Shown: positions 1-64,000 of the stretch, one piece after another | How the letters are laid out: the number at the start of each line of letters is the position of its first letter | How positions within the stretch are numbered: position 1 is the first letter of the stretch | Assembly: GCA_016217925.1 (NCBI GenBank) | Contig: JACRFK010000010.1 | Location: forward strand, 4,784-68,783 | DNA length: 64,000 bases | Source of the DNA: Candidatus Kaiserbacteria bacterium | GTDB taxonomy: Bacteria; Patescibacteriota; Minisyncoccia; Phycocordibacterales; UBA2100 | Reading direction: 5' to 3' | Notes under the pieces: generated by a model | What the model saw: the letters and a program-made list of their open reading frames with translations, nothing else | Database searches by the model: none | What the model was told of the DNA's origin: nothing | Program-made: the position numbers and the translations under genes

Positions 1-837
1 AACCGCGTAATCGGGCCCAAGTCCGAAGAGCGCACCCGATTCGACCTGCGAGCGGCTGAATACGGAGAAGGGTATTTTCTCCCGGATCGCCCGCTGGATG
101 TAAGTATCGATACTGCCCCAAACGAGCGAATCGCCGCCAACGATCATGCCGTCAAAGTCTTTCCCAAGTATTTGTGCTGCTGTTATCGTGTTGTCGTCTT
201 TCGTTTTTACAGGGAAAAATGTCAGCTCAATACCAAGCTCTCTTGCTGTTGCCTGCGCGATCTCGACGGATTTATTCGCGGCCAGGTCACCAGCGTCAAG
301 CGCCGTATGCGGCATCGCGACGCGCTTTATCTTCGGGTCGAATTCTTTCAGTAGTTGTAATCTCTGTGCCGTGAGATCGGTAGAAAGGCTTGCAACGCCG
401 GTCACCGTACCGCCGGGACGGCTGATAGATCGCACACCGGGGATCAAGAGCGGGTCGCCAACGGACCCGAATACTATTGGAATAAGACGGGGAGAATTCT
501 TCACCGCGTTCGCCGCGGCCTCGGTCGCCGGTGTCGAGTAGGTGTGGATGAGGTCCACGCCGTCCTTTACGAATTTGGTTGCCGCGGACACCAACTGATT
601 TTTATCAGAAATGAGCTGAACGTCATACGTAATGTTCTTGCCTTCGTGATACCCGAGCTCGTCCATTCTTTTTTTGAAACCCTCTACTGCCGGATCGTAT
701 CCGGAGCCACGTACCAATATTCCGACCCGGTACATCTTTCCGGGGTCCGCGCCCTTGTTCGTTGAAAACAAATAGATGGTTCCGGCAAGCGCGACTATGC
801 AGACTACGACGATCCCGAGCAACCAATGCCTATTCAT
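1..837 (-). CDS. ABC transporter substrate-binding protein (PF04392-like); C-terminus cut by window edge
   Basis: My own translation of the minus strand: it is open from position 1 to the ATG (complement of 835-837), with no minus-strand stop in that frame. N-terminal signal/TM MNRHWLLGIVVVCIVALAGTIYLF, then a periplasmic-binding-protein-like sequence (RVGILVRGSGYDPAVEGF...IPIVFGSVGDP...GVASLSTDLTAQRLQLLKE). Absent from the supplied ORF track, presumably because it runs off the window edge. Confidence 0.6.
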   Translation of the reverse strand, partial: MNRHWLLGIVVVCIVALAGTIYLFSTNKGADPGKMYRVGILVRGSGYDPAVEGFKKRMDELGYHEGKNITYDVQLISDKNQLVSAATKFVKDGVDLIHTYSTPATEAAANAVKNSPRLIPIVFGSVGDPLLIPGVRSISRPGGTVTGVASLSTDLTAQRLQLLKEFDPKIKRVAMPHTALDAGDLAANKSVEIAQATARELGIELTFFPVKTKDDNTITAAQILGKDFDGMIVGGDSLVWGSIDTYIQRAIREKIPFSVFSRSQVESGALFGLGPDYAV

Positions 838-953
838 AGGAAGGGAATATTGGAACACTGAATCGGATAATGCATTCATTGTAACGGGCGCATGACGATC
901 GACTAAGAGGCCTTGGGGGACAACGCGCACCCCCCGAAACGCTGAAGGTCAAC

Positions 954-987
954 AAAAAGCCGCCCCTTGAGGGCGGCTTTTTGTTTT
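954..987. terminator. bidirectional rho-independent terminator-like hairpin downstream of speH
   Basis: AAAA-AGCCGCCC-cttga-GGGCGGCT-TTTTTGTTTT: an 8-bp GC stem flanked by an A-tract and a T-tract. It lies between the speH stop (1066, minus) and the ABC-SBP start (837). A second hairpin, CCCCGAC-gcttcg-GTCGGGG, sits at ~1018-1037. Confidence 0.5.
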
Positions 988-1065
988 GAGACTTTTTGTT
1001 GCTACTTGCGGCACGTGTAGCCCCGACGCTTCGGTCGGGGAGCCGACCTTGCGTCGGCTTGCAGT

Positions 1066-1467
1066 TTACTTCCTGCAAGTGTAATGAAGGTCGTAGTCCT
1101 TGCCTCCGAAGAATTTCTTCGCGAACTTCGCGACGACTTCCGGATTGTAGTACTTGCACGAGAATACGTCCAAGTACACGGCGTTCGTCTGATTCGCGAA
1201 GTGTGCCGAGATAAGCGATGTCTCGATGAGCTGCGTCATCGAATACCCCGCTACTCGTTCGTCTTCGCCGAAATTGACGACGACGCACTCACCGAACCGT
1301 TTCATCTCGATGAGATCGCACAGTTCGACTACGAACCTCTTAATCTCGTCCGCAGAGCGGATGGTCGCGGGATTGCATCCGTGGATGTCAATTCCCGAGT
1401 GTAAACCCCAAGCGTCGACGAGCTGATACTGACTTCGTATCGCTGCATCGGTGGATGTTGTTTTCAT
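1066..1467 (-). CDS. speH: S-adenosylmethionine decarboxylase proenzyme (class 1, bacterial/archaeal SpeH type)
   Basis: 133 aa. The motif ...LIETSLISAHFANQTNAVYLDVFSCK matches the AdoMetDC self-processing ES(H) serine region (cf. ESHISIHTWPE...DVFTCG). Confidence 0.75.
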   Translation of the reverse strand: MKTTSTDAAIRSQYQLVDAWGLHSGIDIHGCNPATIRSADEIKRFVVELCDLIEMKRFGECVVVNFGEDERVAGYSMTQLIETSLISAHFANQTNAVYLDVFSCKYYNPEVVAKFAKKFFGGKDYDLHYTCRK

Positions 1468-1994
1468 CTCTGATGTTACACAATTAATTATTCTGACAAT
1501 AGGGGCTCAAATAATTTCGAACCCTTATGTGCCCCGCGAGCGGAAATGAATTACCTTTTCATTTCATACACGCAGCACTCTCTCAAAGAACTGATACCGC
1601 TATAATACACACTCAGTTCCAAATGTATATAGTTTTTGACGAAAGTGTGTATAACTTCTTACAGAGTCCGAAGTCAGAAAATCTGAGCCGGACCCGCCGA
1701 GTTGCGGGTCCGGCCGATGTCAGGTCAGGGAGCCTGGTCGTCTCTCGGTTGCGCCCGCCCACGCTTCTTTCTTGACTGGGTTTTTGAACCCCCGCCCACC
1801 CCCAGTTTCTTGCGCTGGTGGTTGTTTAGGGATTCTGGCGGCCGCCGACCACCCCGGCCATCGAACTTCGCAGAGTTTCTATTTTCCTTTTTCATAGCCC
1901 TCACCGTTGTAGCTGTGTAGCCAAATGAAATACGCAACTCTGCACCGCACAGAAAGTAGCATATGAGCCCCGTTTTTGCTACTATCGCCCATAC

Positions 1995-2066
1995 GCGTCA
2001 GTAGTTCAGTGGTAGAACGCTGTCCTGATAAGACAGAGGTCGAAGGTCCGATTCCTTCCTGACGCA
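1995..2066 (+). tRNA. tRNA-Ile (anticodon GAU)
   Basis: Cloverleaf read by eye. Acceptor GCGTCAG/CTGACGC, D-arm GTTC-AGTGGTA-GAAC, anticodon stem CTGTC/GACAG with loop CTGATAA, T-arm GAAGG-TCCGATT-CCTTC, discriminator A. CCA is not encoded (...ACCG). Confidence 0.8.
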
Positions 2067-2287
2067 CCGAATGAAATGAGGTGAGGCAGAGCACGCCGCC
2101 TGCGCGGCGTGCGTGGAGGAATCGGACGCCGGAACGATGTCGCGCAAGCTTGCGCGACAGTGAGGCGGTGCCCAGCCCGAGCTGTGCGACGGCACAGCGA
2201 GAGGCGAGGGAGATTCCTTCCACTGCGTTATTTTTGAGCGGCTTTGCCGCGAGAAAATCGCGAAGGTATACTGCTCCTGTAAGGAGA

Positions 2288-2305
2288 GATTCCTTCCTGA
2301 CGCAC
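2288..2305 (+). repeat. 18-bp direct repeat of the tRNA-Ile 3' end (GATTCCTTCCTGACGCAC); att-like core
   Basis: An identical 18-mer is found at 2050-2067 (T-arm, acceptor 3' strand and discriminator). A shorter third copy, GATTCCTTCC, is at 2212-2221. Confidence 0.5.
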
Positions 2306-2692
2306 ATGAAGTCCATTTTTCGTTTCGCCGTTTGGAGCAATGTTTTCTATCTCGCACCGCTCATCGCGGCGGCCAATTTCGAGCTGTGGGGTATCGCGGC
2401 TCTCCTCGGCGCACTCGTTATTTTCAGCACCGCATTTCACTATTCACATGAAGTATCGTATGTGCTCGCGGACAAGCTTATCGCGCTCGCCGTCATCTTC
2501 GCAGACGTGGCGCTGCTCGCGCTTGGAGGCTTCAGCATCTTCTACACCGTGCTCGTCGGCGCGTTTCTAGCCCTCAGTCTCTACGTGCGGTATGTGCAGG
2601 AAAAAGGTAACCGCAAAGGTTTTTATCACGGCGTCTGGCACCTCTGCGCCTCCTTCGTGACACTGCTTTGCATACTCTCGTACGCGACCTAA
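2306..2692 (+). CDS. small polytopic membrane protein (about 4 TM), hypothetical
   Basis: Internal ATG (aa 76) of track ORF 2081-2692. The upstream 75 codons overlap the tRNA and repeat region and are Arg/Pro-rich junk, whereas the downstream sequence is strongly hydrophobic (MKSIFRFAVWSNVFYLAPLIAAANFELWGIAALLGALVIF...). Confidence 0.5.
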   Translation: MKSIFRFAVWSNVFYLAPLIAAANFELWGIAALLGALVIFSTAFHYSHEVSYVLADKLIALAVIFADVALLALGGFSIFYTVLVGAFLALSLYVRYVQEKGNRKGFYHGVWHLCASFVTLLCILSYAT

Positions 2693-2800
2693 GGGCATTC
2701 GTGGAAGTGCCGAAAAAACGTATAATGGGCCGATGAATCCCGCCCTTTCAAATTCAGGTTCTGATTGTTCACAAAGGATTATTAGCATAGAAAGAGCGGG

Positions 2801-4105
2801 ATGAATTACAAGGTCGTAGGCGGCAAGAAGCTCAGTGGAACGGTGCAGACCAACATTTCCAAAAATGCCGCAGTGGCGCTCTTGTGTGCGTCGCTTCTCA
2901 ATCGCGGCGAGACAGTACTCAAACGCATGCCGCGCATTGAGGAGGTGAAGCGACTCATTGAAGTGATGGAAAGTATCGGTGTGAAAATCGTGTGGGACCC
3001 GAGTGGGGATATGCGCATCACACCGCCCGAAAAAATCGACCTCTCGAAAATCAACGTCGAATCGGCACAGCGCACGCGCTCCATCGCGCTTTTTATCGCG
3101 CCGCTCGCGCACCTGCTCGGCACCTTTGACCTGCCCGCGCCGACGGGGTGCGACCTCGGCAAACGCACGCTTGGTGCGCATATCGACGCGCTCGCCAAGC
3201 TCGGCATCAACGTGACCGGCGACGAAGCGGCACACACATACCACGTGGAATCCAACGGCAAGAAGCCCGCCGAGATAGTCATGTACGAGGCGTCCGACAC
3301 TGGCGTCGAGAATGTACTTATGGCCGCCGCGCGCATCCCGGGCACGACCACCATCAAATTCGCAAGCGCCAACTACATGGTCCAAGACCTCTGTATCTTC
3401 CTGCGCCACTGCGGGGTTAAGGTCGAGGGCGTGGGTACCTCCACACTCGTCGTCCACGGCCTCTCCGACATCAACGCCGAGGTCCACGGGCATCCGAGCG
3501 AAGACCCGATTGAGTCCATGTTTTTCGTCTCGCTCGCCGCGACCACGGGCTCCACGCTTACCATCACACGCTGCCCGATAGACTTCCTGGAGCTTGAGCT
3601 CTATACGCTCTCGCAGATGGGCCTCAAGTATGAGCGCGGCGAATCTTATGCATCCGAGAACGGCCACACCGTCCTGCGGGATATTACCATCTTGCCGTCA
3701 CTCCTCACCGCGGCACCTGAAAAGATAGCGCCACGCCCGTATCCGGGTATCAATATAGATAATCTTCCGTTTTTCGTCCCCGTCGCCACACAAGCGAAGG
3801 GGAAGACGCTCATCCACGATTGGGTCTACGACGGCCGCGCGAAGCATTATATGGAAATGACCAAGCTCGGCGCCAAAATGGAACTACTCGATCCGCATCG
3901 CGTGGTCATCGAAGGGCCGACGCCGCTGCACGGTGCAGATATCGAGGCTCCACCCGCGCTCCGCCCCGCGACGCTCATTCTCATCGGCATGCTCGCGGCA
4001 GAAGGGGAATCAATGCTCCGCAACGTGTACCCGATAAATCGCGGCTACGCGAATCTCTCTGAAAGGCTCCAAAAACTCGGCGCCTCCGTCGAGGCGGTTG
4101 AATAG
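2801..4105 (+). CDS. murA: UDP-N-acetylglucosamine 1-carboxyvinyltransferase
   Basis: 434 aa, EPSP-synthase fold. SKNAAVALLCASLL (cf. KNAALPIL) and the catalytic-Cys loop PAPTGCDLGKRTLGAHIDAL are present. ATG verified at 2801. Confidence 0.9.
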   Translation: MNYKVVGGKKLSGTVQTNISKNAAVALLCASLLNRGETVLKRMPRIEEVKRLIEVMESIGVKIVWDPSGDMRITPPEKIDLSKINVESAQRTRSIALFIAPLAHLLGTFDLPAPTGCDLGKRTLGAHIDALAKLGINVTGDEAAHTYHVESNGKKPAEIVMYEASDTGVENVLMAAARIPGTTTIKFASANYMVQDLCIFLRHCGVKVEGVGTSTLVVHGLSDINAEVHGHPSEDPIESMFFVSLAATTGSTLTITRCPIDFLELELYTLSQMGLKYERGESYASENGHTVLRDITILPSLLTAAPEKIAPRPYPGINIDNLPFFVPVATQAKGKTLIHDWVYDGRAKHYMEMTKLGAKMELLDPHRVVIEGPTPLHGADIEAPPALRPATLILIGMLAAEGESMLRNVYPINRGYANLSERLQKLGASVEAVE

Positions 4106-4157
4106 TGTAAATAATGCTACACTTGTTGAGTGTACTTAGTGAGGTAACATTAAAAAT

Positions 4158-4472
4158 ATGGAACCAATTCAGGACAATGAGGGAGACATTATTCAGAGAG
4201 AGGTAGAAGGATTTCTCCGTGACTATATCGATCGAGATAGCGTTGTTGAGGGTGAAAAAATGACGGATGATGCACTCGTGGGCAGGAGTTTGGGTGTCGA
4301 AGTGGCACAAGATGATGGAAATCCTGAGAGATCCCATGTCCAAATAACTTTCAGCCGTGACTCTGGTGAGAAAAGTGGGATGCAGGTTGGAAGCGGAACC
4401 AGGCTTGAGGCTGTAGCATACGCGAATACGTTAAAGCGAGAATTGAGAAAAAGAGGGAAGCTGGCTGAATAA
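4158..4472 (+). CDS. hypothetical small acidic protein
   Basis: 104-aa ORF in an AT-rich patch between convergent murA and purT. Highly acidic, with no recognizable motif. Confidence 0.35.
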   Translation: MEPIQDNEGDIIQREVEGFLRDYIDRDSVVEGEKMTDDALVGRSLGVEVAQDDGNPERSHVQITFSRDSGEKSGMQVGSGTRLEAVAYANTLKRELRKRGKLAE

Positions 4473-4478
4473 AACAAT

Positions 4479-5696
4479 TTACGCATTGACGACGCGGACT
4501 TTTTTCGCCGCTTGAGCTGCTTTTTTGCGGGCCTCGGCGACGGTTTTGCCCGTTGCGAGCGCGACGGCCATGCGGCGGTGACCTATAACTTCGGGTTTGC
4601 CGAAAATGCGGATGTGGGTGCCTTTGATTTTGAGCGCTTCGGCGACGCCTTCGTACTGCGGATTTTTCATATTACCGTGCGCAATTATTGCGACAGACGC
4701 TCCAGGTCGAAATTCGATACAGGCCTGCCCTTCGAAGCCTTGGCGAAGGAGGGGGATGGGGAGGTCGAGAATGGCGCGCACGTGGAGCTCCATCTCGCTC
4801 ATGGTCTGCGAAACCATCGTCACCATGCCGGTGTCGTGCGGGCGCGGGGAGAGTTCGGAGAACCACACGTTGTCGTCTTTTACGAAAAGCTCGACGCCGA
4901 AAATACCGCGGCCGTTCTTTCCACAGAGATTGCCGACAACTTTCCTTGCGATGTCCTGAGCTTTCTTGAGTGCCGTTTTCGTCATCGGCTGCGGTTGCCA
5001 CGATTCGCGGTAGTCGCCGTCTGTTTGGATGTGTCCGACCGGCGCGCAGTATGAGATGCCGCCTTTGTGCCGCACGGTCAGCAACGTAATTTCGTAATTA
5101 AAATCAATTTTGCCTTCCACTATCACTTTGTTCGTTTTGCCGCGTGCGCCCTCCATCGCGAACTTCCATGCCTTCGCCAAATCTTGCGGTTTTTTAGCCA
5201 TGGATTGGCCGTGTCCCGAAGATGACATCGTCGGCTTGATGAAGCAGGGGAATCCGACTGCCGCGGCTCCCGCTTTGAGTTCTTCGAGGCTTCCGGCAAA
5301 ACGGTACGGCGAGGTCGGCAGTTTCAAAGTCTCTGCGGCGAGCTGGCGGATGCCCTGCCTATCCATAGTGAGTCGTACCGCGCGGGCGGTGGGAATAACC
5401 CTCCAACCCTCTTTCTCGAGCTTCACGAGCTCGTCCGTCGCGATTGCCTCAATTTCGGGGACGATAAAATCAGGCTTCTCTTTCTGCACTACTTTTCTAA
5501 TAAGCTTGCCGTCGCGCATATTGAATACGTAGCTCCGATGGGCCACTTGCATCGCGGGGGCGTTTTCGTACCTGTCGCACGCGACGACCTCACAGCCGAG
5601 CCTTATCGCTTCTATTACGACCTCTTTGCCGAGCTCGCCCGAGCCGAGCAACATGAGTTTGACGGAGGAGGGGGTAAAGGGGGTACCGAATTTCAT
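4479..5696 (-). CDS. purT: formate-dependent phosphoribosylglycinamide formyltransferase (GAR transformylase 2)
   Basis: 405 aa, ATP-grasp. N-terminus ...VKLMLLGSGELGKEVVIEA... is typical of PurT and the length is canonical. Start CAT verified at 5694-5696. Confidence 0.9.
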   Translation of the reverse strand: MKFGTPFTPSSVKLMLLGSGELGKEVVIEAIRLGCEVVACDRYENAPAMQVAHRSYVFNMRDGKLIRKVVQKEKPDFIVPEIEAIATDELVKLEKEGWRVIPTARAVRLTMDRQGIRQLAAETLKLPTSPYRFAGSLEELKAGAAAVGFPCFIKPTMSSSGHGQSMAKKPQDLAKAWKFAMEGARGKTNKVIVEGKIDFNYEITLLTVRHKGGISYCAPVGHIQTDGDYRESWQPQPMTKTALKKAQDIARKVVGNLCGKNGRGIFGVELFVKDDNVWFSELSPRPHDTGMVTMVSQTMSEMELHVRAILDLPIPLLRQGFEGQACIEFRPGASVAIIAHGNMKNPQYEGVAEALKIKGTHIRIFGKPEVIGHRRMAVALATGKTVAEARKKAAQAAKKVRVVNA

Positions 5697-5723
5697 GCGC
5701 TCATCATATATACTGAGAGGCCT

Positions 5724-6434
5724 ATGGGCAAACCCAGGATTATCGTGTTCGCTTCCGGCAAAAGGAGCGGCGGCGGCTCCGGATTCGAGAACCTGGCACG
5801 CTCAAAAGAGCTCGATGCCGATATCGTTGCGGTTGTTTCCAACCACGAGCGCGGCGGTGTCCACGAACGTGCGGCGCAGCTCGGTATACCGTTCATCTAT
5901 TTTCCGGGACCGTACGACGTCGAACACTATCAAGAAGTTGTTCGTAAGTCGTTTGGAGCGGAGCATGCCCCGTTAGAGGGCGAAGCCTCTCTAATGGGGT
6001 GGAGCGCGCTCTCGGGTTGGTTACGAAAGGTCGAAGGGCTCGACCCGAAAAAGACCTTCAATATCCACCCCGCACTTTTGTCGCAACTGGACGGACGGTT
6101 CGCAGGACACGGCATGTACGGGCATCATATTCACGACGCGGTGAAGGCCGCACTTGATGCGGGAGAAATATCGGAGTCCGGATTTTCGATGCATTTCGTC
6201 ACGGAAGAAATGGACCGCGGTCCCGTCTTTTTCGAACACCGCGTACCGCTCAAACAGGGGATGACGGTGGAGGAAATTGCACACGTGGTAAACAAGGCGG
6301 AACACGAATGGCAGCCGAAGATAACCAACCTGGTCGTGCATCGACAGATACGCTGGGACGGCAAGAATCCCGCCTCCCTTACTGTTCCGGAAGCGTTTAC
6401 ATCCGTTCCCGTGGGCGGGAAAGAATCTATTTGA
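5724..6434 (+). CDS. purN: phosphoribosylglycinamide formyltransferase (folate-dependent, PurN-like)
   Basis: 237 aa from an internal ATG (aa 63 of track ORF 5538-6434; the upstream part overlaps purT on the other strand). PRIIVFASGKRSGGGSGFENL, NIHPALLSQLDG (cf. NIHPSLLP) and SGFSMHFVTEEMDRGPVF (cf. VHFVTEELDGGPII) are present. Confidence 0.8.
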   Translation: MGKPRIIVFASGKRSGGGSGFENLARSKELDADIVAVVSNHERGGVHERAAQLGIPFIYFPGPYDVEHYQEVVRKSFGAEHAPLEGEASLMGWSALSGWLRKVEGLDPKKTFNIHPALLSQLDGRFAGHGMYGHHIHDAVKAALDAGEISESGFSMHFVTEEMDRGPVFFEHRVPLKQGMTVEEIAHVVNKAEHEWQPKITNLVVHRQIRWDGKNPASLTVPEAFTSVPVGGKESI

Positions 6435-6460
6435 CCTGACTGCTCGCTTCACTGTAGAGT
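6431..6460 (+). promoter_or_regulatory. putative sigma70-like promoter (TTGACC-N18-TAGAGT) for the small ORF at 6509
   Basis: TTGACC at 6431-6436 and TAGAGT at 6455-6460, followed by a strong SD (AGGGAGGG) 6 nt before the ATG at 6509. Confidence 0.3.
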
Positions 6461-6508
6461 AGCGAAACTCGGGTAGTCCGAGCTACGAGCTACAAGAGGG
6501 AGGGCGGC

Positions 6509-6793
6509 ATGCCCCAACATGTTCCTGGAAGTTCCCCGAAAGCATATATTCGCAACGTAAATTTCGTTGCACTGACGACCGTCACAAAATTCGATGTCCG
6601 CCTGAGGCAGGGTCATGTTCTTACGGAGAGAGGGCAAATAGCGGTTTTCCGTAGGAATGTGCTCGATAAGGCCGGGCTTACGGACGTGAAAATCGAAGCG
6701 CGCCTGAAGGTGCGGATTCGTAACAAGGAGGGCAACTTAACGGTCACAAAGATCATGGCCGTTGACGGGAAAGTCGTCCCGACCGGGAAGTAA
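6509..6793 (+). CDS. hypothetical small protein (94 aa)
   Basis: Stand-alone ORF with its own promoter-like sequence, a strong SD and a downstream intrinsic terminator. No recognizable family. Confidence 0.45.
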   Translation: MPQHVPGSSPKAYIRNVNFVALTTVTKFDVRLRQGHVLTERGQIAVFRRNVLDKAGLTDVKIEARLKVRIRNKEGNLTVTKIMAVDGKVVPTGK

Positions 6794-6839
6794 AGCACCG
6801 CGCCTCTCTGAAAAATGCGTCGCAAATGCAGTCACTACT

Positions 6840-6866
6840 GAGGGGCCTCACAGCCCCTCTTCGTTT
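6840..6866 (+). terminator. rho-independent terminator
   Basis: GAGGGG-cctcacag-CCCCTC followed by TTCGTTT. Confidence 0.6.
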
Positions 6867-7004
6867 ATCGGACCTTTGTGGGTGCGGGGAGACCCGTTTG
6901 TGTAGATAAATTGGTATACGCCTACATGTATCAAAACAAAAGCGCTCCGCTCCTAAAGAGAAAGTATTTGAAAATAAAGCGATCTATGCGCATAATCAGC
7001 GAAC

Positions 7005-7088
7005 GCCGCGGTGGTGAAATTGGCAAACACGCTAGCTTCAGGAGCTAGTCCTCGCAAGAGGTTGGGAGTTCAAGTCTCCCCCGCGGCA
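7005..7088 (+). tRNA. tRNA-Leu (anticodon CAG), class II with long variable arm
   Basis: Acceptor GCCGCGG/CCGCGGC, anticodon stem CTAGC/GCTAG with loop TTCAGGA, variable arm CCTCGCAAGAGGTT, T-arm GGGAG-TTCAAGT-CTCCC, discriminator A. Confidence 0.8.
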
Positions 7089-7109
7089 CAGGCGTGCTAA
7101 TATCGAGTC

Positions 7110-7427
7110 ATGTACACCAGTCTGAAATACCTAAATTTGTCGATAGGCGCTGTTGCCGTTGTGCTTAGCGTAACTGTCCCCATTGTCGATCTTGTCCGAA
7201 AGGGCAGTCTTGTTTGCAGCGATGTCATGTCAATATCGATTCTCATAGGAGGCCTCGTTTTGTTATTGGCAACGTATCTTATAGACAGGAGCGGTCTTGA
7301 AAGGAAGTATCTATATTCTCTTGCAATCCTTGTGTTAAGTTATCTTATCGTAGTCATTACGCATAGTGTTGTCCTATTCCTCTTCGGGTTAACAGGACGG
7401 GTTGGGTGTTCACTGTTTGTTGGTTAA
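7110..7427 (+). CDS. hypothetical small membrane protein (AT-rich)
   Basis: 105-aa hydrophobic ORF immediately 3' of tRNA-Leu. Its GC is clearly lower than the neighbouring genes. Confidence 0.4.
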   Translation: MYTSLKYLNLSIGAVAVVLSVTVPIVDLVRKGSLVCSDVMSISILIGGLVLLLATYLIDRSGLERKYLYSLAILVLSYLIVVITHSVVLFLFGLTGRVGCSLFVG

Positions 7428-7457
7428 TTGTAAATGGGGCCGCGTTGTAGATACCCG

Positions 7458-8003
7458 CTACAACTTCGTGTAGTGAAGCAATAGGCTGCCCCTTTCATTC
7501 AAGCGCTTTACCGATTCGAGTTTGAACTGTTTGGTGATGATTTTTGTTGACGCGAAGAGGTCGAGGCCCTGACCGAAGACCAGCGGCTCTATCGTGAGGT
7601 AGAGCTCGTCGAGCAAACCGCGTTCGAGAAAGTACGTGTAGGTATCCATACCGCCCAGAATGCCGGCGAGCTTATACGGTTCAAGCAATGGCCGGACATC
7701 CACACTTTCCGGATTGCACAAGAGAAGTTTTTCATCTTTGCGCTCGGTAGTAGCGACCGAGGTGGTGAGCACGATTCGGTTATATTTCCCCAGTTCCTTA
7801 CTTGCGATTTCGTGCGTGTTGTGCCCCACGACGATGATATCGGTGCGCTGCAGGAATTCGCGGAGGAATTGCTTGTCCTCAGGACTCGACCAATCAGTGA
7901 AATGATGATGGTGGCGCGCGATTTTGCCGTCGAGCGTCATGACGGCGATTGCTATACAGCGGGGCGTTTGCATGAGGCATTTTATCCCACTTCGCGCTTT
8001 CAT
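7458..8003 (-). CDS. dihydrofolate reductase-like protein (RibD C-terminal/DHFR-like family)
   Basis: 181 aa. The N-terminus IAIAVMTLDGKIA... is typical of RibD_C/DHFR-like reductases. Confidence 0.65.
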   Translation of the reverse strand: MKARSGIKCLMQTPRCIAIAVMTLDGKIARHHHHFTDWSSPEDKQFLREFLQRTDIIVVGHNTHEIASKELGKYNRIVLTTSVATTERKDEKLLLCNPESVDVRPLLEPYKLAGILGGMDTYTYFLERGLLDELYLTIEPLVFGQGLDLFASTKIITKQFKLESVKRLNERGSLLLHYTKL

Positions 8004-8040
8004 TGTAGGAGGTCTAAAATCTGGTATTGTCTGATTCTCT

Positions 8041-8754
8041 ATGCATGTCCGGCCTGTTAAGACCCGCGTTTTTAAGCAGGGGGAAGACCTCGTCGCTTTT
8101 ATTTGCGCTCACGTTAAAAAACTGAAAGATGGGTCAGTCCTTATCGTGACGTCAAAAATCGTTGCGCTTGCGGAAGACGCCGTTGTGCAGATAAATACTC
8201 CGCGCGCCAAAGAGGCGATAATCCGCGCTGAGTCCGATTGGCAGCTGCATGCCAAACACGGAAAGCTGACGCTCAAAGACGGACTCCTCATGTGGAACGC
8301 GGGCATTGATGAATCCAACGCGAAAGGCAACGTCATTCTATTGCCGAGAGACAGTTTTAGATCCGCCCAGAAACTTTTTTTCAAACTCAAACAACTTTAC
8401 AAAGTAAAGTTGATGGGGGTGGTAATCACTGATAGTCGCATCATGCCGCTGCGCGCGGGTGTTGTCGGTGTAGCGCTTGGCTACGCGGGATTCAAGGGTT
8501 TGCGGGATTATCGCGGCAAAAAAGATGTATTCGGCCGGAAGCTGAAGTTTACTCAGACAGACGTCGCGGACTCGCTCGCAACCGCCGCGATACTCGTGAT
8601 GGGCGAGGGGAAGGAGCAGCGGCCACTGTGCGTTATCGAGGGTGCACCAGTAGAATTTCGCGGGGAGATAAATCGCCGGGAGCTTGTTATCGCACCAGAG
8701 GACGATATGTACCGCCCACTTTTTAGAATAACCAAGAAAAGAACGAAGAGATAG
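8041..8754 (+). CDS. CofE-like protein (F420-0:gamma-glutamyl ligase family, PF01996-like)
   Basis: 237 aa. ...VVITDSRIMPLRAGVVGVALGYAGF... matches the CofE-family core. Confidence 0.65.
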   Translation: MHVRPVKTRVFKQGEDLVAFICAHVKKLKDGSVLIVTSKIVALAEDAVVQINTPRAKEAIIRAESDWQLHAKHGKLTLKDGLLMWNAGIDESNAKGNVILLPRDSFRSAQKLFFKLKQLYKVKLMGVVITDSRIMPLRAGVVGVALGYAGFKGLRDYRGKKDVFGRKLKFTQTDVADSLATAAILVMGEGKEQRPLCVIEGAPVEFRGEINRRELVIAPEDDMYRPLFRITKKRTKR

Positions 8755-10723
8755 AGTGAAATATTTTGTTTAGGAAACCACCGCCCACATTTGCCGCTGC
8801 GGCGGTTTGGGTGATAGGAACCGAAGTCGTGGGCGCAACTGATGGCGGGAGGACGCTTTTCTTTACAATGCTTTTCTTTTTCACGGGTTTTGGCGTCGTT
8901 AGTTTTGTTGAGGATGCGGTCGAGGACGCAGTCTCGATCGTCGTCGTGCTTGTTCCCAGTACAGTCGGCGTTACCGTTGCGACTACTTCTGGCGTTGACG
9001 TTGCGGTCGGTGGGGTCGTTGAAGCGGTCGCCTGTGTACTTGTAGCAGTTGAGGTTGCCGTGTTTTCCAGCACCCCTCCTCCAGAACTCGTTATTCCCTG
9101 GGCTGGCGGTCGGGAGAATGGCTGCAGCACTGTAAGCCAACTTTTGCCCGACGCCGCTGTGACCGCGTAGCTTGTGCTCCAGACGCGATTATCCGCCGTG
9201 TCGGTTGCCGGTCGTACGCCACCATCGGATTGTTGCGCACGCGCTATCGCATCCCCGGGGACGTATCCTCCGGAACTCGTATACGGAATTGCCCGCGTCG
9301 GGTCGCCCTCGTACGTGGAGTTAATCATCGTTTGTACCCAGCTCGTCGAGTCGACGGAACCCCAGCCTCCGTCCGCCTGCTGCGTCGAGACGAGGTATGC
9401 CTGTGCCTTTCCGAGGGATTGGCCGAGCGTTGATGATTTGATGCCCGGAGTGCCGAAGAGCAGTCCCACTGCTTGGGCGGCTGCAGCGGTCATGTCCGCG
9501 CTCCCGTCCCACGAGCCGTCCGGCCGCTGGGCCGAGAGGATGAATGCCGCTTCTTTTTGAATGATGGTATCGGACGGACCGTATCCGGCGCGTATAAGCG
9601 GGAAGATGGCAAAGATATCGTCGTTGTCGAGATTCGGGTCGCCGATTTGTGTGCCGTCAAACGCGCTCACGATAGGTGTGATGTAATCCATCGGCGTGCC
9701 CGAGTACGGATCGATGCCAAGTGCCTCGAGCGCCATCGCGTGCCGTTCGTAGTCGGTGATGCTAGAAAGCGCCGGTTTCGCTGAGAGCAGGTAATTACGC
9801 AGAAGTGTTTTCGATGCTCCGGGATCGCTCGCGGCAAACGCGAGGGCCGCCCAGTCGGTGAGGAGTGACGAGCTAAAGGATCCGTCGCCGTTTTGTTTTG
9901 ATGCGAGATAGGAAAGCGCCGAAGAAATGTTCAACGGATAGTGCGTTATACCACCAGTGCCTCCGCCGCCGGAGACCGGAGTGCCCGAGGGTGATGAATC
10001 GTCGGTCGTTGTCGCGGTAGAGGTAGCGATGAGGGACACGATGTGAAGCGTGACCTCTGACCCCAAGTTGTTGTCGGAGAAGTCGTGAAGTTGGAGCACG
10101 ATGGTATCGCCCGCCACGATCGGGAGTTGGCTCAGACCAAGACTAGCGAAACTTCCGTTCTGGTACAGTGCCCAATATTGACTACTCGGGTCCGCGGCAA
10201 CGCCGGCGAGTGCAGTAACAAAGAGACCAATGCTGGGGAACTGGTTTGAGAGTTGTGCGCTTGAGATGGAGCTGCTTGCAACTGCCGCCGAGAGCGCGCA
10301 GATACCGAGATAGGAAGTTGAAGAAGCGGCTTGGTAGTTGTGTACCACGGAGTCGGTATCGGTCACATTGCAGCTCGCAGGAACGTCTACCGATGCGTCG
10401 ATGCGCAGATATACGCCGACTTGCGAAGTCGTTGTTGCGGAATTGCCGGAGGCGTCCGTCGCGGTCCAGGTCACCGTGGTTGTGCCGAGCTGGAACGATT
10501 GAGGGGCATACGTCACGACTGGTGCGGAATCAATATCATCGGTCGCTGTTGCGGCGATAAGCAGCGACGATGCGGGGATAGCGGTGGCGGCGAACGTCTG
10601 TTCAACGGGCGCGGTAATGGTAGGCGCAGTCGTGTCAGGCGTCGTCGTGGCTTCATCGGCAAACGCGACGAACGGTATAAGGGTTGATGCAATGAGTGCG
10701 GCCAGGAAGAAATGAATTTTCAT
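8723..10723 (-). CDS. secreted/cell-surface protein with prenyltransferase/terpene-cyclase-like alpha-alpha-toroid repeats and Thr/Ser-rich low-complexity regions
   Basis: 666 aa. N-terminal signal peptide MKIHFFLAALIASTLIPFVAFA. TWTATDASGN is HYR-like. QxxDGxW repeats (QRPDGSW, QQADGGWG, QQSDGG) are present. The C-terminal half is long TS-rich with a hydrophobic tail. Confidence 0.7.
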   Translation of the reverse strand: MKIHFFLAALIASTLIPFVAFADEATTTPDTTAPTITAPVEQTFAATAIPASSLLIAATATDDIDSAPVVTYAPQSFQLGTTTVTWTATDASGNSATTTSQVGVYLRIDASVDVPASCNVTDTDSVVHNYQAASSTSYLGICALSAAVASSSISSAQLSNQFPSIGLFVTALAGVAADPSSQYWALYQNGSFASLGLSQLPIVAGDTIVLQLHDFSDNNLGSEVTLHIVSLIATSTATTTDDSSPSGTPVSGGGGTGGITHYPLNISSALSYLASKQNGDGSFSSSLLTDWAALAFAASDPGASKTLLRNYLLSAKPALSSITDYERHAMALEALGIDPYSGTPMDYITPIVSAFDGTQIGDPNLDNDDIFAIFPLIRAGYGPSDTIIQKEAAFILSAQRPDGSWDGSADMTAAAAQAVGLLFGTPGIKSSTLGQSLGKAQAYLVSTQQADGGWGSVDSTSWVQTMINSTYEGDPTRAIPYTSSGGYVPGDAIARAQQSDGGVRPATDTADNRVWSTSYAVTAASGKSWLTVLQPFSRPPAQGITSSGGGVLENTATSTATSTQATASTTPPTATSTPEVVATVTPTVLGTSTTTIETASSTASSTKLTTPKPVKKKSIVKKSVLPPSVAPTTSVPITQTAAAANVGGGFLNKIFHSISSFFSWLF

Positions 10724-10756
10724 ATATTTTTGAAACTGACAACTAATAATTAATAA

Positions 10757-11260
10757 CTAGTAACTAACCTCATCACGCCACTCAATCGCGTCGCCCGCGT
10801 TGAGTGTCATTTGAGAAGCCCCCGTGCCGGATAGTTTTCCGTTTACATACAGTATCCAGCTGTGGCCGCTCTCCGCTTTTCGCCCGTTGATGGATTCCAC
10901 AAAAAATCCGAGCGAAGGATACTCGCGGCCCGTGAATACGAAATTTGTCGTGGAGGTAAGGATCCTCATCGCATCGAGGACAGTAGAGCCTTGTGGCGCA
11001 AAGGCCGCATATGACTCTCCGGCGACCGAGAGCGTGACATTCGGCGTTGGCGGGGTTGCTGGAGTAAGTACTTCGAGTTCCTTACTCGGGGATTGAGGTT
11101 TGACCGCAATCTCCGGAGGTTTAACCTCCGGAGATTCGCCCGTTGCGGCTTTAGAAACAGCCGAAGCGGGAGTCGACGGCGCCAAGAAAGAGCGTTGCGT
11201 GGAATAGGAACCCACTGCGAGTAGAGTAACGATGACACCGAGCAATAAGTATCTTTTCAT
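10757..11260 (-). CDS. DUF4430 domain protein (secreted)
   Basis: Internal start MKRYLLLGVIVTLLAVG (aa 23 of the track ORF). C-terminal WILYVNGKLSGTGASQMTLNAGDAIEW matches the DUF4430 signature. Confidence 0.6.
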   Translation of the reverse strand: MKRYLLLGVIVTLLAVGSYSTQRSFLAPSTPASAVSKAATGESPEVKPPEIAVKPQSPSKELEVLTPATPPTPNVTLSVAGESYAAFAPQGSTVLDAMRILTSTTNFVFTGREYPSLGFFVESINGRKAESGHSWILYVNGKLSGTGASQMTLNAGDAIEWRDEVSY

Positions 11261-11552
11261 ACAACAAAAAATCCGCGGTCGAGCGGAGATTCTTAGTGCA
11301 TGCGCCGTATAAAAGTTCGGCCACACGTTCTCCTGCTCGGGAATGACAGTTGTTTGACGACCGGACTAACCTTTGCCCTTTTGGGCGAGCAGGTATTACC
11401 GTTGCGGCACAGTGGAGGAATTACACCTCACTTCCACAAACAACCGTGGACGCGCATTGTATTCTTCGTGGAATTACGCGCAAGTGGATAGCGCAGTGCG
11501 AAACGTCTTTCCTGAATGCGCAAGCCCTGCGCATGATATATAGTTAGCGTTT

Positions 11553-12632
11553 ATGAACGAGGTAATCGCAAGCCCCGCTTTTTTTATTGGCAGGGGCGCG
11601 GAAGCGGGAAACCTTATCTCGTTCGGTTCCGGGCAGCCCGACCTTCCTCCGCCGCCCGCGGCCTACAACGTCCTCGCAAGTTATCGCGGCTTCAAATACG
11701 GTCGCGTACAGGGAGAAGAGACCCTCCGGCAGGCGATAGCCAAGGAGTACCCGAACGCGACTCCGGAGCAGATAGTCGTCACCAACGGCGCCTCTGAGGC
11801 CATAGACCTCGTCTTGCGGGCGATATCGGTACCGGGTGGAAAGGTGGCACTCCCGCGCCCGTACTATTATTCGTACCCGCACAATGTGGAGCTTGCCGGC
11901 ATGACGCCCGTCTACTACGACCTCGTGGACGGCAAGATTGATTTTGACGCATTCGAAAAAGTGGTCCGGGGATGCCGTGCAGTCATGATAAATTCGCCCT
12001 CGAATCCCACGGGGACCGTGCAGGAAGTGGCGACGCTCAAAAAGGTGGAGAAGCTTTGCGGCGATCTCGGCATCTACATACTTTCCGACGAGGTGTACAA
12101 GGACCTCATTTATGTGCGTGAGAATTATTTATTGACGGGCAAGCGCGTCGTGACCATCAATTCTTTTTCCAAGACCTATGCCATGTGCGGATTCCGTCTC
12201 GGCTATTTTCATACGTTCGACGAGAAGCTCGTTGAGGATGTGGTCGAGATGAAATCGCACACCTCGATGAATACTTCCATCGGGAGCCAGGCAATGGGGC
12301 TCGCCGCGATGAAAGAGCGCGATACCTACGTTCCTGCGCATCTGCCGATATGGGAAGAGCGCCGCGATCTCATGTACAAAGGCATGTGCGAGCTTGACCT
12401 CGACCTCTGGAAACCCGAGGGCGCATTTTACGTGTTCCCGAAATTCAGGGATGCCACGCGCGCGATGCACGACCTCTACTACAACTACGACGTCATCACC
12501 TACGACGGCACGTGGTTCGGTGCTCCGAAACGCCTGCGTTTCAGCTACGCGCTAGACGTGGCAAAGATCGAGGAGGGGCTCAAACGCGTCGGGAAGTTTT
12601 TGGAGAACGAATATAAAACGTATCCTGCATGA
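11553..12632 (+). CDS. PLP-dependent aminotransferase, class I/II fold
   Basis: 359 aa. INSPSNPTG and SFSKTYAMCGFRLGY (PLP-lysine region) are present. Confidence 0.85.
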   Translation: MNEVIASPAFFIGRGAEAGNLISFGSGQPDLPPPPAAYNVLASYRGFKYGRVQGEETLRQAIAKEYPNATPEQIVVTNGASEAIDLVLRAISVPGGKVALPRPYYYSYPHNVELAGMTPVYYDLVDGKIDFDAFEKVVRGCRAVMINSPSNPTGTVQEVATLKKVEKLCGDLGIYILSDEVYKDLIYVRENYLLTGKRVVTINSFSKTYAMCGFRLGYFHTFDEKLVEDVVEMKSHTSMNTSIGSQAMGLAAMKERDTYVPAHLPIWEERRDLMYKGMCELDLDLWKPEGAFYVFPKFRDATRAMHDLYYNYDVITYDGTWFGAPKRLRFSYALDVAKIEEGLKRVGKFLENEYKTYPA

Positions 12633-13444
12633 TAGGTTTTTTTGATTCCGGATTCGGCGGTTTGCATGTACTCCGGGGGATTACCAAGCGTCTCCCCGGG
12701 TACGATTACATCTATCTGGGCGATAGCGCGCGGGCGCCGTACGGACCGCGCTCTTCGGAGGAAGTGTATGCATATACAAAACAGGGAGTGGAATTCCTCT
12801 TCGCACACGGGGCCGAGCTCGTCGTGCTCGCCTGCAATACGGCCTCGAGCGAGGCGCTGCGCAAGATTCAGCAGGAATATCTGCGTGAGGGGAGTCCGAA
12901 AAAGGTACTCGGAGTTCTTATCCCTTTTGCGGAAGCGGCCGCGGCGCGCACGAAAAATAAACGGGTCGGCGTCATGGCGACGGAAGGAACAGTGCGCTCA
13001 GACGCGTTCAAGCGGGAAATAACGAAAGCCGATAGCACGATTCAAGTTTCCCAACAGGCATGCCCGCTCCTCGTGCCGCTTGTTGAGGCGGGGGAGCAGG
13101 ATTCCGCCCGCGCGGACGAACTCATCCGCGGATACGTGGCCCCGCTGCTCGAAAAAAATATCGACACATTGGTCTTGGGTTGCACGCATTACGGAATATT
13201 GGAAGGAAAGATCCGGGCAGCTGTCGGGCCGGACATAAAGATCATTTCCGAAGAGGACGTTATGCCCGACGGTCTCGCATCGTATCTGAATCGACACCCT
13301 GAAGTAGAGCAACGCGTCGAGAAAAAGGGGACGGTACGGTTTTATTGCACGGGCGACACAAAGGCCTTTAACACCCTCGGTACCGTCTTTTTCGAAAAAG
13401 CAGTAGAAGCGGAACAGGTGACTCTTGGTGCGCAGGCGGTATAG
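12629..13444 (+). CDS. murI: glutamate racemase
   Basis: 271 aa. FFDSGFGG, VLACNTAS and LGCTHY motifs. Start overlaps the upstream stop (ATGA). Confidence 0.9.
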   Translation: MIGFFDSGFGGLHVLRGITKRLPGYDYIYLGDSARAPYGPRSSEEVYAYTKQGVEFLFAHGAELVVLACNTASSEALRKIQQEYLREGSPKKVLGVLIPFAEAAAARTKNKRVGVMATEGTVRSDAFKREITKADSTIQVSQQACPLLVPLVEAGEQDSARADELIRGYVAPLLEKNIDTLVLGCTHYGILEGKIRAAVGPDIKIISEEDVMPDGLASYLNRHPEVEQRVEKKGTVRFYCTGDTKAFNTLGTVFFEKAVEAEQVTLGAQAV

Positions 13445-13451
13445 TGGCTTT

Positions 13452-14843
13452 ATGAGCTACGCGGACGACTTCAACAATAAACGGATTACGGTGCTCGGAT
13501 TGGGACTCCTGGGGCGTGGGATCGGTGATGTGGAATTCCTGGCGAAATGCGGCGCGGAAGTCTTGGTCACGGACAAAAAAACGGAGGCGGAACTTGCGGG
13601 GTCCGTGGCAAAGTTGAAAAAATATGCCAATGTCACCTTCAAACTCGGCGGGCACGATGCGGAAGATTTCTCCTCCGGAGGAGGATCCGCCTTCGGCGGA
13701 AAAGGACCCGACATGGTGTTGAAGGCTGCGGGCGTGCCGCTTGACTCGAAAGAGGTAGCGGCCGCACGTGCCGCGGGCATTCCTGTAGCGATGTCGACTG
13801 CGCTCTTCGCGAAGTACGCAATGGATGCGGGAGCAAAAATCGTCGGCGTGACGGGGACGCGCGGCAAGACGACCGTTGCGCATATGATCTACCACACTCT
13901 GGAGAGCGGAATGCCCGGACGGGGCAAGGGATTTCCGGAATTTTCTGATAGAGCGCCGCGGCCTTTTTTGGGCGGCAATATTCGCGGTATTTCAACGCTT
14001 GCCATGTTGCCGGACGTCAAAAGAGGGGACATTGCGGTTCTGGAACTTGATTCATGGCAGCTGCAAGGATTCGGCGACCTCAAAATGAGTCCTGATATAA
14101 GCATTTTCACGAACCTCATGCCCGACCATCAGAATTATTACAAAGACATGGACGAGTATTTCAGGGATAAGGCAAATATTTTCCGGTATCAAAAGGTCGG
14201 CGGCGTTCTCGTCGTCGGGGGAGAGATTGCGGATAAAGTTCGTGCCGAGCAATCCCCGCTCGACCCCGTCGTTCCGGAAAAGATACCATCGGACTGGAAA
14301 TTGCGGGTCGTTGGCGAACACAACCGGGAGAATGCATCGTTCGCGAATGCGGCGCTTCAGGCACTCGGGCTCCCGGACGACGAGATTAAGGCGGGACTTG
14401 AGTCGTTCGAAGGAGTCGAAGGGCGCCTGCAGTTCGTACGCGAAGTGAACGGCGTGAAAATCTACAACGACAACAATGCGACGACGCCCGAGGCGACCAT
14501 CGCCGCTTTGCGGGCCCTCGGGGGAAATATCACGCTCATTACCGGCGGTTCCGAGAAGGGTCTGGCACTTGAAGAATTGGTTTCAGAAATAAAAAAGCGC
14601 GTTTCGAACGTTATTCTTCTCACGCACCCGAATTACCAAGGCTCGGAACGGCTCGCGGGTGTTCTCAAGAAGGCGGGTATTCCTTACGACGAGGCACGTG
14701 AACTCACGGCGGCCGTGACTTCCGCGCTAGAAAAAACAAAAACGGGGACCATATTATTCAGTCCCGCATTCGCATCGTTCGGTATGTTCAAGAATGAATA
14801 TGAACGCAACGACCAGTTTTTGGAGCTTGTGCACCGCGCCTGA
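13452..14843 (+). CDS. murD: UDP-N-acetylmuramoyl-L-alanine--D-glutamate ligase
   Basis: First ATG of track ORF 13425 (the track start is TTG). GVTGTRGKTT P-loop, DNNATTPEAT and GGSEKG are present. Sits next to murI, the D-Glu supplier. Confidence 0.85.
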   Translation: MSYADDFNNKRITVLGLGLLGRGIGDVEFLAKCGAEVLVTDKKTEAELAGSVAKLKKYANVTFKLGGHDAEDFSSGGGSAFGGKGPDMVLKAAGVPLDSKEVAAARAAGIPVAMSTALFAKYAMDAGAKIVGVTGTRGKTTVAHMIYHTLESGMPGRGKGFPEFSDRAPRPFLGGNIRGISTLAMLPDVKRGDIAVLELDSWQLQGFGDLKMSPDISIFTNLMPDHQNYYKDMDEYFRDKANIFRYQKVGGVLVVGGEIADKVRAEQSPLDPVVPEKIPSDWKLRVVGEHNRENASFANAALQALGLPDDEIKAGLESFEGVEGRLQFVREVNGVKIYNDNNATTPEATIAALRALGGNITLITGGSEKGLALEELVSEIKKRVSNVILLTHPNYQGSERLAGVLKKAGIPYDEARELTAAVTSALEKTKTGTILFSPAFASFGMFKNEYERNDQFLELVHRA

Positions 14844-14849
14844 ATCCGT

Positions 14850-15839
14850 CTAGAAAATAAAGTTCGCGATGTAGGCGGCGAAGAATGCGATGATGCCGCA
14901 GATGGGGAAGGTCATGAACCAGCCCTTCACGACGGTGCCGAGAACTCCCCACCGCACGTCGCCCGTCCGTCGCGACGAGCTCGCGCCCGCGATCGCCGAG
15001 GTAATCGTGTGTGTCGTCGAAAGCGGCACGCCGAAGACCGACGCCGCGATAATGGTCGAAGACGCCGCGCTCGTCGCGACAAAACCCTGCCACGATTTGA
15101 TGTTGACCATGCGTTTGCCGATGGTCGCGATGATGCGCCAACCGCCGAGTGATGTGCCGAGTCCCATCGTGAGTCCGCAAAGCACGATGACCCACCACTG
15201 TATGTGGAACGCGGGTATCTGCGCGCCAAGAACCAGTACGAGCGTGAAAATACCGATGAATTTTTGTCCGTCGTTCATACCGTGTGCGAATGCCATGGTG
15301 CCGGCGGTGAAAATGTGCGCGATATCAAAACCTGTCTTTGCGCGCCGCGGAGAGCATGACGCGGCGAACATCATGACGACCTTGCTCAGGAGGAATGCAA
15401 GACCAAAACCCGCGATGACCGACAGGAGCATGCCGATACCAATTTTCAGCCAGCCTGCCAAGAGGAGTGCGCCGAATCCGCCGCCGGCGATAGCCGCTCC
15501 CGCAAGGCCCGCCACGAGCGCGTGCGATTTACTGATGGGGAGGCCGCGGTGTGCCGCAAAAGCGCCCCAGGCGATGATGGCGACCATCGCCGCCGCAATT
15601 GCGGGTACCGTGACGGAATCGGTCGTCACGATTCCTTTGCCTATCGTCGCCGCGACCGCCGTCCCCGACATGGCGCCCGCGATATTGAGAACGACGGCCA
15701 TCGGCACCGCCATGCTAAGCGGTAGCGTGCTCGTCGAGACCACGGTCGCAATGGCATTGGGCGCGTCGGTCCAGCCGTTGATGAATTCTGCCGCGAGCAC
15801 CAAAAGCAGTGCCACGCCGAGGAGAATGAGCGCGGTCAT
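14850..15839 (-). CDS. inorganic phosphate transporter, PiT family
   Basis: 329 aa, polytopic. AHGMNDGQKF and internal-repeat motifs are typical of PF01384. Confidence 0.85.
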   Translation of the reverse strand: MTALILLGVALLLVLAAEFINGWTDAPNAIATVVSTSTLPLSMAVPMAVVLNIAGAMSGTAVAATIGKGIVTTDSVTVPAIAAAMVAIIAWGAFAAHRGLPISKSHALVAGLAGAAIAGGGFGALLLAGWLKIGIGMLLSVIAGFGLAFLLSKVVMMFAASCSPRRAKTGFDIAHIFTAGTMAFAHGMNDGQKFIGIFTLVLVLGAQIPAFHIQWWVIVLCGLTMGLGTSLGGWRIIATIGKRMVNIKSWQGFVATSAASSTIIAASVFGVPLSTTHTITSAIAGASSSRRTGDVRWGVLGTVVKGWFMTFPICGIIAFFAAYIANFIF

Positions 15840-16477
15840 GCTTCTTTTCTTGCGATGGAAAGAATGAGCGTCCCGCAGTGATTGGCGGTATCGGTCACGT
15901 CTTCGAGCATACGGAACAGGTTGTCGTGTGCAATAAATGCGAGGGGGTCAGCGGCGATTTTCTTGTCGCCCACGAGCGCTTTCTCCGCTTTATGGAGAAT
16001 GGCGTCCGCTCCGGCTTCCGATTTTGCAAGGTGACGCGTGTACTCCTTGACGCGCGCGAGTTCGAGCCGGCGCTCTTTCAGCAGTGTCGTGAGTTGCAGC
16101 ACCGTTGCGCTCATGTCCTCGATGGTTTCCATGAGCTCATGCGCCTCGGGGCGCAAATGTTCCAGATAGGGTTTGTAGGTGTCCACATGCGTCGCGATAT
16201 GGCGCATGCCGTCGAGCGTATTGTCGAGCGTGTTCGCGAGGTTGGCGATGTCGGATTTGTCGAAGCGGAGGATAAATGCGCTGTCGAGTATCTCGTGGAT
16301 GCGCTGCTCGGTCATATCACCCTCCCGTTCAAAAGCGACAATCTCCGGAAGGGCGCTGCCCTCGCTTTTTTGGAGCACCTCGGCGCATGCCGATGCAATC
16401 TCCGCCTGCCGCCGCAAGAGGTCGGTGATATTGCCGTTTTCGGACCGGCCGAAGAAACGTTCGAGCGAGTTCTTCAC
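15836..16477 (-). CDS. DUF47/PhoU-like protein (PiT-associated regulator)
   Basis: 213 aa, helical, overlapping and co-oriented with PiT, which is the classic pairing. GTG start. Confidence 0.7.
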   Translation of the reverse strand: MKNSLERFFGRSENGNITDLLRRQAEIASACAEVLQKSEGSALPEIVAFEREGDMTEQRIHEILDSAFILRFDKSDIANLANTLDNTLDGMRHIATHVDTYKPYLEHLRPEAHELMETIEDMSATVLQLTTLLKERRLELARVKEYTRHLAKSEAGADAILHKAEKALVGDKKIAADPLAFIAHDNLFRMLEDVTDTANHCGTLILSIARKEA

Positions 16478-16537
16478 CTCAACGTTATAGCACCGTCCCC
16501 CCTGTTAGGCGAGTGGATAAAAGGTGCGCGAAAGTAT

Positions 16538-16921
16538 TCAGGCGGAGGGCAGACGAAGCATAAGCGTTTCGATACCCTTGCGCATGCTTTTGCTTGTTTC
16601 GGGGTCGTTTTGAAGGTCCTTAATGGTTTCCTGCAGGCGGCTGTCGATGCCGTTACTGTTGTCGAAAAGGTACGAAGGAAATTCCTCAAAGCGCTCGAAG
16701 TACTCTACGAAAATAGACTTGCGGAGCTTTGCATTCAAGCTCGTTGCAGCGGCTTTCAATTCTTCGAAATTGAATTTCGGTTTCTTGTCCGCGTGAGCCA
16801 TTTCCGCATTGTATATCCTTTCCGGGTTCAGCGATATCTCCGTCTCCTTCGGCGAGTGACGCGCATGCGTGGAGTAACGGTGTAAAATATGAAGATGGCG
16901 GAGAGTTTCTTCACACGGCAT
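16538..16921 (-). CDS. hypothetical protein (start uncertain; alternative ATG gives a 16801 end)
   Basis: 127-aa ORF. An internal Met at aa 41 would avoid overlap with the divergent gene at 16889. Confidence 0.3.
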   Translation of the reverse strand: MPCEETLRHLHILHRYSTHARHSPKETEISLNPERIYNAEMAHADKKPKFNFEELKAAATSLNAKLRKSIFVEYFERFEEFPSYLFDNSNGIDSRLQETIKDLQNDPETSKSMRKGIETLMLRLPSA

Positions 16922-18367
16922 ACCAAGGAAAGATTCTCGGGGAAAACCAAGGAGCAGACTGAGTTACTGCGTCGTCGGGAACTCGCATACGATACTGCTG
17001 CGCTGGAGGAAGCGGCGGGACCGCTTGAAAAAATTGCAGGACAGCAGTTGCGCAAGGTCGTAGAAAAAGGTCTTGAAGATCCGGAATCCTACGAGCGCTT
17101 CGTCCCGCATTTCGAGCAATGTACCGATGCACCTGTACTTACGCTCGTCTTCGGTTCGCTTGATGATCCCGCCTACATAGACCAATCTCCGAACGAGCGA
17201 CCCGAACTTTTAACGACGTTGTATCAATCGGTGGTGGAGAAGAAAGTACCAAAACTTGGAACTCTGGCGCAAGCGGCGTTCACATTGCCAATCATGTCGG
17301 ACATGTATCCCGCCGAAGGCTTACGGTGCACGTTTCGCGGCCCTGCGGCGCGTGCAGCGTCTTCAGCTGAGCAGTTAAATCGCATGGGGCAGGCGGTCTT
17401 GGAGGGAGCCTTAGAGGTGGCGGAGAATTTCTTGGAAATCCATGGACCCGATGCGAAGATAAACGTATGGGGTTTTTCGGCGGGGACGCAAGATGCCATG
17501 TTCGTGACCCGATTCTTGGGGGATATGTTGGGGCGCCCTGTTGATGACTGCACGCTCGTCTCGCCGGGCCTGGGCATGGGTTTGGGAATATTCGCGGCAT
17601 GGCCGGTCAATCTTGCCGCAGACAAGCTGCGGGAGAAGGGATTCACGCCACAGTCATTTCATGAGGCCACATACAAATATTCACAAGAAGCGCAATTAAA
17701 AGAGGGCAAGAACAATCCCCGTGGACGTAATTTTAAGGTGATATATGGCACGAGCGATACCATCATTCCTCCGTTCCAGCCGGGGGGCACGATAGACTTT
17801 ATCAACCTTGCAAGAAAACAGGGACTTGCGCCGACGGTCATCGAATATAAGGGGCTCGACCACATCACGATGCCCGGAGAACTCATGTGGCAAAAAGCGT
17901 ATGGCAACGACCCTACCTTCGAGCGCAACCGGCCGAGCCTGTGGTCAATTCCGGAAACATACTCGGACCCTCTTTGCATCCGCAAGCTCGACGACATCTT
18001 TTCGCGCTTTTCAGCGGAGGAGCTGCCGTTCTTCGCCGAATTGGTGAGCGAGCGTAATGGAATGACCATCATGGACGACATGGAGCCGCATATGCATGCT
18101 ATCGCGGACTGGCTCGTCAAACACGAAATCTGCAACGTCGCTACCGGTCCGCGGTATTTGTGGGTGAGGAATAAGGAGGATCTGGTCGACAAGATAGACC
18201 CGTCCATCAAATCGTTTCGAAAACAGATCGTCGCGCACGAGTTGCCCCGCGTCTTGAGAGAGTTGAGCGCGATCGATCACGACGAGAGCTTCAAGCCACT
18301 GTATGAAATGACGCAAGAAGAGAAGAGGCCGAAACTTATTAGCGAGGCGAATTCGCAAACGGGGTGA
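16889..18367 (+). CDS. hypothetical protein with alpha/beta-hydrolase-like catalytic triad signature
   Basis: 492 aa. Nucleophile elbow GFSAG (VWGFSAGTQDA), then GTSDTIIPP (Asp) and GLDHITMP (His) in canonical order. Confidence 0.5.
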   Translation: MKMAESFFTRHTKERFSGKTKEQTELLRRRELAYDTAALEEAAGPLEKIAGQQLRKVVEKGLEDPESYERFVPHFEQCTDAPVLTLVFGSLDDPAYIDQSPNERPELLTTLYQSVVEKKVPKLGTLAQAAFTLPIMSDMYPAEGLRCTFRGPAARAASSAEQLNRMGQAVLEGALEVAENFLEIHGPDAKINVWGFSAGTQDAMFVTRFLGDMLGRPVDDCTLVSPGLGMGLGIFAAWPVNLAADKLREKGFTPQSFHEATYKYSQEAQLKEGKNNPRGRNFKVIYGTSDTIIPPFQPGGTIDFINLARKQGLAPTVIEYKGLDHITMPGELMWQKAYGNDPTFERNRPSLWSIPETYSDPLCIRKLDDIFSRFSAEELPFFAELVSERNGMTIMDDMEPHMHAIADWLVKHEICNVATGPRYLWVRNKEDLVDKIDPSIKSFRKQIVAHELPRVLRELSAIDHDESFKPLYEMTQEEKRPKLISEANSQTG

Positions 18368-18416
18368 GGTTGCCGCGTCGCTGTCTTAGGCGTTGCAAGT
18401 ATTCTATACTGCGCCC

Positions 18417-19700
18417 ATGAAGCTTCCCGGGCGTATCTACATGGTCGGTATCGGCGGCATCGGGATGTCGGCGCTTGCACAATACTTGGACCACACGGGC
18501 CACACGGTCTCGGGCTCTGACCGCGAGGAATCGCCCACGACGACAATGCTCGTGCAAAAGGGCATCTCCGTCACCGTCGGGCACGAACAGTGCCTTATTC
18601 CGGCCGACACCGAACTGCTCATCTACAGCGATGCCGTGCCGGAGAGCAACGTCGAACGGATGCGCGCAGGAGAAATGAAAATCCCGCAGCTGTCGTACTT
18701 CGAAGCGCTTGGAGAAGTGTCGCGCACCGCACGCACCGTTGCGGTGGCGGGGACCCACGGCAAGACGACGACGACGGGCATGCTTGCCAAGATTTTGCAG
18801 TATGCGGAAAAAGAGCCGACGGTCATCGTCGGTTCCATCGTGCGCGATTTCGGTTCAAATTTCTTGCCGGGCAAAGAAGACCTTTTTGTCATCGAGGCGT
18901 GCGAGTACCGCGACCACATTCTGAAGCTCTCGCCGCTCATACTCGTCATTACCAACATCGAGCTCGACCATACCGATTATTTTCCCGACCTTGCGGCATT
19001 GCAGGCGACATTCCGCAAGGCCGCCGCCCGCGTGCCCGCACACGGCATCATCGTGACGAATCCCTACGACCCGGCCATCGCGGCGGTGCTCTCCGATGCG
19101 GTCGCACCGATACTCGATTACACGACCCAGACGGTGCCCGCCCTTCTACAAATAGGGGAATTCAACCGCATGAATGCTAGGGCCGCCAAGGCGGCGGCGC
19201 GCGCCCTCTTCCCCCATCTGCAGGAGGAGTACACCGACCGCGCACTTCTGGATTTCAAAGGCTCTTGGCGGAGATTCGAATACAAGGGGGAGACCCCGAT
19301 GGGTGCCGTCGTGTACGACGACTACGCGCATCACCCCACCGCAATCCAAATGACTATCGAAGCGGCGCGGGAAATATTTCCCGATAAGAAAATCATCGTG
19401 GCGTTCCATCCGCACCTCTATAGCCGCACCCGTTCGTTCTTACAGGAATTCGGAATAGCGCTCGCCGAGGCTGACGAAAGTCTCATTGCGCCCATTTATG
19501 CCGCCCGCGAGGTCCCGGACCCGGGTGTCACCAACGAGTCCGTCGCGGAAACGGTCCGCCGCTACGGGGGCGATTCAATAGCGTTCGATTCTTTTGACCT
19601 CATCCGAGACAGGCTGCTTGCATACGACGACCGGTACCTCATCATCACGATGGGCGCGGGAGATATTTACAAAGTTGCGGAACAAATCGCGGGGGAGTAG
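18417..19700 (+). CDS. murC: UDP-N-acetylmuramate--L-alanine ligase
   Basis: First ATG (aa 9 of the track ORF, which begins at TTG). MVGIGGIGMSALA, GTHGKTTTT and DDYAHHPT are present. Confidence 0.9.
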   Translation: MKLPGRIYMVGIGGIGMSALAQYLDHTGHTVSGSDREESPTTTMLVQKGISVTVGHEQCLIPADTELLIYSDAVPESNVERMRAGEMKIPQLSYFEALGEVSRTARTVAVAGTHGKTTTTGMLAKILQYAEKEPTVIVGSIVRDFGSNFLPGKEDLFVIEACEYRDHILKLSPLILVITNIELDHTDYFPDLAALQATFRKAAARVPAHGIIVTNPYDPAIAAVLSDAVAPILDYTTQTVPALLQIGEFNRMNARAAKAAARALFPHLQEEYTDRALLDFKGSWRRFEYKGETPMGAVVYDDYAHHPTAIQMTIEAAREIFPDKKIIVAFHPHLYSRTRSFLQEFGIALAEADESLIAPIYAAREVPDPGVTNESVAETVRRYGGDSIAFDSFDLIRDRLLAYDDRYLIITMGAGDIYKVAEQIAGE

Positions 19701-19710
19701 TGTGCCCTTG

Positions 19711-20382
19711 ATGGGGACTCTTTCTATAGTCGCAACGCCCATAGGCAACCTCGGCGATATCACATTCCGGGGCCTTTGGAATTTGAAAGAGGCGAATGCC
19801 ATCTACGCGGAGGACACACGGGTTATTTCCAAACTCCTTTCGCACTACGGACTCCGCACGTCGGTGTTCCGGCTCGATGCGGCGACCGAAACGACGAAGG
19901 CAAAGGAAATAGCCGAGCGGTTGATACGGGGGGAGCACGTCGCATTCGTATCCGACGCGGGGACGCCCGGTGTGTCCGACCCGGGCGCGCGACTTGTGGC
20001 ATACGTACGGGAGAGCGTGCCTGACGCGACAATAGACGCGATACCGGGGCCTTCTGCGCTCACGGCCGCGCTTTCCATCGCGGGCCTCTCTACCGACAAA
20101 TTCCTGTTCCTCGGATTTCTCCCGCACAAGAAAGGCCGTCAGACCGCTCTCAAAGGAATCGCGCAGTGTACCGTCCCCGTCGTTCTCTACGAATCCCCGC
20201 ATCGCATACTGAAGTTACTGACCGAACTCTCGAAATTTGCTCCGAAAAGCCGTGTCACCATTGCGCGCGAGCTGACCAAAATCCACGAAGAAGTGCTGGT
20301 AGGAAAGCCGCTCGAACTCGCGGCGCAGCTCGAAAAGAAAAAAGCCGTCCGCGGTGAATTCGTCGTTATCGTTGAGACGTAG
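19711..20382 (+). CDS. rsmI: 16S rRNA (cytidine1402-2'-O)-methyltransferase
   Basis: 223 aa from an internal ATG just after the murC stop. MGTLSIVATPIGNLGDIT...AEDTR...SDAGTPGVSDPG is the tetrapyrrole-methylase-like RsmI signature. Confidence 0.85.
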   Translation: MGTLSIVATPIGNLGDITFRGLWNLKEANAIYAEDTRVISKLLSHYGLRTSVFRLDAATETTKAKEIAERLIRGEHVAFVSDAGTPGVSDPGARLVAYVRESVPDATIDAIPGPSALTAALSIAGLSTDKFLFLGFLPHKKGRQTALKGIAQCTVPVVLYESPHRILKLLTELSKFAPKSRVTIARELTKIHEEVLVGKPLELAAQLEKKKAVRGEFVVIVET

Positions 20383-20725
20383 GTTTTGCAATTGCCTGCA
20401 AGCTTCTGGAAAGTTTGTCTAGGAGAAGGGTCAAATCACCAATCATTCCTTTTTCAGCTGCGATTGCGGTAAGTGGTAATTCTTTTCCCCCTTTGATGTG
20501 CACATCAAGCGACCTCCGCGCCGTTTTTATTCCCTGGAGGGCATACTCCACGTCATTGATATTCATTTGCAACCACGGTCGGTACTCGTTGTGCTTCTTG
20601 CAAAGCTCCTTCGCCCGCTCGACGAGCGCCTGTGCCCGACTGATTTCATGCTGCGCACGATGTTCCTCTCCAATATGGTGAAGGTTGGATTTCATCTCAG
20701 GTCTGTGGCCCTCAATCATACTCAT
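20366..20725 (-). CDS. hypothetical helical protein (weak HEPN-like Rx4-6H motif RRSLDVH)
   Basis: 119 aa. The only motif seen is R-x4/5-H. No partner nucleotidyltransferase lies adjacent. Confidence 0.35.
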   Translation of the reverse strand: MSMIEGHRPEMKSNLHHIGEEHRAQHEISRAQALVERAKELCKKHNEYRPWLQMNINDVEYALQGIKTARRSLDVHIKGGKELPLTAIAAEKGMIGDLTLLLDKLSRSLQAIAKPTSQR

Positions 20726-20840
20726 AACTATATGGTATTTGGTGCCATAGGGAAGTGGTAAAACCCGTGAGATAGAGGGGTCGGCTGTTCACTTGCATTT
20801 CCTTTGGAGCGCAGTATCTCACGGGGTATACTTTGCCCGT

Positions 20841-21095
20841 ATGACCATAGACGCTCTCATTATGTTAGGCGGCGCCTTTGTGGCGGTGCTCCCATTTTTA
20901 GGATTTCCCAATAGCTGGGACACGTTCTTCTTTTTCTGTGCGGGGGTTTTCATCATCGCGCTCGGCATCGTCGTGCGCCGGCGCCTCGCCCGTCGGGTTA
21001 CGGCCGAGGGCTTAGGGCGTAGCTCCGGAGCACCGAAACATGAGGAAATATCTGTCAGGGATGTTCCTCCCCATGAAGACACCCTGGCGCAATAG
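20841..21095 (+). CDS. hypothetical small membrane protein
   Basis: Internal ATG of track ORF 20793. MTIDALIMLGGAFVAVLPFLGF...FFFFCAGVFIIALGIVV gives two TM segments. Overlaps the start of the next gene, so only one of the two starts can be right. Confidence 0.3.
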   Translation: MTIDALIMLGGAFVAVLPFLGFPNSWDTFFFFCAGVFIIALGIVVRRRLARRVTAEGLGRSSGAPKHEEISVRDVPPHEDTLAQ

Positions 21096-22296
21096 TTTTG
21101 CTATCGTCGGAGCGGGCCTCGTGGTCGCGCTCGGCGCCGCGTCGGCGGCCGAGTTCGTTGCACCGAATATTTCGTATACGCGAGTGGTGAGCCAAGCGGT
21201 GGACGAACCGCCGCCTCCCGAACCGCCGGCAGTTGCTCACGTGAAGACTCCGGATGACGTGCGCGGCATCTACATGTCGCAATGTGTCGCTGGCACCGTA
21301 TCATTCCGCGACAATCTGATAAAACTCATCGAGGAGACCGAGCTCAACTCCGTCGTCATTGATATCAAGGATTTCTCCGGCGGCATCGGATTCCCGACAG
21401 AAAATCCGGCGCTCAAGCCGTTCGTCTCCAAAGATTGCGGAGCGAGCGATATGAAGGATTTCGTTGCGTCGCTGCACAAAAAAGATATCTACGTCATCGG
21501 GCGCATCACGGTCTTTCAGGACCCGCTCTACGCAAAAGCGCATCCCGAACTCGCCGTACAAAAAACGGGCGGCGGCGTGTGGCACAATTACGGGGGCCTC
21601 GCATTCATTGATGTCGGCGCCAAGCCTTTTTGGGATCACATCGTCGAACTTTCCAAAGAATCATATAAGCTCGGATTCGATGAATTGAATTACGACTACA
21701 TCCGGTATCCTTCGGACGGCCCCATGAAAACGGCGGTGTACACATTTTCCGCGGGCAAGTCGAAAGAAGAAGCACTCGAAGAATTCTACAAATACCTGCA
21801 CAGCAAAGTGAAACCGATTGGCGTCGTGATGTCGGTGGACCTTTTCGGCTATGTGACAGTGCATACCGACGACCTTGGCATCGGGCAAGTCCTCGAACGG
21901 GCATTGCCTTATTTCGATTACATTGATCCGATGGTCTACCCAAGCCACTACAATGCGGGTTTCGTCGGGCTCAAAGACGTCAACTCGGACCCATACAAGG
22001 TCGTCTACGCTTCTATGGCGCAAGCGGTCGCACGCGTGATTGCGACAACGACCCCGAATTATTCATTCGACGCAATCCCGATAGCTTCGACCTCGCCGCA
22101 ACTGTACGAAAAGAAGAGCTATCCCGCCTCGGTCATGCGCCCGTGGCTTCAGGCGTTTGACTATCCGGTCGCATACACGCCCGCGATGGTCGCGGCCCAG
22201 ATCAAGGGGAACGAAGACGCGGGACTGGATACCTACCTCATGTGGGACGCGGCGAATAAGTATCGCAGTTTGCGTGAAGTGCTCGCGCCGCAGTAG
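21040..22296 (+). CDS. DUF4015-like putative glycoside hydrolase (GHL-type TIM barrel)
   Basis: 418 aa. N-terminal TM/signal, then RGIYMS...LNSVVIDIKD..., typical of the DUF4015 family. The start could be the downstream Met at 21073. Confidence 0.55.
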   Translation: MRKYLSGMFLPMKTPWRNSFAIVGAGLVVALGAASAAEFVAPNISYTRVVSQAVDEPPPPEPPAVAHVKTPDDVRGIYMSQCVAGTVSFRDNLIKLIEETELNSVVIDIKDFSGGIGFPTENPALKPFVSKDCGASDMKDFVASLHKKDIYVIGRITVFQDPLYAKAHPELAVQKTGGGVWHNYGGLAFIDVGAKPFWDHIVELSKESYKLGFDELNYDYIRYPSDGPMKTAVYTFSAGKSKEEALEEFYKYLHSKVKPIGVVMSVDLFGYVTVHTDDLGIGQVLERALPYFDYIDPMVYPSHYNAGFVGLKDVNSDPYKVVYASMAQAVARVIATTTPNYSFDAIPIASTSPQLYEKKSYPASVMRPWLQAFDYPVAYTPAMVAAQIKGNEDAGLDTYLMWDAANKYRSLREVLAPQ

Positions 22297-22319
22297 GGGA
22301 AATACGATATACTAATAAC

Positions 22320-24224
22320 ATGACTTCCGTTCACACGGATGATGACCGCCGTATCACGTATTTTGCGGCGACGCACACGCGCGGCAAGCGCGAAATGTTC
22401 GGCATTCGCGGGATAGACCGCGGCAAACACATCTACGTCATCGGCAAGACGGGTATGGGCAAGTCCACCATGCTCGAAAATATGGCGATTCAGGACATCC
22501 AGAACGGCGAGGGCATCGCGTTCATCGATCCGCATGGCTCCACCGCCGAGAAATTGCTCGATTTCATCCCGCACGAACGCATCAAAGACGTCGTATATTT
22601 CGCACCCTTCGACACCGACCACCCCATCGGATTCAATGTGATGGAAGACGTCGGCTATGACAAACGCCACCTCGTGGTCTCGGGCCTGATGGGGGCCTTG
22701 AAGCGCATTTGGGTGGATGCGTGGAGCGCGAGAATGGAATACATTCTGCAAAATACGCTGCTCGCCCTCCTTGAGTATCCCGACTCGACGCTCCTCGACG
22801 TAAACCGCATGCTCACCAACAAGACCTTCCGCGCCGCGGTCGTCGCAAAAATCACGGACCCAATCGTGAAAGGATTTTGGGTAGAGGAATTTGCGGCGTT
22901 TACCGACACCTATACCCGCGAAGCGACACCCGCCATTCAGAACAAAATAGGTCAATTCACCGCCAATCCTCTCATCCGCAACATCGTGGGGCAGGGGAAG
23001 TCTTCATTCGACCTGCGCAAGATAATGGACGACAAGAAGATTTTCATCGTCAACCTCTCCAAAGGGCGCATGGGCGAGACCAACGCTTCGCTCTTGGGCT
23101 CAATGCTCGTCGTCAAGATCTACCTCGCAGCGATGTCGCGCGCCGACGAGCCGGCGGCGCGCATGGCGAGATTGCCGCGATTCTATTTCTACGTCGACGA
23201 ATTCCAGTCCATGATGAACGAAGCCTTCGCCGACATTCTCTCCGAGTCGCGCAAATACAAACTCGCGCTCACGCTCGCCAACCAGTACATCGAGCAAATG
23301 GAAGAAGAGGTGCGTGACGCGGTCTTCGGCAACGTTGGTACGCTCATCGTATTTCGCGTCGGCCCCTTTGATGCAGAAGTGTTGGAGACGGTTTTTGACC
23401 CGACATTCACGCCGGAAGACCTCGTGGGCTTAGGCATCGGGCAGATATACCTCACGCTCATGATAGACGGTGTCGGCTCCAAGCCGTTCTCCGCGGAGAC
23501 CATTCCCCCCATCGATACGCCCCCCATTTCGTATCGCGATGACTGCATACAGAGCTCGCGAGAGCTCTACGGGAGAGCGCGCGCAGAAATTGAAGCTGCG
23601 GTCAATCAAAAACAGCTCGATTTTCAAGCGCTACCAAAGGAAAAAAAAGAACGTGAGAAGAGCACATACGGATCTCGGCCGCGGCCATCCAATGCCGCCC
23701 CGCGCGGATTTGTCGCAGATCGACCACGCGAAGCTCCTGCGGTGAGGAAGGAACCTTTGCCCGCGTCGCCGAATTCCGCGGACCGTTACGCGACACATAC
23801 ACCCACGGCTTCACCCGAAGTGGGCCCGTCTCGCCCGCCTCGATTCGGCGAAGCGGGCCGGAGCGGAGCCGAGGCGGAGCAGCGCTCGGCTCTGCGCGCG
23901 GCCATCGCGCAGGCGCGACCTGCGACCCCCGAAGCGCCAGTACATTCCGCCCCCATCCGCTCTCCTGCAGATATTTTGCGCGAACGACGAGCGATGAAAC
24001 AGCAACCGGCCACTCCACATGCGGCACACCACGCTGCAAGAGCCGGGCACTCCATAAAGCCGCCGCATATCCCGAATCCACAGCCTCATGCCCGCCCCGT
24101 GCCTCGACAGGACTTTTCGAGCGATAATGGCGCGAATGACACTGCCGACCTATCTCCTCAGGCGGGTGAAGTATCTCCTGAAGTTCTCAAACAAGTATTG
24201 CGCGGAGAAGGATCGAACGAGTAA
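22320..24224 (+). CDS. VirD4/TrwB/TraD-like type IV coupling-protein ATPase with a long disordered Pro/Ala/Arg-rich C-terminal tail
   Basis: 634 aa. Walker A VIGKTGMGKST, DPHGS (cf. TrwB DPNGD), Walker B FYFYVDEFQSM and LANQY are present. The last ~190 aa are low-complexity (PRPSNAAPRGF...PHAAHHAARAGHS...). Confidence 0.75.
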   Translation: MTSVHTDDDRRITYFAATHTRGKREMFGIRGIDRGKHIYVIGKTGMGKSTMLENMAIQDIQNGEGIAFIDPHGSTAEKLLDFIPHERIKDVVYFAPFDTDHPIGFNVMEDVGYDKRHLVVSGLMGALKRIWVDAWSARMEYILQNTLLALLEYPDSTLLDVNRMLTNKTFRAAVVAKITDPIVKGFWVEEFAAFTDTYTREATPAIQNKIGQFTANPLIRNIVGQGKSSFDLRKIMDDKKIFIVNLSKGRMGETNASLLGSMLVVKIYLAAMSRADEPAARMARLPRFYFYVDEFQSMMNEAFADILSESRKYKLALTLANQYIEQMEEEVRDAVFGNVGTLIVFRVGPFDAEVLETVFDPTFTPEDLVGLGIGQIYLTLMIDGVGSKPFSAETIPPIDTPPISYRDDCIQSSRELYGRARAEIEAAVNQKQLDFQALPKEKKEREKSTYGSRPRPSNAAPRGFVADRPREAPAVRKEPLPASPNSADRYATHTPTASPEVGPSRPPRFGEAGRSGAEAEQRSALRAAIAQARPATPEAPVHSAPIRSPADILRERRAMKQQPATPHAAHHAARAGHSIKPPHIPNPQPHARPVPRQDFSSDNGANDTADLSPQAGEVSPEVLKQVLRGEGSNE

Positions 24225-24258
24225 TACTGTTCTTGTCGTCGCGACCGTGGTGGGTGCG

Positions 24259-25617
24259 ATGGCGCTTCCTGCCAGTATATCCGCAGAGGTGGCTAACTTT
24301 GTTTTTATAACGGGTCCGCAAGTCGTGCAGCCGGGAGTCGTTTCGGAGCAGATAACCGTGCAGGCGCAATCAGCGGGAGGCGAAAGTAGTTCTCTCACGA
24401 GTACGGCATGTTTTTCGTTCGTGAGTACGTCGGCACAGGGAGAGTTTTCTTCCAATGCCACAAACTGGAGCCCTGTGTCGGTTCTCACAATGAACAAAGG
24501 CACCGCGAATAAGAATTTTTATTACAAGGATACGCAAAATGGGACACAAACGCTTACGATCAAGATTGCGCTCAAACCGGAAAGTGAGAGCCGTTCCTGC
24601 GCGAGTTGGCCGGTGGAAGAGTGGAATATGCAGTGGACCGTAACCCAAGGCATCACCGTTGGCGCGAGTTCGCCTTCCGGAAGTTCCGGTTCGTCCGATG
24701 GGTCTCAAGCCGGCACGACGCCGACCGGCGCAGAAGACTTTGGCCCGGGGAACAAGCCCGTCGGTTCGTCAAAAATGCCGCCTCCGCCGAAAGTATTTGC
24801 GGATGGCGGAGGCGACCGCACGGTCATCGTGGGTGCGGATACGGAATTTCGGGCGCGTGCGTACGATGAGAAGAAACATCTGATAGACTTCGCTACATTT
24901 CACTGGAATTTCGGCGACGGCTCGACCGCAGAAACCTCGGTCGTCTACCACCACTTCGATCATCCCGGACGGTATGTAGTCGTCCTAGAGGTTCCCGAAG
25001 AAAAAGATTCGGCCTCCGATCAATTCACGGTCACCGTGGAGAGGATGGAGCTCGGGCTGTCTCTATTTCCGGACGGCAGTGTTGCAATAGAGAACCATGC
25101 AGGCCGCACGCTCGATCTCTCTCGCTGGGCCATACGTTCTCTTGGGCGGACGTTCACTATTCCGGATCGTACGTTCGTTCTTACCCGCAACACGTTGTAC
25201 ATATCTCAAGATACGCTCGGGTTCACAAGCGGCCCGGACGTAGAATTAGATTATCCGAATGGCGTCTTCGCACTCGGCTTGGCACCCGTCGCGACGTCTT
25301 CGCTGCCGGTACGCGTGACCACGACCACCCCAGAAGATGCGGCAGAGGACCGCGACGAGGAGATTACGCAGGATCTTGCGAGCGAAGCAGTTCCCGCAGA
25401 GATAGATAGCGGGAAGACTGAACCACCGGAGTTACCGGCAACGAGCCCTAGTTCAGAGCAGGTCGCGGCCGCGGCGACCTCTCCGTCGGAATCTTCTTTC
25501 ATGTGGTGGTTCGGAGCCCTCGGCATTGCAGGGCTTGCCGCTGGTTCTTTGACACTTGCACGACGGTACGGCAAAAAGGAGTGGGACATCATTGAAGAAA
25601 GCGACGAGGCGGTGTAG
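24259..25617 (+). CDS. PKD-domain surface protein with C-terminal membrane anchor
   Basis: First ATG after the upstream stop (track ORF 24088 overlaps the ATPase). PKD signature FHWNFGDGSTAETSVVYHHFDHPGRYVVVLEV. C-terminal TM FMWWFGALGIAGLAAGSLTLARRYGKK. The true start may be an upstream GTG. Confidence 0.55.
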   Translation: MALPASISAEVANFVFITGPQVVQPGVVSEQITVQAQSAGGESSSLTSTACFSFVSTSAQGEFSSNATNWSPVSVLTMNKGTANKNFYYKDTQNGTQTLTIKIALKPESESRSCASWPVEEWNMQWTVTQGITVGASSPSGSSGSSDGSQAGTTPTGAEDFGPGNKPVGSSKMPPPPKVFADGGGDRTVIVGADTEFRARAYDEKKHLIDFATFHWNFGDGSTAETSVVYHHFDHPGRYVVVLEVPEEKDSASDQFTVTVERMELGLSLFPDGSVAIENHAGRTLDLSRWAIRSLGRTFTIPDRTFVLTRNTLYISQDTLGFTSGPDVELDYPNGVFALGLAPVATSSLPVRVTTTTPEDAAEDRDEEITQDLASEAVPAEIDSGKTEPPELPATSPSSEQVAAAATSPSESSFMWWFGALGIAGLAAGSLTLARRYGKKEWDIIEESDEAV

Positions 25618-25629
25618 TGTGAGAGCCAT

Positions 25630-26481
25630 ATGAGCAAACTCGTGGTCGTGACCGGTGGCGCGGGGTTTATAGGCTCGCATTTGTGCAACCGCCTGAAGGC
25701 GGAGAACTACACGGTTATCTCGCTCGACAATTACTTCACGGGTTCGCGCGACAACCATATTTCGGGCGTGGAGTACCGCGAGGGGCATACCAAGGACATC
25801 GAGAAGCACGTACCCGAGACGCCCGATATCATCTATCACCTGGGCGAGTACTCACGCGTCGAGAAAAGCATGGAAGAACCGGACCTCGTCTGGGACTTGA
25901 ATATCGCAGGTACGTTCGGTGTCGCCGAATACTGGCGCAAGCGCAAATGCAAGTTAGTGTATGCCGGTTCTTCCACAAAATTCGGTGACGGGGGTCTTTC
26001 CCGCGATGCGACCCCATACGCGTGGACGAAAGCATCGAATACCGAGCTCGTGAGCAATTATGGGGGTTGGTACAAGCTTCCGTACGCTATTACCTATTTC
26101 TACAATGTGTACGGGCCGCGTGAGCGGGCGGGTGCCTATGGCACCGTCGTCGAGATATTCCGTCAGCAGTACGCGAAAGGCGGGCCGCTCACCGTCGTCT
26201 CACCAGGGACGCAAAAACGCAATTTCACGCACGTTGACGATATCGTCGAAGGTCTGATGCTGGTCGGTGAGAAAGGAGGGGGCGACGACTTCGGGCTCGG
26301 CAACGAACGCGAGTACACCATTCTCGAAGTCGCCAATATGTTCTCGAATGAGATAACGATGCTGCCGGAGCGGGCGGGTAACCGACTCGCCTCGGGAATT
26401 GATACGACGAAATCAAAGTCGTTGGGGTGGAGCGCAAAGCACGGTCTCGAAGAGTACGTGAAGGAGATTACGGGAAAATAG
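25630..26481 (+). CDS. NAD-dependent epimerase/dehydratase (extended SDR) sugar-nucleotide enzyme
   Basis: 283 aa. VVTGGAGFIGSHL Rossmann motif, YAWTK (YxxxK). Confidence 0.8.
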   Translation: MSKLVVVTGGAGFIGSHLCNRLKAENYTVISLDNYFTGSRDNHISGVEYREGHTKDIEKHVPETPDIIYHLGEYSRVEKSMEEPDLVWDLNIAGTFGVAEYWRKRKCKLVYAGSSTKFGDGGLSRDATPYAWTKASNTELVSNYGGWYKLPYAITYFYNVYGPRERAGAYGTVVEIFRQQYAKGGPLTVVSPGTQKRNFTHVDDIVEGLMLVGEKGGGDDFGLGNEREYTILEVANMFSNEITMLPERAGNRLASGIDTTKSKSLGWSAKHGLEEYVKEITGK

Positions 26482-26482
26482 T

Positions 26483-27793
26483 ATGTCTGATAATCACATG
26501 TCCGCCGAAGGCGGATCCGCCTCCGGCGGAAAGCGCATTCTCATCTTTTCTCTCGCGTATTTTCCCAAGTATATCGGTGGAGCCGAGGTCGCTATTAAGG
26601 AGATAACCGACCGCAATCCCGATATCGAATTCCACATGGTGACGAACCGCTTTGATGCGGCGCTTCCGAAGGTCGAGAAGATAGGGAATGTGCTGATACA
26701 CCGCATTGGCATCGCGAGGCGAGGTGCTTCGATGTCGGACTTGCGGAAGTGGCCGCTTAACCTCAATAAACCACTTTTCCAATTTCTTGCTGCGTGGAAG
26801 GCGTTCTCGCTCCATCGCACGCATCACTACGATGCCATCTGGGCGATGATGGCGCATTCGAGCGGCATTCCTGCTATCATTTTCAAACTACTGCACCCGC
26901 GTGTTCCGTACATCCTTACGCTCCAAGAAGGTGATCGGCTCGAAAAAATAGAGCGGATGATGGTGCCACTCTGGCCCCTTTTTACGCGTGTTTTCAAGCG
27001 TGCCGATGTCGTTCAGACCATTTCCACATTCCTCGGACGCTGGGCGCACCGTCGCGGCTTTACGGGACGGCTTGAAGTTATCCCGAACGGGGTGGACGTC
27101 GCACACTTCTCGCGCAAAGAAATGCCTACGGTCATCGACGCCCTGAAAGATAGCCTTGGCAAAAGGATGGGAGATGTGTTCCTCATCACGACCTCCCGCC
27201 TCGTGCGCAAGAACGGCATCGACGTCGTCATCAAAGCGCTCCCGCTTCTTCCCGAGCATGTCCGGTTCATCGTACTCGGTGTGGGGCCCGATGACCTCAC
27301 GCTGAAGAGGCTCGCGCGTGAATGCAAAGTGCCTGAGCGTGTGAGATTCATGGGTGAAGTGGCGAATACGGATATCCCGAAATATTTGCACGCCTCCGAC
27401 ATATTCGTGAGACCATCGCGCTCCGAAGGCATGGGCAATTCATTCGTCGAAGCATTTGCAGCGGGATTACCCGTCATCGGCACACAGGAGGGGGGTATCG
27501 CGGATTTTCTTTTCGACCCCGAAAAGATTCGCGCAAGCGCGAATTCTCACGGGGCAGGCGAGGAGCGCACTCAAGAGTTTGGTGCGCCTTCTCCTGAATA
27601 TAAGACGGGGTGGGCAGTGGATACTGATTCGCCTGAACAAGTGGCGGAGGCGGTGAGAGACATCATGGAGCACCCTGAAAAAGTGCGCGCGGTCGTGGCG
27701 ACGGCGCATGCACTCGCGGTGGAAAAGTACGATTGGAACACGGTGGCGAAAGACATGCGCGAGAAAGTGTTTCTCCCGATCTTGAACAGGTAG
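26483..27793 (+). CDS. glycosyltransferase, GT4 family (GT-B)
   Basis: 436 aa. C-terminal EGMGNSFVEAFAAGLPVIGTQEGG (E-x7-E) motif. Confidence 0.8.
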   Translation: MSDNHMSAEGGSASGGKRILIFSLAYFPKYIGGAEVAIKEITDRNPDIEFHMVTNRFDAALPKVEKIGNVLIHRIGIARRGASMSDLRKWPLNLNKPLFQFLAAWKAFSLHRTHHYDAIWAMMAHSSGIPAIIFKLLHPRVPYILTLQEGDRLEKIERMMVPLWPLFTRVFKRADVVQTISTFLGRWAHRRGFTGRLEVIPNGVDVAHFSRKEMPTVIDALKDSLGKRMGDVFLITTSRLVRKNGIDVVIKALPLLPEHVRFIVLGVGPDDLTLKRLARECKVPERVRFMGEVANTDIPKYLHASDIFVRPSRSEGMGNSFVEAFAAGLPVIGTQEGGIADFLFDPEKIRASANSHGAGEERTQEFGAPSPEYKTGWAVDTDSPEQVAEAVRDIMEHPEKVRAVVATAHALAVEKYDWNTVAKDMREKVFLPILNR

Positions 27794-27854
27794 GGGATAA
27801 CTTGCTAGGAAAAACAGCCGGACGGGTGTCTGCTGGTATAGGGTAACTTAAGGA

Positions 27855-28100
27855 ATGCTCATGCCCAGAAACCGACGACTCGAGCGTATGCTGCGTGACG
27901 CAGCCATCGCCGAGGAGCTGCGACGCCGAGAGGAGTCGCAGAGGGAACGGTCCCGTTCCCCGCTTGAGCCGAATCTGCTCACTCTGTGGTTCCCGGGGTT
28001 TGAGCTCGGGGAACGCCTTGTCTTTGATGGCATGAATGCTGCCACAGAGGCGGCGGTTCAGGTCTTTCAGGGCTGGTTCAAAGCCGCACAGCGAATGTGA
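27855..28100 (+). CDS. hypothetical small Arg/Glu-rich protein (doubtful)
   Basis: 81-aa ORF in a 370-bp gap, followed by a GGGGGACGC-ggtt-GCGCCCCC hairpin. No family recognized. Confidence 0.2.
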   Translation: MLMPRNRRLERMLRDAAIAEELRRREESQRERSRSPLEPNLLTLWFPGFELGERLVFDGMNAATEAAVQVFQGWFKAAQRM

Positions 28101-28170
28101 TGAGAGCACATCTTGTGCTCGGCTCCAATAGGGGGACGCGGTTGCGCCCCCTTATGCTTTGCTATAGTGG

Positions 28171-29223
28171 ATGCTTATGAAGAGAGTTGCTGTCGTCGGT
28201 GGAGGAATATTTGGCGCTACCGCCGCCATCTATGCTGCACGCGCGGGGCACGAGGTGCATTTGTTCGAAAAAGAATCGGATGTCCTGCAGGCCGCCTCCG
28301 GCATCAATCAGTACCGGCTCCACCGTGGGTACCACTACCCGCGCTCGTCAGATACGGCGCGTTCGGCGAAGGAGGCAGACGTCTCGTTCCGCGATGAGTA
28401 TCGCGAGGCTGTAATCGAGAACGGCCGGCACATCTATGCTATCGCCAAAGAGGGAAGCTTGGTTGCTCCGGAAGCATTTCTCGCGTTTTGCCGTGAGCAG
28501 GGACTAGAGGTCAAGGAAATCCCGGCCGAGCCGCATCTCGTTCCCAATTTGGTCGCTCTCGTCGTTGAAGGAGAGGAATCGTGGATGGATCCGGCAGCTC
28601 TGCGGCGTGTCGTTCTCAAGAAACTCAAAGAGTCAGGCGTTGAGCTCCACCTCAACACCCGCGCCACTCCGGAGATGCTCGAATCATTCGATACGGTAGT
28701 ACTCGCGACATACGCGCGGCTCAATGAGCTCGTGCCGCCGGAAGTTGATGTGACCCAGGAATACCAGTACGAGGTGTGTGAAAAGCCGGTCGTTCGTTTG
28801 TCCGGCTTGGAGAACATTGGCATCGTGGTCCTTGACGGACCGTTCATGTGCGCCGACCCGTGGGGGGACAGCGGGCTGCACGTGCTCGGCAACGTGGTAC
28901 ACGCGATACACGCGACCAACATCGGTCGAACCCCCATTATTCCCGAAAACCTTGCACCGCTCCTCGACCGCGGCCTCATCAAGAATCCGCCCATTACGAA
29001 GATACAAGACTTCATCGCAAGCGGCTCGCAGTACATACCCGCTCTTGGTACGGCAGAACACGTTGGCTCTCTTTTCACCATACGCACGGTCTTACCGCGG
29101 CTCGAAAAGACCGATGCGCGACCGACCATCGTGACCAAACTTTCCGACCGCTACATCAGAATATTCTCGGGGAAAATTGGGAATTGTGTGGAGGCGGCAA
29201 AAGAGGTCGTGGCACTTCTCTAG
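28171..29223 (+). CDS. FAD/NAD(P)-binding oxidoreductase
   Basis: 350 aa. N-terminal dinucleotide-binding VAVVGGGIFGATAAIYAA...VHLFE. Confidence 0.65.
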   Translation: MLMKRVAVVGGGIFGATAAIYAARAGHEVHLFEKESDVLQAASGINQYRLHRGYHYPRSSDTARSAKEADVSFRDEYREAVIENGRHIYAIAKEGSLVAPEAFLAFCREQGLEVKEIPAEPHLVPNLVALVVEGEESWMDPAALRRVVLKKLKESGVELHLNTRATPEMLESFDTVVLATYARLNELVPPEVDVTQEYQYEVCEKPVVRLSGLENIGIVVLDGPFMCADPWGDSGLHVLGNVVHAIHATNIGRTPIIPENLAPLLDRGLIKNPPITKIQDFIASGSQYIPALGTAEHVGSLFTIRTVLPRLEKTDARPTIVTKLSDRYIRIFSGKIGNCVEAAKEVVALL

Positions 29224-30110
29224 GCTCGCCCCGCCGTCGGCGGGGCGAGCATCTCATGGATTTTCAGCACGTGTGCGCCGAAATCTCCGGCCGTGCGCGG
29301 TATCGCTCCTCCGCCTGCGGCCCCGATAAACACTCGTACTTCTTGCGTGAGCGATGTCTCGGTGCTTTCAAAAATAACCTCTTCACCCTTGTATAATTTC
29401 GTGTCGTCCCACCGCAGCTTCGTGCCATCGATGAGTGTTGCCTCAATCGTATGGGCCTTCTCTTCCGAGAGCCTATCTATCTTCGAAATGAATTCGCACT
29501 GTTTGTAGGCGAACTTCGTCTCGATGCGATCGCATACGGTTTCTCCCGCCTCGCGCAAAGTGACCGATGCGGACTCCGGCATGCCATACAGGTCGTATGC
29601 AATTGAGAGGTGATGAGTGAGAAGAGCATTTTCGATGATGTCGAAGAACGTCCCATGCTTTTTCCACGTGCATTCTATGCGCGTAGCACCCTTTTCTTGT
29701 ATGAGGCGTTTGAGTTCCTGATAGACGGGGTGGTAGAGGAGCGTGTAGCCCGTCATAAGTATGCGGCCCTTTTCTTGCGCGAGCGCAGCGAGCGCGTATG
29801 CCTCCGCAGAGGTTTCTGTCAGCGGCTTTTCCACGAAGACGTGCTTTCCGGCTTCAAGAAAACGCCGGGCTATTTTTTCATGCGTTGCGACCGGGGTGGC
29901 GATGGCTACCGCGTCGACCACGGCATCGGCACTTATTTCCTCCACGCTCGCACGACGGGTTTGGGGCAGGGCTGTCGCAGCCCACGCGTCGTTCTTGTCG
30001 CTTTCTGAGGCAAAATACGCGAGCTCGCTTACATCTGCGAGTTCGCGGGCGACATTCTTACCCCATCTGCCGACCCCGATAATAGCGGTTTTCAGGCGCT
30101 TTTGTTCCAT
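29220..30110 (-). CDS. Gfo/Idh/MocA-family NAD(P)-dependent oxidoreductase (sugar dehydrogenase-like)
   Basis: 296 aa. AIIGVGRWGKN and EKPL motifs. Convergent with, and overlapping, the previous gene by 4 nt. Confidence 0.8.
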   Translation of the reverse strand: MEQKRLKTAIIGVGRWGKNVARELADVSELAYFASESDKNDAWAATALPQTRRASVEEISADAVVDAVAIATPVATHEKIARRFLEAGKHVFVEKPLTETSAEAYALAALAQEKGRILMTGYTLLYHPVYQELKRLIQEKGATRIECTWKKHGTFFDIIENALLTHHLSIAYDLYGMPESASVTLREAGETVCDRIETKFAYKQCEFISKIDRLSEEKAHTIEATLIDGTKLRWDDTKLYKGEEVIFESTETSLTQEVRVFIGAAGGGAIPRTAGDFGAHVLKIHEMLAPPTAGRA

Positions 30111-30135
30111 TGCACTCTACGGTAGCATAGAACCA

Positions 30136-31251
30136 ATGCGCGTGCTTCTTACCACGGGTATCTTTTTCCCCGACGTCGGGGGTCCCGCCACACACGTGCG
30201 CAAGATAGCTGAACATTTTGCGGGCCTCGGATGGCAGGTCACAGTGGTCGCTTTTGGCAATCACACAGGCAGTTCGCAAAAATACCGGGTGGTACGGGTG
30301 AGCCGGAAGTGGGGCAAGCTCGCCTCGTGGCTGCTCTACGCCTTGGCCATTGCGCGTGAATCGTTCAAGCACGATGTGCTCTATGCATTTGACCTCACGA
30401 CCGCCGGCATTCCAAGCGCACTCTTCGCAAAACTCCTCCGCAAGCCATTCATCCTCCGTATCGGCGGCGACCCTATCTGGGAGCGCATCGTGGAAAAAGG
30501 CGAGAGGTCCTTGCCGATGCGCGCATACTACGAGCAAGGGCTTTTCAAGAAAGATAAGCCGACACTGTATCGCATCATTCGCCGCGTGGTGCGCACTGCA
30601 GACACCGTTGTAACGTACTGCGACTTTCTCAAAGATATTTACGTGAGGCACTACGGCGTGAGCGAAAAAAGAGTCGTGCAGATCAAAAACCCATTCCCGA
30701 CAAAGACCTCCGCGACACTCGAAAAAGACACGTTCACATTCCTTTTTGCGGGGAGGTTCGTGTCGTATAAGAATCTGCCGCGCGTTCTCAAAGTGTTCAG
30801 GACCATTTCTGCAAAGCACGACAATGCCCGACTCGTCCTTATTGGCGACGGTCCCGATGAAGCGGCACTAAAAGCGAGGGCGGCTGCGCTTGGCAGCAAA
30901 GTGGAGATAATTCCGAAGGTAGATCAGAAGGCGCTCTTCGCCCGCATCAACGCGTCGTCCGTCGCGCTCGCTCCCGCGCTCACCGAATTCAATCCGAATT
31001 TCATTCTCGAAAGCTTGGCGCTTGGCAAACCTGCGCTCATCAGCCGCGACAACGGTCTCTCCGCACAGTTGCCCGACTACATGCAATTCGATCCGATGGA
31101 CGATGCATCACTCGAAACGGCGATGGAGCGCATGCTCGACGCAGGGAACTACCGTGAAGCCATTCGCGTCGTCGCCGGACTTCCGATGGACCAGACGTGG
31201 GGGAAAGTCGTCGCGGAACACGCAGTCATTGTGCAAGCAGCTGCCGGGTGA
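30136..31251 (+). CDS. glycosyltransferase, GT4 family
   Basis: Internal ATG (aa 126) of track ORF 29761, whose 5' part is antisense to the previous gene. MRVLLTTGIFFPDVGGPATHV... is a typical GT4 start. C-terminal E-x7-E region (FNPNFILESLALGKPALISRDNG). Confidence 0.8.
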   Translation: MRVLLTTGIFFPDVGGPATHVRKIAEHFAGLGWQVTVVAFGNHTGSSQKYRVVRVSRKWGKLASWLLYALAIARESFKHDVLYAFDLTTAGIPSALFAKLLRKPFILRIGGDPIWERIVEKGERSLPMRAYYEQGLFKKDKPTLYRIIRRVVRTADTVVTYCDFLKDIYVRHYGVSEKRVVQIKNPFPTKTSATLEKDTFTFLFAGRFVSYKNLPRVLKVFRTISAKHDNARLVLIGDGPDEAALKARAAALGSKVEIIPKVDQKALFARINASSVALAPALTEFNPNFILESLALGKPALISRDNGLSAQLPDYMQFDPMDDASLETAMERMLDAGNYREAIRVVAGLPMDQTWGKVVAEHAVIVQAAAG

Positions 31252-31295
31252 AGTGATTTGATAGGCACCCAAAAAACGGCTAGAATGCGTCGATG

Positions 31296-31419
31296 CGTCC
31301 CGTTAGAAGTCACGGAAGTTCTTCTAGTGGTAAGCAGGTGGTAGCTTTACATATGGTCGATATCTTAGGAACGATAATTTTTGAGTCGGAAGCGCAGGCT
31401 TCCTACTTCTAACGGGATG
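31296..31419 (+). promoter_or_regulatory. inverted-repeat leader element whose 3' arm overlaps the start codon (shared 13-mer TTCTAACGGGATG)
   Basis: GCGTCCCGTTAGAAGT (31296-31310) pairs with ACTTCTAACGGGATGCGC (31405-31422). The internal hairpin GGAAGC-gcag-GCTTCC is at ~31389-31404. The same 13-mer precedes the gene at 55522. Confidence 0.35.
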
Positions 31420-33357
31420 CGCGTACTGGTACTCTCCACCGATTGGAACGCTTTTAATGAATCGAGCGCTGTTACCAAGCGCCTGCAGATGCAGGCGCGC
31501 ACGGTGGAGCGCATGGACGTCCTGGTGCCCCACGGGCCCCTACAGCTCGTCCAGATATCAGGAAACGCCTCGGTGCGGGGATTTGGCTTGGGACGCGTTT
31601 TGGGCTCTCTGCGCACTATTGCGGCCGGATGGCGACTCCAACGGCCGGATGTCGTCTCTGCGCAAGACCCGTTCTTGACCGGCTTCGTCGCATGGATAAT
31701 CGCGTGGATGCGGGGAAGCAAACTCCACCTGCAAGTACATACCGACCTTTTCGACCCGTACTTCGGCGGCCTCTCGCTCGGCAATCGCCTGAAAGTGTTG
31801 CTTGCGCGATTTCTTCTCACACGGGCGGATTCCGTGCGTGTTGTTTCCAAACGCATCGCAGATTCACTTGCTGCACGCGGTATCAAAGCGCCCGTTACCG
31901 TACTGCCTGTATTTGTCGACCTTGAGAATCTCAAAAAAACGGAACCGCTCGATAAGCGTGAGCGGTACCCGAATTTCAAGAAAATCGTTCTTGTTGTCGC
32001 ACGGTTGGAAAAAGAAAAGAATGTCGCGGCATCTGTCCGTGCATTTGCAGAAATTGCAAAAGCGGATACGAGCGCGGGGCTCGTCGTCATCGGGAGCGGT
32101 TCACAGCGTGTGCCACTCGAAACGCTCGCGCGCGAGCTCGGTATCACGGACAAAGTGGTGTTTGAAGGCGCGCAAGACCCGTTCCCGTTTTACAAATCCG
32201 CAGACCTCGTCCTCGTTACGTCGGAATACGAAGGATTCGGCATGGTCATCGTAGAAGCGCTTGCGGCCGGGTGTCCGGTCGTTTCCTACGATATAGGTCT
32301 TGCGCGTGAGGCGGGCGCTGTTATTGCGAAGGTCGGAGATTTGCCTCGTGTCGCCACCGCCGTTTTATCCGAAAGGAAGCGTGGCAAACTCACGCTCAGT
32401 TTTCCCAATGAAGCCGAATACCGCGAACTGTGGTTCGCCGATATCTCTCTTTCGGTCTCAGGCGTCGAAGCTCGCGCGGGAGAGAAGAAAAGCACCGGTG
32501 AGCAACCCACCGTGGGCTATGTGGGGCAGGGATTCATCGGCAAGAATTATGCCGATGAGCTCGAAAGCCGCGGCTTTAAAGTAGTCCGGTATTCGCTCGA
32601 AGAGCCGTATCGCAACAATAAAGACAAAATAAAAGATTGCGATATCGTTTTTATCGCGGTACCGACGCCGACTACACCCGACGGGTTTAGCGACACCATC
32701 GTGCGGCAGACGGTCGGGCTCGTGGGCGAGGGCAAAGTCGCGGTCATTAAATCCACCATGCTCCCCGGCATGACTGAAAAGATACAAAAAGAATTCCCGA
32801 AACAGGTCGTGATGCACTCACCCGAATTCTTGCGCGAGGCGACCGCCGCATACGACGCCGCGCATCCGGACCGCAACATCGTGGGTATTTGTACGGATAC
32901 ACCCGAAGTACGCGCGCTCGGGCAAAAGGTCATTTCTATTCTTCCGCCTGCACCATTTGAGCTCGTGTGCTCCTCAGTGGAGGCGGAATTCATCAAGTAT
33001 GCGGGCAATAACTGGCTCTATATCAAGGTCGTGTACGTCAACATCCTCTACGATCTTGTGCAGAAGCTCGGCGGCAATTACGAGCACGTGCGCGACGCCT
33101 TCGCGGCCGACCCTAGAATGGGCCGCTCGCACCTTGACCCGATACACGCGAGCGGACATGGCGGACCTCCCGGCCGCGGTGCAGGCGGGCATTGCTTCAT
33201 CAAAGATTTCGCTGCGTTCCGCTCGATGTATGAACAAGTGTTTCCGGAAGATAAAGCGGGCATTGAGGCACTGAAGGGAATGGAGGAGAAAAATGTGAAG
33301 CTTCTGCGTGATGCGCACAAAGACCTCGATTTGCTCGATGGCGTCTATGGGAAGTAA
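31417..33357 (+). CDS. fusion protein: GT4 glycosyltransferase (N) + truncated UDP-glucose/GDP-mannose 6-dehydrogenase-like domain (C)
   Basis: N-terminal GT-B carries the E-x7-E motif (YEGFGMVIVEALAAGCPVVS). The C-terminal ~290 aa has the nucleotide-sugar-dehydrogenase Rossmann GYVGQGFIGKNYA, VPTPTTPDG (cf. VGTPT) and catalytic-Cys motif GGHCFIKD (cf. GGSCFPKD). It lacks the C-terminal UDP-binding domain. Confidence 0.7.
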   Translation: MRVLVLSTDWNAFNESSAVTKRLQMQARTVERMDVLVPHGPLQLVQISGNASVRGFGLGRVLGSLRTIAAGWRLQRPDVVSAQDPFLTGFVAWIIAWMRGSKLHLQVHTDLFDPYFGGLSLGNRLKVLLARFLLTRADSVRVVSKRIADSLAARGIKAPVTVLPVFVDLENLKKTEPLDKRERYPNFKKIVLVVARLEKEKNVAASVRAFAEIAKADTSAGLVVIGSGSQRVPLETLARELGITDKVVFEGAQDPFPFYKSADLVLVTSEYEGFGMVIVEALAAGCPVVSYDIGLAREAGAVIAKVGDLPRVATAVLSERKRGKLTLSFPNEAEYRELWFADISLSVSGVEARAGEKKSTGEQPTVGYVGQGFIGKNYADELESRGFKVVRYSLEEPYRNNKDKIKDCDIVFIAVPTPTTPDGFSDTIVRQTVGLVGEGKVAVIKSTMLPGMTEKIQKEFPKQVVMHSPEFLREATAAYDAAHPDRNIVGICTDTPEVRALGQKVISILPPAPFELVCSSVEAEFIKYAGNNWLYIKVVYVNILYDLVQKLGGNYEHVRDAFAADPRMGRSHLDPIHASGHGGPPGRGAGGHCFIKDFAAFRSMYEQVFPEDKAGIEALKGMEEKNVKLLRDAHKDLDLLDGVYGK

Positions 33358-34399
33358 ACCGCAACGACTTCTCGTCGTCACACAGGTTGTCGATAGTACG
33401 GACCCGTTCCTCGGATTTTTTCACGGGTGGCTGGAAGAGCTTGCGAAGCATTTCGAGCACATCCATGTGATATGCCTCAAAGAGGGTGAACACAAACTTC
33501 CGGCGAATGTGCATGTTCATTCGCTGGGGAAGGAAAAAGGAGAGTCGCGCGGGAAATATGTTTTTCGATTTCTCGGATACGTCTGGAAATTGCGCGGCGA
33601 GTACGACACGGTCTTCGTGCACATGAATCAGGAATATATTTTGCTCGCCGGATGGCTCTGGAAGCTTTTGGGCAAGCGGATGTATATGTGGCGCAATCAC
33701 TACGCCGGCGGGTTTCTGACGGATATGGCCGCGATGTTCGCTGTGAAAGTATTTTGTACCTCGGCACATTCCTACACGGCAAAATACAAAAAGACAGTCA
33801 TCATGCCGGTCGGAGTGGACACTCAGTTATTTGCGCCGGGCGCTGGGTTCCGCATGCCACGCTCCATTTTATTCTTGAGCCGCTTCGCGCCCGCAAAAAA
33901 GCCGGATGTGCTGCTGGAAGCACTCGGAATACTTTCGAAAGAAGGCGTCCAATTCACGACGTCTTTTTATGGGACGGCTCTCCCGCAAGATACCGCGTAT
34001 CGTGAGAAGGTCATCAAGCGTGCACAGACACTCGGTCTCGGGAACTTCGTGAATTTTTACGAAGGTGTACCGCACACCCAAGCACCGGACATATTCAACA
34101 AGCACGAAATATTCGTAAATCTGTCTTCGAGCGGCACGTACGACAAGACGATGTTCGAGGCTGCCGCGTCCGGCTGCGTCGTCATCGCGGCAAGCAAAGA
34201 TTTTGCGACAGTTGCAGGTGAGCAGTCCCTTGTCGCTGAAGATGTAAAAGCGGTGGCGGATAAGTTGCGTGAGTTCCTTGCGCTCGCGGACGGTGCGCGT
34301 GCCACTCTTGCGGCGCAATTACGGGAGAAAGTACTTGCGGGACAGAGTCTGCCGTTTCTTGCGCAACGCGTAATAACCGAGATGTCAGAAAAAAAATGA
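33338..34399 (+). CDS. glycosyltransferase (GT-B, GT4-like)
   Basis: About 353 aa. The start is chosen at an internal ATG overlapping the upstream stop. Two-domain GT-B pattern, with the C-terminal FEAAASGCVVIAAS region. Confidence 0.6.
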   Translation: MASMGSKPQRLLVVTQVVDSTDPFLGFFHGWLEELAKHFEHIHVICLKEGEHKLPANVHVHSLGKEKGESRGKYVFRFLGYVWKLRGEYDTVFVHMNQEYILLAGWLWKLLGKRMYMWRNHYAGGFLTDMAAMFAVKVFCTSAHSYTAKYKKTVIMPVGVDTQLFAPGAGFRMPRSILFLSRFAPAKKPDVLLEALGILSKEGVQFTTSFYGTALPQDTAYREKVIKRAQTLGLGNFVNFYEGVPHTQAPDIFNKHEIFVNLSSSGTYDKTMFEAAASGCVVIAASKDFATVAGEQSLVAEDVKAVADKLREFLALADGARATLAAQLREKVLAGQSLPFLAQRVITEMSEKK

Positions 34400-37155
34400 T
34401 TACTATGCGATTCTGCTATTTCGGCATTTACGACCCTGAATTTTCGCGCAACAGGATTTATATGCGCGCTCTTCGCGATGCAGGGCACGAAATCATCGAA
34501 TGTAGGGACAACAGTCGAGGGTTGCTTAAGTACATCCGGCTGGTGCAGCGTCTCCGTGCCCTGAAAGGTTCGTACGACGTCATACTAGTCGGGTACCCCG
34601 GGCACATTGTAGTGCCTCTTGCGCGGCTCTTTGGCGCTGCTCCGGTTGTGTCCGATCTGCTAGGCTCTCTTTCGGACGCTGCGGAGCATACGTACGATGC
34701 CGGATTTTTTGTTCGGACGTGGTACTCATGGGTGGATCGACTTGCAGTTGCGTTCTCAGATGCCATCCTCGTCGACAGTGAACTTCAGAAGGAATATATG
34801 CAGCGTCGATATGGTAGTGGGAAGAAATATCGAGTTGTGTACACAGGGGCGGATGAAGAGGTATTCGGACCGCGTGGGGAGCGAGGTGTCACGCGCACTG
34901 AGCCATTTGTTGTGTTGTTCCGGGGCAGGCTTATTCCCCAAGCGGGCATCATGCACATACTGGACGCCGCAGAAGGTTTACAAAACGACAAACGTTTCGC
35001 ATTTCGGATCATTGGATACGGTCCATTGCTTGAGGCTGTACGTGAGCGGGCCGGCGGATTATCGAATGTAGAGCTTATCGCAGAGCACATTTCTTTTGAT
35101 GAGATGCGCCGTCTGATGCTTGATGCCGACGTGAGCCTCGGCCAATTTGGGGACAACGAGCGATCGGACCGCAACATACCGCACAAAGCATATGAGTCGA
35201 TCTCTATGGGTATTCCCTACCTTACAGCACGAGTGCCTGGGATATCCGAACTTCTTGAGGATGAGGTCTCGTGTCTTATGGTGCCGTTGGAGAACTCGGA
35301 AGCGATTAAAGCCGCTCTTGAGCGGCTTAGAGACGACCGCCCACTTGGAAAGCAGCTTGCAGAGATGGCGCGGGCGGTATACGAAGCGCATGCGTCGGCT
35401 CGTGTTATTGCTTCAGCGATTACGGCTGTCTCCGTCTCATGCGTCGAAGCAAAGAAAAAGCTGGCCAAACGAAGCTTAGAGTGGATCGGGAAGCGTGAGA
35501 TGGTGGTCGTACTTGTCCTGCTCGCGGCATTCGTAGCGATACGCCTCCCCGGGCTCTCTCTTCCATATCATCAGGACGAGGCAAAGATTGGAGAGATTGT
35601 GCGCTCGCATATGGTAGGCGCGCTTTCCGGGCACCCACCGCTAACAGAACTCTTGTACCTCTCTGCCGGCGATATAGTCGGCTCAGACCATTTGCGTCTC
35701 ATACCGCTTATATTTGGCGTTCTATCGGCCATTCTCTTGTATGCGATAGTCCGACGGAGGGCGGGATTGCATGCGGCCTACGCCTCTCTCGCGCTCTATA
35801 TCATCTGCATGTACGGTGTATTTGCCTCGCTGATGGTAGATACGGATGGGGCCGTGCTCCCGACACTTTTTCTCGCGGCAGTGTACGCATATGACCGTTT
35901 TCGTGATGCGGCATCCGCTCGTGTTTCGTATGTATGGCTGTCTGTTCTTGCGCTCGCGCTCATCGCCGGGTTTCTAACCAAGCTCAGTTTCGTGCTCGTC
36001 TTGGGAGCGCTCGCGCTCGATTACCTCTTCGAAGTGCGTCACAGGCTTACACGCAGGCTTCTCATCCGTGCAGTTTTCGCCGCTTTGGTTTGTGGGGTTG
36101 CGGCAGCTGTTGCACTCGCGAGCGCACACTTTTTTCTCCCTTCTTTTGACGTGAGCCAGACTATTCTGCACGCGCTCTCCTATGTGCGATTTGAAGGGCG
36201 CGGATATTTACAGATCCTGATACAAGCGGTGAAGGCGGTCTTCTACCTTTCTCCGCTCCTTCTCCTACCACTGGTGTTTCTCACGAAAGATACCTTCACA
36301 AAGAACAGGATATTTTTCGTCTACCTCGGCTTGGGCGCGTTCTTTTACTTTGTCCTATTTGATTTCTCTCAGGGAGCGCTCGATAAGTATTTGATGTATA
36401 CCATCGTGCCGCTCGCAGCTATCATGGGTACCATCTTCACCGATGCAATGCGCGGACTTACGGTGCGAGCTCTCGCGGCAGGATCTATTCTCGGAGCAAT
36501 GTGTGCGACATTGCTCGTCGCCCTCAACTTCCTCTCACCGAGTGTCATGCCGCTCTATCCGAAAACGGAATGGCTCTCTGCGATCGCAGCCGGGAATTGG
36601 AATATTCTCATGCCGTTCACGGGGGGCGACGGACCGATAGGATTTTATGTCTCGTTCCTCGTCATCGCCGCTGGATTCGGCATCTCCGCCGCTCTTGCTG
36701 CTCTCGCGCTTTTCGTACCGAAAGCGCGCGGTGCGCTTCTCGTCGCTCTTATTGTGGTCGGTGTAGCGTTCAACGGTATTTTCATCGAAGAGTATATTTG
36801 GGGCCGCATTAACGGCAGCGCACCCTCGGCCCTTCGGGCGAGTCTCGCGTACATTGCTAGTTCAGACGATGTGAAAAGTATTATTTCCCACGGGGAGATC
36901 GGAGCGTACGAGCTCAGAGGAATGGGCAAATTCAGCGGCAGATTTTATGCGGTCCCCGGTTACGAGGAAGGACACAAGGCGTTATTCTCGAAGTTTACCG
37001 GCGCATATCTGGTCGTGGGTGTGCCCCGCTTCAATGATGCAAGTTTTTACAGTAAGTTTTTCAGTACATGCACACCAATCTTCACGACTTCGTCCGGAGT
37101 CATCAACGCCTACGTATATGGCTGTGCAGGAAGCGATCCATACGCTATAAAGTAA
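34396..37155 (+). CDS. fusion protein: GT-B glycosyltransferase (N, ~370 aa) + ArnT/PMT-like GT-C polytopic membrane glycosyltransferase (C, ~550 aa)
   Basis: N-terminal GT-B carries E-x7-E (HKAYESISMGIPYLTARVPGISELLEDE). The C-terminal domain has about 12 TM segments. Its first extracytoplasmic loop carries the PMT_2/ArnT signature LPYHQDEAKIGEIVRSHM (cf. ArnT LPDETRYAEISREM). Confidence 0.7.
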   Translation: MITMRFCYFGIYDPEFSRNRIYMRALRDAGHEIIECRDNSRGLLKYIRLVQRLRALKGSYDVILVGYPGHIVVPLARLFGAAPVVSDLLGSLSDAAEHTYDAGFFVRTWYSWVDRLAVAFSDAILVDSELQKEYMQRRYGSGKKYRVVYTGADEEVFGPRGERGVTRTEPFVVLFRGRLIPQAGIMHILDAAEGLQNDKRFAFRIIGYGPLLEAVRERAGGLSNVELIAEHISFDEMRRLMLDADVSLGQFGDNERSDRNIPHKAYESISMGIPYLTARVPGISELLEDEVSCLMVPLENSEAIKAALERLRDDRPLGKQLAEMARAVYEAHASARVIASAITAVSVSCVEAKKKLAKRSLEWIGKREMVVVLVLLAAFVAIRLPGLSLPYHQDEAKIGEIVRSHMVGALSGHPPLTELLYLSAGDIVGSDHLRLIPLIFGVLSAILLYAIVRRRAGLHAAYASLALYIICMYGVFASLMVDTDGAVLPTLFLAAVYAYDRFRDAASARVSYVWLSVLALALIAGFLTKLSFVLVLGALALDYLFEVRHRLTRRLLIRAVFAALVCGVAAAVALASAHFFLPSFDVSQTILHALSYVRFEGRGYLQILIQAVKAVFYLSPLLLLPLVFLTKDTFTKNRIFFVYLGLGAFFYFVLFDFSQGALDKYLMYTIVPLAAIMGTIFTDAMRGLTVRALAAGSILGAMCATLLVALNFLSPSVMPLYPKTEWLSAIAAGNWNILMPFTGGDGPIGFYVSFLVIAAGFGISAALAALALFVPKARGALLVALIVVGVAFNGIFIEEYIWGRINGSAPSALRASLAYIASSDDVKSIISHGEIGAYELRGMGKFSGRFYAVPGYEEGHKALFSKFTGAYLVVGVPRFNDASFYSKFFSTCTPIFTTSSGVINAYVYGCAGSDPYAIK

Positions 37156-37158
37156 CCT

Positions 37159-38574
37159 ATGCACCTCAGTAAGACCGCGCGAGAGTATTTCGATGCACAG
37201 GCGGACGAGCGTCTCAAGTGGCGGCGCAAGAATCCGTATTACCATGACTCGCTCGAATCCTTCGTCGGGTTCCTTGTCCCGCGCGGCAGTTCGGTGCTCC
37301 ACGTCGGAGCCGACTCGGCGTCGCTCCTCAATCTGTTGGCCCCGGCCCGTGGGCTGGGTATCCACGCGAGCGCCCGCATCATAGGTGAGGTCAACAAGCA
37401 GGGGATTTTGCCGGGGCTCCAATTCAAACAGACGGAGCTCTCGCAAGTCAAAGGTGTGTTCGAATATGTTGTTATTTCAGACTTGCTCGGACACGTCGAT
37501 GATATTGAGATGCTTTTTCGGGAAGCGACAAGGCTCATCTCGTGGCGCGGCCGCATAGTGGTGACACAGCACAGCGCATTGTGGGGGCCGGTACTGCGCC
37601 TCGCTTCAGCGCTCGGACTTCGGGTGCCATATCGCTTGGAAAATTGGGTCTCACGCACTGACCTTGAGAATTTCGCGCACCTCGCGGGGCTGGAGGCGGT
37701 GCGGAGCGGCACGCGGATGCTCATTCCGAAACGCGTCCCATTCATAAGCACGTTCTTCAACGCCTACCTTGCGAATATTTTTCCGTTCACACGGCTCGGC
37801 TTGTATCACTACGTCGTCTTGCGCAAGCAGGACTCCCGCTCACCGATTCCCAACCCCTCGCTTTCCATTGTTGTCCCGGCACGTAACGAGGCCGGTATGA
37901 TAGAGCGCATTGTAAAAGAGTTGCCAACGCTCGGAGAGTTCACCGAGCTAATCCTTGTCGAAGGACATTCCAAGGATAATACGTGGCAAGAAATCCAACG
38001 TGTCGCAAAAGAGTACGGCGCGAAGAAGAAAATACTCATCGCACAGCAGGAGGGCAAAGGCAAGGGTGATGCGGTACGCAAAGGATTCGACATGGCGACT
38101 GGGGATATCCTTACTATATACGATGCGGATATGACCGTGCCTGCTCCGGACGTGGAAAAATTCTATCGGGCCCTTGTCGAAGGAAGGGGGGATTTCATCA
38201 ATGGCTCGCGGCTTGTGTACCCCCTTGAGAAACAATCTATGCAATTTCTTAACTTTCTTGCCAATAAGTTTTTTGGGCTCGCTTTCAGCTGGCTTTTGAG
38301 CTCGAAGTTGAAAGACACGCTCTGCGGCACGAAGATGCTGTGGCGCGAGGACTACAAAGAAATACAGGCGGGCCGCTCGTTTTTCGGCGACTTCGATCCC
38401 TTCGGCGACTTCGACCTACTCTTCGGAGCCGCCAAGCTCAACAGAAAGATCATTGATATGCCGGTCCATTACGGAGAGCGTACCTATGGGACGACGAATA
38501 TAGAGCGGTGGAGTCACGGATGGTTGCTTCTGAAAATGACCGTTTTTGCCCTGCGTAAGATAAAATTTGTGTGA
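37159..38574 (+). CDS. fusion protein: degenerate class-I methyltransferase-like domain (N) + Dpm1/GtrB-like GT2 polyprenyl-phosphate glycosyltransferase (C)
   Basis: The N-terminal ~215 aa are a paralog of the downstream MT at 38571 (YFDAQADERLKWRRKNPYYHD vs YFDAIAAQYDYWKKKNAYYHE). The SAM motif I is degenerate (VLHVGADSAS vs VLEIGCGTGD). The C-terminal GT2 has LSIVVPARNEAGMI and the DxD motif YDADMT. Confidence 0.7.
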   Translation: MHLSKTAREYFDAQADERLKWRRKNPYYHDSLESFVGFLVPRGSSVLHVGADSASLLNLLAPARGLGIHASARIIGEVNKQGILPGLQFKQTELSQVKGVFEYVVISDLLGHVDDIEMLFREATRLISWRGRIVVTQHSALWGPVLRLASALGLRVPYRLENWVSRTDLENFAHLAGLEAVRSGTRMLIPKRVPFISTFFNAYLANIFPFTRLGLYHYVVLRKQDSRSPIPNPSLSIVVPARNEAGMIERIVKELPTLGEFTELILVEGHSKDNTWQEIQRVAKEYGAKKKILIAQQEGKGKGDAVRKGFDMATGDILTIYDADMTVPAPDVEKFYRALVEGRGDFINGSRLVYPLEKQSMQFLNFLANKFFGLAFSWLLSSKLKDTLCGTKMLWREDYKEIQAGRSFFGDFDPFGDFDLLFGAAKLNRKIIDMPVHYGERTYGTTNIERWSHGWLLLKMTVFALRKIKFV

Positions 38575-39239
38575 CTTTTTCGGAAGACTACTTTGACGCA
38601 ATTGCCGCCCAGTATGATTACTGGAAAAAAAAGAATGCCTATTACCACGAGAATCTGAAACTATTGTACGGGCAATTCATCCCGAAAGGGGCGCGAGTTC
38701 TCGAAATCGGCTGTGGCACGGGGGACATCTTGGCACGCCTTGAGCCGAAAGAGGGAAGGGGGGTCGACGTGAGCGAAGAGATGGTGGAAATCGCACGGCG
38801 CAAATATGCGGGCAAATCGAATCTTCAGTTCGAGCGCGAAGATATTTTTGAAAGCACGAAAATGTTCGGATATCCGTACATTTTTCTTGCCGACGTGCTG
38901 GAGCATGTGGGCGGTCTCGAGAAATTTGTGCGACAACTTGCCGCCCGCACGGACTCGGGTAGTACGGTCGTTATCTCCGTCGCCAACCCGCTTTGGGAAC
39001 CGGTACTCATGCTCGCTGAGAAGCTCCATATGAAAATGCCCGAAGGCCCACACACACGCGATCCAATACAAGAAACGGAACGCATCTTCCGTGCATCCGG
39101 TTTTACCATCGTTGAACGCGGGTATCGGCTCCTCATTCCTAAGAAGATCCCTGGTGCCGATTGGCTTAATGCCCGATTCCATCACTTTCGGTTCTTTGCT
39201 CCGCTCGGTTTCGTTATTTTTTGGGTGCTCCGCCGATAG
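38571..39239 (+). CDS. class I SAM-dependent methyltransferase
   Basis: 222 aa. Intact motif I VLEIGCGTGD. GTG start overlapping the upstream stop (GTGA). Confidence 0.75.
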   Translation: MTFSEDYFDAIAAQYDYWKKKNAYYHENLKLLYGQFIPKGARVLEIGCGTGDILARLEPKEGRGVDVSEEMVEIARRKYAGKSNLQFEREDIFESTKMFGYPYIFLADVLEHVGGLEKFVRQLAARTDSGSTVVISVANPLWEPVLMLAEKLHMKMPEGPHTRDPIQETERIFRASGFTIVERGYRLLIPKKIPGADWLNARFHHFRFFAPLGFVIFWVLRR

Positions 39240-39699
39240 AAGGCATTACACCCTCGTGAGTATCGTGGAACACCAGGTGTTTGTAGCTGAAGTAGTTCAT
39301 CATGGCGATGAAGACACCGCTTATGAGCTGTGCCCCCAAGTAGTGAAGTCCCCCGTATTCAACAAGCACAAAGATAAGCGTTGTATTGATCCCAAGCCCG
39401 ACAAACACAATGGTCAAAAAGGTGAGTGCCTGCGCATACACATGATCTCTGGATACATCCTTAAACGTCCAGAGCTTTTGCATCGAAAAACTTACCCAAA
39501 AGGCGAGCATGAATGCAATTATCGATGAGAATACGTACCAGACGCTGAAGAAGTGAGTAAGGGAAAAGAGGGTTCCAAGGTTTACCAAAGTCGCAATACC
39601 ACCGGAGATACAGAATCGGATGATGCGCATCGGCGAAGGATACAGGGCGTTGGCGCGAGCGCGGACCTCTTTGATCAGGAGCAAGAGGTTCGCAATCAT
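39214..39699 (-). CDS. gtrA: GtrA-family membrane protein (polysaccharide synthesis/flippase accessory)
   Basis: 161 aa, 4 TM. RFCISGGIATLVNLGTLFSL is typical of PF04138. Confidence 0.75.
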   Translation of the reverse strand: MIANLLLLIKEVRARANALYPSPMRIIRFCISGGIATLVNLGTLFSLTHFFSVWYVFSSIIAFMLAFWVSFSMQKLWTFKDVSRDHVYAQALTFLTIVFVGLGINTTLIFVLVEYGGLHYLGAQLISGVFIAMMNYFSYKHLVFHDTHEGVMPSIGGAPKK

Positions 39700-39788
39700 A
39701 CGTAGGCGGAGTGTAGCATAGGACCTTGTTCTAGTTCGTTATTTCGCGGGATGATATAGTGTACCTCTAAACATTCTTACAGCACACC

Positions 39789-40766
39789 ATGTCTGATTTT
39801 TATACAGGAAAAAAGGTGCTCGTGACCGGCGGGGCTGGTTTTATCGGCAGCCACGTTGTAGAAATGCTCGTGGAGCGTGGGGCGCATGTCACCGTGCCGG
39901 TACGTTCAACGACCAAGACAGATTTTCTGGACAGCGTTCGTGACCGTATATCCATCGTCGAAGCGGACCTACGCGATCGGCCTCGTGTCGATGCGCTCAT
40001 GCAAGGTCAAGAGATCGTCATGAATCTTGCCGCCGCCAAGGGCGGGGGCATAGCACATAGTATGAAGCATCACGGGAGCCTCTTCCGCGACAACATGCAA
40101 CCCTATCTGCAAGTGCTCGATGCTGCGCGCGAGGCAGAGGTCGAGCGATTCTTGGTGGTGAGCTCGGCCTGCGTGTATTCACGTGAGGCGAGCAACCACG
40201 CGCTCGAGTCGGAAGGATTTTTGGGCGTGCCGGAAGCGGCCAATGCCGGATATGGCTGGTCCAAGCGTATGGAGGAATACGTGGGCCAAGCGTACGCAGC
40301 GGAGTTCGGTATGAAGGTCGCTATCGCGCGCATGTACAACGGATATGGTCCGCGAGACGATTTTTTCGCAGAATATAACCACGTCATCCCCGGACTCATT
40401 AAGAGGATATTCGAAGGTGAAAATCCGCTCGTCGTCTGGGGAACCGGCACGCAGACGCGCTCCTTCATATACGTCACCGACTTCGCCCGCGGTATCCTCC
40501 AGGTCTGCGAGAAATACGCCGTTGCTGACCCACTCAATATCGGGAGTGACGAAGAGATTTCCATTGGTGACTTGGCGCACCTTCTCATTGAGCTTTCGGG
40601 TAAGGAAGTGAAAGTCGAATTTGATACGACAAAGCCGGACGGGCCATTGCGCCGAAGCGCCGACACCAGCAGAGCTTTTGAGAAAATCGGTTTCCGCACC
40701 GAGGTGCCTCTGCGCGAAGGTCTGAAGAAAAGCATAGAATGGTATCAAGCAAACAAACCACAATGA
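39789..40766 (+). CDS. NAD-dependent epimerase/dehydratase (GDP/NDP-6-deoxyhexose reductase or epimerase-like)
   Basis: 325 aa. VLVTGGAGFIGSHVV and YGWSK (YxxxK). Confidence 0.75.
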   Translation: MSDFYTGKKVLVTGGAGFIGSHVVEMLVERGAHVTVPVRSTTKTDFLDSVRDRISIVEADLRDRPRVDALMQGQEIVMNLAAAKGGGIAHSMKHHGSLFRDNMQPYLQVLDAAREAEVERFLVVSSACVYSREASNHALESEGFLGVPEAANAGYGWSKRMEEYVGQAYAAEFGMKVAIARMYNGYGPRDDFFAEYNHVIPGLIKRIFEGENPLVVWGTGTQTRSFIYVTDFARGILQVCEKYAVADPLNIGSDEEISIGDLAHLLIELSGKEVKVEFDTTKPDGPLRRSADTSRAFEKIGFRTEVPLREGLKKSIEWYQANKPQ

Positions 40767-41428
40767 CCGTCACTCTTATCGCAGCGACACTCAATGAGCT
40801 TGAAGCCGCGAAGGTTGTCTTGCCGCGCATTGGCCGGAAGTATGTGGATGAGATCATCATCGTCGACGGCGGCTCGACCGACGGTACAGTCGAATTCTGC
40901 AAGAGCCAGGGATACACGGTTTTCCAACAGATTGAGCCCGGGTATGGCTCTGCTATGAAGGAGGCGATCGCGCGGGCGAGCGGGGATATCATTATCGAAT
41001 TTCCACCCGATGGAAATTCTATGCCCGAAAAAATCCCCGATGTCATAAGGAAATTGCAGGAAGGCTACGACTTCGTCATAGCGTCGCGCTATGCGCCGGG
41101 TGCGCGGAGCGACGACGACGACTTTCTCACGGCGATAGGGAATTGGGGGTTTACATTCGCGACGAATCTTCTCTTTTGGAGTTCGTATACTGACGTTCTC
41201 GTAGGTTTTCGCGGCTATCGCAAGAGTGCATATGAGAAGCTTGATATGACAGCCACAAGTCTCGATTGGTCAATGCAAATGCCCATACAATTCAGGAAAA
41301 AGAGATTGCGGGTAGCTGATATTCCCGCAATTGAGCCGAAGCGGATCGGCGGTGTGAGAAAGATGCGCCCATTCAGAACGGGCTGGCGGATTCTCAAGAT
41401 ACTCATTAGAGAGCGTTGTAGTCTATAA
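40763..41428 (+). CDS. GT2 glycosyltransferase (Dpm1/GtrB-like, short)
   Basis: Internal ATG overlapping the upstream stop (ATGA). LIAATLNELE...IIIVDGGSTDGT...FVIASRY. Confidence 0.75.
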   Translation: MTVTLIAATLNELEAAKVVLPRIGRKYVDEIIIVDGGSTDGTVEFCKSQGYTVFQQIEPGYGSAMKEAIARASGDIIIEFPPDGNSMPEKIPDVIRKLQEGYDFVIASRYAPGARSDDDDFLTAIGNWGFTFATNLLFWSSYTDVLVGFRGYRKSAYEKLDMTATSLDWSMQMPIQFRKKRLRVADIPAIEPKRIGGVRKMRPFRTGWRILKILIRERCSL

Positions 41429-41432
41429 ATGT

Positions 41433-42695
41433 ATGTACAAGAATATTTCGCGATGCCGCATCTGTGGCAATGAGCAACTGAAAGAGGTACTCAATCTCGG
41501 TGAGCAATATCTTTCGTCTTCATTCGTAAAGAATAACGACGATGTTGATGAGGTCTCCAAGACACGCGTACCGCTCACCCTGCTTCTCTGCGACATCTGC
41601 GGCCTGGTCCAACTCCGCGAGACAGTAGACCGCGACTTGATGTATCGTAGCTATTTCTATCGCTCCGGAGTGAATCCCATGATGCGCGACGCGCTCGCCG
41701 ATGTAACGCGGGACATTAAAGCGCATGCAAATTTGAAAGAAGGTGACTCAGTACTTGATATCGGTTGCAACGACGGCACGATGCTTACGTACTTCCCGAT
41801 AACCATGCGTCGCATCGGTATGGACCCCGCGCAGAATATCAATAGGAGTTCTCTCGACCCTTCGATTACTGTCATTCAAGACTATTTTTCCGCCGATAAG
41901 GCTAGAGCGGCAAACGGTGGCGAATTCTTCAAGGTGGTATCTTCCATCGCGATGTTTTATGATCTCGACGACCCGAACGCATTCGTATCCGAAGTAAAAT
42001 CGGTGCTCGCTCAGGGCGGCACGTGGTGTGTGCAACTGAGCTACCTAGCGACGACGATACAGACGATGAATTTTTATGACATCTGCCATGAACATTTGCT
42101 CTACTACTCTTTGAGGACACTCAAATTTCTCATGGAGCGTCACGATCTCAAGATAATTGACGCCTCGCAAAATGATGTGAACGGTGGCAGCTTGCGATTC
42201 TTTGCGGTGCACGCCGATGACCCTCGCGATGTGTCGCCGGGTATGCGCGAAATAGAGCAAGCCGAGCAGGTACTGCGCCTTTCAGAAAAAGCGACGTACG
42301 AGCAGTTTGCTGCATCAATCGAGCAGCTGAAACGCACCACCCTCGATTTTCTAGAGGCAGAGAAAAAAGCCGGAGGAACCGTCGTCGGGCTTGGGGCCTC
42401 GACCAAAGGCAATGTACTCTTGCAGTACTTCGGTATCACGAAGGAAATGTTGCCTGCGATCTCTGACCGATACGCCGAGAAGGTGGGCTTGCGTACACTC
42501 GGCACCGATATCCGCGTCGTCTCGGAAGAGGAAGCGCGCGATATGAAGCCGTCGGCCATGCTCGTCCTCATCTGGTTCTTCAAAGACGAATTGTTGAAAC
42601 GTGAGAAGCAGTATCTGGAAGACGGAGGAAAATTATTCTTCCCGATGCCGTACCCGCATGTGGTAACAAAGGAGGGAGAAAAGCGGTTGAGCTAG
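41433..42695 (+). CDS. TylC3-type NDP-hexose C-methyltransferase-like protein (zinc ribbon + class-I MT + C-methyltransferase C-terminal domain)
   Basis: 420 aa. N-terminal CRICGNEQL...CDICGL zinc ribbon, motif I VLDIGCNDG and a long C-terminal domain. It is a paralog of the gene at 48213-49418. Confidence 0.7.
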   Translation: MYKNISRCRICGNEQLKEVLNLGEQYLSSSFVKNNDDVDEVSKTRVPLTLLLCDICGLVQLRETVDRDLMYRSYFYRSGVNPMMRDALADVTRDIKAHANLKEGDSVLDIGCNDGTMLTYFPITMRRIGMDPAQNINRSSLDPSITVIQDYFSADKARAANGGEFFKVVSSIAMFYDLDDPNAFVSEVKSVLAQGGTWCVQLSYLATTIQTMNFYDICHEHLLYYSLRTLKFLMERHDLKIIDASQNDVNGGSLRFFAVHADDPRDVSPGMREIEQAEQVLRLSEKATYEQFAASIEQLKRTTLDFLEAEKKAGGTVVGLGASTKGNVLLQYFGITKEMLPAISDRYAEKVGLRTLGTDIRVVSEEEARDMKPSAMLVLIWFFKDELLKREKQYLEDGGKLFFPMPYPHVVTKEGEKRLS

Positions 42696-42700
42696 GGCTA

Positions 42701-43459
42701 TTACTTCCGGAGGACCCACCAGTGAGGGAGCGATAGATTTTCGTCCTTCTTGTAGCCGGAACGTTTGATGAGTAGCTCTTCCGCTATCATTTTGATGTGC
42801 GGCAGGGACTGCTGCTCTTTTGTGTAGTCCGAGAAGTTGTACATCGTGCGATAAAAATACCACTGGCTCAAGCTACGCATCATATTTGCTTTGAGGAACG
42901 AAAGGCTCCATGGAATGTCGTCGAGCAAGAGGTAGCCGCCTGGCTTCAAGAGTTTGTCCGCGAGCATCATCGCGGGTAGGTCTATGTAAAAGGTATGATG
43001 ACCATCCACGTAAATAACGTCGAATTGTTCGCCCTTTTGGAGCATCTCAAAAAGAGTCCATGAATACGTGCCAGTGGAGTTCATCGCGAAGGAAATGTTT
43101 TTTGTATCGAAGCCCTTTATCGCCAATTCTTCTTCGTGGCTCTCGCAGACGCTCTTGAAATCGCACCCAACGTACGAAATAGAATGTTCGTTGATGAGTT
43201 TCAGCCTCTCGAAATGTGGGAATTCACCGATGCCGACTTCCAAGAATTTCCCACCTGGTATACGCTCCAGAAGTTTTCTGATACTTCTCTCCTTGCTCAC
43301 CCTCGGATCTTCTTCCGTGTCTTTCTCTGCGTGTGTAAAACCGAGATTTCGAAGTTTAAATAGGAGCCACAGCGGAAAATAGAGAAGATGAAGAAGCTTT
43401 TTGCTTCCACGTACTTTCAAAAGTCTAAGGAATTTTATTGTCTCCATATGCTTCGTCAT
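42701..43459 (-). CDS. class I SAM-dependent methyltransferase (AT-rich)
   Basis: 252 aa. FLEVGIGEF...VIYVDGHH. Lower GC than the flanking genes. Confidence 0.6.
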   Translation of the reverse strand: MTKHMETIKFLRLLKVRGSKKLLHLLYFPLWLLFKLRNLGFTHAEKDTEEDPRVSKERSIRKLLERIPGGKFLEVGIGEFPHFERLKLINEHSISYVGCDFKSVCESHEEELAIKGFDTKNISFAMNSTGTYSWTLFEMLQKGEQFDVIYVDGHHTFYIDLPAMMLADKLLKPGGYLLLDDIPWSLSFLKANMMRSLSQWYFYRTMYNFSDYTKEQQSLPHIKMIAEELLIKRSGYKKDENLSLPHWWVLRK

Positions 43460-44727
43460 ACGGTTGCTCCCTCATGCTTTGCCTGCCAAAAGAGATATCC
43501 AAAGACTACGAACGTAATGGCTTGAGAAGTGATGGTCGCCCATATGGCTCCCCAGATGCCAAAGGGTGGCAGGAGGAGAATAAACAACGCAATTCTTACG
43601 ATGGGCAATATTGCTTGCGAGATGTAGAGCTCCTTTTTTTTCATGTGTGCCACTAAGGCACTGCTCAATATCGAAACGGGAGTAAGTACAAGGGAGAGGG
43701 CTAGTATTTGGGTATAGACGATTGCCCCGACGTACGCTGGGAACAAGAGCTTAAAAAGGAGAGGGGCAAAGAGAATGTAGCAGACGACAATGGCAAGCAT
43801 CACGCCCACGAGAAACACTACTTTTCTCGGAAGAGATTTTTGCAGCTCCGAAAAATTGCGCTCGCTTAACTTGGGGAAGGCGAGCTTCACAGGAATATCA
43901 ACGAGTAATTTGAGTTGCGCGACTGGCGTCTGGGCGAAGGCGTAGAGGGCAAGCGGTGCTGCACCCAAATAATGGAAGACGAGAACCTTGTCGATATTTT
44001 CTCCGACTTTTCCTAAGATTCCCATAAAGCTGATGTGTTTGACGAAGGGAATCGTCTCCGGGTCTACGGAATTATTCGGGTGGTATTTCTGTACAGTGAA
44101 GTAATGAAGTATAAGATTTATTGCGATACCGGAGACGAAATACACGAGTATAAGGTGTACCGGATTTTGGGTGAGGAAGAGGGCGGCGATTAAGATAAGT
44201 GCAGGAACGAAATCAGCGATACTGTCAAATATGGACTGTGTCTTGAAATCTTTTTTCCCTGAAATGAATTGGCTGAAGAAGGAGGAGCTCGTAAGGAGTG
44301 TGTTGCACGCTGCGACAAGAAGGAAGGAAATTGCGAGTGTATTGTTGTGATTAACGAAATAATACAACGCGACCGCCAAAGAGATGCCCGTCATACCCAC
44401 CCCCCATTTCATGTACGCGGAGATGCCTGAGCGGAGTGCGCCCTCGTACCCTCGAGCAACAGCCTGTGTAATGCCAGTTGACATACCCGTGAGAGCGAAA
44501 GCGCCGATGACGCCGGCTCCTGCGAGTACGAACTTATAAGTACCGAATACCTCAGGCGGAATGAGATTTGCCAGCGCGGCTGCGAGAAGAAGCGAGGAGA
44601 ACATCCCTACACCTTTTGCGAGCGTAAGCCAAAATCCTCCCTGCACCATATAGAGCATATCGGTCTTGGTATACATCTCGCTCCATCGCAAGAGTGCAAG
44701 AAATGTATCCTTTGATCGCCTTAACAT
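43456..44727 (-). CDS. wzx: Wzx-like oligosaccharide flippase (MOP superfamily polysaccharide biosynthesis protein)
   Basis: 423 aa with about 12 TM. Start overlaps the downstream gene stop. Confidence 0.75.
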   Translation of the reverse strand: MLRRSKDTFLALLRWSEMYTKTDMLYMVQGGFWLTLAKGVGMFSSLLLAAALANLIPPEVFGTYKFVLAGAGVIGAFALTGMSTGITQAVARGYEGALRSGISAYMKWGVGMTGISLAVALYYFVNHNNTLAISFLLVAACNTLLTSSSFFSQFISGKKDFKTQSIFDSIADFVPALILIAALFLTQNPVHLILVYFVSGIAINLILHYFTVQKYHPNNSVDPETIPFVKHISFMGILGKVGENIDKVLVFHYLGAAPLALYAFAQTPVAQLKLLVDIPVKLAFPKLSERNFSELQKSLPRKVVFLVGVMLAIVVCYILFAPLLFKLLFPAYVGAIVYTQILALSLVLTPVSILSSALVAHMKKKELYISQAILPIVRIALFILLLPPFGIWGAIWATITSQAITFVVFGYLFWQAKHEGATV

Positions 44728-44796
44728 GTCTGGATATGCTACAGCGAAAGCGCTCTGCGTGCCAGTAATACCGCATGATGATACAATCCGGCACGT

Positions 44797-45963
44797 ATGG
44801 ACGATGTAGTAGGTGTGACCACCTCATCACGGGCGGGGGATACCATCAGTACGACTTCGCGGCAGCCCTTTTTTGTCGCCTACATCGGCTGCCTCATCGT
44901 CATCGCAAGTCTCTCGCTCTACTTTCTCCCTCATATTCTTCAGGGTGATGCACTTAGCTATGTCGATGCCGCCAAGGCATATGCGCAAGGCCAGCATTTA
45001 AGCATCGATCTGTCAGGTGAAATTACTCGGGAAATCGTCGCCGTGCATCGCATGCTGACAACGACGCTCGGTATACAGGCTCTCCGCTTCTTTTCAACTA
45101 TCGCAGGCTCGTTTGAGGTTGGTTGGCTCTTAATGGATACTGTTCTCTTTTTCGGCGGAAGCATCGTCTTGTACCTGCTCCTTGCGCGATTCTACGAAAG
45201 CGAGCGTGTGGCATTCATCGGCGGGCTCTTCTACGCCGGCAATTATTCGATGCTTTCGCAAGGCATGGGGTACTTCATGGACATAGGGGGATGGTTCTTT
45301 TATCTCCTTGCGCTGCTGCTGATATACCTCTATATCGAGTCCGGGCGGTATCGAATGCTTGTGATCGCGGCACTCACGATTGCAGTCGGTGGGTTCTTTA
45401 AAGAAAATGCCTACATGGCTTCAATTCCTTTAGGCGCGATACTTCTTTTCGAGTACTACAAAAAGCCATTGACACTTCTCGCAAAATCTGTTCCGCTTGG
45501 CCTGCTCGTCGTCGGACCGGCTGTATTACAGCACCTCTACATATACCGTGAATACGGGTATACATACGCGTATTGGATTCATGTGAGTCAAGACTACTAC
45601 GAGTACAACTCGGTTATTGTGGAGTACATAAAGAGTTTTGGTTCTCTGCTCACGTTCCTCGCGCCTGTTGCACTCATTGGTGCATATGAATTTGTGCGTC
45701 GCTTTTTTGATCCCACACTCGATCACAAAAAGAAAGTCTTTCTCGTGTCTGTGCTTGCGTCATCCATTCCGGCCGTATTATGGCCTGCGATTACGCAACG
45801 CGTTCTTTTTCTCGCTGTTCCCGGGCTTATTCTGCTCGCGGGACTGTGTATCAAGCGATTCGAGCGATATTGGTACGCATTCGTGCCGCTTATCATTTTG
45901 TATTTGCTTGCGGCTCTCACGATGGATTCCTTTATTCTCAACTACGTAAATCTGCCGATGTAG
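44797..45963 (+). CDS. polytopic membrane protein, candidate Wzy-type polymerase or GT-C-like
   Basis: 388 aa, about 10 TM. No soluble domain or diagnostic motif seen. Assigned by context next to wzx. Confidence 0.4.
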   Translation: MDDVVGVTTSSRAGDTISTTSRQPFFVAYIGCLIVIASLSLYFLPHILQGDALSYVDAAKAYAQGQHLSIDLSGEITREIVAVHRMLTTTLGIQALRFFSTIAGSFEVGWLLMDTVLFFGGSIVLYLLLARFYESERVAFIGGLFYAGNYSMLSQGMGYFMDIGGWFFYLLALLLIYLYIESGRYRMLVIAALTIAVGGFFKENAYMASIPLGAILLFEYYKKPLTLLAKSVPLGLLVVGPAVLQHLYIYREYGYTYAYWIHVSQDYYEYNSVIVEYIKSFGSLLTFLAPVALIGAYEFVRRFFDPTLDHKKKVFLVSVLASSIPAVLWPAITQRVLFLAVPGLILLAGLCIKRFERYWYAFVPLIILYLLAALTMDSFILNYVNLPM

Positions 45964-45964
45964 T

Positions 45965-47065
45965 ATGTCGCGAAAGCCCCTCGTGCATCTCGCGTATACG
46001 GTCCCACTCGGTCGGACGCGCGCCAGGCGTGCGCTCGACAAAGTGCTTCGACTGATGCACGTGACTCCGCTACACCGATTTGCACACGACGCGCTTATTC
46101 CTTGGCAGCACCCGATACGTGCGCCGCATAGCATCACACACAACCTTCTCGACGCTATTCGCGCACGCGGGTACGATGTCCGCCTCTATAGTTTGTATGA
46201 GCACACGGTCACGCATCTCGAGCCGGGGGATATCTTTATCGGGCAGCCCGTGCCAAGCGGCGGCTTCGGTGTCACACGAGCAGATACAGACGACACTGAG
46301 TCGGTAACTTCGAGGACAATACGCAAGTACCCGAGCGCTCGAAACTTTCTTATGATGCCGTATTCGCATGATGCCCAATACTCACTCTTCTGGAAGGATC
46401 TGTTGCGAGATAACAATACCGCAGGCGGTGGAGCTATTCTCGTAGGTGGGCAGATTTGGGAGCGTGACTGGGAGACAAAATCACCATTTGCAGACCTCGG
46501 ACGACTTAAGAAAATCCACCTAACCTGCATGGGCATTGACGCATCAGAGTATCCGCTCGTCAAAAAGAGTTTCAACCCAAAGGGAAAACGGAAATATCTC
46601 TATATCGGGCACACTGCCTGGTACAAAAATACTGTCGAGCTTGAGCGCATAGCAGCACGGATGCCGGAGTACGAATTCGCGCACATTGGAGGAGGGGAAG
46701 TGAAAGGGTGGAAGAAGCTCGCGAATTTTGCGCCGCTGACACCTGAATATATGAAGAAGCTTGCGAGTGAGTACGACATCTTTTTGAATGTCAGCACGGC
46801 AGATCCGCAGGCAACGACCATCGTGGAGCAGATGTGTTTCGGCTTTGCGATCGCGTGTACGCCGGAAACGGGCTATGACTATCCGGCGCTGGCGACTCTG
46901 CGTACCAACGATACAGAGCACAATATCCGCGTTCTACAGCACCTACAGCAAGTCGATGAGGAAGAACTGCTTATCCAAGCCCGCGAGAATAGGAGAATTG
47001 CCGAAGAGAAACACGGGTGGGCTCAGTTTACGGACCAAGTCCTCGATTTCACCGAGATCCGTTAA
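45965..47065 (+). CDS. hypothetical protein, possible GT-B-like glycosyltransferase
   Basis: 366 aa. The C-terminal half (KRKYLYIGHTAWYKNTVELERIAARMPEYEFAHIGGGEV) resembles a GT1/GT4 C-domain only weakly. Confidence 0.35.
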   Translation: MSRKPLVHLAYTVPLGRTRARRALDKVLRLMHVTPLHRFAHDALIPWQHPIRAPHSITHNLLDAIRARGYDVRLYSLYEHTVTHLEPGDIFIGQPVPSGGFGVTRADTDDTESVTSRTIRKYPSARNFLMMPYSHDAQYSLFWKDLLRDNNTAGGGAILVGGQIWERDWETKSPFADLGRLKKIHLTCMGIDASEYPLVKKSFNPKGKRKYLYIGHTAWYKNTVELERIAARMPEYEFAHIGGGEVKGWKKLANFAPLTPEYMKKLASEYDIFLNVSTADPQATTIVEQMCFGFAIACTPETGYDYPALATLRTNDTEHNIRVLQHLQQVDEEELLIQARENRRIAEEKHGWAQFTDQVLDFTEIR

Positions 47066-47196
47066 GTACGAAGAACTTACTCCCCCTGCACCCTTGAGCC
47101 TGCAGGCGACGAAGTTACTTTTCTGAATTTGACGAGCTACAAGAAACAGGGCATTATCTGGACCGGCTTGAAAATCAGCCGAGAAAGGGGGCCGAG

Positions 47197-47745
47197 ATGG
47201 CTCACAAGGCAAAGGCTGCGTTCGTTCCCGCCTATGGGTTGCGGAATGACGGTTGGCTCCATGCTCGGCTTGTTCGGCCCGTCCGGCTGGTAGCGCAGAG
47301 CGTAGAGTCTGTACGTCAGGCAGCGCAATTGCTCAACGATAGCAAGGTCGAGCACATCATCCTCTCGACCTGCTATGACAGCTGGGAAATGGAGGCGGAG
47401 CTCAAAAAAGCTCTGCTCGCATCACTCGGGGTTGACCTCACTCGTGTGAGTGTCATCCCTGCCGTGGTCAACACCAAGACGGAAGTTGAAGCGGCAGGGC
47501 GGATCATTCACGAGTTCGCGATTGAAAAAATCACCATCGTCGCGGACAAGTGGCATCTGCCTCGGGTGCACGAGGTTTTCCGCATGTGGTTCCCAGGCGT
47601 CGGGATCGAAGGGCATTCATTTACAACGCCTCGATTCGAAGTCGTGTATGAGCCCTTGCTTATCAAGAGAATTCGCGGCGGCAACGCGTTGCTCTGGGTC
47701 TTATGGAACTGGGCGTTGTTGCTCAAGCTGAAAATGCGGGGGTGA
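47197..47745 (+). CDS. DUF218/YdcF-SanA-like protein
   Basis: 182 aa. TIVADKWHLPRV resembles the DUF218 HMxR region. Confidence 0.45.
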   Translation: MAHKAKAAFVPAYGLRNDGWLHARLVRPVRLVAQSVESVRQAAQLLNDSKVEHIILSTCYDSWEMEAELKKALLASLGVDLTRVSVIPAVVNTKTEVEAAGRIIHEFAIEKITIVADKWHLPRVHEVFRMWFPGVGIEGHSFTTPRFEVVYEPLLIKRIRGGNALLWVLWNWALLLKLKMRG

Positions 47746-47791
47746 TTTCCCGCGACCCGGCCGCGCGCATGTGCGGCCGGGTAATCGTTTA

Positions 47792-48208
47792 CTACTGCAG
47801 CGTCCAGTCTGTTATTTTCTTCTTCGCCTGTTCGTGAAGGGGAATCTTCAGGCGAAAGGTATCGTTCTCATAATTGTCGCCACCGCGCGGGCCGTTTACA
47901 AAGCTTAAAAAGGCGCATTTTTGGAGAGCGATGAATTCATGAGCCTCACCTTTGTCCCAGCGGGTCACATCGTTTTGCCTGACGACAAATTTCTCGATTT
48001 TCTTACTCCCTTGTTTTCGGCTGAAGGCCTGCATACTGCCGGAGAGCATAAAATCAGTTTGTTGTGATTTCTTGTGGAAGTGATTTCCCCGGACTGACCC
48101 TTTGTTTGAATACACGATAACGCAGTGCTGGTACGGCTCTTTGACAAAAATATCCATTATGGTTCCGCGAGCGTCTTTGAAATCGATTTTTCTCTTTTCT
48201 CTTTTCAT
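47792..48208 (-). CDS. FdtA/WxcM-like cupin (NDP-4-keto-6-deoxyhexose 3,4-ketoisomerase family)
   Basis: 138 aa. RGNHFHKKSQQTDFMLSGSMQA matches FdtA RGFHAHKKLEQVLVCLNGSCRV. Confidence 0.6.
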   Translation of the reverse strand: MKREKRKIDFKDARGTIMDIFVKEPYQHCVIVYSNKGSVRGNHFHKKSQQTDFMLSGSMQAFSRKQGSKKIEKFVVRQNDVTRWDKGEAHEFIALQKCAFLSFVNGPRGGDNYENDTFRLKIPLHEQAKKKITDWTLQ

Positions 48209-48212
48209 ATGG

Positions 48213-49418
48213 CTATTCTATGACATGAGGGGTAATGAAGCTCAGGTGGGGGTATTTCGGAGAGATCTTGCCTTTCAAGAAATCGGCGATATTCCAAGCG
48301 AGAATGAGGGCGTGCGTAACGTCTTCGGTTATAGCGTCGTCAGAGCGTATCGGAAGGTGCGAACCGGGAGTATATTTGCCGATTTTTAAAGGGGATGCGT
48401 CGGTGGCGAAGTCAATGAGCGTGGTGTCTATGCCACAGTAGTTTAAAAGCGTATTTCCTTTGGCAGCCGCACCTATCGCTACCACTTTCCCGCCTCCTGT
48501 ACGAGCATCCACCAATTCTTTAAGCAAATGTATCTTGCAGTCCCTAACGCTTGCTGCGAATTTCTCCCACGTTCCCACAGTGTAAAGCCCGGATTTCTCC
48601 TCTAAAGCGATTTGCTTTTTTACCAAGGGGCTTTCTTCGCCGAAGCCGACAAAGATCCGTATCGATCCGCTCATGTAGTCATTTTCCTCAAGGTGGGTAA
48701 TGGAAAGACCAAATTTCTTGAAAAAGGGGACAAGAGGCTTCACGGCGACGTACGATACGTGTTCAAGGTAGATGACGTCAAAATGTTTCTTCCTGATAAT
48801 TTCCAGGAAGTAAGGAAGTTCAATCACAAAGCTGCCTTCTTTGTCCAAAATGGAAATCACACATTTCATGAATTCATCAAGAGGAGAAATGTGATTGAAT
48901 GCGTTCGTTATCGTAATTGCTTTCGCTCGACCCTTTTTCAAGATTATTTTGGCGGACGATTCGTTAAAAAAATCATTGATCGTAGGAATGCCATTCTTCT
49001 CGGCAAGCGCCACAATGTTTGGAGCCGGATCCACTCCTTGTATCGTTGCTCCGAGATTTTTGAATGCACCAAGGAGAGTGCCGATGTTGCTGCCTATGTC
49101 CACGATAAGTTCTCCCTTCTGTACTCCCGCTCGCTCGCTTACCTCCTTTGCCATATCCGTGAAGTGCCCTACTGAAATCTTAGAATTGCCGGAGTCGTAG
49201 CTGTAATCATTTTCTTGATAGCGGACTTCTGCGGGGACGACAAAACTGTTCATCCCATGTCCACAATTTTGGCAGAGAAGTACGGAAAGAGGATACCGTC
49301 TCTCCGGTTCTTGGAGTTGATTCTCTTTGAGAAAGAAGTCCGCCAGCGGATGGAATCCAAGATCGAGGACCTTCTTTAGAGACTGAGAACCGCACAAATG
49401 ACAGTTCGTGACATTCAT
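48213..49418 (-). CDS. TylC3-type NDP-hexose C-methyltransferase-like protein, second copy (AT-rich)
   Basis: 401 aa. CHLCGSQSL...CQNCGH zinc ribbon, motif I IVDIGSNIG and the C-terminal domain. Same architecture as 41433-42695 but markedly lower GC. Confidence 0.7.
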   Translation of the reverse strand: MNVTNCHLCGSQSLKKVLDLGFHPLADFFLKENQLQEPERRYPLSVLLCQNCGHGMNSFVVPAEVRYQENDYSYDSGNSKISVGHFTDMAKEVSERAGVQKGELIVDIGSNIGTLLGAFKNLGATIQGVDPAPNIVALAEKNGIPTINDFFNESSAKIILKKGRAKAITITNAFNHISPLDEFMKCVISILDKEGSFVIELPYFLEIIRKKHFDVIYLEHVSYVAVKPLVPFFKKFGLSITHLEENDYMSGSIRIFVGFGEESPLVKKQIALEEKSGLYTVGTWEKFAASVRDCKIHLLKELVDARTGGGKVVAIGAAAKGNTLLNYCGIDTTLIDFATDASPLKIGKYTPGSHLPIRSDDAITEDVTHALILAWNIADFLKGKISPKYPHLSFITPHVIE

Positions 49419-49804
49419 AGGGCGATTTTATCATCCACGAAGGGTCCATCCTTGAAGGCGTACATGAGGGCGTCTTCGATGACCCGTACCTCATGACCGC
49501 CCCGTATGATGAGCAGGCATTGGCCCTCCGTAACGCGTTTATTCTCAATTAGTTCTCCTTTCTCGTCAAAAATACTTGCCTCAATCGCACCCTTGATCAC
49601 GACGATGGCCTCCTGGGGTTGTTGGGTGGTCTTAGTGATTTTTTTGTGGGTATGTTTTGCGACCACATGGCCACTCTTCCGTTTCATGAGGAGTAATTGG
49701 ATTGACCACGCAGGATCAGTGGCAGGAAACGTGCCCTCTTGGATTGATTCAAGATCCAGGACGACCGCAAACACTTCTCCTCCCGATTTGATTTCAGTTC
49801 TCAT
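49415..49804 (-). CDS. FdtA/WxcM-like cupin, second copy
   Basis: 129 aa. HVVAKHTHKKITKT (the HxHKK signature shared with 47792). Confidence 0.5.
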   Translation of the reverse strand: MRTEIKSGGEVFAVVLDLESIQEGTFPATDPAWSIQLLLMKRKSGHVVAKHTHKKITKTTQQPQEAIVVIKGAIEASIFDEKGELIENKRVTEGQCLLIIRGGHEVRVIEDALMYAFKDGPFVDDKIAL

Positions 49805-50774
49805 TGGGGTGTGCCATATCGTAATCTATCATCGCGTGAACAATCTCGTGAAATTTCATTTTTGGTTTCCAGCCTATCTTTTTTATTTTTGAAGCATCTC
49901 CAAGAAGCAGGGGAACCTCATTCGGCCTCTTGTAGCGCTCGTGGATTTGTACGTATTTCTTCCAATTCAGCCCGACGTATGAAAACGCCTCTTCGACAAA
50001 TTCCTTGATGGTATGGGTTTCTCCTGTCGCGACGACGTATACGTCCGGTTCCTTTTGCTGCATGATGAGATATATCGCCTCAACAAACTCCGGGGACCAT
50101 CCCCAGTCGCGTTTTGCGTTTAGATTTCCGAGCACCAAATTTTCTTGAAGCCCTTGTTTAATCCTAGCCACTGCTTTGCTCACTTTTTTTGTGACGAAGG
50201 TACCGCCGCGTCGCGGGCTTTCGTGATTGAACAGTATGCCTGTAGTCGCAAACATGCCGTATCCGTCGCGGTATTGTCTTGTGAGATGGTACGCAGCCAA
50301 TTTTGCGACACCATACGGACTTTGAGGATTCATCGGTGTCTTTTCGTTATACGGGGCCGGTACACCCGGGACTCCAAACATCTCCGAACTCGACGCCTGG
50401 TAAAACTTGGTATGGGGGGATAGTTTCCTCAGCGCTTCCAGGACGTTCAATACACCGACCGCATTCGCCTCCAGGGTATATTGCGGTACCTCAAAGGACA
50501 CTTTTACATGAGACATGGCGCCGAGGTTATAGAATTCATCAGGCCGAACTTCTGAAATTATGCCGGCTATAGATGGACTGTCCGTGAGGTCACCGTGATG
50601 CGTATGAAAATCCGGATTTCCGACAATGAGATGGTCTATCCGAGCTGAGGCAAAAGAAGAGAGCCGGCGCATTATCCCGTGCACCTCGTATCCTTTTGAG
50701 AGAAGAAGCTCCGCTAAATATGAACCGTCCTGTCCCGTGACGCCACTTATAATGGCTTTTTTCTTATTCTTCAT
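49794..50774 (-). CDS. gmd: GDP-mannose 4,6-dehydratase (lower-GC copy)
   Basis: First ATG (aa 9; the track start is GTG). [36 protein letters not shown]. Confidence 0.9.
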   Translation of the reverse strand: MKNKKKAIISGVTGQDGSYLAELLLSKGYEVHGIMRRLSSFASARIDHLIVGNPDFHTHHGDLTDSPSIAGIISEVRPDEFYNLGAMSHVKVSFEVPQYTLEANAVGVLNVLEALRKLSPHTKFYQASSSEMFGVPGVPAPYNEKTPMNPQSPYGVAKLAAYHLTRQYRDGYGMFATTGILFNHESPRRGGTFVTKKVSKAVARIKQGLQENLVLGNLNAKRDWGWSPEFVEAIYLIMQQKEPDVYVVATGETHTIKEFVEEAFSYVGLNWKKYVQIHERYKRPNEVPLLLGDASKIKKIGWKPKMKFHEIVHAMIDYDMAHPNEN

Positions 50775-50894
50775 AGACGAGTTTGAGTCATCATACACGT
50801 TTTGACATCTTTTTCATCTGATCTTTGAAAGAATCTCCAAGAAGAAAGCAATACTAGCAGACTGCTATTCTTCGGACAAGCTATCGATGTTATC

Positions 50895-51593
50895 ATGCAG
50901 ATCATGCGCTCGGTCGCTGTTGTGGGTTCACAAGGATACGTCGGGAGCGTTTTATACGAGCGGCTTCTCCGCTCTTCAGAATATGCCCCAGAAGGGGTCA
51001 CAAGAGAAAACCACTCCATCATGAAGGAGAAGGATTTTGATATACTCATCAATTGCGCGATGCCATCTGGAAAGTTCTGGGCCAACAATAATCCCGAGGT
51101 TGATTTTAAAGAAACAGTAGAGAAAACAGCAAATCTTTTATATGGATGGAAGTTCAAAAAGTTCGTCCAAGTAAGCACTGTATCAGCGCGATGCCAATTA
51201 GACACCATATATGGTCGCCATAAAGCGGCTGCAGAGAAGCTGTGCGATTTTGGTAACAATCTCATTGTCCGCCTCGGGGCACTCTATAGCCCGGAAATGA
51301 AGAAAGGCGTGCTTGTGGACATGATCCAAGGCAAGAAGGTTTACGTAAACGGAGCAAGCCGCTACCCCTTTATTTCTGTATCCTTTTGCGCAGATTGGGT
51401 AGTGTCAAACCTTGACCGGGAGGGCACTGTAGAGATCGGGGGAACGAACGCCATTGCTTTGAAGGATGTGGCGGACCACATTGGGGCGAGCGTGGAGTTT
51501 GAAGGAGCTATCCATCATCTTGATATAGAAAGTACGGAAGATCTCCCGGAAGCAAGCGATGTCTTGCATTTCCTTGATTCATTGAAGAAGTGA
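50895..51593 (+). CDS. short SDR-type NAD(P)-binding sugar-nucleotide reductase-like protein (RmlD-like)
   Basis: 232 aa. VAVVGSQGYVGS Rossmann motif, YGRHK (YxxxK). AT-rich. Confidence 0.5.
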   Translation: MQIMRSVAVVGSQGYVGSVLYERLLRSSEYAPEGVTRENHSIMKEKDFDILINCAMPSGKFWANNNPEVDFKETVEKTANLLYGWKFKKFVQVSTVSARCQLDTIYGRHKAAAEKLCDFGNNLIVRLGALYSPEMKKGVLVDMIQGKKVYVNGASRYPFISVSFCADWVVSNLDREGTVEIGGTNAIALKDVADHIGASVEFEGAIHHLDIESTEDLPEASDVLHFLDSLKK

Positions 51594-51629
51594 TACGGTA
51601 TTGCCGCTCGCTCAGCATAGTGAAGAAAC

Positions 51630-52616
51630 TCAGCCCCTGCCCAGAATTTTTTTAAATAATCGGTGCAACATTCGTTGTGCTCGAGCTACTATTCTTACAA
51701 ATGTACGGGAAACATACCAAAAGAAAAAGCGATTTGCTGCTTGCAGGCGAATGTAGTTTCTCTTCAGGAACGGATCGCGGGTAATATAATCAATATCTTT
51801 TTCCCTTATAATTCTATCCTCAAGCACGCCTCCTGCTGCGGTTAAAAGTTTTTGGTGGCGCGAGAAGAATAGGCGGGCATTTCTTTGGATGGTTGAACTT
51901 GCCGACATAACCCCAGGGGCTGTTCTTGTTTTCCCCCAGCTGCTGTCTGAGCGATAGTTAATCCAAAAAGCTCCACACTTCATTCCGTAGAGCCACGTGG
52001 CACGCAGTACAAGGTCTGCTTCGTCGAATTGTCCCGGAGCAAAGAGCTCGTCGAGATATCCAAGTTTTTTTAGGATGTCATTTCGAAATGCAATAGGTCC
52101 TCGATTGATAATATTACGAATCGTAAATGTATCTCGCGGGAGTGACAAAAACGCTCTTGCTGCATAATCATAGTAACAAGGGGCACCTTCGGTATCCCCC
52201 TGTTTTACGTTAAACGCCGCCTTACTCGAAACGGCAAATATGTCATCAAAAGCGCGAAGAGGGTACGTAAAACGCCGTTCCCATCCTTTTTCTTCAATAA
52301 CTACATCGTCTTGGAGGGTGATGAGATACTCCTCTCGCGCAAGGCGAAATCCGATATTATTAGCTCTGAGCTCGTAGACATTTTCTGCGGTTGCGATTAT
52401 CAGGTTTTTCAGAAGAGTGACCTTATTATCCTTAAGAAACTGTTCGCTAATTTTTTGAGATCCATCAGTGCACCCGTCAAAAACCAAAATCAGATTAAAT
52501 GGCGTGGTCGTGTTGTTCAAGATTCCCGCGAGGACTCTAGGAATAAGTTGTTCTTGATTGTGTATACTGATAACAATATCAAGCGCAGTGAGCGGTTTTG
52601 GGTGCGTAGACGACAT
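51630..52616 (-). CDS. GT2 glycosyltransferase
   Basis: 328 aa. LILVFDGCTDGS and LQDDV (DxD). Coordinates taken from the ORF track; my own count of the start codon differed by 1 nt in this line. Confidence 0.75.
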   Translation of the reverse strand: MSSTHPKPLTALDIVISIHNQEQLIPRVLAGILNNTTTPFNLILVFDGCTDGSQKISEQFLKDNKVTLLKNLIIATAENVYELRANNIGFRLAREEYLITLQDDVVIEEKGWERRFTYPLRAFDDIFAVSSKAAFNVKQGDTEGAPCYYDYAARAFLSLPRDTFTIRNIINRGPIAFRNDILKKLGYLDELFAPGQFDEADLVLRATWLYGMKCGAFWINYRSDSSWGKTRTAPGVMSASSTIQRNARLFFSRHQKLLTAAGGVLEDRIIREKDIDYITRDPFLKRNYIRLQAANRFFFWYVSRTFVRIVARAQRMLHRLFKKILGRG

Positions 52617-52625
52617 ATTTTTTGC

Positions 52626-53561
52626 TCACGCGCTGTTAAAAGAATTTTTGAACCATACGTACGTGCTCGCTAGTCCTTGCTCGAGCGGAATCGTGTGTTT
52701 CCAACCGAGTGCGTGGATCTTGCTTACATCTAGCTTCTTTTGGGGCGTACCGTCGGGCTTAGTTTTGTCCCAGACTATTTTCCCATTGTAGCCGACGGTG
52801 GCGGCAATGAGTTCAGCAAGCTCCCTGATGGTCACATCTTCTCCCGTACCGATGTTGATGATAGAAGGATCATCGTATGTTTCCATGAGGAAGACGCAAG
52901 CGCTTCCAAGGTCGTCAACGTGCAAAAATTCGCGTTTGGGGGCGCCGGTGCCCCAGACCGTGACCGTCGGGGCGTCGGACATTTTTGCCTCGTGGAAACG
53001 TCGTATCAGCGCGGGAAGGACATGCGAACGCTCGGGGGAGAAATTGTCGTTGGGACCATATAGATTCGTCGGCATGACGGAAATGAAATTGCAGCCGTAT
53101 TGACGGTGGTACGCCTGGCACATTTCAATTCCCGCGATTTTGGCCATGGCATACGCGCTGTTCGTTTCTTCGAGAGGACCGGTCATGAGGTACTCCTCCT
53201 TGATAGGCTGGGGTGCGAGTTTGGGGTAAATGCATGAACTCCCGAGGAAGAGCAATTTCTTGACCCCGCTTTTGTATGCCTCGTGCAAGACATTGGTCTG
53301 CACGATGAGGTTCTCGCGGATGAAATCTGCCGGATAGGTATTGTTGGCCATGATGCCTCCCACGCGTGCGGCGGCGAGGAAGACGTATTCGGGCCTTTCA
53401 GTTTCAAAAAATGCCCGAACAGCGATTGGATCCAACAGGTCGAGCTCGTCATGTGTTCGTACAATAATATTGGTGTATCTTTTCCGTTCGAGCTCTCGTA
53501 CGATAGATGAGCCGACGAGGCCTCGGTGTCCGGCGACATATATTTTGGAGTTCTTTTCCAT
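52626..53561 (-). CDS. fcl: GDP-L-fucose synthase (GDP-4-keto-6-deoxy-D-mannose 3,5-epimerase/4-reductase)
   Basis: 311 aa. [15 protein letters not shown] is a typical Fcl/WcaG start. YAMAK (YxxxK). Confidence 0.85.
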
Positions 53562-53564
53562 TCT

Positions 53565-54041
53565 TTATTTCAACGCTTTTAAGGCTCCTTCAATCCGTGC
53601 CTTCACGTTGGGGTGTAGAGTCGGATCGCTCACAGAGAACCAGCGTATTTCGCTGTGTTGGCTATCCGGCTTCATCGATTCGTCCGCAATAGTGCATACA
53701 AAGTATACATCGACAGCGTGGTAGTTTACTCCCTCAAAGATGGAGGAATCGTTTATTTCGTTGAGGACACCGGCAAACGTAAGCGCTGTCGGGGGAATAG
53801 AGAGTGCGAGCTCTTGCTTGGCGATGCGACAAGCGGCCTCCAAGAAGTTTTCATTCTTGAAGAAGCGGCCGCCGAAACTGTAAAATTCTCCCGCATAGGG
53901 TTCATTGGTCCGCTTGCCAAGAAGTACCTTCGACTTGTCGGGATTCAGGAATAGTACGTCAACGGTGACGAGCGGCATGTTTTCCATCGCGGCGCGGTAG
54001 AGCTCTAATGGCACCATTCCTCCTATAGGTTGTTTCATCAT
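53565..54041 (-). CDS. NUDIX hydrolase, GDP-mannose mannosyl hydrolase (Gmm/WcaH)-like
   Basis: 158 aa. NUDIX fold (GKRTNEPYAGEFYSFGGRF...E..AACRIAKQELAL). Position gmd-...-fcl-gmm as in colanic-acid-type loci. Confidence 0.65.
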   Translation of the reverse strand: MMKQPIGGMVPLELYRAAMENMPLVTVDVLFLNPDKSKVLLGKRTNEPYAGEFYSFGGRFFKNENFLEAACRIAKQELALSIPPTALTFAGVLNEINDSSIFEGVNYHAVDVYFVCTIADESMKPDSQHSEIRWFSVSDPTLHPNVKARIEGALKALK

Positions 54042-54322
54042 CCCGTTAGAGATAGGAAGCCTTTCAAGCGATTCTTGATGTAGCGCTTACCCATCCCAAA
54101 TTTAAGAAATAATTCTCTCGACCGTGCGTCATCTTCGTTCCTGCACATTTCGTAGTATATCAACTCTAGCGGACGACGTCCTTTTGTCGAACGACTAAGA
54201 CCGTCGCTGTGTTGCTTGAAACGCTTCCGTAGGTCGTTCGTGAACCCCGTATACGTTTCCCCGTCTTTGAGGCTTCGGAGAATGTAAGTATAGAAACTTT
54301 CTTTATCTCTAACGGGAATCAT
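54038..54322 (-). CDS. GIY-YIG nuclease domain protein (stand-alone, 94 aa)
   Basis: [29 protein letters not shown] is the GIY-YIG motif. Wedged, with overlapping stops and starts, between the gmm-like gene and the high-GC gmd. Confidence 0.7.
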
Positions 54323-55368
54323 GCTTCTTTGTTGTCCAACTCGGCGAGATCAGCTTCTATCATAATCCGGATAAGTTCTTTGAATTTGACTTTTGGTTTC
54401 CATCCGAGCTTTCGCTTTGCCTTGGACGCATCTCCTTGAAGAATATCCACTTCGGCAGGGCGGTAGTAGTGCGGATCTATTTCAACGAGAGTTTTCCCCG
54501 AAAGGCGGTCGATGCCTTTTTCCTGCCGGCCTTTTCCTTTCCAGATAACGTCGAATCCCAGTTGGCGCCCGGCCTCTTCGACGAGCTCGCGGACGGAATG
54601 CGTCTCGCCCGTCGCGAGGATGTAATCGTCGGGCTCTTTTTGCTGGAGCATGCGCCACATACCCTCCACGTAATCTTTGGCGTAGCCCCAGTCGCGCTTC
54701 GCGTCGAGGTTGCCCAGATATATCTTTTCTTGCAGGCCACGGCTGATGCGGGAGAGCCCGGCAGTAACTTTGCGCGTGACGAACGTCTCGCCACGGCGGG
54801 GGCTCTCATGATTGAACAATATTCCGTTGCATGCGAAGAGTCCGTAGCTCTCGCGGTAATTCTTGGCTATCCAAAATCCGAACACTTTTGCGCAGCCGTA
54901 CGGCGAGCGGGGATGGAAGGGCGTCGTTTCCTTTTGGGGTATCTCGTTGACCTTTCCGAACATTTCCGAGGAAGATGCCTGGTAGAAGCGCGTTTTGATG
55001 CCCGTCTCGCGGATGGCGTCGAGCATACGGAGTGTGCCTATCGCGTCTACATCGGCGGTGTATTCGGGGATGTCGAAGCTCACGCGCACATGGCTCTGCG
55101 CGCCGAGGTGGTATATCTCGTCGGGCCTCACTTTTTCCAGAATGCGATTGATGCTGCTCGTGTCGGAAAGATCGCCGTAGTGGAGGAGGAGGCGGACGTT
55201 GCGTTCGTGCGGGTCGCGTAGGATATGTTCGAGTCGTCCCGTGTTGAAACTGCTGGAGCGGCGGATGATGCCGTGTACCTCGTAGCCCTTCTCGAGGAGC
55301 AGCTCGGCGAGATAGGAGCCGTCTTGGCCGGTGATGCCCGTAATGAGGGCTTTTTTCGCTTTTGCCAT
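54319..55368 (-). CDS. gmd: GDP-mannose 4,6-dehydratase (high-GC copy)
   Basis: 349 aa. [36 protein letters not shown]. Confidence 0.9.
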
Positions 55369-55454
55369 CGGTGCATGGTAGCCTCGCTGGGCTCATTTCG
55401 CAAGGAAATCCGGTTGCATGCAGTAGACGAGGAGTGCATACTTCGGCGCATGAG

Positions 55455-55524
55455 TCCCGTTAGAAATAGCCCGCCCCGTTGGCCCTTCGGGCGCGCAAGC
55501 GCGGGCGCGATTTCTAACGGGATG
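55455..55524 (+). promoter_or_regulatory. compound hairpin leader whose 3' arm overlaps the start codon (shared 13-mer TTCTAACGGGATG)
   Basis: TCCCGTTAGAAAT (55455-55467) pairs with ATTTCTAACGGGA (55510-55522). They enclose a GC-rich sub-structure that includes GCCC-ttcg-GGGC. The ATG at 55522 is inside the stem. Confidence 0.35.
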
Positions 55525-56331
55525 AAGAAAACGAAGAAACCGGTTGTATGGGTGGCGGTTTCCGGCGGCTTCGACCCCCTACACATCGGGCACGTGCGCA
55601 TGTTCCGCGAGGCGCGGCAGCTTGGCGACAAACTCGTCGTCATTATGAACAACGACAACTGGTTGCGAGGGAAGAAAGGTTTCGTATTCATGCCGCAGAA
55701 GGAGCGCGCCGAGATAATCAGGCACCTGCCATTTGTCGACAAGGTCGTCCTTACCGACCACCAGAAAGGTGATGCGGACAAAAGCGTCTCGCGTACGCTC
55801 ACCAAAGTCCGCCCGGACATCTTCGCCAACGGCGGTGATAGATTTTCAAAAAACGTCCCCGAAGTCGCCGTGTGTAAAAAGCTCGGCATCAAAATGGTTT
55901 TCAATGTGGGGCAAGGCGGCAAGGTGCAGTCTTCATCGTGGATGATAAGCAATTCGCGCCGGCCCGCATCGAAATCCGTCCGGCCGTGGGGAGAATATTA
56001 CGGATGGGATGAGGGGAGTGAGTGGAATCTCAAGACTATTTACATCAAACCGAAAAGCCGATTGAGCCTGCAATACCATCATCATCGCGAAGAGTGGTGG
56101 CTGCTTGTGGAAGGTGATGCGACCGCGACTGTGCACGAAGGCAAGGAGGTACTCACGATACCGCTCCGCAAAGGGGAAGTGTTCCGCGTCGGTAAAAAGC
56201 AGATACACCGGCTCTCGTCCAAAAAAGGCGGAGTCGTCGTCGAAGTGGCGTACGGGAAATTTAGCGAGGAAGACATCGTGCGGCTAGAAGACGACCACGG
56301 CCGCCCAACTTTAAAACGGCGCGGGCGGTGA
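55522..56331 (+). CDS. fusion protein: RfaE-domain-II-like cytidylyl/adenylyltransferase (HxGH nucleotidyltransferase) + type-II phosphomannose-isomerase-like cupin
   Basis: Internal ATG (aa 100 of track ORF 55225). N-terminal VVWVAVSGGFDPLHIGHVRMFREARQLGDKLVVIMNNDNWLRGKKG matches HldE/RfaE II. The C-terminus (SLQYHHHREEWWLLVEGDATATVHEG...EEDIVRLEDDHGR) matches the ManC/PMI C-terminal cupin. Confidence 0.7.
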   Translation: MKKTKKPVVWVAVSGGFDPLHIGHVRMFREARQLGDKLVVIMNNDNWLRGKKGFVFMPQKERAEIIRHLPFVDKVVLTDHQKGDADKSVSRTLTKVRPDIFANGGDRFSKNVPEVAVCKKLGIKMVFNVGQGGKVQSSSWMISNSRRPASKSVRPWGEYYGWDEGSEWNLKTIYIKPKSRLSLQYHHHREEWWLLVEGDATATVHEGKEVLTIPLRKGEVFRVGKKQIHRLSSKKGGVVVEVAYGKFSEEDIVRLEDDHGRPTLKRRGR

Positions 56332-56344
56332 TATACTCTTTCCA

Positions 56345-58579
56345 ATGATACTCGAAAAAACAATCCGTTTTATCGTTCTCAGCGCGTTATTCCTCCTTCT
56401 TCTCATTCCATTCCTCGTCCCGCAATCGTTGTTCTTCCCGTTCATCACGGGTAAGAACTTCGCGTTCCGCATACTCATCGAAATAATGGCTGGCGGGTGG
56501 CTTGCGCTCGCTCTCACGTATCCAAAATACCGCCCGCGCCGTTCATGGATACTTGCCGCGTTCTCTGTATTCGTTGTCATCATCGCACTTGCCGATGCGC
56601 TCGGCGCGTACCCATTCAAAAGCTTTTGGAGCAACTATGAGCGCATGGACGGTTGGGTGACGCTCGCACACCTCTTCGTGCTGGTCGTCGTCGCATCTTC
56701 CATGTTGAACACCGAGAAACTCTGGGGCACTTTTTGGAAGTCGGCGCTCGGAGTGTCCGTCGCCGTCGCGGGATATGGTTTTCTCCAACTTTTTGGCGTG
56801 GCGAGCCTCACCGCAGGTTTTTCGTCGCTCTCTCGGCTCGACGCGACGTTCGGCAATCCCATTTACCTCGCCGCGTACATGCTCTTCCACGTGTTCATCG
56901 CGGCGCTCCTCTGGGCCCAAGCGTGGACGAAGAGCGCTCCGGGTTCTAGGCTCGGATTTTCTATCGCCTACGGAACCGTGCTTGTCATCGATTGTATCGT
57001 ACTGCTTTTGACGTCGACACGGGGGACCATTCTCGGACTCGTCGGAGGGGTTTTTATTTCGGCGGTACTCGTCGCACTTTTCGCACGCGATGCCAAAAAT
57101 AGTCTCGTTCGTCCGGCTGTCGGCGTCGTTATAGGCCTCGTTGTGCTATCGGGAGGGTTCTTCTTGGTGCGCGACGCCGCATGGGTACAGAATGTCAGTT
57201 TCTTGCAGCGGCTCGGGACCATTTCCGCATCGGATAGCACGACGAAAGCTCGTTTCTACAATTGGGGTATGGCGTGGGAAGGGGTAAAGGAACGCCCCGT
57301 CTTGGGCTGGGGGCAGGAAAATTATGCGGTCGTGTTCGACAAATACTACGACCCGAGGATGTATAACGCCGAGCAATGGTTCGATCGCGTGCACAATGTT
57401 GTCTTCGACTGGCTCGTCGCGGGCGGCATTCTCGGACTCCTCGGCTATCTCAGTATTTTCGCAGCTGCACTTGCGGCATTGTGGCACCGTTCGCGCGGTG
57501 CACAGAATCTATCCGAGTTCACGGTCGTCGAGAGCAGTATCCTCTCGGGAGTCCTCTCGGGATACTTTTTCCACAATCTCTTTGTGTTCGACAACGTCAC
57601 GAGCTACATGCTTTTCGGTCTCATCATTGCCTATATAGTATGGCGCAAGAGTGAATCGGCAGGGTCTCTGAGGCTATGGGCTCAGTCGCTACCGGTGACC
57701 AGCTTGCCCTACGTCGCGATAGCTGCCGCCTTGCTCACGTGGGGTGGAGCATATTGGATCAATGCGGCGGCGCTTGAGCAGAATCGTCTCCTTATTCAGG
57801 CTATTAGTCCGCAAGCGGAAGGGGTCGGCAAGAACCTCGAACTCATCAAGAGCGCCATCGCAGAGGGTTCTGTGGGTACGCAAGAAGCCCGCGAGCAACT
57901 TTTGCAAATGACGACGAAGATTATTTCCGCCTCTGGAATCGATCCGAGCATCAAGCAGCAATTCTACGACGTCGCTGTCGCGGAAATGAAGAAGCAGCAG
58001 GAAGCATCCCCTCTGGATGCGCGTCCCGCGCTCTTCTTGGGGCTGCTCCACAATGCCGCTGGTAATTATGTCGCGGGCGCCGAAGCACTTCTACATGCAC
58101 ACGAGCTTTCACCGGCGAAACAATCCATCTTGTATGAGATGGCGCAAAATGCGCAGATGCGCGGAGATGTCGCGGGCATGATGCGGAACCTGAAAACCGC
58201 TTACGAGTTGTACACCGATAATCCGCAGGCCCGCATTCTCTATGCCGCGGCGTTGATCCGTACAGGAAATAATGCTCTCGCCGATGAATTGCTTGCCACT
58301 ATTATCCCCACAGGCGAGGCGGCTGATCCACGTATCACCAGCGCATACCTGGAACACAAACGCTACGACAAAATAGCGCCTATCTGGAGTGCGTACGTGG
58401 CGGTGCACCCAGATAATGTGCAGGGGTACTTCACGCTCGCGGCTGCATACTACGGAATGGGAGAACGCACGAAGGCAATCGAGGTTCTCGTTGCAGCATC
58501 GAAGCTCTCTCCGGCGGTCGCGGCGCAGGCGGCGCCATTCATCGAGCAGATAAAGAACGGCACCCTCAAGCTCGAATAA
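56345..58579 (+). CDS. O-antigen ligase (WaaL/Wzy_C)-family polytopic membrane protein with C-terminal TPR repeats
   Basis: 744 aa. About 12 TM in the N-terminal ~430 aa with a large extracytoplasmic loop. The C-terminal ~300 aa is helical and TPR-like (AYELYTDNPQARILYAAALIRTGNNALA...). Confidence 0.75.
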   Translation: MILEKTIRFIVLSALFLLLLIPFLVPQSLFFPFITGKNFAFRILIEIMAGGWLALALTYPKYRPRRSWILAAFSVFVVIIALADALGAYPFKSFWSNYERMDGWVTLAHLFVLVVVASSMLNTEKLWGTFWKSALGVSVAVAGYGFLQLFGVASLTAGFSSLSRLDATFGNPIYLAAYMLFHVFIAALLWAQAWTKSAPGSRLGFSIAYGTVLVIDCIVLLLTSTRGTILGLVGGVFISAVLVALFARDAKNSLVRPAVGVVIGLVVLSGGFFLVRDAAWVQNVSFLQRLGTISASDSTTKARFYNWGMAWEGVKERPVLGWGQENYAVVFDKYYDPRMYNAEQWFDRVHNVVFDWLVAGGILGLLGYLSIFAAALAALWHRSRGAQNLSEFTVVESSILSGVLSGYFFHNLFVFDNVTSYMLFGLIIAYIVWRKSESAGSLRLWAQSLPVTSLPYVAIAAALLTWGGAYWINAAALEQNRLLIQAISPQAEGVGKNLELIKSAIAEGSVGTQEAREQLLQMTTKIISASGIDPSIKQQFYDVAVAEMKKQQEASPLDARPALFLGLLHNAAGNYVAGAEALLHAHELSPAKQSILYEMAQNAQMRGDVAGMMRNLKTAYELYTDNPQARILYAAALIRTGNNALADELLATIIPTGEAADPRITSAYLEHKRYDKIAPIWSAYVAVHPDNVQGYFTLAAAYYGMGERTKAIEVLVAASKLSPAVAAQAAPFIEQIKNGTLKLE

Positions 58580-58668
58580 GGGTTGCGGCCTCCCGAGGCG
58601 GGAGTATAATTCGTCTGTGAGTGCCACACATCCGTGTGCAGTGTGGATTCTTGATTGAAAGTCGCCTA

Positions 58669-58700
58669 AATACCTCCCTCACGGGAGGTATTGGGTTTTT
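58669..58700 (+). terminator. rho-independent terminator
   Basis: AATACCTCCC-tcac-GGGAGGTATT followed by GGGTTTTTGG. Confidence 0.7.
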
Positions 58701-59045
58701 GGCTTGCAGGCCTTGTTTCCAGTGATACGCTTATATCGGTAGGGTCATAGCCCTACTACGCTAAAGCTTCGTAGGGCGCAGCGTGGAGGGCGGCGGCACT
58801 CACATAAGACTTTCACTTTGGAGCTCGCACCCGTCCTCCGCATTGTGCCTTACATTTTTTCTGTAACAAAAAACCTTCTCACCTATTTCAAAATAATTTT
58901 CAGCGAGAGCAAAAGAAAAGTTATCCACACTCGTCGTCGAGAAAAAATATTTTCGCGCGCATGAATGCAATAATGAATCAGTAATCGCATCTTCGCGTTA
59001 CTGCGTAAGTGCGGGTCGAACTTAGCACTCAAGCACAATATTTAT

Positions 59046-59102
59046 ATGGCAAAGAAAAAGAAGGCAAAGAAGAAGGCAAAGAAGGCAAAGAAGTCCCGCT
59101 AG
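59046..59102 (+). other. micro-ORF encoding an 18-aa polylysine peptide (MAKKKKAKKKAKKAKKSR), or equivalently a 3.5x tandem repeat of AAGAAGGCA
   Basis: ATG at 59046 and TAG at 59100-59102, followed by an imperfect hairpin AAAACGGCC...GGTCGTTTT. It lies 210 bp upstream of secA, with no SD. Confidence 0.25.
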
Positions 59103-59308
59103 TGACTTTGAAAACGGCCTCCTCGAACAGGGGGTCGTTTTCATTTCGGAATGTTCATTTGAATCGCAATAAAAGGCGATTTGATGTAGGATTGTCCAAT
59201 GTCCCCAGAACACAATTCTCACGCCCAATCTTTTTTGCCGAATCTTGACTGTGGGGGCCCCCGGTCTTACGCCGCCATTTCCCGATTACGTCGAATTGTC
59301 TACGGGGT

Positions 59309-61822
59309 ATGACATTCTGGAAAAGGCTTTTCGGGGATGAGAATCTTGCCGCGCTACGTGCGGCGGAGCCTATTGTTGCAGCCACGAACGCTCTCGAGGC
59401 GGGCATGAAAGCGCTCGGAGACGAGGAGCTAAAGGCGAAGACCGCTGAGTTCAAAAAGCGTATCACGGCGGGGACAAGCCTCGATGAATTGGCGCCTGAA
59501 GCATTCGCGGCCGTACGCGAGGCGTCCCGCCGCACCCTCGGTCAGAGACATTTTGATGTACAGCTATTGGGCGGAATGATACTTCACCGGGGGGACATCG
59601 CCGAGATGCGCACCGGTGAAGGGAAGACGTTGGTTGCGACCTTGCCCGCATACCTGAACGGGCTTACGGGGAAAGGCGTCCACATTGTCACGGTCAATGA
59701 TTATCTGTCGCGCCGTGATGCTGTCTGGATGGGCGAGATCTACTACGCGCTCGGGCTTTCTGTCGGGGTCATCAATCACGAAGCCTCATTCATCTACGAT
59801 CCGACACATGTGTCGCCGGAAGCCGTCGCTGCGGAGGATGCCGAGCGGGACGCAGTAGGTGCGTTCAAGGTCATGCACGACTTCCTTCGCCCTTGTACCC
59901 GTCGTGAGGCCTACGCTGCCGACATCACGTACGGCACCAATAATGAATTCGGGTTTGATTACTTACGCGATAACTTGGAATACAATTCCGCGGTCTTGCG
60001 TCAACGAGAATACCATTTTGCTATTGTCGATGAGATTGACTCCATTCTCATTGACGAGGCCCGCACTCCTCTTATTATTTCTGCTCCTGTTTCTGACGCC
60101 GAATCACTCTACGGGCGTTTTACCCAGATCGCGGCTTCTCTCGTGCCCGAAGAGGACTACACGGTAGACCACAAACACAAGCAGATACAGCTCTCCGACT
60201 CGGGCATCGAGAAAGCTGAGAAGGCGCTCGACGTCGAGAATATCTACACCGACGCCGGTATCAAGTATGTCCACCATCTAGAGACCGCCGTACGCGCTAA
60301 AGCGCTTTTTGAGCGGGACAAAGAGTACGTGGTGAAGGATGGGCAGATCATCATCGTCGATGAATTTACGGGCCGCTTACAGCCCGGGCGAAGGTGGTCC
60401 GAGGGTTTGCACCAGGCGATCGAATCCAAAGAAGGGGTAGAAATGCAACAAGAATCGCGCACGTTCGCCTCTATAACGTTCCAAAATTACTTCCGCCTTT
60501 ACAGCAAATTGGCCGGAATGACCGGTACGGCGGCGACCTCGTCCGAGGAGTTCTACAAGGTCTACGGTCTCAATACTGTCGTCGTGCCGACCAATAAACC
60601 TGCCGCGAGAAAAGACCATGAAGACCTCATCTTCCAGACCGAATCAGGCAAGTACAAAGCTATCGCGCGTCACGTGCGCCAATTGCATGAGAAGGGACAG
60701 CCGGTCTTGGTGGGCACGGCGTCCGTCGAAAAGAACGAGATACTCTCGGCGTACTTCAAACAAGAGGGAATACCGCACGAGATATTGAATGCAAAGAACC
60801 ACGAACGGGAAGGGGAGATCATCGCGCAAGCGGGACGCAAGGGTGGCGTCGTCATCGCGACCAACATGGCGGGCCGCGGCGTTGATATCAAACTCGGAGG
60901 AAATCCCGGCTCGAACGAGACATACGAAGAAGTGAAAAAATTTGGCGGGCTTTTTGTCTTGGGTACGGAGCGGCATGAAGCGCGACGCATCGATAATCAG
61001 CTCCGCGGTAGAAGTGGGCGACAGGGCGATCCGGGGGAGACGCAATTTTTCGTCTCGCTCGAAGATTCGCTCATGCGCGTGTTCGCATCCGACGTCATCA
61101 AGAAGGTGATGGGCACGTTCAAGATACCTGAGGATGAGCCCATTTATAATTCGATGATCACGCGGGCACTTGAGAAAGCTCAGACCCGGATAGAGGAGCT
61201 GAATTTCGACGCACGCAAACATGTCCTCTCGTATGACGACGTTCTGAATATTCAGCGTCAGAGCATATACGCTCGTCGTCATATTCTTCTCACGGGTGAC
61301 AACGCTGCAGTAGACGCCGAGCTCATACGCATTGCTGAGGCCAGCGAAGGATTTGCAGAGGCGATCGAGCTGAAGAAAAAAGAATTGGGAGATGCGTTCT
61401 ACGGAGCGGTGCGGCGACCACTTTTGCAGACTACCGATTTTCTTTGGGTAGAACACTTGGAGTCAATGGAGTATCTCCGCAATTCGGTGAACCTCCGCGC
61501 GTATGGTCAACGTGACCCGCTCGTCGAGTACAAGAAAGAAGGTCTCAAGCTTTTCCAGACGATGGAAAATTCATATTTGGCTCAAGCCGCCGCGATGCTG
61601 CCAAACCTCACAACGGGGGGAATACAAATACGCAAAGAGGAGCAGGTTATCCACAAGGCGGTACGGACGATATCCGCTCCGACTGGGGTGCCCGCGAGGA
61701 CCGAATATGGGCGGAACGATAAGGTGACTATCACGAATGGCGTTGAGCGACGTGAGATGAAATTTAAGAAAGCAGAGCCTCTTCTTGCAAGCGGCGAGTG
61801 GCAAATTGCCACCGAGAAATAA
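59309..61822 (+). CDS. secA: preprotein translocase ATPase SecA
   Basis: 837 aa. MTFWKRLFGDENL... start, the DEAD-like motor (AEMRTGEGKTLVATL, TVNDYLSRRD) and the C-terminal scaffold. ATG verified. Confidence 0.95.
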   Translation: MTFWKRLFGDENLAALRAAEPIVAATNALEAGMKALGDEELKAKTAEFKKRITAGTSLDELAPEAFAAVREASRRTLGQRHFDVQLLGGMILHRGDIAEMRTGEGKTLVATLPAYLNGLTGKGVHIVTVNDYLSRRDAVWMGEIYYALGLSVGVINHEASFIYDPTHVSPEAVAAEDAERDAVGAFKVMHDFLRPCTRREAYAADITYGTNNEFGFDYLRDNLEYNSAVLRQREYHFAIVDEIDSILIDEARTPLIISAPVSDAESLYGRFTQIAASLVPEEDYTVDHKHKQIQLSDSGIEKAEKALDVENIYTDAGIKYVHHLETAVRAKALFERDKEYVVKDGQIIIVDEFTGRLQPGRRWSEGLHQAIESKEGVEMQQESRTFASITFQNYFRLYSKLAGMTGTAATSSEEFYKVYGLNTVVVPTNKPAARKDHEDLIFQTESGKYKAIARHVRQLHEKGQPVLVGTASVEKNEILSAYFKQEGIPHEILNAKNHEREGEIIAQAGRKGGVVIATNMAGRGVDIKLGGNPGSNETYEEVKKFGGLFVLGTERHEARRIDNQLRGRSGRQGDPGETQFFVSLEDSLMRVFASDVIKKVMGTFKIPEDEPIYNSMITRALEKAQTRIEELNFDARKHVLSYDDVLNIQRQSIYARRHILLTGDNAAVDAELIRIAEASEGFAEAIELKKKELGDAFYGAVRRPLLQTTDFLWVEHLESMEYLRNSVNLRAYGQRDPLVEYKKEGLKLFQTMENSYLAQAAAMLPNLTTGGIQIRKEEQVIHKAVRTISAPTGVPARTEYGRNDKVTITNGVERREMKFKKAEPLLASGEWQIATEK

Positions 61823-61897
61823 TCTCGGGAGCCGAGATAGGCCCATTTTATCTGTGTGCTCGGATTCTCGATTGTGCGAGATGGTGGTGTTTGGTTA

Positions 61898-62033
61898 GCG
61901 TATCGCTCGGGGTCCCCGCGCCGAACTTAGACCACGAGTTTGTTTCAATATTCCGTGTGGCTACCTTATGTCGTTACTCCTCGGATATTTGCTGCGCGAT
62001 GTTCTCCCAGGGACCCCGAGCGATACGCTTTTT
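61898..62033 (+). repeat. 19-bp perfect inverted repeat (GCGTATCGCTCGGGGTCCC / GGGACCCCGAGCGATACGC) enclosing 93 nt, followed by a TTTTT tract
   Basis: Arms at 61898-61916 and 62010-62028, with the T-tract at 62029-62033. Sits in the 313-bp secA-gatB spacer. Confidence 0.45.
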
Positions 62034-62135
62034 GGGTGGGGACTTAAGGTGGTAGAGTAGCCCCATATGGCGATATACCCCAGTACCACAGCGCTACGCG
62101 CTGGCTACGGGGCAAGGCGAGCCTAAAAATTGCGT

Positions 62136-63575
62136 ATGACGACAAATTACGAACCGACCATAGGATTGGAAATTCACGCTGAGTTGAAAACTAAAACGAA
62201 GATGTTCTGCTGCTCCAAGAACGACGCAGATGCGACGCAGCCGAATGTACATATCTGCCCTGTCTGCATGGCTCACCCGGGCACACTGCCGGTCATCAAC
62301 GGGGAGGCGGTGCGTTTCGTATTGCGGGTAGGGCTTGCTCTTGGCGCGGAGCTTGCAGATTACACGGAGTTCGACCGCAAGAATTACTTTTATCCCGATC
62401 TTCCCAAGGGGTATCAGCTCAGTCAGTATGAATACCCACTCGTCTCCGGTGGGGAACTGAACGGCGTTGCGATAACACGGGTCCATCTCGAAGAAGATAC
62501 GGCGAGCTCAATGCACGTGGAAGGGCTAGGGACGACCATCGATTACAATCGCGCGGGGGTGCCCCTCATGGAGCTCGTAACCGACCCTGTCATCAAAGGT
62601 TCGAAGCAGGCAGGCGACTTTGCGCGAGAGTTACAACTTTTGCTTCGCACTCTGGGCGTGAGCGACGCCAACATGGAGAAGGGGCAAATGCGCGTTGAGG
62701 CCAATATATCAATATCAAAATCAGGGGAGCGTGGAACCAAGGTAGAGATAAAAAATCTCAACTCATTTCGAGCGATGGAGCGCGCCGTTGAGTACGAGAT
62801 CAAGCGCCAAGAAGCTGTTTTGGAAAAGGGAGAGGCGGTCGTGCAGGAAACTCGGGGCTGGGATGAGGGAAAACAAGCGACGTTCCCGCAGCGTGTAAAG
62901 GAGGGGAGCGCTGATTACCGATACTTTCCCGACCCAGATCTTCCATCGTTGAAGCTGTCGGAAGTCCCCGAATTCAGCAAAGAATCTCTACGTGCAACGA
63001 TGCCGGAGCTCCCGTGGGAACGCAGGGCCCGGTATCTAGCGCTCGGTATCAAGGCTGATGATGCACAGCTGTACGTCCAGGAACCGGAACTCGGTGGGTT
63101 CTTCGAGGAGGTCATAGCGCTGGTCGGTACGGACAAAGAGCGTGCCCTTGTCGCTAGCAACTACATTGCAAACGATCTTGTAAAATTAGTCCGAGATATT
63201 GAGGAACGAGATACAGGATATCAGTCTAAAATCAATATCTCGGCATCACATTTCGTAAAGATCGTTGATATGGTTGTGAGCAAAAAGATATCTTCCCGTA
63301 CTGCGAAAGATCTGTTGGCCGAAACAGCAAAAAGCGGCCGTGATCCCGAAGAGGTCGCCAAAAGTGCGAATCTGTACCAAGTAAGCGCAGGGGGCGATTT
63401 TGAGGCTGTGGTGGCAGATGTTATTTCAAAAAATTCTGGAGTAGTAAATGATTTCAAGAATGGAAAGGCTGCGGCGCTCGAATACCTTGTCGGGCAGTGC
63501 ATGAAGGCTTTGAAGGGTGCAGGGGATCCTGAGGCCCTGAGGGAGCTTCTCAAAGAGAGGATATCCGAGAAATGA
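62136..63575 (+). CDS. gatB: Asp-tRNA(Asn)/Glu-tRNA(Gln) amidotransferase subunit B
   Basis: First ATG (aa 3; the track start is TTG). YEPTIGLEIHAELKTKTKMFC, the CPVC zinc site and the C-terminal YqeY/GatB domain are present. Confidence 0.9.
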   Translation: MTTNYEPTIGLEIHAELKTKTKMFCCSKNDADATQPNVHICPVCMAHPGTLPVINGEAVRFVLRVGLALGAELADYTEFDRKNYFYPDLPKGYQLSQYEYPLVSGGELNGVAITRVHLEEDTASSMHVEGLGTTIDYNRAGVPLMELVTDPVIKGSKQAGDFARELQLLLRTLGVSDANMEKGQMRVEANISISKSGERGTKVEIKNLNSFRAMERAVEYEIKRQEAVLEKGEAVVQETRGWDEGKQATFPQRVKEGSADYRYFPDPDLPSLKLSEVPEFSKESLRATMPELPWERRARYLALGIKADDAQLYVQEPELGGFFEEVIALVGTDKERALVASNYIANDLVKLVRDIEERDTGYQSKINISASHFVKIVDMVVSKKISSRTAKDLLAETAKSGRDPEEVAKSANLYQVSAGGDFEAVVADVISKNSGVVNDFKNGKAAALEYLVGQCMKALKGAGDPEALRELLKERISEK

Positions 63576-63852
63576 GGTTTGCGGGCTCTTTTGACCCAAA
63601 AGATAGGGTCTTTATAACCCCCGAACGTGCTCTCTTAAGTCCTCCGTCGGAACGTGTTCGTTCCGACGTGAACCTTCTATCGACCCTGGCCCGCGCGTAC
63701 TCGCGCGTGCCCGACCCGCCTCATATCGGCATTCGCCGACATTCGGCCCCTGGGGGCGCCCTCTTCGGGCGGGGTCGCCTCGCGGCGGGTTCATCCACAC
63801 GATATCCCCACTTCCACTAAGCGAGATTGGCAGTCCGAGGTACACTTATCGG

Positions 63853-64000
63853 ATGTCAGACGCGATGTGGTTGGAAGGGAAAGAGTATATATCGTCTAGA
63901 CGAGCATCAGAGTTAAGCGGCTACGCACAGGATTACATCGGACAGTTAGCTCGCAAGGGGCTCGTCGACGCTCGTCGGGTCGGCGGTTTGTGGTACATCT
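63853..64000 (+). CDS. hypothetical protein, N-terminal 49 aa only (runs off window)
   Basis: ATG at 63853. MSDAMWLEGKEYISSRRASELSGYAQDYIGQLARKGLVDARRVGGLWYI has coding-like composition and is open to the window edge. Confidence 0.4.
   Translation, partial: MSDAMWLEGKEYISSRRASELSGYAQDYIGQLARKGLVDARRVGGLWYI

Follow-up and report, generated by a model that had tools for sequence, protein, structure and literature searches.

The window, that is, the whole 64-kb stretch of DNA that was analysed, contains between positions 25630 and 58579 an array of 30 ORFs that is 95% coding. The gaps between genes total 1,471 of 32,950 bp, which agrees with its earlier description as nearly gap-free. Gene functions were assigned by Pfam and NCBIfam profile searches; genes lie on the plus strand unless marked (-), and the comparison loci (L numbers) are described below. 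The functional left edge of the island is a gene for a 283-aa SDR-family protein resembling NDP-sugar epimerases/dehydratases (25630-26481; Pfam Epimerase, 150 bits), for which NCBIfam gave only sub-threshold matches. It is followed by a GT4 glycosyltransferase (26483-27793; Glycos_transf_1, 110 bits, and Glyco_transf_4), by a FAD-dependent DAO-family oxidoreductase (28171-29223; DAO, 74 bits), a homologue of which is also held by the L004 island, and by a GFO/IDH/MocA NAD-oxidoreductase (29220-30110 (-); GFO_IDH_MocA, 79 bits) that is sugar 3-dehydrogenase-like, its UDP-GlcNAc 3-dehydrogenase-like score of 64 bits being below the cut-off. The next GT4 gene (30136-31251) is one of two whose starts were placed too early in the mechanical ORF list. 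It was listed from 29761 and its real start is at about M126, the first 125 residues being of low complexity and overlapping the minus-strand gene, and Pfam matches start only from residue 138 of this long ORF onwards. The gene at 31381-33357 codes for a GT4 domain (residues 40-328) fused to a truncated UDP-glucose/GDP-mannose dehydrogenase-like module made up of UDPG_MGDP_dh_N (profile positions 71-177) and the central domain (residues 414-619); in L003 the two modules are separate genes. A further GT4 glycosyltransferase (33308-34399; Glyco_trans_1_4, Glycos_transf_1) precedes a 919-aa fusion (34396-37155) of a cytoplasmic GT4 (residues 37-337) and a membrane GT-C enzyme (PMT_2, residues 429-566), with about 10 hydrophobic helices beyond residue 369. 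Then come a SAM methyltransferase fused to a Dpm1/AglJ-like GT2, which resembles polyprenyl-phosphate hexose synthases (37159-38574; Methyltransf_23 and Glycos_transf_2; AglJ-like score of 100 bits, below the NCBIfam cut-off), a class I SAM methyltransferase (38571-39239; Methyltransf_23/31/12/25/11), a small GtrA-family membrane protein (39214-39699 (-); GtrA_DPMS_TM, 85.6 bits, full-length) and a GDP-fucose-synthase-like SDR NDP-sugar epimerase/reductase (39789-40766; Epimerase, 183 bits; NF047922, 176 bits against a cut-off of 500). A second Dpm1-like GT2, also resembling polyprenyl-phosphate hexose synthases (40739-41428; Glycos_transf_2), scored 98 bits for AglJ and 80 bits for dolichyl-phosphate hexose transferase, each below the NCBIfam cut-off, and is followed by an NDP-hexose C-methyltransferase type protein with a Zn-binding N-domain and a C-MT C-domain (41433-42695; Methyltransf_13, Methyltransf_23 and Methyltransf_14, the last with 144 bits).

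Next on the right are a marginal Methyltransf_24-like protein (42701-43459 (-); 26.7 bits against a cut-off of 26.3) and a Wzx-type (MOP/Polysacc_synt) flippase with at least nine hydrophobic helices (43456-44727 (-); Polysacc_synt, 54.6 bits), whose orthologue in L011 is 90% identical. The next gene (44797-45963) had been taken for a Wzy-like membrane protein. This was rejected because the protein matches PMT_2 (31.6 bits against a cut-off of 26.1), is named "glycosyltransferase family 39 protein" at NCBI, and has homologues (n=86) nearly all of which match PMT_2, several of them being GT2 fusions; it is a GT39/PMT_2 GT-C glycosyltransferase. Beside it is a soluble 366-aa protein without a TM helix, probably a divergent GT-B glycosyltransferase (45965-47065; weak Glyco_trans_1_2 match, E 0.0035), with an orthologue in L011 at 90% identity. 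A DUF218 protein (47197-47745; Pfam DUF218) gave no tblastn match in 84 loci and is missing from the otherwise collinear L011 island, as is a 138-aa C-terminal fragment of a second Wzx-type flippase (47792-48208 (-); Polysacc_synt_C only), likely a gene remnant. The second C-methyltransferase (48213-49418 (-); Methyltransf_13 and Methyltransf_14) is 92% identical to its L011 orthologue. It is followed by a weakly assigned WbuC-like cupin (49415-49804 (-); TIGR04366, 32 bits against a cut-off of 42), copy 2 of GDP-mannose 4,6-dehydratase (49794-50798 (-); TIGR01472, 420.8 bits), a short SDR-like protein of 232 aa (50895-51593; partial Epimerase match, 34.8 bits) that had no match in 84 loci, L011 included, and a GT2 glycosyltransferase (51630-52616 (-); Glycos_transf_2, 51.8 bits) that is missing from L011. 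GDP-L-fucose synthase (Fcl; 52626-53561 (-)) scored 497.4 bits with NF047922 against a cut-off of 500, the adjacent NUDIX hydrolase, which is GDP-mannose mannosyl hydrolase-like (Gmm-like; 53565-54041 (-); Pfam NUDIX), scored 67 bits with NF011963 against a cut-off of 146, and copy 1 of GDP-mannose 4,6-dehydratase (54319-55368 (-)) scored 576.8 bits, both Gmd copies thus exceeding the TIGR01472 cut-off of 415. The second misplaced start belongs to a fusion of a cytidylyltransferase-like nucleotidyltransferase and a mannose-6-P-isomerase-type cupin (55522-56331; CTP_transf_like and MannoseP_isomer), listed from 55225 but truly starting near M100 of that ORF. The last gene of the island (56345-58579) codes for a 744-aa WaaL-fold (Wzy_C) glycan ligase or oligosaccharyltransferase. 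A terminator-like hairpin with a T-run (58669-58692, plus strand), found by pattern scan only, lies 90 bp past its stop codon and parts it from secA (59309-61822; SecA domains), which is outside the glycan pathway itself; gatB (62130-63575; GatB_N, GatB_Yqey) follows.

These assignments confirm a 33-kb island of genes for a surface glycan with methylated deoxy-sugars. The inventory in the earlier note holds in most respects. At least ten glycosyltransferase domains had been claimed, and Pfam gives 10 firm ones and a weak one: five GT4 (26483, about 30136, 31381, 33308 and the N-terminus of 34396), three GT2 (the C-terminus of 37159, 40739 and 51630), two GT-C/PMT_2 (the C-terminus of 34396, and 44797) and the weak GT-B at 45965. 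The two oxidoreductases, the three SDRs (25630, 39789 and Fcl at 52626, with the short ORF at 50895 besides), the two gmd copies with fcl and a gmm-like gene, GtrA, Wzx and the Dpm1-like GT2, of which there are two (37159, fused, and 40739), were likewise recovered. The count of two C-methyltransferases (41433 and 48213) was correct, but the total of four methyltransferases was not, since there are five domains (the others being at the N-terminus of 37159, 38571 and 42701). The export and ligation set had also been called complete, whereas no Wzy lies in the locus and profile searches found no initiating phosphoglycosyltransferase in the 64-kb window, nor did Pfam find a Wzz/PCP co-polymerase there. 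Two Gmd, Fcl, the C-methyltransferases and the O-methyltransferases make a glycan with GDP-6-deoxyhexose and methylation a reasonable inference, as had been predicted; the predicted repeat unit fared less well because the locus has neither a Wzy nor an initiating transferase and so does not point to a polymer of repeat units.

The 744-aa protein is 100% identical to the NCBI entry [quoted passage not shown]. Its Wzy_C match (residues 212-369) scored 71 bits against a cut-off of 31.7, compared with 50 bits for E. coli WaaL itself, and the presence of TPRs was also borne out. The AF2 model is confident (pLDDT 86.6) and has a WaaL-like fold, with WaaL as the best structural match. The putative catalytic residues are R226, R303 and H350, which are invariant across 42 orthologues; the Arg and His of ligases, the loss of which would have spoken against such an enzyme, are thus both present. 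R226 and H350 share Wzy_C profile positions with R215 and H338 of E. coli WaaL, and hhalign pairs "LTSTRGT" with "LTQTRAT", though with a low probability (0.4%). As in E. coli WaaL, H350 lies within the motif H-N-x9-G-x2-G, which was found in 104 of 120 homologues, the remaining 16 having H-D at the second position. Searches of the PDB with phmmer and hmmsearch returned nothing matching the membrane domain, and the sequence tie to the solved WaaL runs only via the Pfam profile and the fold.

The AF2 model shows 13 TM helices, and the TPRs span about residues 494-738. The basic loops alternate as they should in an N-in protein, and conservation is 0.84-1.00 in the predicted external loops as against 0.34-0.51 in the cytoplasmic loops. 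The large loop and the TPR domain, behind the 13th TM helix, are therefore predicted to be outside the cell. TPRs typically bind proteins. The TPR region here is as well conserved as the TM core (52-58% identity), which points to a conserved partner, and all 80 orthologues retrieved in full length keep the ~250-aa array; among the top 150 cluster representatives a length of 700-800 aa predominates. In architecture the protein resembles PglS, which has 13 TM helices and a periplasmic C-terminal domain, and WsfB, a Gram-positive Wzy_C protein with C-terminal TPRs whose role as an S-layer O-oligosaccharyltransferase is, according to a review, itself only predicted. In contrast, WaaL (~400-420 aa) and TacL (397 aa) have neither a 13th TM helix nor an external domain. 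In other systems TPR arrays also serve as scaffolds for polysaccharide export, which tells against the reading as an O-oligosaccharyltransferase.

At least 495 species-level Patescibacteria genomes carry an orthologue of the ligase (38-84% identity), and the loci from 80 of these were retrieved. They are titled Patescibacteria, Parcubacteria or Kaiserbacteria, the exceptions being MAGs without a lineage title or probably mislabelled. Synteny showed a conserved ligase-secA-gatB side and variable upstream glycan genes. Of the 52 loci that extend at least 6 kb past the ligase, 51 have secA there in the same orientation as the ligase and 46 have gatB; the adjacency of secA may reflect no more than conserved gene order. 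In 16 of 75 loci the ligase is immediately preceded by a relative of the 55522-56331 gene with more than 50% identity (88-91% in L004, L007, L008 and L011). The upstream content varies between Wzx (L003) and an ABC exporter (L002), and between GT4-rich and CMP-sugar or NTP-transferase sets. Since these upstream genes change from genome to genome while the ligase is conserved, the island is hypervariable in its glycan genes, with the ligase as its anchor. A WcaJ-type initiating transferase adjoins the ligase in L071 and L084, which supports a polyprenyl-PP-linked donor.

The earlier view of the host as a small-genome, non-LPS lineage is supported by the Kaiserbacteria identity of the protein, by its Patescibacteria relatives and by the literature, in which the CPR are treated as within a monoderm clade. 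The ligase probably attaches glycan to surface proteins or lipids and not to LPS. We tentatively propose, at a little short of even confidence, a surface-glycan ("serotype-like") island at a fixed chromosomal site, bordered on the right by the ligase gene followed by secA and gatB, in which the WaaL-fold enzyme would be a WsfB/PglL-like protein O-oligosaccharyltransferase; judged on this analysis, that role appears the most likely one. GDP-mannose would be converted to GDP-L-fucose and other, partly C-methylated 6-deoxyhexoses by the two Gmd, Fcl, the SDRs and the two C-methyltransferases. At the cytoplasmic face, and after initiation by a transferase presumably encoded elsewhere, the GT4 and GT2 enzymes would build on polyprenyl diphosphate as carrier an oligosaccharide that the O-methyltransferases may cap or decorate and Wzx would flip to the outer face. 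There the GT-C (PMT_2) enzymes may attach side sugars, with polyprenyl-phosphate-hexoses as donors that the Dpm1-like GT2s would supply, GtrA assisting. The 744-aa enzyme would then hand the lipid-carried glycan en bloc to an acceptor hydroxyl, using R226, R303 and H350 on the external face. Because LPS is lacking, the 13-TM/external-domain architecture is that of O-oligosaccharyltransferases and the external TPR array is conserved, the likeliest acceptors would be Ser/Thr(/Tyr) residues in surface proteins that are secreted or anchored in the membrane. No pilin and no recognised S-layer gene was found in the window. At 8723-10723 and 24088-25617 it encodes surface proteins in which long Ser/Thr/Pro/Ala linkers are combined with C-terminal anchors, and these are candidate acceptors. 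The earlier preference for an O-oligosaccharyltransferase over an LPS ligase is thus upheld by the architecture but not by the PglL_A and Wzy_C_2 signatures of proteobacterial O-oligosaccharyltransferases, which are absent from the protein even at E <= 1.

The same data, the absence of these signatures among them, would fit a serious though less probable rival, namely, that the ligase is TacL-like and transfers a polyprenyl-PP-linked glycan to a membrane glycolipid or other glycan-bearing envelope molecule. The product would then be a lipoglycan or LTA-like surface polymer, and the TPRs would dock other envelope machinery and not acceptor proteins. There is a monoderm precedent, since TacL of S. 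pneumoniae, also a Wzy_C protein, joins an Und-PP-linked chain to a glycolipid (PMC5727136). The canonical reaction of WaaL, the best structural match, also takes a lipid-anchored sugar acceptor, and the near-invariant external loops would suit a conserved small-molecule acceptor. However, the 13th TM helix and external domain that TacL and WaaL lack, together with the retention in all 80 complete orthologues and the core-like conservation of a typically protein-binding array, argue against it, and no gene in the island is singled out as a glycolipid-anchor synthase.

We consider it improbable that the Wzy_C protein is a Wzy-type polymerase acting on the lipid carrier, with wall attachment by an enzyme encoded elsewhere, such as an LCP protein. 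PF04932 also covers some polymerases and, with 44797-45963 being a GT-C enzyme, the island has no other candidate. However, Wzy proteins change along with the repeat unit and diverge strongly from one glycan type to another, whereas this ligase is a positional orthologue beside islands of differing content and export route; it also has the WaaL-type Arg/His and motif, and Pfam shows no Wzz/PCP partner for it in the window. Finally, the reading of the locus as a common diderm gene cluster for LPS O-antigen or capsule, with a classical WaaL, is largely refuted and most improbable because, although Gmd, Fcl, GT4, Wzx and Wzy_C are families typical of O-antigen clusters, the protein and its relatives belong to a lineage treated as monoderm, the 64-kb window holds CPR-like housekeeping flanks and no lpx, waa or lpt genes, and 13 TM helices with an external TPR domain are unlike WaaL.

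The gene that closes the glycan island, at window 56345-58579 (+), encodes a 744-aa protein that is 100% identical to an NCBI entry named 'O-antigen ligase family protein [Candidatus Kaiserbacteria bacterium]' and is referred to here as the ligase. It matches Wzy_C (PF04932) with 71.2 bits against a cut-off of 31.7, residues 212-369 covering profile positions 2-149, and is predicted to have the WaaL-like multi-TM fold with a large extracytoplasmic loop between TM9 and TM10. A PDB sequence search with the ligase gave no WaaL match, its identity to WaaL being 14%, and when the N-domain profile was aligned to E. coli WaaL with hhalign, the only match was short and of low probability, though exact at the motif level. 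In the 419-aa WaaL of E. coli K-12, R215 lies in LTQTRAT, R288 lies in SLGARLAMYE, and H338 heads the motif H-N-x9-G-x2-G. We take the general form of this motif to be H[NSQ]x9Gxx[GTY] and R215, R288 and H338 to be the residues of functional weight. In the ligase, R226 (LTSTRGT) is paired with R215 by hhalign, both at about position 16 of the Pfam profile; R303 (TTKARFYNWG), at the start of the loop helix 298-316, is equated with R288 by local motif and helix position only; and H350 (DRVH350-N-VVFDWLVAG-G-IL-G) falls, like H338, at about profile position 130. None of the three varies in a 42-sequence alignment, and the His motif is found in 104 of 120 homologues, the other 16 differing solely by H-D instead of H-N. 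Thus, the catalytic Arg and His that a WaaL-like assignment, as made in the earlier note, calls for are retained. The Wzy_C profile and the His motif are shared with WaaL of E. coli K-12 and of C. metallidurans (7TPG/7TPJ), but the ligase has an extra TM helix and an external TPR domain. Arg residues with a catalytic His are the general scheme described for PglS and WaaL (PMC12800693).

The topology of the ligase is predicted to be N-in with the large loop outside, and basic residues cluster in loops 58-68 (RPRR), 192-202, 247-254, 381-393 and 440-450. Because a 13th TM helix (451-487) precedes it, the TPR array (494-738) would also be outside. Mean column conservation is 0.84-1.00 in the predicted external loops, which include the invariant 'KSFWSNYERMDGW' and 'VFDN', and 0.34-0.51 in the predicted cytoplasmic loops, and this difference agrees with a TPR array that faces outward. 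With 52-58% identity to distant orthologues, the TPR domain equals the TM core in conservation, and a conserved external array of this kind suggests a conserved protein partner.

The surroundings of the gene were compared by look-ups for the related loci L002-L005, whose orthologues are 54-59% identical, and by tblastn of all window proteins against 84 loci. Of the 52 loci in which 6 kb or more of sequence follows the ligase, 51 have SecA downstream of it on the same strand, with a median gap of 1,053 bp, and 46 have GatB downstream. A terminator-like hairpin follows the ligase gene at 58669-58692, so co-transcription with secA is unlikely. The largest interruption seen is in the Kaiserbacteria genome of L002 (12317-18409), where genes for a 966-aa LCAT/DUF7379 lipase-like protein, a small ORF and IMP dehydrogenase lie between ligase and SecA in a gap of 6,281 bp. 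The genes upstream of the ligase are for glycan biosynthesis and their content differs among genomes. In L003 a hexapeptide acyltransferase and Wzx accompany five GT4s, and in L002 an MsbA/PglK-like ABC exporter is found with NTP-transferases, WavE and a CMP-sugar synthetase-like gene; L004 has SDRs, DAO, a SIS-domain protein and a methyltransferase together with the Gmd/Fcl/CTP-MPI block of the window. In 42 of 58 informative loci, one or more of the window's glycan genes have a homologue upstream. In L011, whose ligase is 81% identical to that of the window, the right-hand module is collinear at 73-92% identity in the order Wzx, GT-C, GT-B-like, C-MT, WbuC, Gmd2, Fcl, NUDIX, Gmd1, CTP-MPI, ligase; it lacks the DUF218 gene and Wzx remnant (47197-48208) and the short SDR and GT2 (50895-52616). 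Between 42 and 54 kb the G+C content of the window is 0.47-0.49, down from about 0.55. The low G+C and the two segments that are extra relative to L011 indicate recent gene gain or loss in the 42000-54000 module, which was probably acquired horizontally. Scans for tRNA and Rfam families found nothing inside the island, and there was no sign of an integrative element. The locus thus behaves like O-antigen, capsule and slg loci: its genes form a mosaic with fast turnover, its site is fixed, and a conserved transferase caps it.

The mechanical ORF list and the Pfam/NCBIfam scans of the window confirm the dense array at 25630-58579, which holds 30 ORFs and only 1,471 bp of intergenic DNA in 32,950 bp. 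Two starts in the list were too early, the real ones being at about 30136 and 55522, and the over-extended stretches (29761-30135 and 55225-55521) overlap opposite-strand genes. The at least ten glycosyltransferase domains counted in the earlier note are there: five GT4 (26483-27793, ~30136-31251, 31381-33357, 33308-34399 and the N-terminal third of 34396-37155), three GT2 (the C-terminal half of 37159-38574, 40739-41428 and 51630-52616) and two GT-C of the PMT_2 type (the C-terminal part of 34396-37155, and 44797-45963), plus a weak GT-B candidate at 45965-47065. Its count of four SAM methyltransferases has to be raised to five domains, at the N-terminus of the product of 37159, at 38571-39239 and 42701-43459, and in the C-methyltransferase-type proteins with Methyltransf_13/14 domains at 41433-42695 and 48213-49418, these last being the two C-MT enzymes that it had listed. 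Also present, as it had listed them, are two oxidoreductases (one DAO-type, one GFO/IDH/MocA-type), two GDP-mannose 4,6-dehydratases (577 and 421 bits, the TIGR01472 cut-off being 415), a GDP-L-fucose synthase (497 bits, cut-off 500) and a Gmm-like NUDIX protein. SDRs are at 25630, 39789 and 50895, and there is a WbuC-like cupin. The membrane proteins are GtrA, a Wzx-type flippase and a 138-aa remnant of a second flippase.

Several of these proteins are fusions. The 31381-33357 (+) product is an in-frame fusion of GT4 with a truncated UDP-glucose/GDP-mannose dehydrogenase-like module that has N-domain profile positions 71-177 and the central domain and is without the C-terminal domain. In L003 (3949-5983) each part has its own gene, the two being neighbours that code for 361 aa and 301 aa, and the short UGDH-like protein may represent a separate family, so far uncharacterised. 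Unusual as well are the 919-aa product of 34396-37155 (+), in which a cytoplasmic GT4 is fused to a PMT_2 GT-C domain of about 10 TM helices, and that of 37159-38574 (+), a SAM methyltransferase fused to a Dpm1/AglJ-like GT2. The gene at 55522-56331 (+) codes for a cytidylyltransferase-like/PMI-cupin fusion whose nucleotidyltransferase part is like RfaE domain II and whose cupin is of the PMI type. In 16 of 75 loci it immediately precedes the ligase gene. It is better conserved than the ligase (in L004, 90% against 59% identity) and may replace the usual ManC-type NTP_transferase in making activated mannose or heptose.

The complete Wzx/Wzy-like/WaaL-like set that had been ascribed to the island was found only in part. 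Wzx and the ligase are present, but the supposed Wzy-like protein (44797-45963) matches PMT_2 above the Pfam threshold and is named a family-39 glycosyltransferase by NCBI. Nearly all of its 86 homologues are PMT_2 proteins, several with an N-terminal GT2 fusion (P0169, P0178, P0180, P0185 and P0201). On this family evidence the Wzy reading was rejected, and the protein is by its sequence a GT-C enzyme with a putative polyprenyl-phosphate-sugar donor and not a polymerase. Pfam matched none of the scanned window ORFs to a Wzz/PCP, LCP or initiating phosphoglycosyltransferase family, no Bac_transf or WecA-type gene was found in the window by Pfam, and E. coli WecA and WcaJ gave no tblastn match in the window. 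As no initiating transferase was found in the window, initiation would be encoded elsewhere; two of the loci, L071 and L084, have a WcaJ-type initiating transferase upstream of their ligase. In the absence of Wzy and Wzz, a long repeat-unit polymer, the product first predicted, is not indicated, and a large oligosaccharide is the more likely glycan. Judged from family matches, the set in the island is Wzx, the ligase and a GtrA/Dpm1-like/GT-C side-branch system. The three components of the latter, a GtrA-like protein (85.6 bits), GT2s resembling polyprenyl-phosphate-sugar synthases and GT-C enzymes, are encoded together, the similarity of the GT2s to AglJ and Dol-P-hexose transferase being below the equivalog cut-offs. 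With GtrA, two Dpm1-like GT2s and two PMT_2 GT-Cs the island resembles GtrA/GtrB/GtrC and also ArnC/ArnT and Dpm1/PMT; unlike in GtrA/GtrB/GtrC, one of the GT-Cs carries a fused cytoplasmic GT4, and one of the GT2s a fused methyltransferase. The island PMT_2 enzymes could also glycosylate proteins directly.

The host probably belongs to a lineage without LPS. Its taxonomy is Kaiserbacteria/Patescibacteria, no lpx or waa genes are in the 64-kb window, and the flanks of the island are housekeeping genes (MurC/MurD-like ligases, glutamate racemase, SecA and GatB). The CPR have been placed within a monoderm clade (10.1101/2021.05.31.446380). The earlier note's view of the organism as probably LPS-less is thereby supported, and taxonomy and architecture led us to reject a classical diderm O-antigen cluster. 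Relatives of the ligase were found by a genome scan in at least 495 species-representative genomes, and the 80 loci retrieved are labelled, with some exceptions, Kaiserbacteria, Parcubacteria, Paceibacterota or Patescibacteria. Among the exceptions, L007, L012, L016, L022 and many more are TPA MAGs labelled 'uncultured Candidatus Saccharibacteria bacterium' whose ligase-SecA-GatB loci are of the Kaiserbacteria or Parcubacteria type, the identity to the window protein reaching 84%, and they are probably mislabelled. When the membrane domain of the ligase alone was used as phmmer query against 1.84 billion cluster representatives, 7,179 proteins were found at E <= 1e-3 and 2,334 clusters (50% identity) at E <= 1e-30. 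Most of the best 150 matches (E <= 1e-100) are 700-800 aa long and so carry the C-terminal extension. The family is thus very large, and it is auto-annotated 'O-antigen ligase family protein'.

What the ligase glycosylates can be approached from its architecture and its neighbours. Our preferred reading, held tentatively and at slightly under an even chance, is that it is an O-oligosaccharyltransferase (O-OTase) with a protein acceptor. By analogy, the predicted architecture of 13 TM helices and an external domain, common to PglS and PglL, counts for this, as does the combination of Wzy_C and TPR in WsfB of Paenibacillus alvei. WsfB and the WsaB/WsaA proteins of Geobacillus stearothermophilus are predicted S-layer O-OTases of Gram-positive slg clusters. 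Compared by architecture, the ligase is like WsfB in its monoderm host and in having Wzy_C with C-terminal TPR, whereas in G. stearothermophilus the TPR protein, WsaA, is separate. Beside the ligase, as in slg clusters, are deoxyhexose synthesis genes, multidomain glycosyltransferases and O-methyltransferase domains. The slg clusters differ in having their own initiating transferase (WsfP/WsaP) and a Wzm/Wzt ABC exporter, where the island has Wzx and no initiating transferase, and unlike in slg systems no S-layer gene was identified in the window. With PglL, PilO (TfpO) and PglS the ligase shares the Wzy_C core, 13 predicted TM helices, an extracytoplasmic C-terminal domain and a putative catalytic His and Arg at the external face, and their relaxed glycan specificity would fit a conserved enzyme beside variable glycan genes. 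Unlike them it has a TPR array of about 250 aa as C-terminal domain, a monoderm host and no adjacent pilin, and neither PglL_A (PF15864) nor Wzy_C_2 (PF11846) gave a Pfam match in the ligase even at E <= 1. Pilin motifs were sought near the ligase, both in the window and in the 84 loci, with a negative result except for one distant site, and a TfpO-like pilin-specific role was set aside on this result. The products of 8723-10723 (-; HYR/DUF4430/prenyltransferase-like), 10757-11326 (-; DUF4430) and 24088-25617 (+; PKD) are predicted surface proteins with long low-complexity linkers rich in Ser/Thr/Pro/Ala and are plausible O-glycosylation substrates; those of 8723-10723 and 24088-25617, which also have hydrophobic C-terminal anchors, count for a protein acceptor.

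A serious though less probable rival is that the ligase acts instead on a non-protein acceptor in the manner of TacL. The Wzy_C enzyme TacL of the monoderm Streptococcus pneumoniae attaches an Und-PP-linked, flippase-exported chain to a non-LPS acceptor, a glycolipid (PMC5727136), and the missing PglL_A and Wzy_C_2 signatures would be at home in such an enzyme; TacL has 397 aa and no TPR or external domain, however, and this compact plan of about 400 aa is not that of a 744-aa protein with a TPR array. Ligases and OTases are known for glycan promiscuity. A conserved enzyme beside variable glycan genes and export routes fits a promiscuous ligase or OTase and not a Wzy polymerase, which we hold to be improbable: Wzy_C does not of itself separate the two, but the positional orthologues are 38-84% identical beside islands of differing content, which is not the high divergence between glycan types, in step with the repeat unit, expected of a Wzy, and no Wzz/PCP chain-length regulator is among the scanned window ORFs. 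A classical LPS ligase is scarcely credible, since lipid A-core would not be available as acceptor in a lineage that probably lacks LPS and the protein is not a WaaL of about 400 aa and 12 TM helices.

In the mechanism that we consider most likely, the GT4 and GT2 enzymes would assemble GDP-mannose-derived 6-deoxyhexoses, namely L-fucose and probably also C-methylated and other reduced forms, and other sugars on polyprenyl-diphosphate, the initiating transferase being presumably encoded elsewhere. The glycan would be O-methylated and flipped by Wzx to the outer face, where the GT-C enzymes would decorate it with polyprenyl-phosphate-hexoses made by the Dpm1-like GT2s with the assistance of GtrA, and the WaaL-fold enzyme would transfer it en bloc. 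A broader proposal, which we regard as speculative and rather doubtful, is that the Wzy_C-TPR enzyme is the general O-OTase of the whole CPR class Paceibacteria/Parcubacteria, acting on proteins as they leave the Sec translocon, its gene being beside secA in 51 of 52 informative genomes, with the island as a 'serotype' locus. If so, the upstream island would diversify the glycan coat of ultra-small, likely host-attached cells, which could drive host recognition and phage or immune evasion, and there would be lineage-wide, glycan-promiscuous protein glycosylation in bacteria that have no LPS and synthesise few lipids of their own.

The island is of an ordinary type (O-antigen-, slg- or capsule-like) with genes already auto-annotated, and a glycan island with a WaaL-superfamily transferase is of a known kind, as are TPR-fused O-OTase candidates in monoderms. 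In the literature searched, no relevant paper connects CPR/Patescibacteria with O-antigen ligase, S-layer or glycosylation. Three points seem to be new: the ligase-secA anchor conserved across the lineage, the hypervariable Patescibacteria island, and the argument from structure and topology that the TPR-ligase faces outward. The Patescibacteria/CPR account for much of bacterial diversity and are mostly uncultured, and to our knowledge almost nothing is known of their cell surface, which is where they meet their hosts. A large uncharacterised WaaL-fold subfamily with a predicted external TPR domain gives a testable handle on this surface, being at a fixed site beside secA and capping a glycan island whose content shifts even among close relatives. 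A glycan-promiscuous O-OTase would mean a general protein glycosylation system for a whole bacterial class and possibly a new tool for bioconjugate engineering, while a lipoglycan ligase would point to an LTA-like polymer in organisms thought to scavenge lipids.

Some observations concern the rest of the window. A VirD4/TraG-like type IV coupling protein, with weak TrwB, T4SS-DNA_transf and TraG-D_C matches, is encoded at 22320-24224 (+) immediately upstream of the PKD surface protein gene, with slight overlap, and adjoins a gene for a DUF4015 putative glycoside hydrolase (21040-22296). The 335-aa ORF at 15878-16885 has an odd composition and no family match and may not be a gene. At 7458-8754 a gene for a RibD_C/DHFR-like reductase and a divergently oriented gene of the F420-0:gamma-glutamyl ligase family (CofE-like) are found, the latter unexpected in a metabolically reduced CPR genome.

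Follow-up and report, generated by a model that had tools for sequence, protein, structure and literature searches.

A GT4 glycosyltransferase naturally fused to a compact two-domain UGDH-like dehydrogenase in a Patescibacteria surface-glycan cluster

The window analyzed here, a 64,000-nucleotide stretch of DNA from a Candidatus Kaiserbacteria bacterium, carries a gene in which a GT4 glycosyltransferase continues into a protein resembling UDP-glucose dehydrogenase (UGDH). What such a protein does, with a dehydrogenase (DH) part that ends before the usual C-terminal nucleotide-sugar-binding domain, is the question raised by this locus. The initial annotation described the dehydrogenase as truncated and proposed either a bifunctional enzyme that forms and transfers uronic acids or a dehydrogenase domain recruited as a binding module. 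The gene is a single unbroken open reading frame on the + strand, running from 31381 (TTG) or 31417 (ATG) to 33357 (TAA). The TTG is in frame upstream, and the ATG was taken as the start because homologs open with MRVLVLSTDW; the protein then has 646 amino acids (aa). Its parts are as follows.

31417..33357, + strand: whole gene, GT4 plus two-domain UGDH-like dehydrogenase, 646 aa and TAA (open reading frame list, Pfam, >110 full-length homologous fusions)
31417..32460, + strand: GT4 domain of GT-B fold, aa 1–348 (PF13579/PF13439 and PF00534; BshA and MshA as best solved relatives; pLDDT mostly >85)
32461..32508, + strand: inter-domain linker, aa 349–364, GVEARAGEKKSTGEQP (pLDDT <50 at aa 350–357; no consensus in the fusion alignment)
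32509..32973, + strand: shortened NAD-binding Rossmann domain, aa 365–519 (partial PF03721, Ugd alignment, modelled secondary structure)
32974..33354, + strand: central all-helical domain (dimerization and catalysis), aa 520–646, complete, with a short capping helix after it (PF00984; model)

The Pfam profiles Glyco_trans_4_4 and Glyco_transf_4 (PF13579, PF13439) matched aa 29–170 above their cutoffs, and Glycos_transf_1 (PF00534) matched aa 182–298 (E = 9e-29, above cutoff). Two motifs lie in the second of these regions.

32002..32019, + strand: RLEKEK, aa 196–201, with R196, E198 and K201 invariant in the alignment of fusion homologs
32230..32256, + strand: EX7E motif of retaining GT4 enzymes, E272-G-F-G-M-V-I-V-E280 (sequence)

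Across 90 fusions E280 is invariant and E272 is at least 90% conserved, while R196, E198 and K201 likely correspond to the basic residues with which GT4 enzymes bind the donor diphosphate. The GT-B fold and the EX7E motif are common to the window GT4 and to retaining enzymes of the BshA, MshA and PimA type. BshA and MshA are its best solved matches (E = 6e-16 by sequence and about 1e-16 by fold), with just 17–22% identity to enzymes of this type, and unlike them the window GT4 bears a C-terminal dehydrogenase. No named equivalog (BshA, MshA, TuaC) was reached, as all NCBIfam equivalog scores were far under cutoff; BshA scored highest with 92 bits against a cutoff of 274. Domains and motifs alike show an intact glycosyltransferase of the retaining GT4 type in the N-terminal half. 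The linker that follows it corresponds to the leaders, rich in Lys, Ser and Thr, at the N-termini of stand-alone DH proteins.

In the DH half, UDPG_MGDP_dh_N (PF03721) was found at aa 402–493 (E = 3.5e-15, above cutoff), covering profile positions 71–177 of 187 only, and the central UDPG_MGDP_dh domain (PF00984) at aa 522–607 (E = 1e-13, 51.7 bits against a cutoff of 25.4). The C-terminal UDP/GDP-binding domain (PF03720) gave no Pfam match in the protein, which stops after the central domain. The overall nucleotide-sugar dehydrogenase model TIGR03026 did not reach its cutoff (114.5 versus 189.8 bits) and was covered at positions 71–278 of 413. By tblastn, E. coli Ugd matched the window at 32632–33141 only (Ugd residues 72–245); its C-terminal domain had no counterpart in any reading frame of the window. 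Relative to E. coli Ugd, the stretch from strand β2 to the VPTPT strand is shorter by about 30 residues. The full-length model places helices at 520–550, 555–563, 592–608, 613–632 and 637–644. It has a disordered linker and a pTM of 0.60, so that the relative orientation of the GT4 and DH halves is not confident.

Modelled without the glycosyltransferase, the DH module reached a pLDDT of 94.4 and a pTM of 0.90, and its 50 best solved matches were all UGDHs, with TM-scores of 0.71–0.80 normalized to the query. It has the same NAD-binding and central helical folds as UGDHs and other NDP-sugar dehydrogenases (E. coli and Klebsiella Ugd, S. pyogenes HasB, human UGDH), has 33% identity with E. coli Ugd across residues 72–268, and shares with UGDHs the motifs GxGxxG, KST, PEF, K...N, DPR and GG.C..KD. 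Unlike these enzymes, which combine PF03721, PF00984 and PF03720, it is without the C-terminal UDP-binding Rossmann domain and has an ending of its own, KD.DLL.GVYG. To our knowledge, every characterized UGDH-family enzyme has three domains, the third of which holds the nucleotide.

The ending of the protein was compared with those of its homologs.

33319..33354, + strand: native C-terminal family motif, KDLDLLDGVYGK (shared ending of stand-alone homologs)

Stand-alone homologs finish at KD.DLL.GVYG followed by 0–15 variable residues. This motif is the native C-terminus of a compact family of two-domain dehydrogenases of about 280–330 aa, most of them stand-alone proteins. At E ≤ 1e-30 the family comprises 540 representatives, one per 50%-identity cluster, and the top 150 of these are nearly all short. 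Relatives are present in at least 585 species genomes, and the best 80 loci are all from Patescibacteria. Tandem DH–DH proteins of about 600 aa also occur. The literature searched contained no characterized member of, or paper on, the compact family or the GT4 fusion. The large family to which the DH half belongs thus has two domains natively, and the term truncated does not apply: the module is whole and ends where the family ends.

Full-length searches recovered the GT4–DH fusion in more than 110 distinct proteins of 642–675 aa, 44–93% identical, from independent assemblies. Together with the Pfam coverage (N-terminal domain partial, central domain present, PF03720 absent), these homologs established what the initial annotation had proposed, a genuine fusion of a GT4 with a UGDH-like dehydrogenase that has no UDP-binding domain. 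The same search ruled out the idea that the fusion is rare. Neighbor-joining and average-linkage clustering of the DH domains did not cleanly split fused from stand-alone sequences, and seven fused proteins that share about 45% identity with the window protein form a divergent group apart. The fusion gene lies between two conserved neighbors.

30136..31251, + strand: GT4_up, upstream GT4 gene (Pfam; orthologs upstream of the GT4–DH pair in many loci)
33308..34399, + strand: GT_down, downstream GT4-like gene (Pfam; annotated GTG start lies within the 3′ end of the fusion gene)

A frameshift, mis-assembly or pseudogene could in principle have merged two genes or cut a three-domain UGDH, and the two halves are indeed separate neighboring genes in most relatives. 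Nevertheless, more than 110 protein clusters contain the same fusion, as do 19 of 80 species loci, and GT_down is the next gene in 15 of those 19. The gene after the window fusion is the conserved GT_down ortholog and contains no C-terminal domain. Neither the window nor 79 of the 80 related loci contained a separate gene for that domain; in the one exception, L027, it forms part of a complete canonical enzyme instead of standing alone. With a native C-terminus, a conserved glycosyltransferase downstream and no Ugd C-terminal domain in the window, frameshift or truncation is effectively refuted, and an artefact of any of these kinds has a negligible likelihood. The open reading frame is continuous, no frameshift restores a full dehydrogenase, and the N- and C-terminal parts are not separate genes in this genome.

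The residues of the DH module were then considered, with family-wide conservation scored over 104 divergent representatives.

32524..32541, + strand: GxGxxG dinucleotide-binding motif, GQGFIG, aa 370–375 (97–99% conserved)
32749..32757, + strand: KST, aa 445–447 (S446 100% and T447 99% conserved)
32821..32838, + strand: PEFLRE, aa 469–474, with E470 aligned with Ugd E141 (E470 100% conserved)
32995..33009, + strand: KYAGN with K527 and N531, aligned with Ugd K197 and N201 (100% and 97% conserved)
33109..33117, + strand: DPR, aa 565–567, with R567 aligned with Ugd R237 (alignment)
33118..33183, + strand: remodelled substrate-wrapping loop, aa 568–589, MGRSHLDPIHASGHGGPPGRGA (insertion in alignments to Ugd)
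33184..33207, + strand: GGHCFIKD, aa 590–597, with catalytic Cys593, Lys596 and Asp597 (97%, 98% and 95% conserved)

The motifs first quoted for this protein, GQGFIG in the Rossmann domain, VPTPT (aa 415–419) and GGHCFIKD, are all present. We take T447 of KST, aligned with E. coli Ugd T118, to be the equivalent of the UGDH catalytic Thr; VPTPT belongs to the NAD-binding part and is not the site of that residue. C593, K596 and D597 align with Ugd C253, K256 and D257. GxGxxG, S446/T447, E470, K527, N531, C593, K596 and D597 are each 95–100% conserved. Since the catalytic set is kept family-wide at this level, the DH part is unlikely to be a mere binding module. The suggestion of a recruited binding module, in the form of a non-catalytic sugar- or nucleotide-binding or regulatory domain taken up by a glycosyltransferase, would account for the missing domain, which canonical enzymes need, and for the TIGR03026 score below cutoff. 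It is very improbable all the same: the NAD motif and catalytic residues have been kept although family members are just 30–60% identical, and most members stand alone.

R567 is conserved in 73% of the family and in at least 90% of fusions. In human UGDH, Arg260 positions glucose in the active site of the partner protomer (PMC3184952). The shared DPRIG motif suggests that R567 is its equivalent.

The loop that follows, corresponding to the one that wraps UDP-glucose in canonical enzymes, is about 10 aa longer than that of Ugd. It includes a family-specific arginine, R587 (95% conserved), at the position of Ugd F247. H572 and H577 are conserved in 76% and 59% of the DH family, and the large SGHGGPPG insert is confined to the clade of the window protein. 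With this loop remodelled, binding of a nucleotide sugar by the DH module can be called only putative.

Genomic context links the two halves further. Among 57 stand-alone DH genes, an ortholog of the fused GT4 (29–49% identical) lies directly upstream on the same strand in 20 and within three genes in 41; the remaining 16 have none there. Fusions of reverse order (DH–GT) and with GT2 (DH–GT2) were also found. Other fusion partners of the DH are SDR epimerases, GT2, APS kinase and ATP-grasp ligase. P0339 and P0280 join it to NDP-sugar SDR epimerase/dehydratase domains, and one relative to a D-Ala-D-Ala-ligase-like ATP-grasp enzyme. A small membrane protein is encoded in the same cluster of the window.

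39214..39699, − strand: GtrA-family small membrane protein (PF04138, E = 4e-24)

Within three genes of the short DH, a GtrA gene occurs in 18 of 79 cases and an SDR gene in 31 of 79. The window also has polyprenyl-phosphate-hexose-synthase-like GT2 genes and GT-C (PMT_2) genes, and AsnB-like amidotransferases are present in related clusters. A distant DH member is flanked by RmlC-like, RmlD-like and SDR genes in an operon of overlapping genes. Neighboring SDR, FAD-oxidoreductase and Gfo/Idh/MocA genes had NCBIfam scores far under cutoffs and did not reveal the sugar. All contexts examined were glycan or nucleotide-sugar clusters. In L027, a canonical three-domain NDP-sugar dehydrogenase (TIGR03026, 330 bits) shares a cluster with a GT4–short-DH fusion, a hint of non-redundant roles for the two forms. 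The window protein is, in its architecture and native state, a natural two-enzyme fusion within a surface-glycan cluster of Patescibacteria.

The diversity of fusion partners and the stand-alone genes with no GT4 ortholog nearby would be compatible with a DH that is active on another pathway step or substrate class (for instance a sugar phosphate or some other primary alcohol), with the fusion serving co-expression or complex assembly only. In addition, the start of the NAD-binding domain is weakly similar to β-hydroxyacid dehydrogenases (PF03446 at aa 365–462, E = 0.0067), a match under its cutoff at 16.9 versus 21 bits. β-Hydroxyacid and 6-phosphogluconate-dehydrogenase-like enzymes (about 290 aa, Rossmann plus helical) have the same size and two-domain layout. 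The helical domain of the module and its catalytic Cys, Lys, Asn and Asp are of UGDH type, unlike those of β-hydroxyacid dehydrogenases. Another step or substrate class appears unlikely, as the full UGDH-specific set is kept, with its nucleophilic Cys and the Arg, Lys and Asn that contact the hexose, and as every context points to glycans or nucleotide sugars. Some automatic annotations read '3-hydroxyisobutyrate dehydrogenase-like'.

Oxidation might instead follow transfer. The GT4 would move a neutral hexose to a lipid-linked, glycan or small-molecule acceptor and the compact DH would then oxidize C6, the UDP-binding domain having been lost because the transferred substrate bears no UDP. Post-transfer oxidation would account both for the loss of this domain in the whole family and for the rebuilt substrate-wrapping loop, in which Arg replaces an aromatic residue. 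It is consistent with the retained hexose-contacting and catalytic residues, with tight linkage or fusion to glycosyltransferases, and with a separate canonical enzyme in L027; the GtrA, GT2 and PMT_2 genes point to lipid-linked sugars. Against it stand the fusions and shared operons with enzymes whose substrates are nucleotide sugars (SDR, RmlC-like, RmlD-like). Fusions in both orders, and also with GT2, favor no one fixed relation of substrate to product. No UGDH-family precedent on a non-nucleotide sugar was found in the literature searched, and we know of none. The order transfer-then-oxidation is possible, at a rather low probability. It is somewhat doubtful that compact dehydrogenases of Patescibacteria in general make uronic acids in this way, on a lipid carrier, glycan or other non-nucleotide acceptor, which for the window protein would be what its GT4 half has produced.

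The best explanation, a tentative one, is that the compact module is an active sugar 6-dehydrogenase and works together with the GT4: a nucleotide hexose would be oxidized, and the nucleotide uronic acid would then become the GT4 donor. Activity, substrate and order of steps we infer as follows. Catalytic competence is suggested by the conserved DH residues, by EX7E with R196 and K201 in the GT4, and by the confident DH-only model. The module may dimerize through its helical domain as UDP-glucose dehydrogenase does, given Arg567 in DPRxG (a partner-protomer Arg in canonical UGDH) and the tandem DH–DH proteins. Two successive NAD(P)+-dependent oxidations would turn the C6 hydroxyl of the hexose into a carboxylate, with thiohemiacetal and then thioester intermediates on Cys593 and with Lys527, Asn531, Asp597, Glu470 and Thr447 in their usual UGDH roles. 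A carboxylate product is in line with the ATP-grasp fusion and the AsnB-like amidotransferases.

On balance a nucleotide hexose is favored as the oxidized sugar, as the SDR fusions, the nearby SDR genes and the RmlC/RmlD-like operon argue for the nucleotide-sugar level. The remodelled loop with Arg587 may hold it in place of the lost domain; that the nucleotide-binding domain of the GT4 substitutes for the missing UDP domain is a further, conjectural idea. The GT4 half would catalyze the adjacent step of the same pathway and accept the resulting nucleotide uronic acid as donor; functional coupling is suggested by the GT4 ortholog beside stand-alone DH genes and by fusions in both orders. No fixed channel linking the GT4 and DH active sites is supported by the full-length model. 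Counted against this explanation are the remodelled substrate-wrapping loop, the TIGR03026 shortfall, the canonical enzyme in L027 and the lack of a characterized family member in the literature searched. The reading as a bifunctional uronic-acid-forming and -transferring enzyme, one of the two proposals made at the outset, fits the catalytic residues, the GT4–DH gene pair and the glycan-cluster context.

These proteins form a large, strongly conserved two-domain branch of UGDHs in which the catalytic set is complete and the third domain is missing. If they act on nucleotide sugars, they would represent a minimal version of UGDH that binds its substrate in a new way. If they act on transferred sugars, uronic acids would be reached by a new route without nucleotide uronic acids as intermediates. 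On either reading the family marks a conserved, probably acidic surface-glycan pathway in Patescibacteria, whose envelopes are almost unstudied, and the fusion protein is a ready-made construct for the two proposed steps together.

Known systems follow a like logic, with a uronic-acid-forming dehydrogenase beside or fused to the next surface-glycan enzyme. In B. subtilis, the UGDH encoded by tuaD is paired with the GT4 encoded by tuaC in teichuronic-acid synthesis, and another GT4 of the window (26483–27793) has TuaC as its best NCBIfam match, at 98 bits and well below cutoff. ArnA is a fused bifunctional sugar-nucleotide enzyme. TuaD and Ugd, the partner of ArnA, are canonical three-domain enzymes from separate genes, and ArnA joins a formyltransferase to an SDR decarboxylase, whereas the window protein joins a glycosyltransferase to a dehydrogenase.

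The fusion is encoded by a single unbroken frame in the ORF list:

31381/31417-33357, + strand, GT4 glycosyltransferase joined to a UGDH-like dehydrogenase

Because homologs begin MRVLVLSTDW, the ATG at 31417 was taken as the start, giving a protein of 646 aa. The three motifs quoted for the dehydrogenase half in the initial annotation (Rossmann, VPTPT and catalytic-Cys) were all found in the sequence. Pfam assigned the following domains:

aa 29-170, GT4 N-terminal domain
aa 182-298, Glycos_transf_1 (E=9e-29)
aa 402-493, UDPG_MGDP_dh_N, profile positions 71-177 of 187 only
aa 522-607, UDPG_MGDP_dh central domain

The C-terminal UDP-binding domain had no Pfam match in the protein, which scored 114.5 bits against the NDP-sugar dehydrogenase model TIGR03026 (cutoff 189.8) and covered model positions 71-278 of 413. 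The ORF, Pfam and TIGR03026 coverage bear out the proposed fusion of a GT4 with a dehydrogenase lacking the C-terminal nucleotide-sugar-binding domain; the HMMs matched the N-terminal dehydrogenase domain in part and the central domain, the C-terminal one being absent. In the full-length structure model the domains are good (pLDDT 88.9), and with a pTM of 0.60 the relative placement of the two halves is undefined. The linker (aa 349-364) is modelled as disordered, shows no consensus across fusions and is the counterpart of the Lys/Ser/Thr-rich N-terminal leaders that stand-alone dehydrogenases carry.

The dehydrogenase had been described as truncated, with a proposed check for a frameshift whose correction could restore a full enzyme. 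This description did not hold. The dehydrogenase part as query gave 5911 matches. The best 120 share about 60% identity with the window protein and belong to Kaiserbacteria, Taylorbacteria, Paceibacterota and further Patescibacteria; nearly every one is a stand-alone protein, 278-335 aa long, with the same two Pfam domains. When aligned, stand-alone homologs end in a conserved KD.DLL.GVYG followed by 0-15 variable residues, and the last residues of the window protein coincide exactly with this native terminus of a two-domain family. Searched with a profile, 1.84 billion cluster representatives yielded 540 at E<=1e-30, the best 150 nearly all short. When one genome per species was scanned, at least 585 genomes proved to have a relative; the best 80 of these loci have either Patescibacteria-type labels or labels plainly misapplied to small genomes.

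E. coli Ugd in tblastn matched the window at 32632-33141 only (Ugd residues 72-245). Among related loci, sequence resembling the Ugd C-terminal domain was found in one (L027), within a complete canonical NDP-sugar dehydrogenase (435 aa, TIGR03026 330 bits). The gene 3' of the fusion is a glycosyltransferase, present in that position in 15 of 19 fused loci. Given the family end, the tblastn result and this conserved neighbor, a frameshift or sequencing artefact was excluded; the ORF is continuous, with no C-terminal domain in the window to restore, and an artefactual origin of the architecture is extremely improbable. If the downstream glycosyltransferase is read as its longest ORF (GTG 33308), it overlaps the fusion gene by 50 nt (33308-33357); its true start may be an internal Met codon a few residues later.

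The fusion is real and recurrent. With the full-length query, the same domain set turned up in over 110 protein clusters (90% identity), 642-675 aa long and sharing between 93% and 44% identity with the window protein; the top match is a hypothetical protein from a Candidatus Kaiserbacteria genome. The best 80 species loci hold 79 dehydrogenase genes: 19 GT4-fused, 57 stand-alone and 3 tandem. An ortholog of the fused GT4 domain is the directly upstream, same-strand gene in 20 of the 57 stand-alone cases and lies within three genes in 41 (29-49% identity over most of the length, intergenic gaps -217 to 281 nt). The fusion therefore joins a conserved gene pair.

The tandem proteins (L050, 602 aa; L055, 585 aa; L062, 604 aa; and protein P0232, 606 aa) combine two short dehydrogenase modules in a single polypeptide, which fits a dimeric working of the family, as in UGDH. 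One cluster (L011, ~9100-11970) has two module copies, a stand-alone dehydrogenase (286 aa) directly 5' of a GT4-dehydrogenase fusion (654 aa).

In the GT4 half, EX7E (E272...E280) and R196/K201 are conserved across 90 fusions. Dehydrogenase residues, scored over 104 divergent short-form representatives, are listed with their aligned E. coli Ugd counterparts:

GxGxxG, 97-99%
S446, 100%
T447 (T118), 99%
E470 (E141), 100%
K527 (K197), 100%
N531 (N201), 97%
C593 (C253), 97%
K596 (K256), 98%
D597 (D257), 95%

The model of the dehydrogenase alone is confident (pLDDT 94.4, pTM 0.90), and the 50 solved structures that match it best are three-domain UGDHs without exception, with no two-domain structure among them. 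Judged by these residues, both halves look catalytically competent. The alternative, that the dehydrogenase part was recruited as a non-catalytic binding module, is very unlikely.

The fusion lies in a ~33-kb glycan cluster containing SDR epimerases/dehydratases, several GT4 genes, GtrA, a Wzx-like flippase, a Wzy_C protein, GDP-mannose pathway genes, methyltransferases and two GT2 genes resembling polyprenyl-phosphate-hexose synthases; it contains no canonical UGDH. Other features in and beside it are:

22320-25617, type-IV-secretion coupling-protein-like ATPase and PKD-domain protein directly 5' of the cluster, an order repeated in a Taylorbacteria contig
28171-30110, opposite strand, FAD-dependent (DAO-type) and Gfo/Idh/MocA oxidoreductases between GT4 genes upstream of the fusion, absent from this position in the relatives examined
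34396-37155, 919-aa fusion of GT4 and a PMT_2 (GT-C) membrane domain
37159-38574, 471-aa fusion of a methyltransferase and a GT2 resembling AglJ/dolichyl-phosphate hexose transferase
41433-42695 (+) and 48213-49418 (-), sugar C-methyltransferase architecture (PF08421 zinc-binding domain and PF08484)
~42000-54000, G+C 0.465-0.49 against 0.54-0.58 elsewhere in the window, spanning flippase, PMT_2, C-methyltransferase and GDP-mannose dehydratase genes

The C-methyltransferase-type genes hint that the glycan includes branched or C-methylated sugars, and the drop in G+C raises the possibility that the cluster gained this stretch from elsewhere.

Stand-alone relatives occupy similar clusters, with GtrA or SDR genes as frequent neighbors, and a distant member sits in an overlapping operon between RmlC-like, RmlD-like and SDR genes. 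Other short dehydrogenases are fused to GT1-family domains (in reverse order), GT2, SDR epimerase/dehydratase, a D-Ala-D-Ala-ligase-like ATP-grasp enzyme or APS kinase (P0243, P0247, P0249, P0314, P0339, P0280, P0312; loci L084, L085). The APS-kinase fusion has a GT4 and an ATP sulfurylase beside it; the sulfurylase suggests that the glycan is sulfated. In L027 (11906-17323) the canonical dehydrogenase, nearest to UDP-ManNAc dehydrogenase, is clustered with an AsnB-like amidotransferase (610 aa) and a GT4-dehydrogenase fusion; L001 also has an AsnB-like gene. The ATP-grasp fusion and these amidotransferases agree with a carboxylate product.

The module is probably an active, dimeric, compact sugar 6-dehydrogenase working beside the GT4 in surface-glycan synthesis. 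The SDR fusions and operons speak for a nucleotide sugar as substrate. On the slightly favored, still tentative reading, the short dehydrogenase would oxidize a nucleotide sugar, and the GT4 would take the product as its donor. Ranked next, and rather doubtful, is the opposite order, in which the sugar would be oxidized once the GT4 has transferred it.

No paper on the short family or the GT4 fusion was found in the literature searched, and the names in public databases were assigned automatically (hypothetical protein, glycosyltransferase or UDP-glucose 6-dehydrogenase). The finding is real, the fusion being already in sequence databases and apparently uncharacterized. Its moderate interest lies in raising a clear question that is open to test: by what means can an enzyme of the UGDH type function when the domain that binds the nucleotide is missing?

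In human UGDH the UDP moiety is bound by the C-terminal Rossmann domain, glucose is positioned by Arg260 of the partner protomer and UDP-glucose is wrapped by residues 265-280 (PMC3184952). The short family likewise keeps the Arg of the corresponding DPRxG motif (R567). Compared with canonical UGDH, its N-terminal domain is about 30 residues shorter and the wrapping loop is longer, by ~3 residues family-wide and ~10 in the window's clade; a family-specific Arg587 (95% conserved) stands at the position of E. coli Ugd Phe247. With R567 and the catalytic set kept, the loop remodelled and the C-terminal domain absent, the hexose-contacting and catalytic parts of UGDH are preserved, while those that hold the nucleotide are lost or rebuilt.

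Follow-up and report, generated by a model that had tools for sequence, protein, structure and literature searches.

Several bacterial systems of extracytoplasmic glycosylation are built from three or four components, and GtrA/GtrB/GtrC, CsbB/GtcA/YfhO, GacI/J/K/L and the lactococcal WpsA/B-WpsG-WpsJ serve here as comparators. In these systems, a GT2 polyprenyl-phosphate-sugar synthase, a GtrA-family protein and a GT-C glycosyltransferase are encoded together as separate proteins. Enzymes of the DPM1/ArnC type are the known GT2 class for polyprenyl-phosphate-sugar synthesis. A second comparison is offered by two-phase assembly, in which cytoplasmic GT4 enzymes act on nucleotide sugars and extracytoplasmic GT-C enzymes then use a polyprenyl-phosphate sugar made by a GT2: in mycobacteria, PimA/PimB' precede PimE/Mpt, with Ppm1 providing the donor, and in eukaryotes ALG2/ALG11 precede ALG3/9/12, with DPM1 in that role. 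The membrane sides and the enzyme order of the PIM and ALG pathways are well established, and their enzymes are separate proteins with defined substrates. The characterised polyprenyl-phosphate-sugar synthases DPMS, GtrB, ArnC, GacI and WpsA belong to GT2/GT-A (general knowledge and PMC10821137), and in lactococcal PSP synthesis cytoplasmic glycosyltransferases elongate a C55-P-sugar (C55-P-GlcNAc), with transfer by a GT-C enzyme at a later step (PMC10821137).

The locus described here, from a Candidatus Kaiserbacteria bacterium, combines GT2, GtrA-family and GT-C genes in the same manner and would share with two-phase assembly the succession of a cytoplasmic GT4 and an extracytoplasmic GT-C. 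Unlike in all of these systems, the GT4 is fused to the GT-C; the putative synthase is in turn fused to a methyltransferase, and the bacteria concerned are uncultivated members of the CPR. The window, that is, the whole stretch of 64,000 nucleotides that was analysed, carries the fused gene on the forward strand as an uninterrupted open reading frame of 919 aa (34396..37155). Its true start is likely the ATG at 34405 (M4), which is used by NCBI and by all homologues and yields 916 aa; the NCBI protein 'glycosyltransferase [Candidatus Kaiserbacteria bacterium]' (P0001, 916 aa from M4) is identical to the window ORF. The preliminary description had proposed one polypeptide joining a GT-B enzyme to an ArnT/PMT-like GT-C enzyme, and the intact reading frame, Pfam, AlphaFold and Foldseek all agree with it: sequence comparison and structure prediction identify the product as a genuine bifunctional glycosyltransferase. 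HMM and AlphaFold boundaries place the GT4 domain at residues 4-350, a linker at 351-365 and the GT-C domain from residue 366 onwards. With a pTM of 0.65, the full-length AlphaFold model does not define how the two domains are oriented to each other.

An assembly chimera, or an overlooked stop or frameshift that joined two neighbouring genes, has practically no probability as an explanation. Nothing was found in its favour, although both halves do occur as standalone proteins, and it is effectively refuted by the recurrence of the fusion in other genomes. The same in-frame junction is present in at least 26 independent full-length homologues with 52-88% identity, drawn from four data sources (NCBI, ENA, JGI and Logan assemblies), and in 5 GTDB species-representative genomes. 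Moreover, the window is collinear with another locus (L009) over 33365-39181, that is, across the junction. The linker itself (35446..35490, forward strand) is rich in Lys/Arg and of low pLDDT, is alignable between fused homologues, and lies where standalone GT4 homologues stop and standalone GT-C homologues begin; DNA collinearity between the window and unfused loci picks up again at 35488-35518.

The N-terminal half (residues 4-350; 34405..35445, forward strand) is predicted to be cytoplasmic and, judging from profile and model, is a divergent GT4 subfamily. Its assignment to the GT-B fold stands on Pfam (Glyco_trans_1_4, 51.8 bits; Glycos_transf_1, 46.1 bits; each exceeding its gathering threshold), on a two-Rossmann AlphaFold model with a mean pLDDT of 89.1, on Foldseek, and on the subfamily profile A4 (464.7 bits over residues 4-348). 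In Foldseek, the GT4 enzymes PglA, MshA, HepE, BshA and PimA rank highest, with E-values of about 1e-11 to 1e-12. PglA, the Campylobacter Und-PP-diNAcBac alpha-1,3-GalNAc transferase (GT4; PDB 8dqd), is the best match both in sequence (E 2.6e-4, about 19% identity) and in fold (E 4.3e-12, TMt 0.71). It is a peripheral GT-B enzyme that works at the membrane surface, where its acceptor is polyprenyl-linked.

The E-x7-E signature previously assigned to this half does not hold. PglA has E-x7-E and an R/K pair, whereas alignment to PglA, a motif scan and conservation place R259-NIPHKAY-E267 (35170..35196, forward strand) at the canonical position, and the only E-x7-E of the whole protein, E154-E162, falls in the linker that connects the two domains of the GT-B fold. 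The replacement of the first Glu by Arg is invariant among 26 fused and 119 standalone homologues and in alignment A4, the subfamily signature being R-x-x-R-x-I-P-H-K-A-x-E; the Lys of the R/K pair is replaced by Ala (A183). These two losses could suggest that the GT4 half has no catalytic function and is a pseudo-enzyme, for instance a regulatory domain or a docking platform for the soluble MTase::GT2 protein encoded next to it, which has no TM helix and would need a membrane partner. The window protein also departs from residues that are invariant in standalone homologues (E182Q, S99T, T260N and L257S). However, every standalone homologue shows the same deviations from the GT4 motifs without variation, which argues for a distinct but constrained active site, and N-halves remain 83-88% identical in homologues whose C-halves have diverged to 52-81%, indicating strong purifying selection on the N-half. 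Because every residue invariant in the subfamily is retained (R176, G177, G184, R256, R259, P262, H263, K264, E267, E285, D87, D114, Q131 and K45), the N-half looks like an active enzyme, and a catalytically dead domain is quite improbable.

The C-terminal half is, according to sequence profiles and models, a GT-C enzyme of the ArnT/PMT clan with the catalytic residues of the clan intact. Pfam PMT_2 scores 34.4 bits (gathering threshold, 26.1), and the model is confident (pLDDT 87, pTM 0.87). The best Foldseek match is ArnT (5ezm; E 2.5e-8, TM 0.53 over about 595 columns), followed by STT3/AglB, PMT1/2/4, ALG9/12 and EmbB, while non-glycosyltransferase membrane families appeared in this search at non-significant E-values only; the GT-C family profile A3 likewise matched ArnT as the sole solved protein (E 1.4e-6). 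The membrane domain proposed earlier is thus confirmed, but its count of about 12 TM segments is not: the models give 13 TM helices (residues 366-801; 35491..36798, forward strand) and a C-terminal alpha/beta domain of 118 aa (residues 802-919; 36799..37152, forward strand), which holds an invariant pair, C892 and C910. With 13 helices and the N-terminus inside, this last domain would lie outside the cell. The predicted topology is consistent throughout, with a basic linker, TM1 running from inside to outside, and a first outside loop that carries the DE motif.

That motif, the putative catalytic Asp-Glu pair of Y391-H-Q-D394-E395 (35566..35580, forward strand), is real: within LPYHQDE, D394 never varies, and Y391, Q393 and E395 hardly do, in 60 family members down to 25% identity. 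D394/E395 occupy the topological position of ArnT D55/E56 and Pmt1 D77/E78, an equivalence that is positional only, as the HMM leaves the segment unaligned. The profile alignment to ArnT pairs H413 with K85, D484 with D158 and K529 with K203, and D484 and G485 of the D482-T-D484-G485 motif (35839..35850, forward strand) are invariant. The roles of the catalytic-site residues of ArnT and Pmt1 are taken from PMC7801869, where ArnT D158 is the residue contacting sugar or acceptor.

ArnT, the lipid A 4-amino-4-deoxy-L-arabinose transferase (GT83; PDB 5ezm/5f15), resembles the C-half as predicted: both have 13 TM helices, a C-terminal domain on the outside and, in the first outside loop, an Asp-Glu pair, and positions equivalent to K85, D158 and K203 are conserved in the C-half family. 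In contrast, the two sequences share only about 16% identity, the NCBIfam ArnT equivalog reaches 15.6 bits where its cut-off is 567, and ArnT has no N-terminal GT4 domain. No Arn pathway genes for Ara4N were found within the window. As a rule, Patescibacteria are described as having no outer membrane, and lipid A would be a surprising acceptor in them.

The fused ORF lies in a Kaiserbacteria surface-glycan island, at about 25.6-58.6 kb of the window, which also has at least 5 other GT4 genes, a Wzx flippase, a Wzy_C/TPR protein and GDP-mannose pathway genes. It shares an operon with an upstream GT4 gene (363 aa; 33308..34399, forward strand), which is no recent copy of the fused half (24% identity) and lies outside the subfamily of that half. 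Three nucleotides downstream of the fused ORF begins the MTase::GT2 gene (471 aa, no TM helix; 37159..38574, forward strand), whose best NCBIfam match is AglJ (100 bits) and whose GT2 domain has the P. furiosus Dol-P-Man synthase 5mlz (E 2.3e-12) and then ArnC as its best solved relatives. Its end overlaps the start of a SAM-dependent methyltransferase gene (222 aa; 38571..39239, forward strand), and a small membrane protein of the GtrA family, a putative flippase for a lipid-linked sugar (161 aa; Pfam GtrA_DPMS_TM, 85.6 bits), is encoded at 39214..39699 on the reverse strand. A second small DPM1/AglJ-like GT2 (229 aa, no TM helix) occupies 40739..41428 on the forward strand. Besides the window, MTase::GT2 directly follows the GT-C gene in L001, L002/L003, L004/L005, L008, L009, L020, L022, L035, L044 and L087. 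On gene content, the C-half belongs to a GtrA/GT2/GT-C-type 'three-component' extracytoplasmic glycosylation module, and MTase::GT2 is likely the polyprenyl-phosphate-sugar synthase supplying its donor.

This arrangement bears on the coupling previously inferred from the fusion, in which, for example, the GT-B half would make a polyprenyl-phosphate sugar from a nucleotide sugar and deliver it to the GT-C half of the same protein. Such a role is favoured by the existence of the fusion and by a compatible topology, and the very basic active-site signature (R176, R256, R259, H263 and K264, with the first EX7E Glu absent) could reflect an unusual phosphate-bearing substrate. A donor made by the GT-B half is nevertheless not supported, since a DPM1/ArnC-like GT2 of the synthase type adjoins the gene and is conserved beside GT-C, a GtrA gene lies nearby, and the orthologous GT-C also exists standalone, fused to GtrA or fused to GT2. 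Nor does the GT-C depend on the GT-B half, since relatives without the GT4 half retain it. This form of coupling is highly improbable; most likely, the lipid-linked donor is made by the product of the next gene and not by the fused cytoplasmic half. In a weaker form of the earlier proposal, the GT4 may elongate the lipid-phosphate-sugar before flipping.

Such elongation is suggested by the recurrence of the GT4 family in a tight operon. Abutting [GT4][GtrA][GT-C][MTase::GT2] genes occur in other Paceibacteria (L020, L022 and L035), and [GT4][GtrA][GT-C] in L016, L021 and L026; the contigs of L016 and L021 stop inside the GT-C gene, and in L026 MTase::GT2 is not directly downstream of it. The reverse order, GT-C and then directly GT4, is found in L034 and L046. 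Further fusions of the orthologous GT-C (40-46% identity to the C-half) in related Paceibacteria likewise carry a module partner at the N-terminus: GtrA::GT-C in P0042 (about five 50%-cluster representatives, roughly 700 aa) and GT2::GT-C in P0190, with further cases in L006 (4827-6998), L007 (884-2668) and L004 (15258-17168), and a GT2::PMT_2 gene lies beside a standalone GT4 in L006 and L007. Unlike in the window, the partner there is a donor synthase or flippase, a more natural one for coupling. Among 1.84 billion representatives, the GT4::GT-C fusion occupies a single 50%-identity cluster.

Kaiserbacteria carry the GT4 half as an exchangeable cassette that alternates with an epimerase gene: close relatives without it have a separate epimerase gene at exactly that position and keep the GT-C. 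Fused and unfused GT-C halves are 77-79% identical and interleave in an NJ tree without bootstrap support, and the first-loop variants DEAKIGE and DEWKNAE do not follow fusion state. Identities of the two halves are discordant between homologues (e.g., 88% vs 54% and 66% vs 76%), which points to recombination between the halves rather than co-evolution. Across species representatives, the GT-C family lies within 8 kb in 23 of the 80 GT4-subfamily loci; the other 57, Actinomycetota among them, have no such GT-C nearby.

Another reading is that the fusion provides membrane anchoring and co-expression and nothing more: the GT4 half would act on a polyprenyl-PP-linked main chain or another acceptor unrelated to the GT-C donor, and the GT-C would decorate the exported glycan outside. 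The many GT4 genes, Wzx, Wzy_C/TPR and GDP-mannose genes of the island fit this picture, as do the dispensability of the GT4 half, the independent recombination of the two halves, the activity of PglA on an Und-PP-linked sugar, and the fusion of this GT4 subfamily elsewhere to a second GT4 domain, a C-methyltransferase or a kinase-like domain. The recurrent four-gene operon, however, is hard to explain for just any main-chain transferase, as are three alternative fusions within exactly these four families; we regard mere tethering as a serious contender but doubtful.

Unlikely, by comparison, is a role of the GT4 half in building an inner-leaflet glycolipid anchor, in the manner of PimA or monoglucosyl-diacylglycerol synthase, which would be flipped and extended by the GT-C with a polyprenyl-phosphate sugar, as in the mycobacterial PIM/LM/LAM pathway. 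A GT4 inside, a GT-C outside and a GT2 donor synthase would fit the PIM/LM scheme by analogy, the island has GDP-mannose genes, and PimB' and the methylmannose-polysaccharide mannosyltransferase join PimA as significant Foldseek matches. PimA and ALG9/ALG12 are among the fold matches of the two halves, with no orthology implied, and the Foldseek ranking of GT4 structures against the N-half is nearly flat. No lipid-binding feature was found, and unfused relatives keep GT-C and GT2 without this GT4, so the GT-C must have an acceptor in its absence.

We favour, with a probability of roughly 0.45, a bifunctional glycosyltransferase of a GtrA/GT2/GT-C module, with the GT4 half as an optional donor-elongating enzyme and the fusion stemming from a single operon collapse. 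On the cytoplasmic side, MTase::GT2 would produce a polyprenyl-phosphate sugar, the GT4 half may add a further sugar to this lipid-linked intermediate from a nucleotide sugar, by analogy with the lactococcal elongation of the C55-P-sugar (PMC10821137), GtrA or the Wzx of the island would flip the product, and the GT-C half would then move the sugar onto a surface glycan, lipid or protein acceptor. Against donor elongation, the GT4 half has been repeatedly lost or replaced with no matching change in the first-loop motif of the GT-C, whereas a GT4 that turned the donor from a mono- into a disaccharide might be expected to bring some co-adaptation of the GT-C; the 57 loci without this GT-C and Q182 in place of an invariant Glu also appear to weigh against it.

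The fusion, whose members all fall in one 50%-identity cluster, appears to have arisen once, probably in an ancestor of a single clade inside Kaiserbacteria and their near relatives, through loss of an intervening GtrA gene and in-frame joining of the GT4 gene to the GT-C gene. It would tether a peripheral GT4 to the membrane and hold the two enzymes at a 1:1 ratio, without being obligatory, since the GT4 half behaves as a swappable cassette. The fusion is thus best read as the lineage-specific collapse of an operon of neighbouring surface-glycan genes.

The fusion gene at 34396-37155 (+) is a single, uninterrupted open reading frame of 919 codons. Its product is identical to an NCBI entry named 'glycosyltransferase [Candidatus Kaiserbacteria bacterium]', which has 916 aa and begins at the ATG at 34405 (M4), the start found in all homologues. 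In a search of 5.8 billion proteins, at least 26 full-length fused homologues of 893-921 aa were retrieved, with overall identities of 52-83%, and the same single ORF is present in five GTDB species-representative genomes (loci L010-L014). One continuous fused polypeptide, as proposed in the preliminary description, is thus borne out, and the fusion recurs in other genomes, where that description had suggested looking for it. The homologues were drawn from NCBI, ENA, JGI, and Logan assemblies, and the DNA of a related locus, L009, aligns collinearly with that of the window over 33365-39181, right through the fusion junction; a chimeric assembly or missed stop joining two genes therefore has a negligible probability. 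A conserved internal start giving a free GT-C protein was also rejected, as M368 is not kept in the fused homologues. Existing database labels of the fused proteins read only 'glycosyltransferase' or 'glycosyltransferase family 39 protein'.

The N-terminal half was assigned to the GT-B fold by Pfam matches, structure prediction, and structural searches, which confirms this part of the original proposal. Glyco_trans_1_4 (51.8 bits, cut-off 27) and Glycos_transf_1 (46.1 bits, cut-off 26.4) match its C-terminal Rossmann domain, while Glyco_transf_4 (27.3, cut-off 28.5) and Glyco_trans_4_4 (27.8, cut-off 29.7) remain just under their gathering scores, and the N-domain of this half is divergent. 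The AlphaFold2 model of the fusion, built from a 42-sequence alignment, has a mean pLDDT of 89.1 with disorder only at residues 359-363, and residues 1-350 form a two-Rossmann GT-B fold (pLDDT ~90). In Foldseek, the half matches the retaining GT4 enzymes PglA, MshA, HepE, BshA, and PimA at E values of ~1e-11 to 1e-12, with TMt of 0.68-0.75 against PglA, MshA, BshA, and PimA.

The E-x7-E signature previously attributed to this half has to be withdrawn. The sole E-x7-E is E154-E162, located in the linker between the Rossmann domains, and the canonical position corresponds, in the alignment to PglA, to R259-NIPHKAY-E267, which retains the second Glu only. In the fusion protein, Ala183 takes the place of the Lys in the Arg/Lys pair typical of GT4 enzymes. 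Conservation was assessed in an alignment of 26 fused and 119 standalone homologues and separately in a 32-sequence alignment of the GT4 subfamily (A4). Invariant in both are R256, R259, I261, P262, H263, K264, and E267, as well as R176, G177, G184, D87, D114, Q131, and K45. The R259-x7-E267 region is thus a constrained subfamily signature, and the site is best described as a putative divergent GT-B active site under clear selection, not a textbook GT4 one; a pseudo-enzyme role for the GT4 half is considered very unlikely. The half is not a recent tandem copy of the GT4 gene directly upstream (33308-34399, +), with which it shares 24% identity and which is missed by the subfamily profile.

The C-terminal half matches PMT_2 over residues 429-566 (34.4 bits, gathering score 26.1), and a separate model of residues 361-919 reached a pLDDT of 87 and a pTM of 0.87. 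Its best Foldseek match is ArnT (E 2.5e-8, TM 0.53), followed by STT3/AglB, PMT1/2/4, ALG9/12, and EmbB, all of them GT-C enzymes. In this search, membrane proteins of other kinds, transporters included, appeared at non-significant E-values only, which argues against the alternative that the half belongs to a non-glycosyltransferase membrane family. The multi-spanning GT-C part described earlier stands, but the models give 13 TM helices instead of about 12. The first outside loop carries helices at 393-403 and 415-428, and after the membrane domain comes an alpha/beta domain of 118 aa that contains the invariant cysteines C892 and C910. Lys and Arg abound just ahead of TM1, and the first loop has an acidic character. 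An inside N-terminus combined with 13 TM helices would put the C-terminal domain outside, and the modelled topology of the fusion is coherent.

Single-sequence and narrow-profile searches of the C-terminal half against PDB sequences gave no match, and only a broader profile, built from 60 members of the family with identities as low as 25%, reached ArnT, its sole match among all PDB sequences (E 1.4e-6). This alignment pairs H413 with ArnT K85, D484 with D158, and K529 with K203; D484 never varies among the 60 homologues, and conservation is at least 90% at H413 and K529. In ArnT, K85 touches the lipid-carrier phosphate, while D158 and K203 touch the sugar or acceptor (PMC7801869). An essential acidic pair is also found in the post-TM1 loop of such enzymes, namely D55/E56 in ArnT and D77/E78 in Pmt1 (PMC7801869). 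In the fusion, D394 (invariant) and E395 (at least 90% conserved) are placed six to seven residues past TM1. The earlier reading of this DE motif as the ArnT/PMT catalytic motif is upheld by position and conservation, though not by a residue-level alignment; as the profile search left the segment unaligned, and a 133-aa segment around the motif gave only chance ankyrin/DARPin matches in the PDB, the correspondence to D55/E56 rests on topological position and invariance. The GT-C half nevertheless looks catalytically competent. It is included in the ArnT/PMT clan but failed the tests for either enzyme proper. ArnT was rejected at 15.6 bits against an NCBIfam equivalog cut-off of 567, and no ArnA- or ArnD-like genes were found in the window; PMT (GT39) was rejected because neither PF02366 nor MIR matches the protein at E <= 0.01, with a weak PF02366 match present in some relatives.

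When 1.84 billion 50%-identity representatives were scanned in full with HMMER, the fused architecture was detected in exactly one cluster (represented by protein P0016), and all remaining matches covered one half each. Relatives of the C-terminal half comprise numerous standalone proteins of ~550 aa, GtrA::GT-C proteins of ~700 aa (P0042 by Pfam; P0169, P0172, P0174, and P0176 by length and match position), and a GT2::GT-C fusion (P0190). Relatives of the N-terminal half are standalone proteins of ~350 aa across Paceibacteria; other fusions of this family are GT4+GT4, GT4+C-methyltransferase, and kinase-like+GT4. A word-index search with the N-terminal half alone gave, among the matches listed, only standalone proteins of ~350 aa and no fused homologue, which is regarded as a search artefact. 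The fusion is confined to a narrow CPR clade. In the literature searched, no description of a GT-B/GT-C or GT4/GT83/GT39 fusion was found, which does not prove its absence.

When the GT4 subfamily alignment was searched against 185,579 species genomes, 271 loci were confirmed, and the flanks of the best 80 of these were searched with profiles built for this analysis. Among these 80, five loci are fused, and in six (L016, L020, L021, L022, L026, and L035) the genes abut in the order [GT4][GtrA][GT-C]. A gene fusing a methyltransferase to a DPM1/ArnC-like GT2 (MTase::GT2) follows directly in L020, L022, and L035; it is not directly downstream in L026, and the contig ends within the GT-C gene in L016 and L021. 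Other arrangements are GT-C followed directly by GT4 (L034, L046), the order GT-C, MTase::GT2, GT4 (L087), and a standalone GT4 homologue adjoining or near a GT2::PMT_2 fusion (L006, L007). Overall, this GT-C family lies within 8 kb of the GT4 subfamily gene in 23 of the best 80 of 271 loci. Recurrence together combined with alternative fusions is a classical signature of functional linkage, and the GT4, GtrA, GT-C, and GT2 families, which co-recur and are fused in at least three pairings, are thus likely to be linked in this way. The simplest account of the fusion is that the GtrA gene in between was lost or relocated and the GT4 and GT-C genes were joined in frame.

The GT4 half also behaves as an exchangeable cassette. 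In the close Kaiserbacteria relatives L001, L002/L003, and L008, the same cluster contains a standalone 560-aa GT-C gene after a gene for a 349-aa NAD-dependent epimerase. Collinearity with the window ends at 34206-34285 in L008 and L001 and earlier, near 33700, in L002, and resumes at 35488-35518 in all three, so that the GT4 half is exactly bracketed. Simple gene fission in these relatives was rejected, as the upstream gene encodes not a GT4 but an epimerase (88-95% identical among the unfused loci) with no orthologue in the window. Unfused forms share 64-79% identity with the C-terminal half in the window, many fused homologues only 50-59%, and in a neighbor-joining tree of this half the unfused forms branch off at several points within the fused ones; since the tree carries no bootstrap support and recombination is evident, the number of loss or replacement events is uncertain. 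Discordance between the halves is seen in both directions: P0011-P0013 are 86-88% identical in the N-terminal and 52-54% in the C-terminal half, P0009 and P0010 66-67% and 75-76%, respectively. The epimerase swap, the unfused GT-C forms, and these discordant identities together indicate that the GT-C enzyme probably works without GT4, that the two halves recombine as modules, and that the locus varies in a serotype-like manner.

Further differences of the cassette type occur nearby. At ~39181-39267, between the methyltransferase and GtrA genes, the window lacks a ~2.4-kb segment, present in close relatives (L009 12784-15191, L008 11724-14078), with genes for a DegT-type aminotransferase and a GT2 of 326 aa. 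Small genes of the mobile-element or defence type are inserted among the glycan genes at positions that differ from one related cluster to another, such as a GIY-YIG nuclease (window 54038-54322, -; L001 2497-2778), an NYN domain gene (L008 5290-5793), and AbiEii (L009 5467-6803). Such inserted genes fit frequent recombination and cassette exchange in the region.

The fusion gene resides in a large surface-glycan island of ~25.6-58.6 kb, within an operon of abutting genes. Upstream in the operon are a GT4 gene (29761-31251, +) and a conserved fusion of a complete GT4 to a truncated UDP-glucose/GDP-mannose dehydrogenase-like part (31381-33357, +), which lies two genes upstream of the GT4::GT-C gene, with the GT4 gene 33308-34399 between the two. 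The 496-aa longest-ORF call for 29761-31251 overlaps a GFO_IDH_MocA oxidoreductase gene (29220-30110, -) by ~350 nt; its real start is probably near 30130, since the orthologues in L002, L005, L008, and L009 have 370-381 aa. The dehydrogenase part of 31381-33357 retains the NAD-binding domain (matched from profile position 71) and the central domain, while the PF03720 UDP-binding domain is missing. As the protein has 643-658 aa in every related cluster (L001 553-2493, L002 3897-5840, L004 5028-6959, L008 3335-5287, L009 3378-5324), it is not a genome-specific pseudogene.

Only 3 nt downstream of the GT4::GT-C gene lies MTase::GT2 (37159-38574, +), followed by a methyltransferase gene (38571-39239, +), a GtrA-family gene (39214-39699, -; 85.6 bits), and then genes for an epimerase, a small GT2, and a C-methyltransferase. 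MTase::GT2 lacks a TM helix and consists of an N-terminal SAM methyltransferase and a DPM1/ArnC-like GT2, a class of enzymes that makes polyprenyl-phosphate sugars. The nearest structure to the GT2 domain is the P. furiosus dolichol-P-mannose synthase 5mlz (E 2.3e-12), with three ArnC entries next, and the NCBIfam model AglJ gives 100 bits. The gene stands directly after the GT-C gene in nearly all related Paceibacteria loci, and the linkage is kept in ~10 of them (counterparts include L020 6771-8099, L022 11160-12374, L035 4766-6076, L044 8042-9382, and L087 2205-3539). MTase::GT2 may deliver a methylated sugar. The DPMS/ArnC-like GT2 and the GtrA gene complete a full GtrA/GT2/GT-C set without invoking the GT-B half. 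The idea of the preliminary description that the GT-B half itself makes the lipid-phosphate sugar is therefore highly improbable, all the more as the GT-C enzyme appears to work without that half.

Farther along, the island contains a Wzx-type flippase gene (43456-44727, -), two GDP-mannose 4,6-dehydratase genes (54319-55368, -, and 49794-50798, -; 517 and 405 bits to PF16363), which point to putative GDP-6-deoxyhexose chemistry, and a ManC/PMI-like gene (55225-56331). The longest ORF call for the latter is overlapped at its 5' end by 54319-55368; its start is probably further downstream, since no Pfam match precedes residue 113. A Wzy_C (O-antigen ligase/polymerase-like) membrane domain with C-terminal TPR repeats is encoded at 56345-58579 (+; 744 aa), and a similar 724-aa Wzy_C/TPR-type gene flanks the L007 glycan cluster. 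A second PMT_2 protein (44797-45963, +) is shorter, with 388 aa and ~8 hydrophobic segments, and 2 nt after it comes the gene for a soluble protein of 366 aa that matches Glyco_trans_1_2 weakly (45965-47065, +; 17.7 bits). Profile searches rejected both as members of the families fused in 34396-37155, and they may represent another GT-C/GT-B-like pairing. In more distant clusters, a Wzm/Wzt ABC transporter with a Wzt_C carbohydrate-binding domain adjoins the module (L004/L005 17256-18700, L007 12142-14108); no such transporter was found by Pfam scan at 21-64 kb of the window, and export routes may differ between lineages. Just upstream of the island, 21040-24224 (+) encodes a DUF4015 putative glycosyl hydrolase (295.6 bits) and a 634-aa protein resembling TrwB/TraG-type type IV secretion coupling proteins.

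Taken as a whole, the best explanation is a pathway in which MTase::GT2 would form a polyprenyl-phosphate sugar, possibly methylated, the GT4 half would perform an optional cytoplasmic Leloir step, GtrA or Wzx would flip the intermediate, and the GT-C half would transfer the sugar outside. For the GT4 step, elongation of the lipid-phosphate-sugar donor is favoured, because the GT4 gene sits in the GtrA/GT-C/GT2 operon and because a precedent exists in lactococcal PSP synthesis, where C55-P-GlcNAc is elongated by cytoplasmic glycosyltransferases, flipped, and transferred by a GT-C enzyme (PMC10821137). The probability of this reading is put at only about 0.45, since the lack of co-variation between the halves and the dispensability of GT4 fit well with the main rival, in which GT4 acts on a polyprenyl-diphosphate main chain and the fusion merely anchors it at the membrane. 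Synthesis of a glycolipid acceptor by the GT4 half is unlikely. The most specific form of donor elongation, a tentative and somewhat doubtful one, would have a single polypeptide catalyze two consecutive steps on opposite membrane faces with the same lipid-linked intermediate: GT4 would extend the MTase::GT2 product to a polyprenyl-phosphate disaccharide, GtrA would flip it, and the protein's own GT-C domain would transfer it en bloc to a surface acceptor. If true, this would be, according to the literature searched, the first described natural polypeptide with Leloir (GT-B) and non-Leloir (GT-C) catalytic domains in one pathway, and it would establish [GT4][GtrA][GT-C][MTase::GT2] as a glycosylation module of four components that is characteristic of Paceibacteria (CPR).

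The Kaiserbacteria module would work like the GtrABC, CsbB-GtcA-YfhO, GacIJKL, and Wps systems. In the PIM/LM and ALG pathways, a GT4 step inside is followed by a GT-C step outside, an order that the fusion mirrors. What is new is the domain fusion and the four-part module, within an already known kind of system; no new enzyme class or principle is revealed, and glycobiologists would find no major surprise. The four parts, fused in several combinations, provide a natural 'Rosetta stone' for functional linkage, and GT4::GT-C offers a single protein, and possibly an experimental handle, for studying how glycosylation passes from the cytoplasmic to the extracytoplasmic side.

Cells of CPR/Patescibacteria are very small, and many are believed to live attached to host cells, so that their surface glycans are likely important for attachment and phage recognition; to our knowledge, next to nothing has been described on the assembly of these glycans. 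The present locus indicates that a set of lipid-phosphate-sugar synthase, flippase, and GT-C enzyme exists in CPR with an extra GT4 component, and the alternation of GT4 and epimerase cassettes resembles serotype-type variation within a lineage that is uncultivated.
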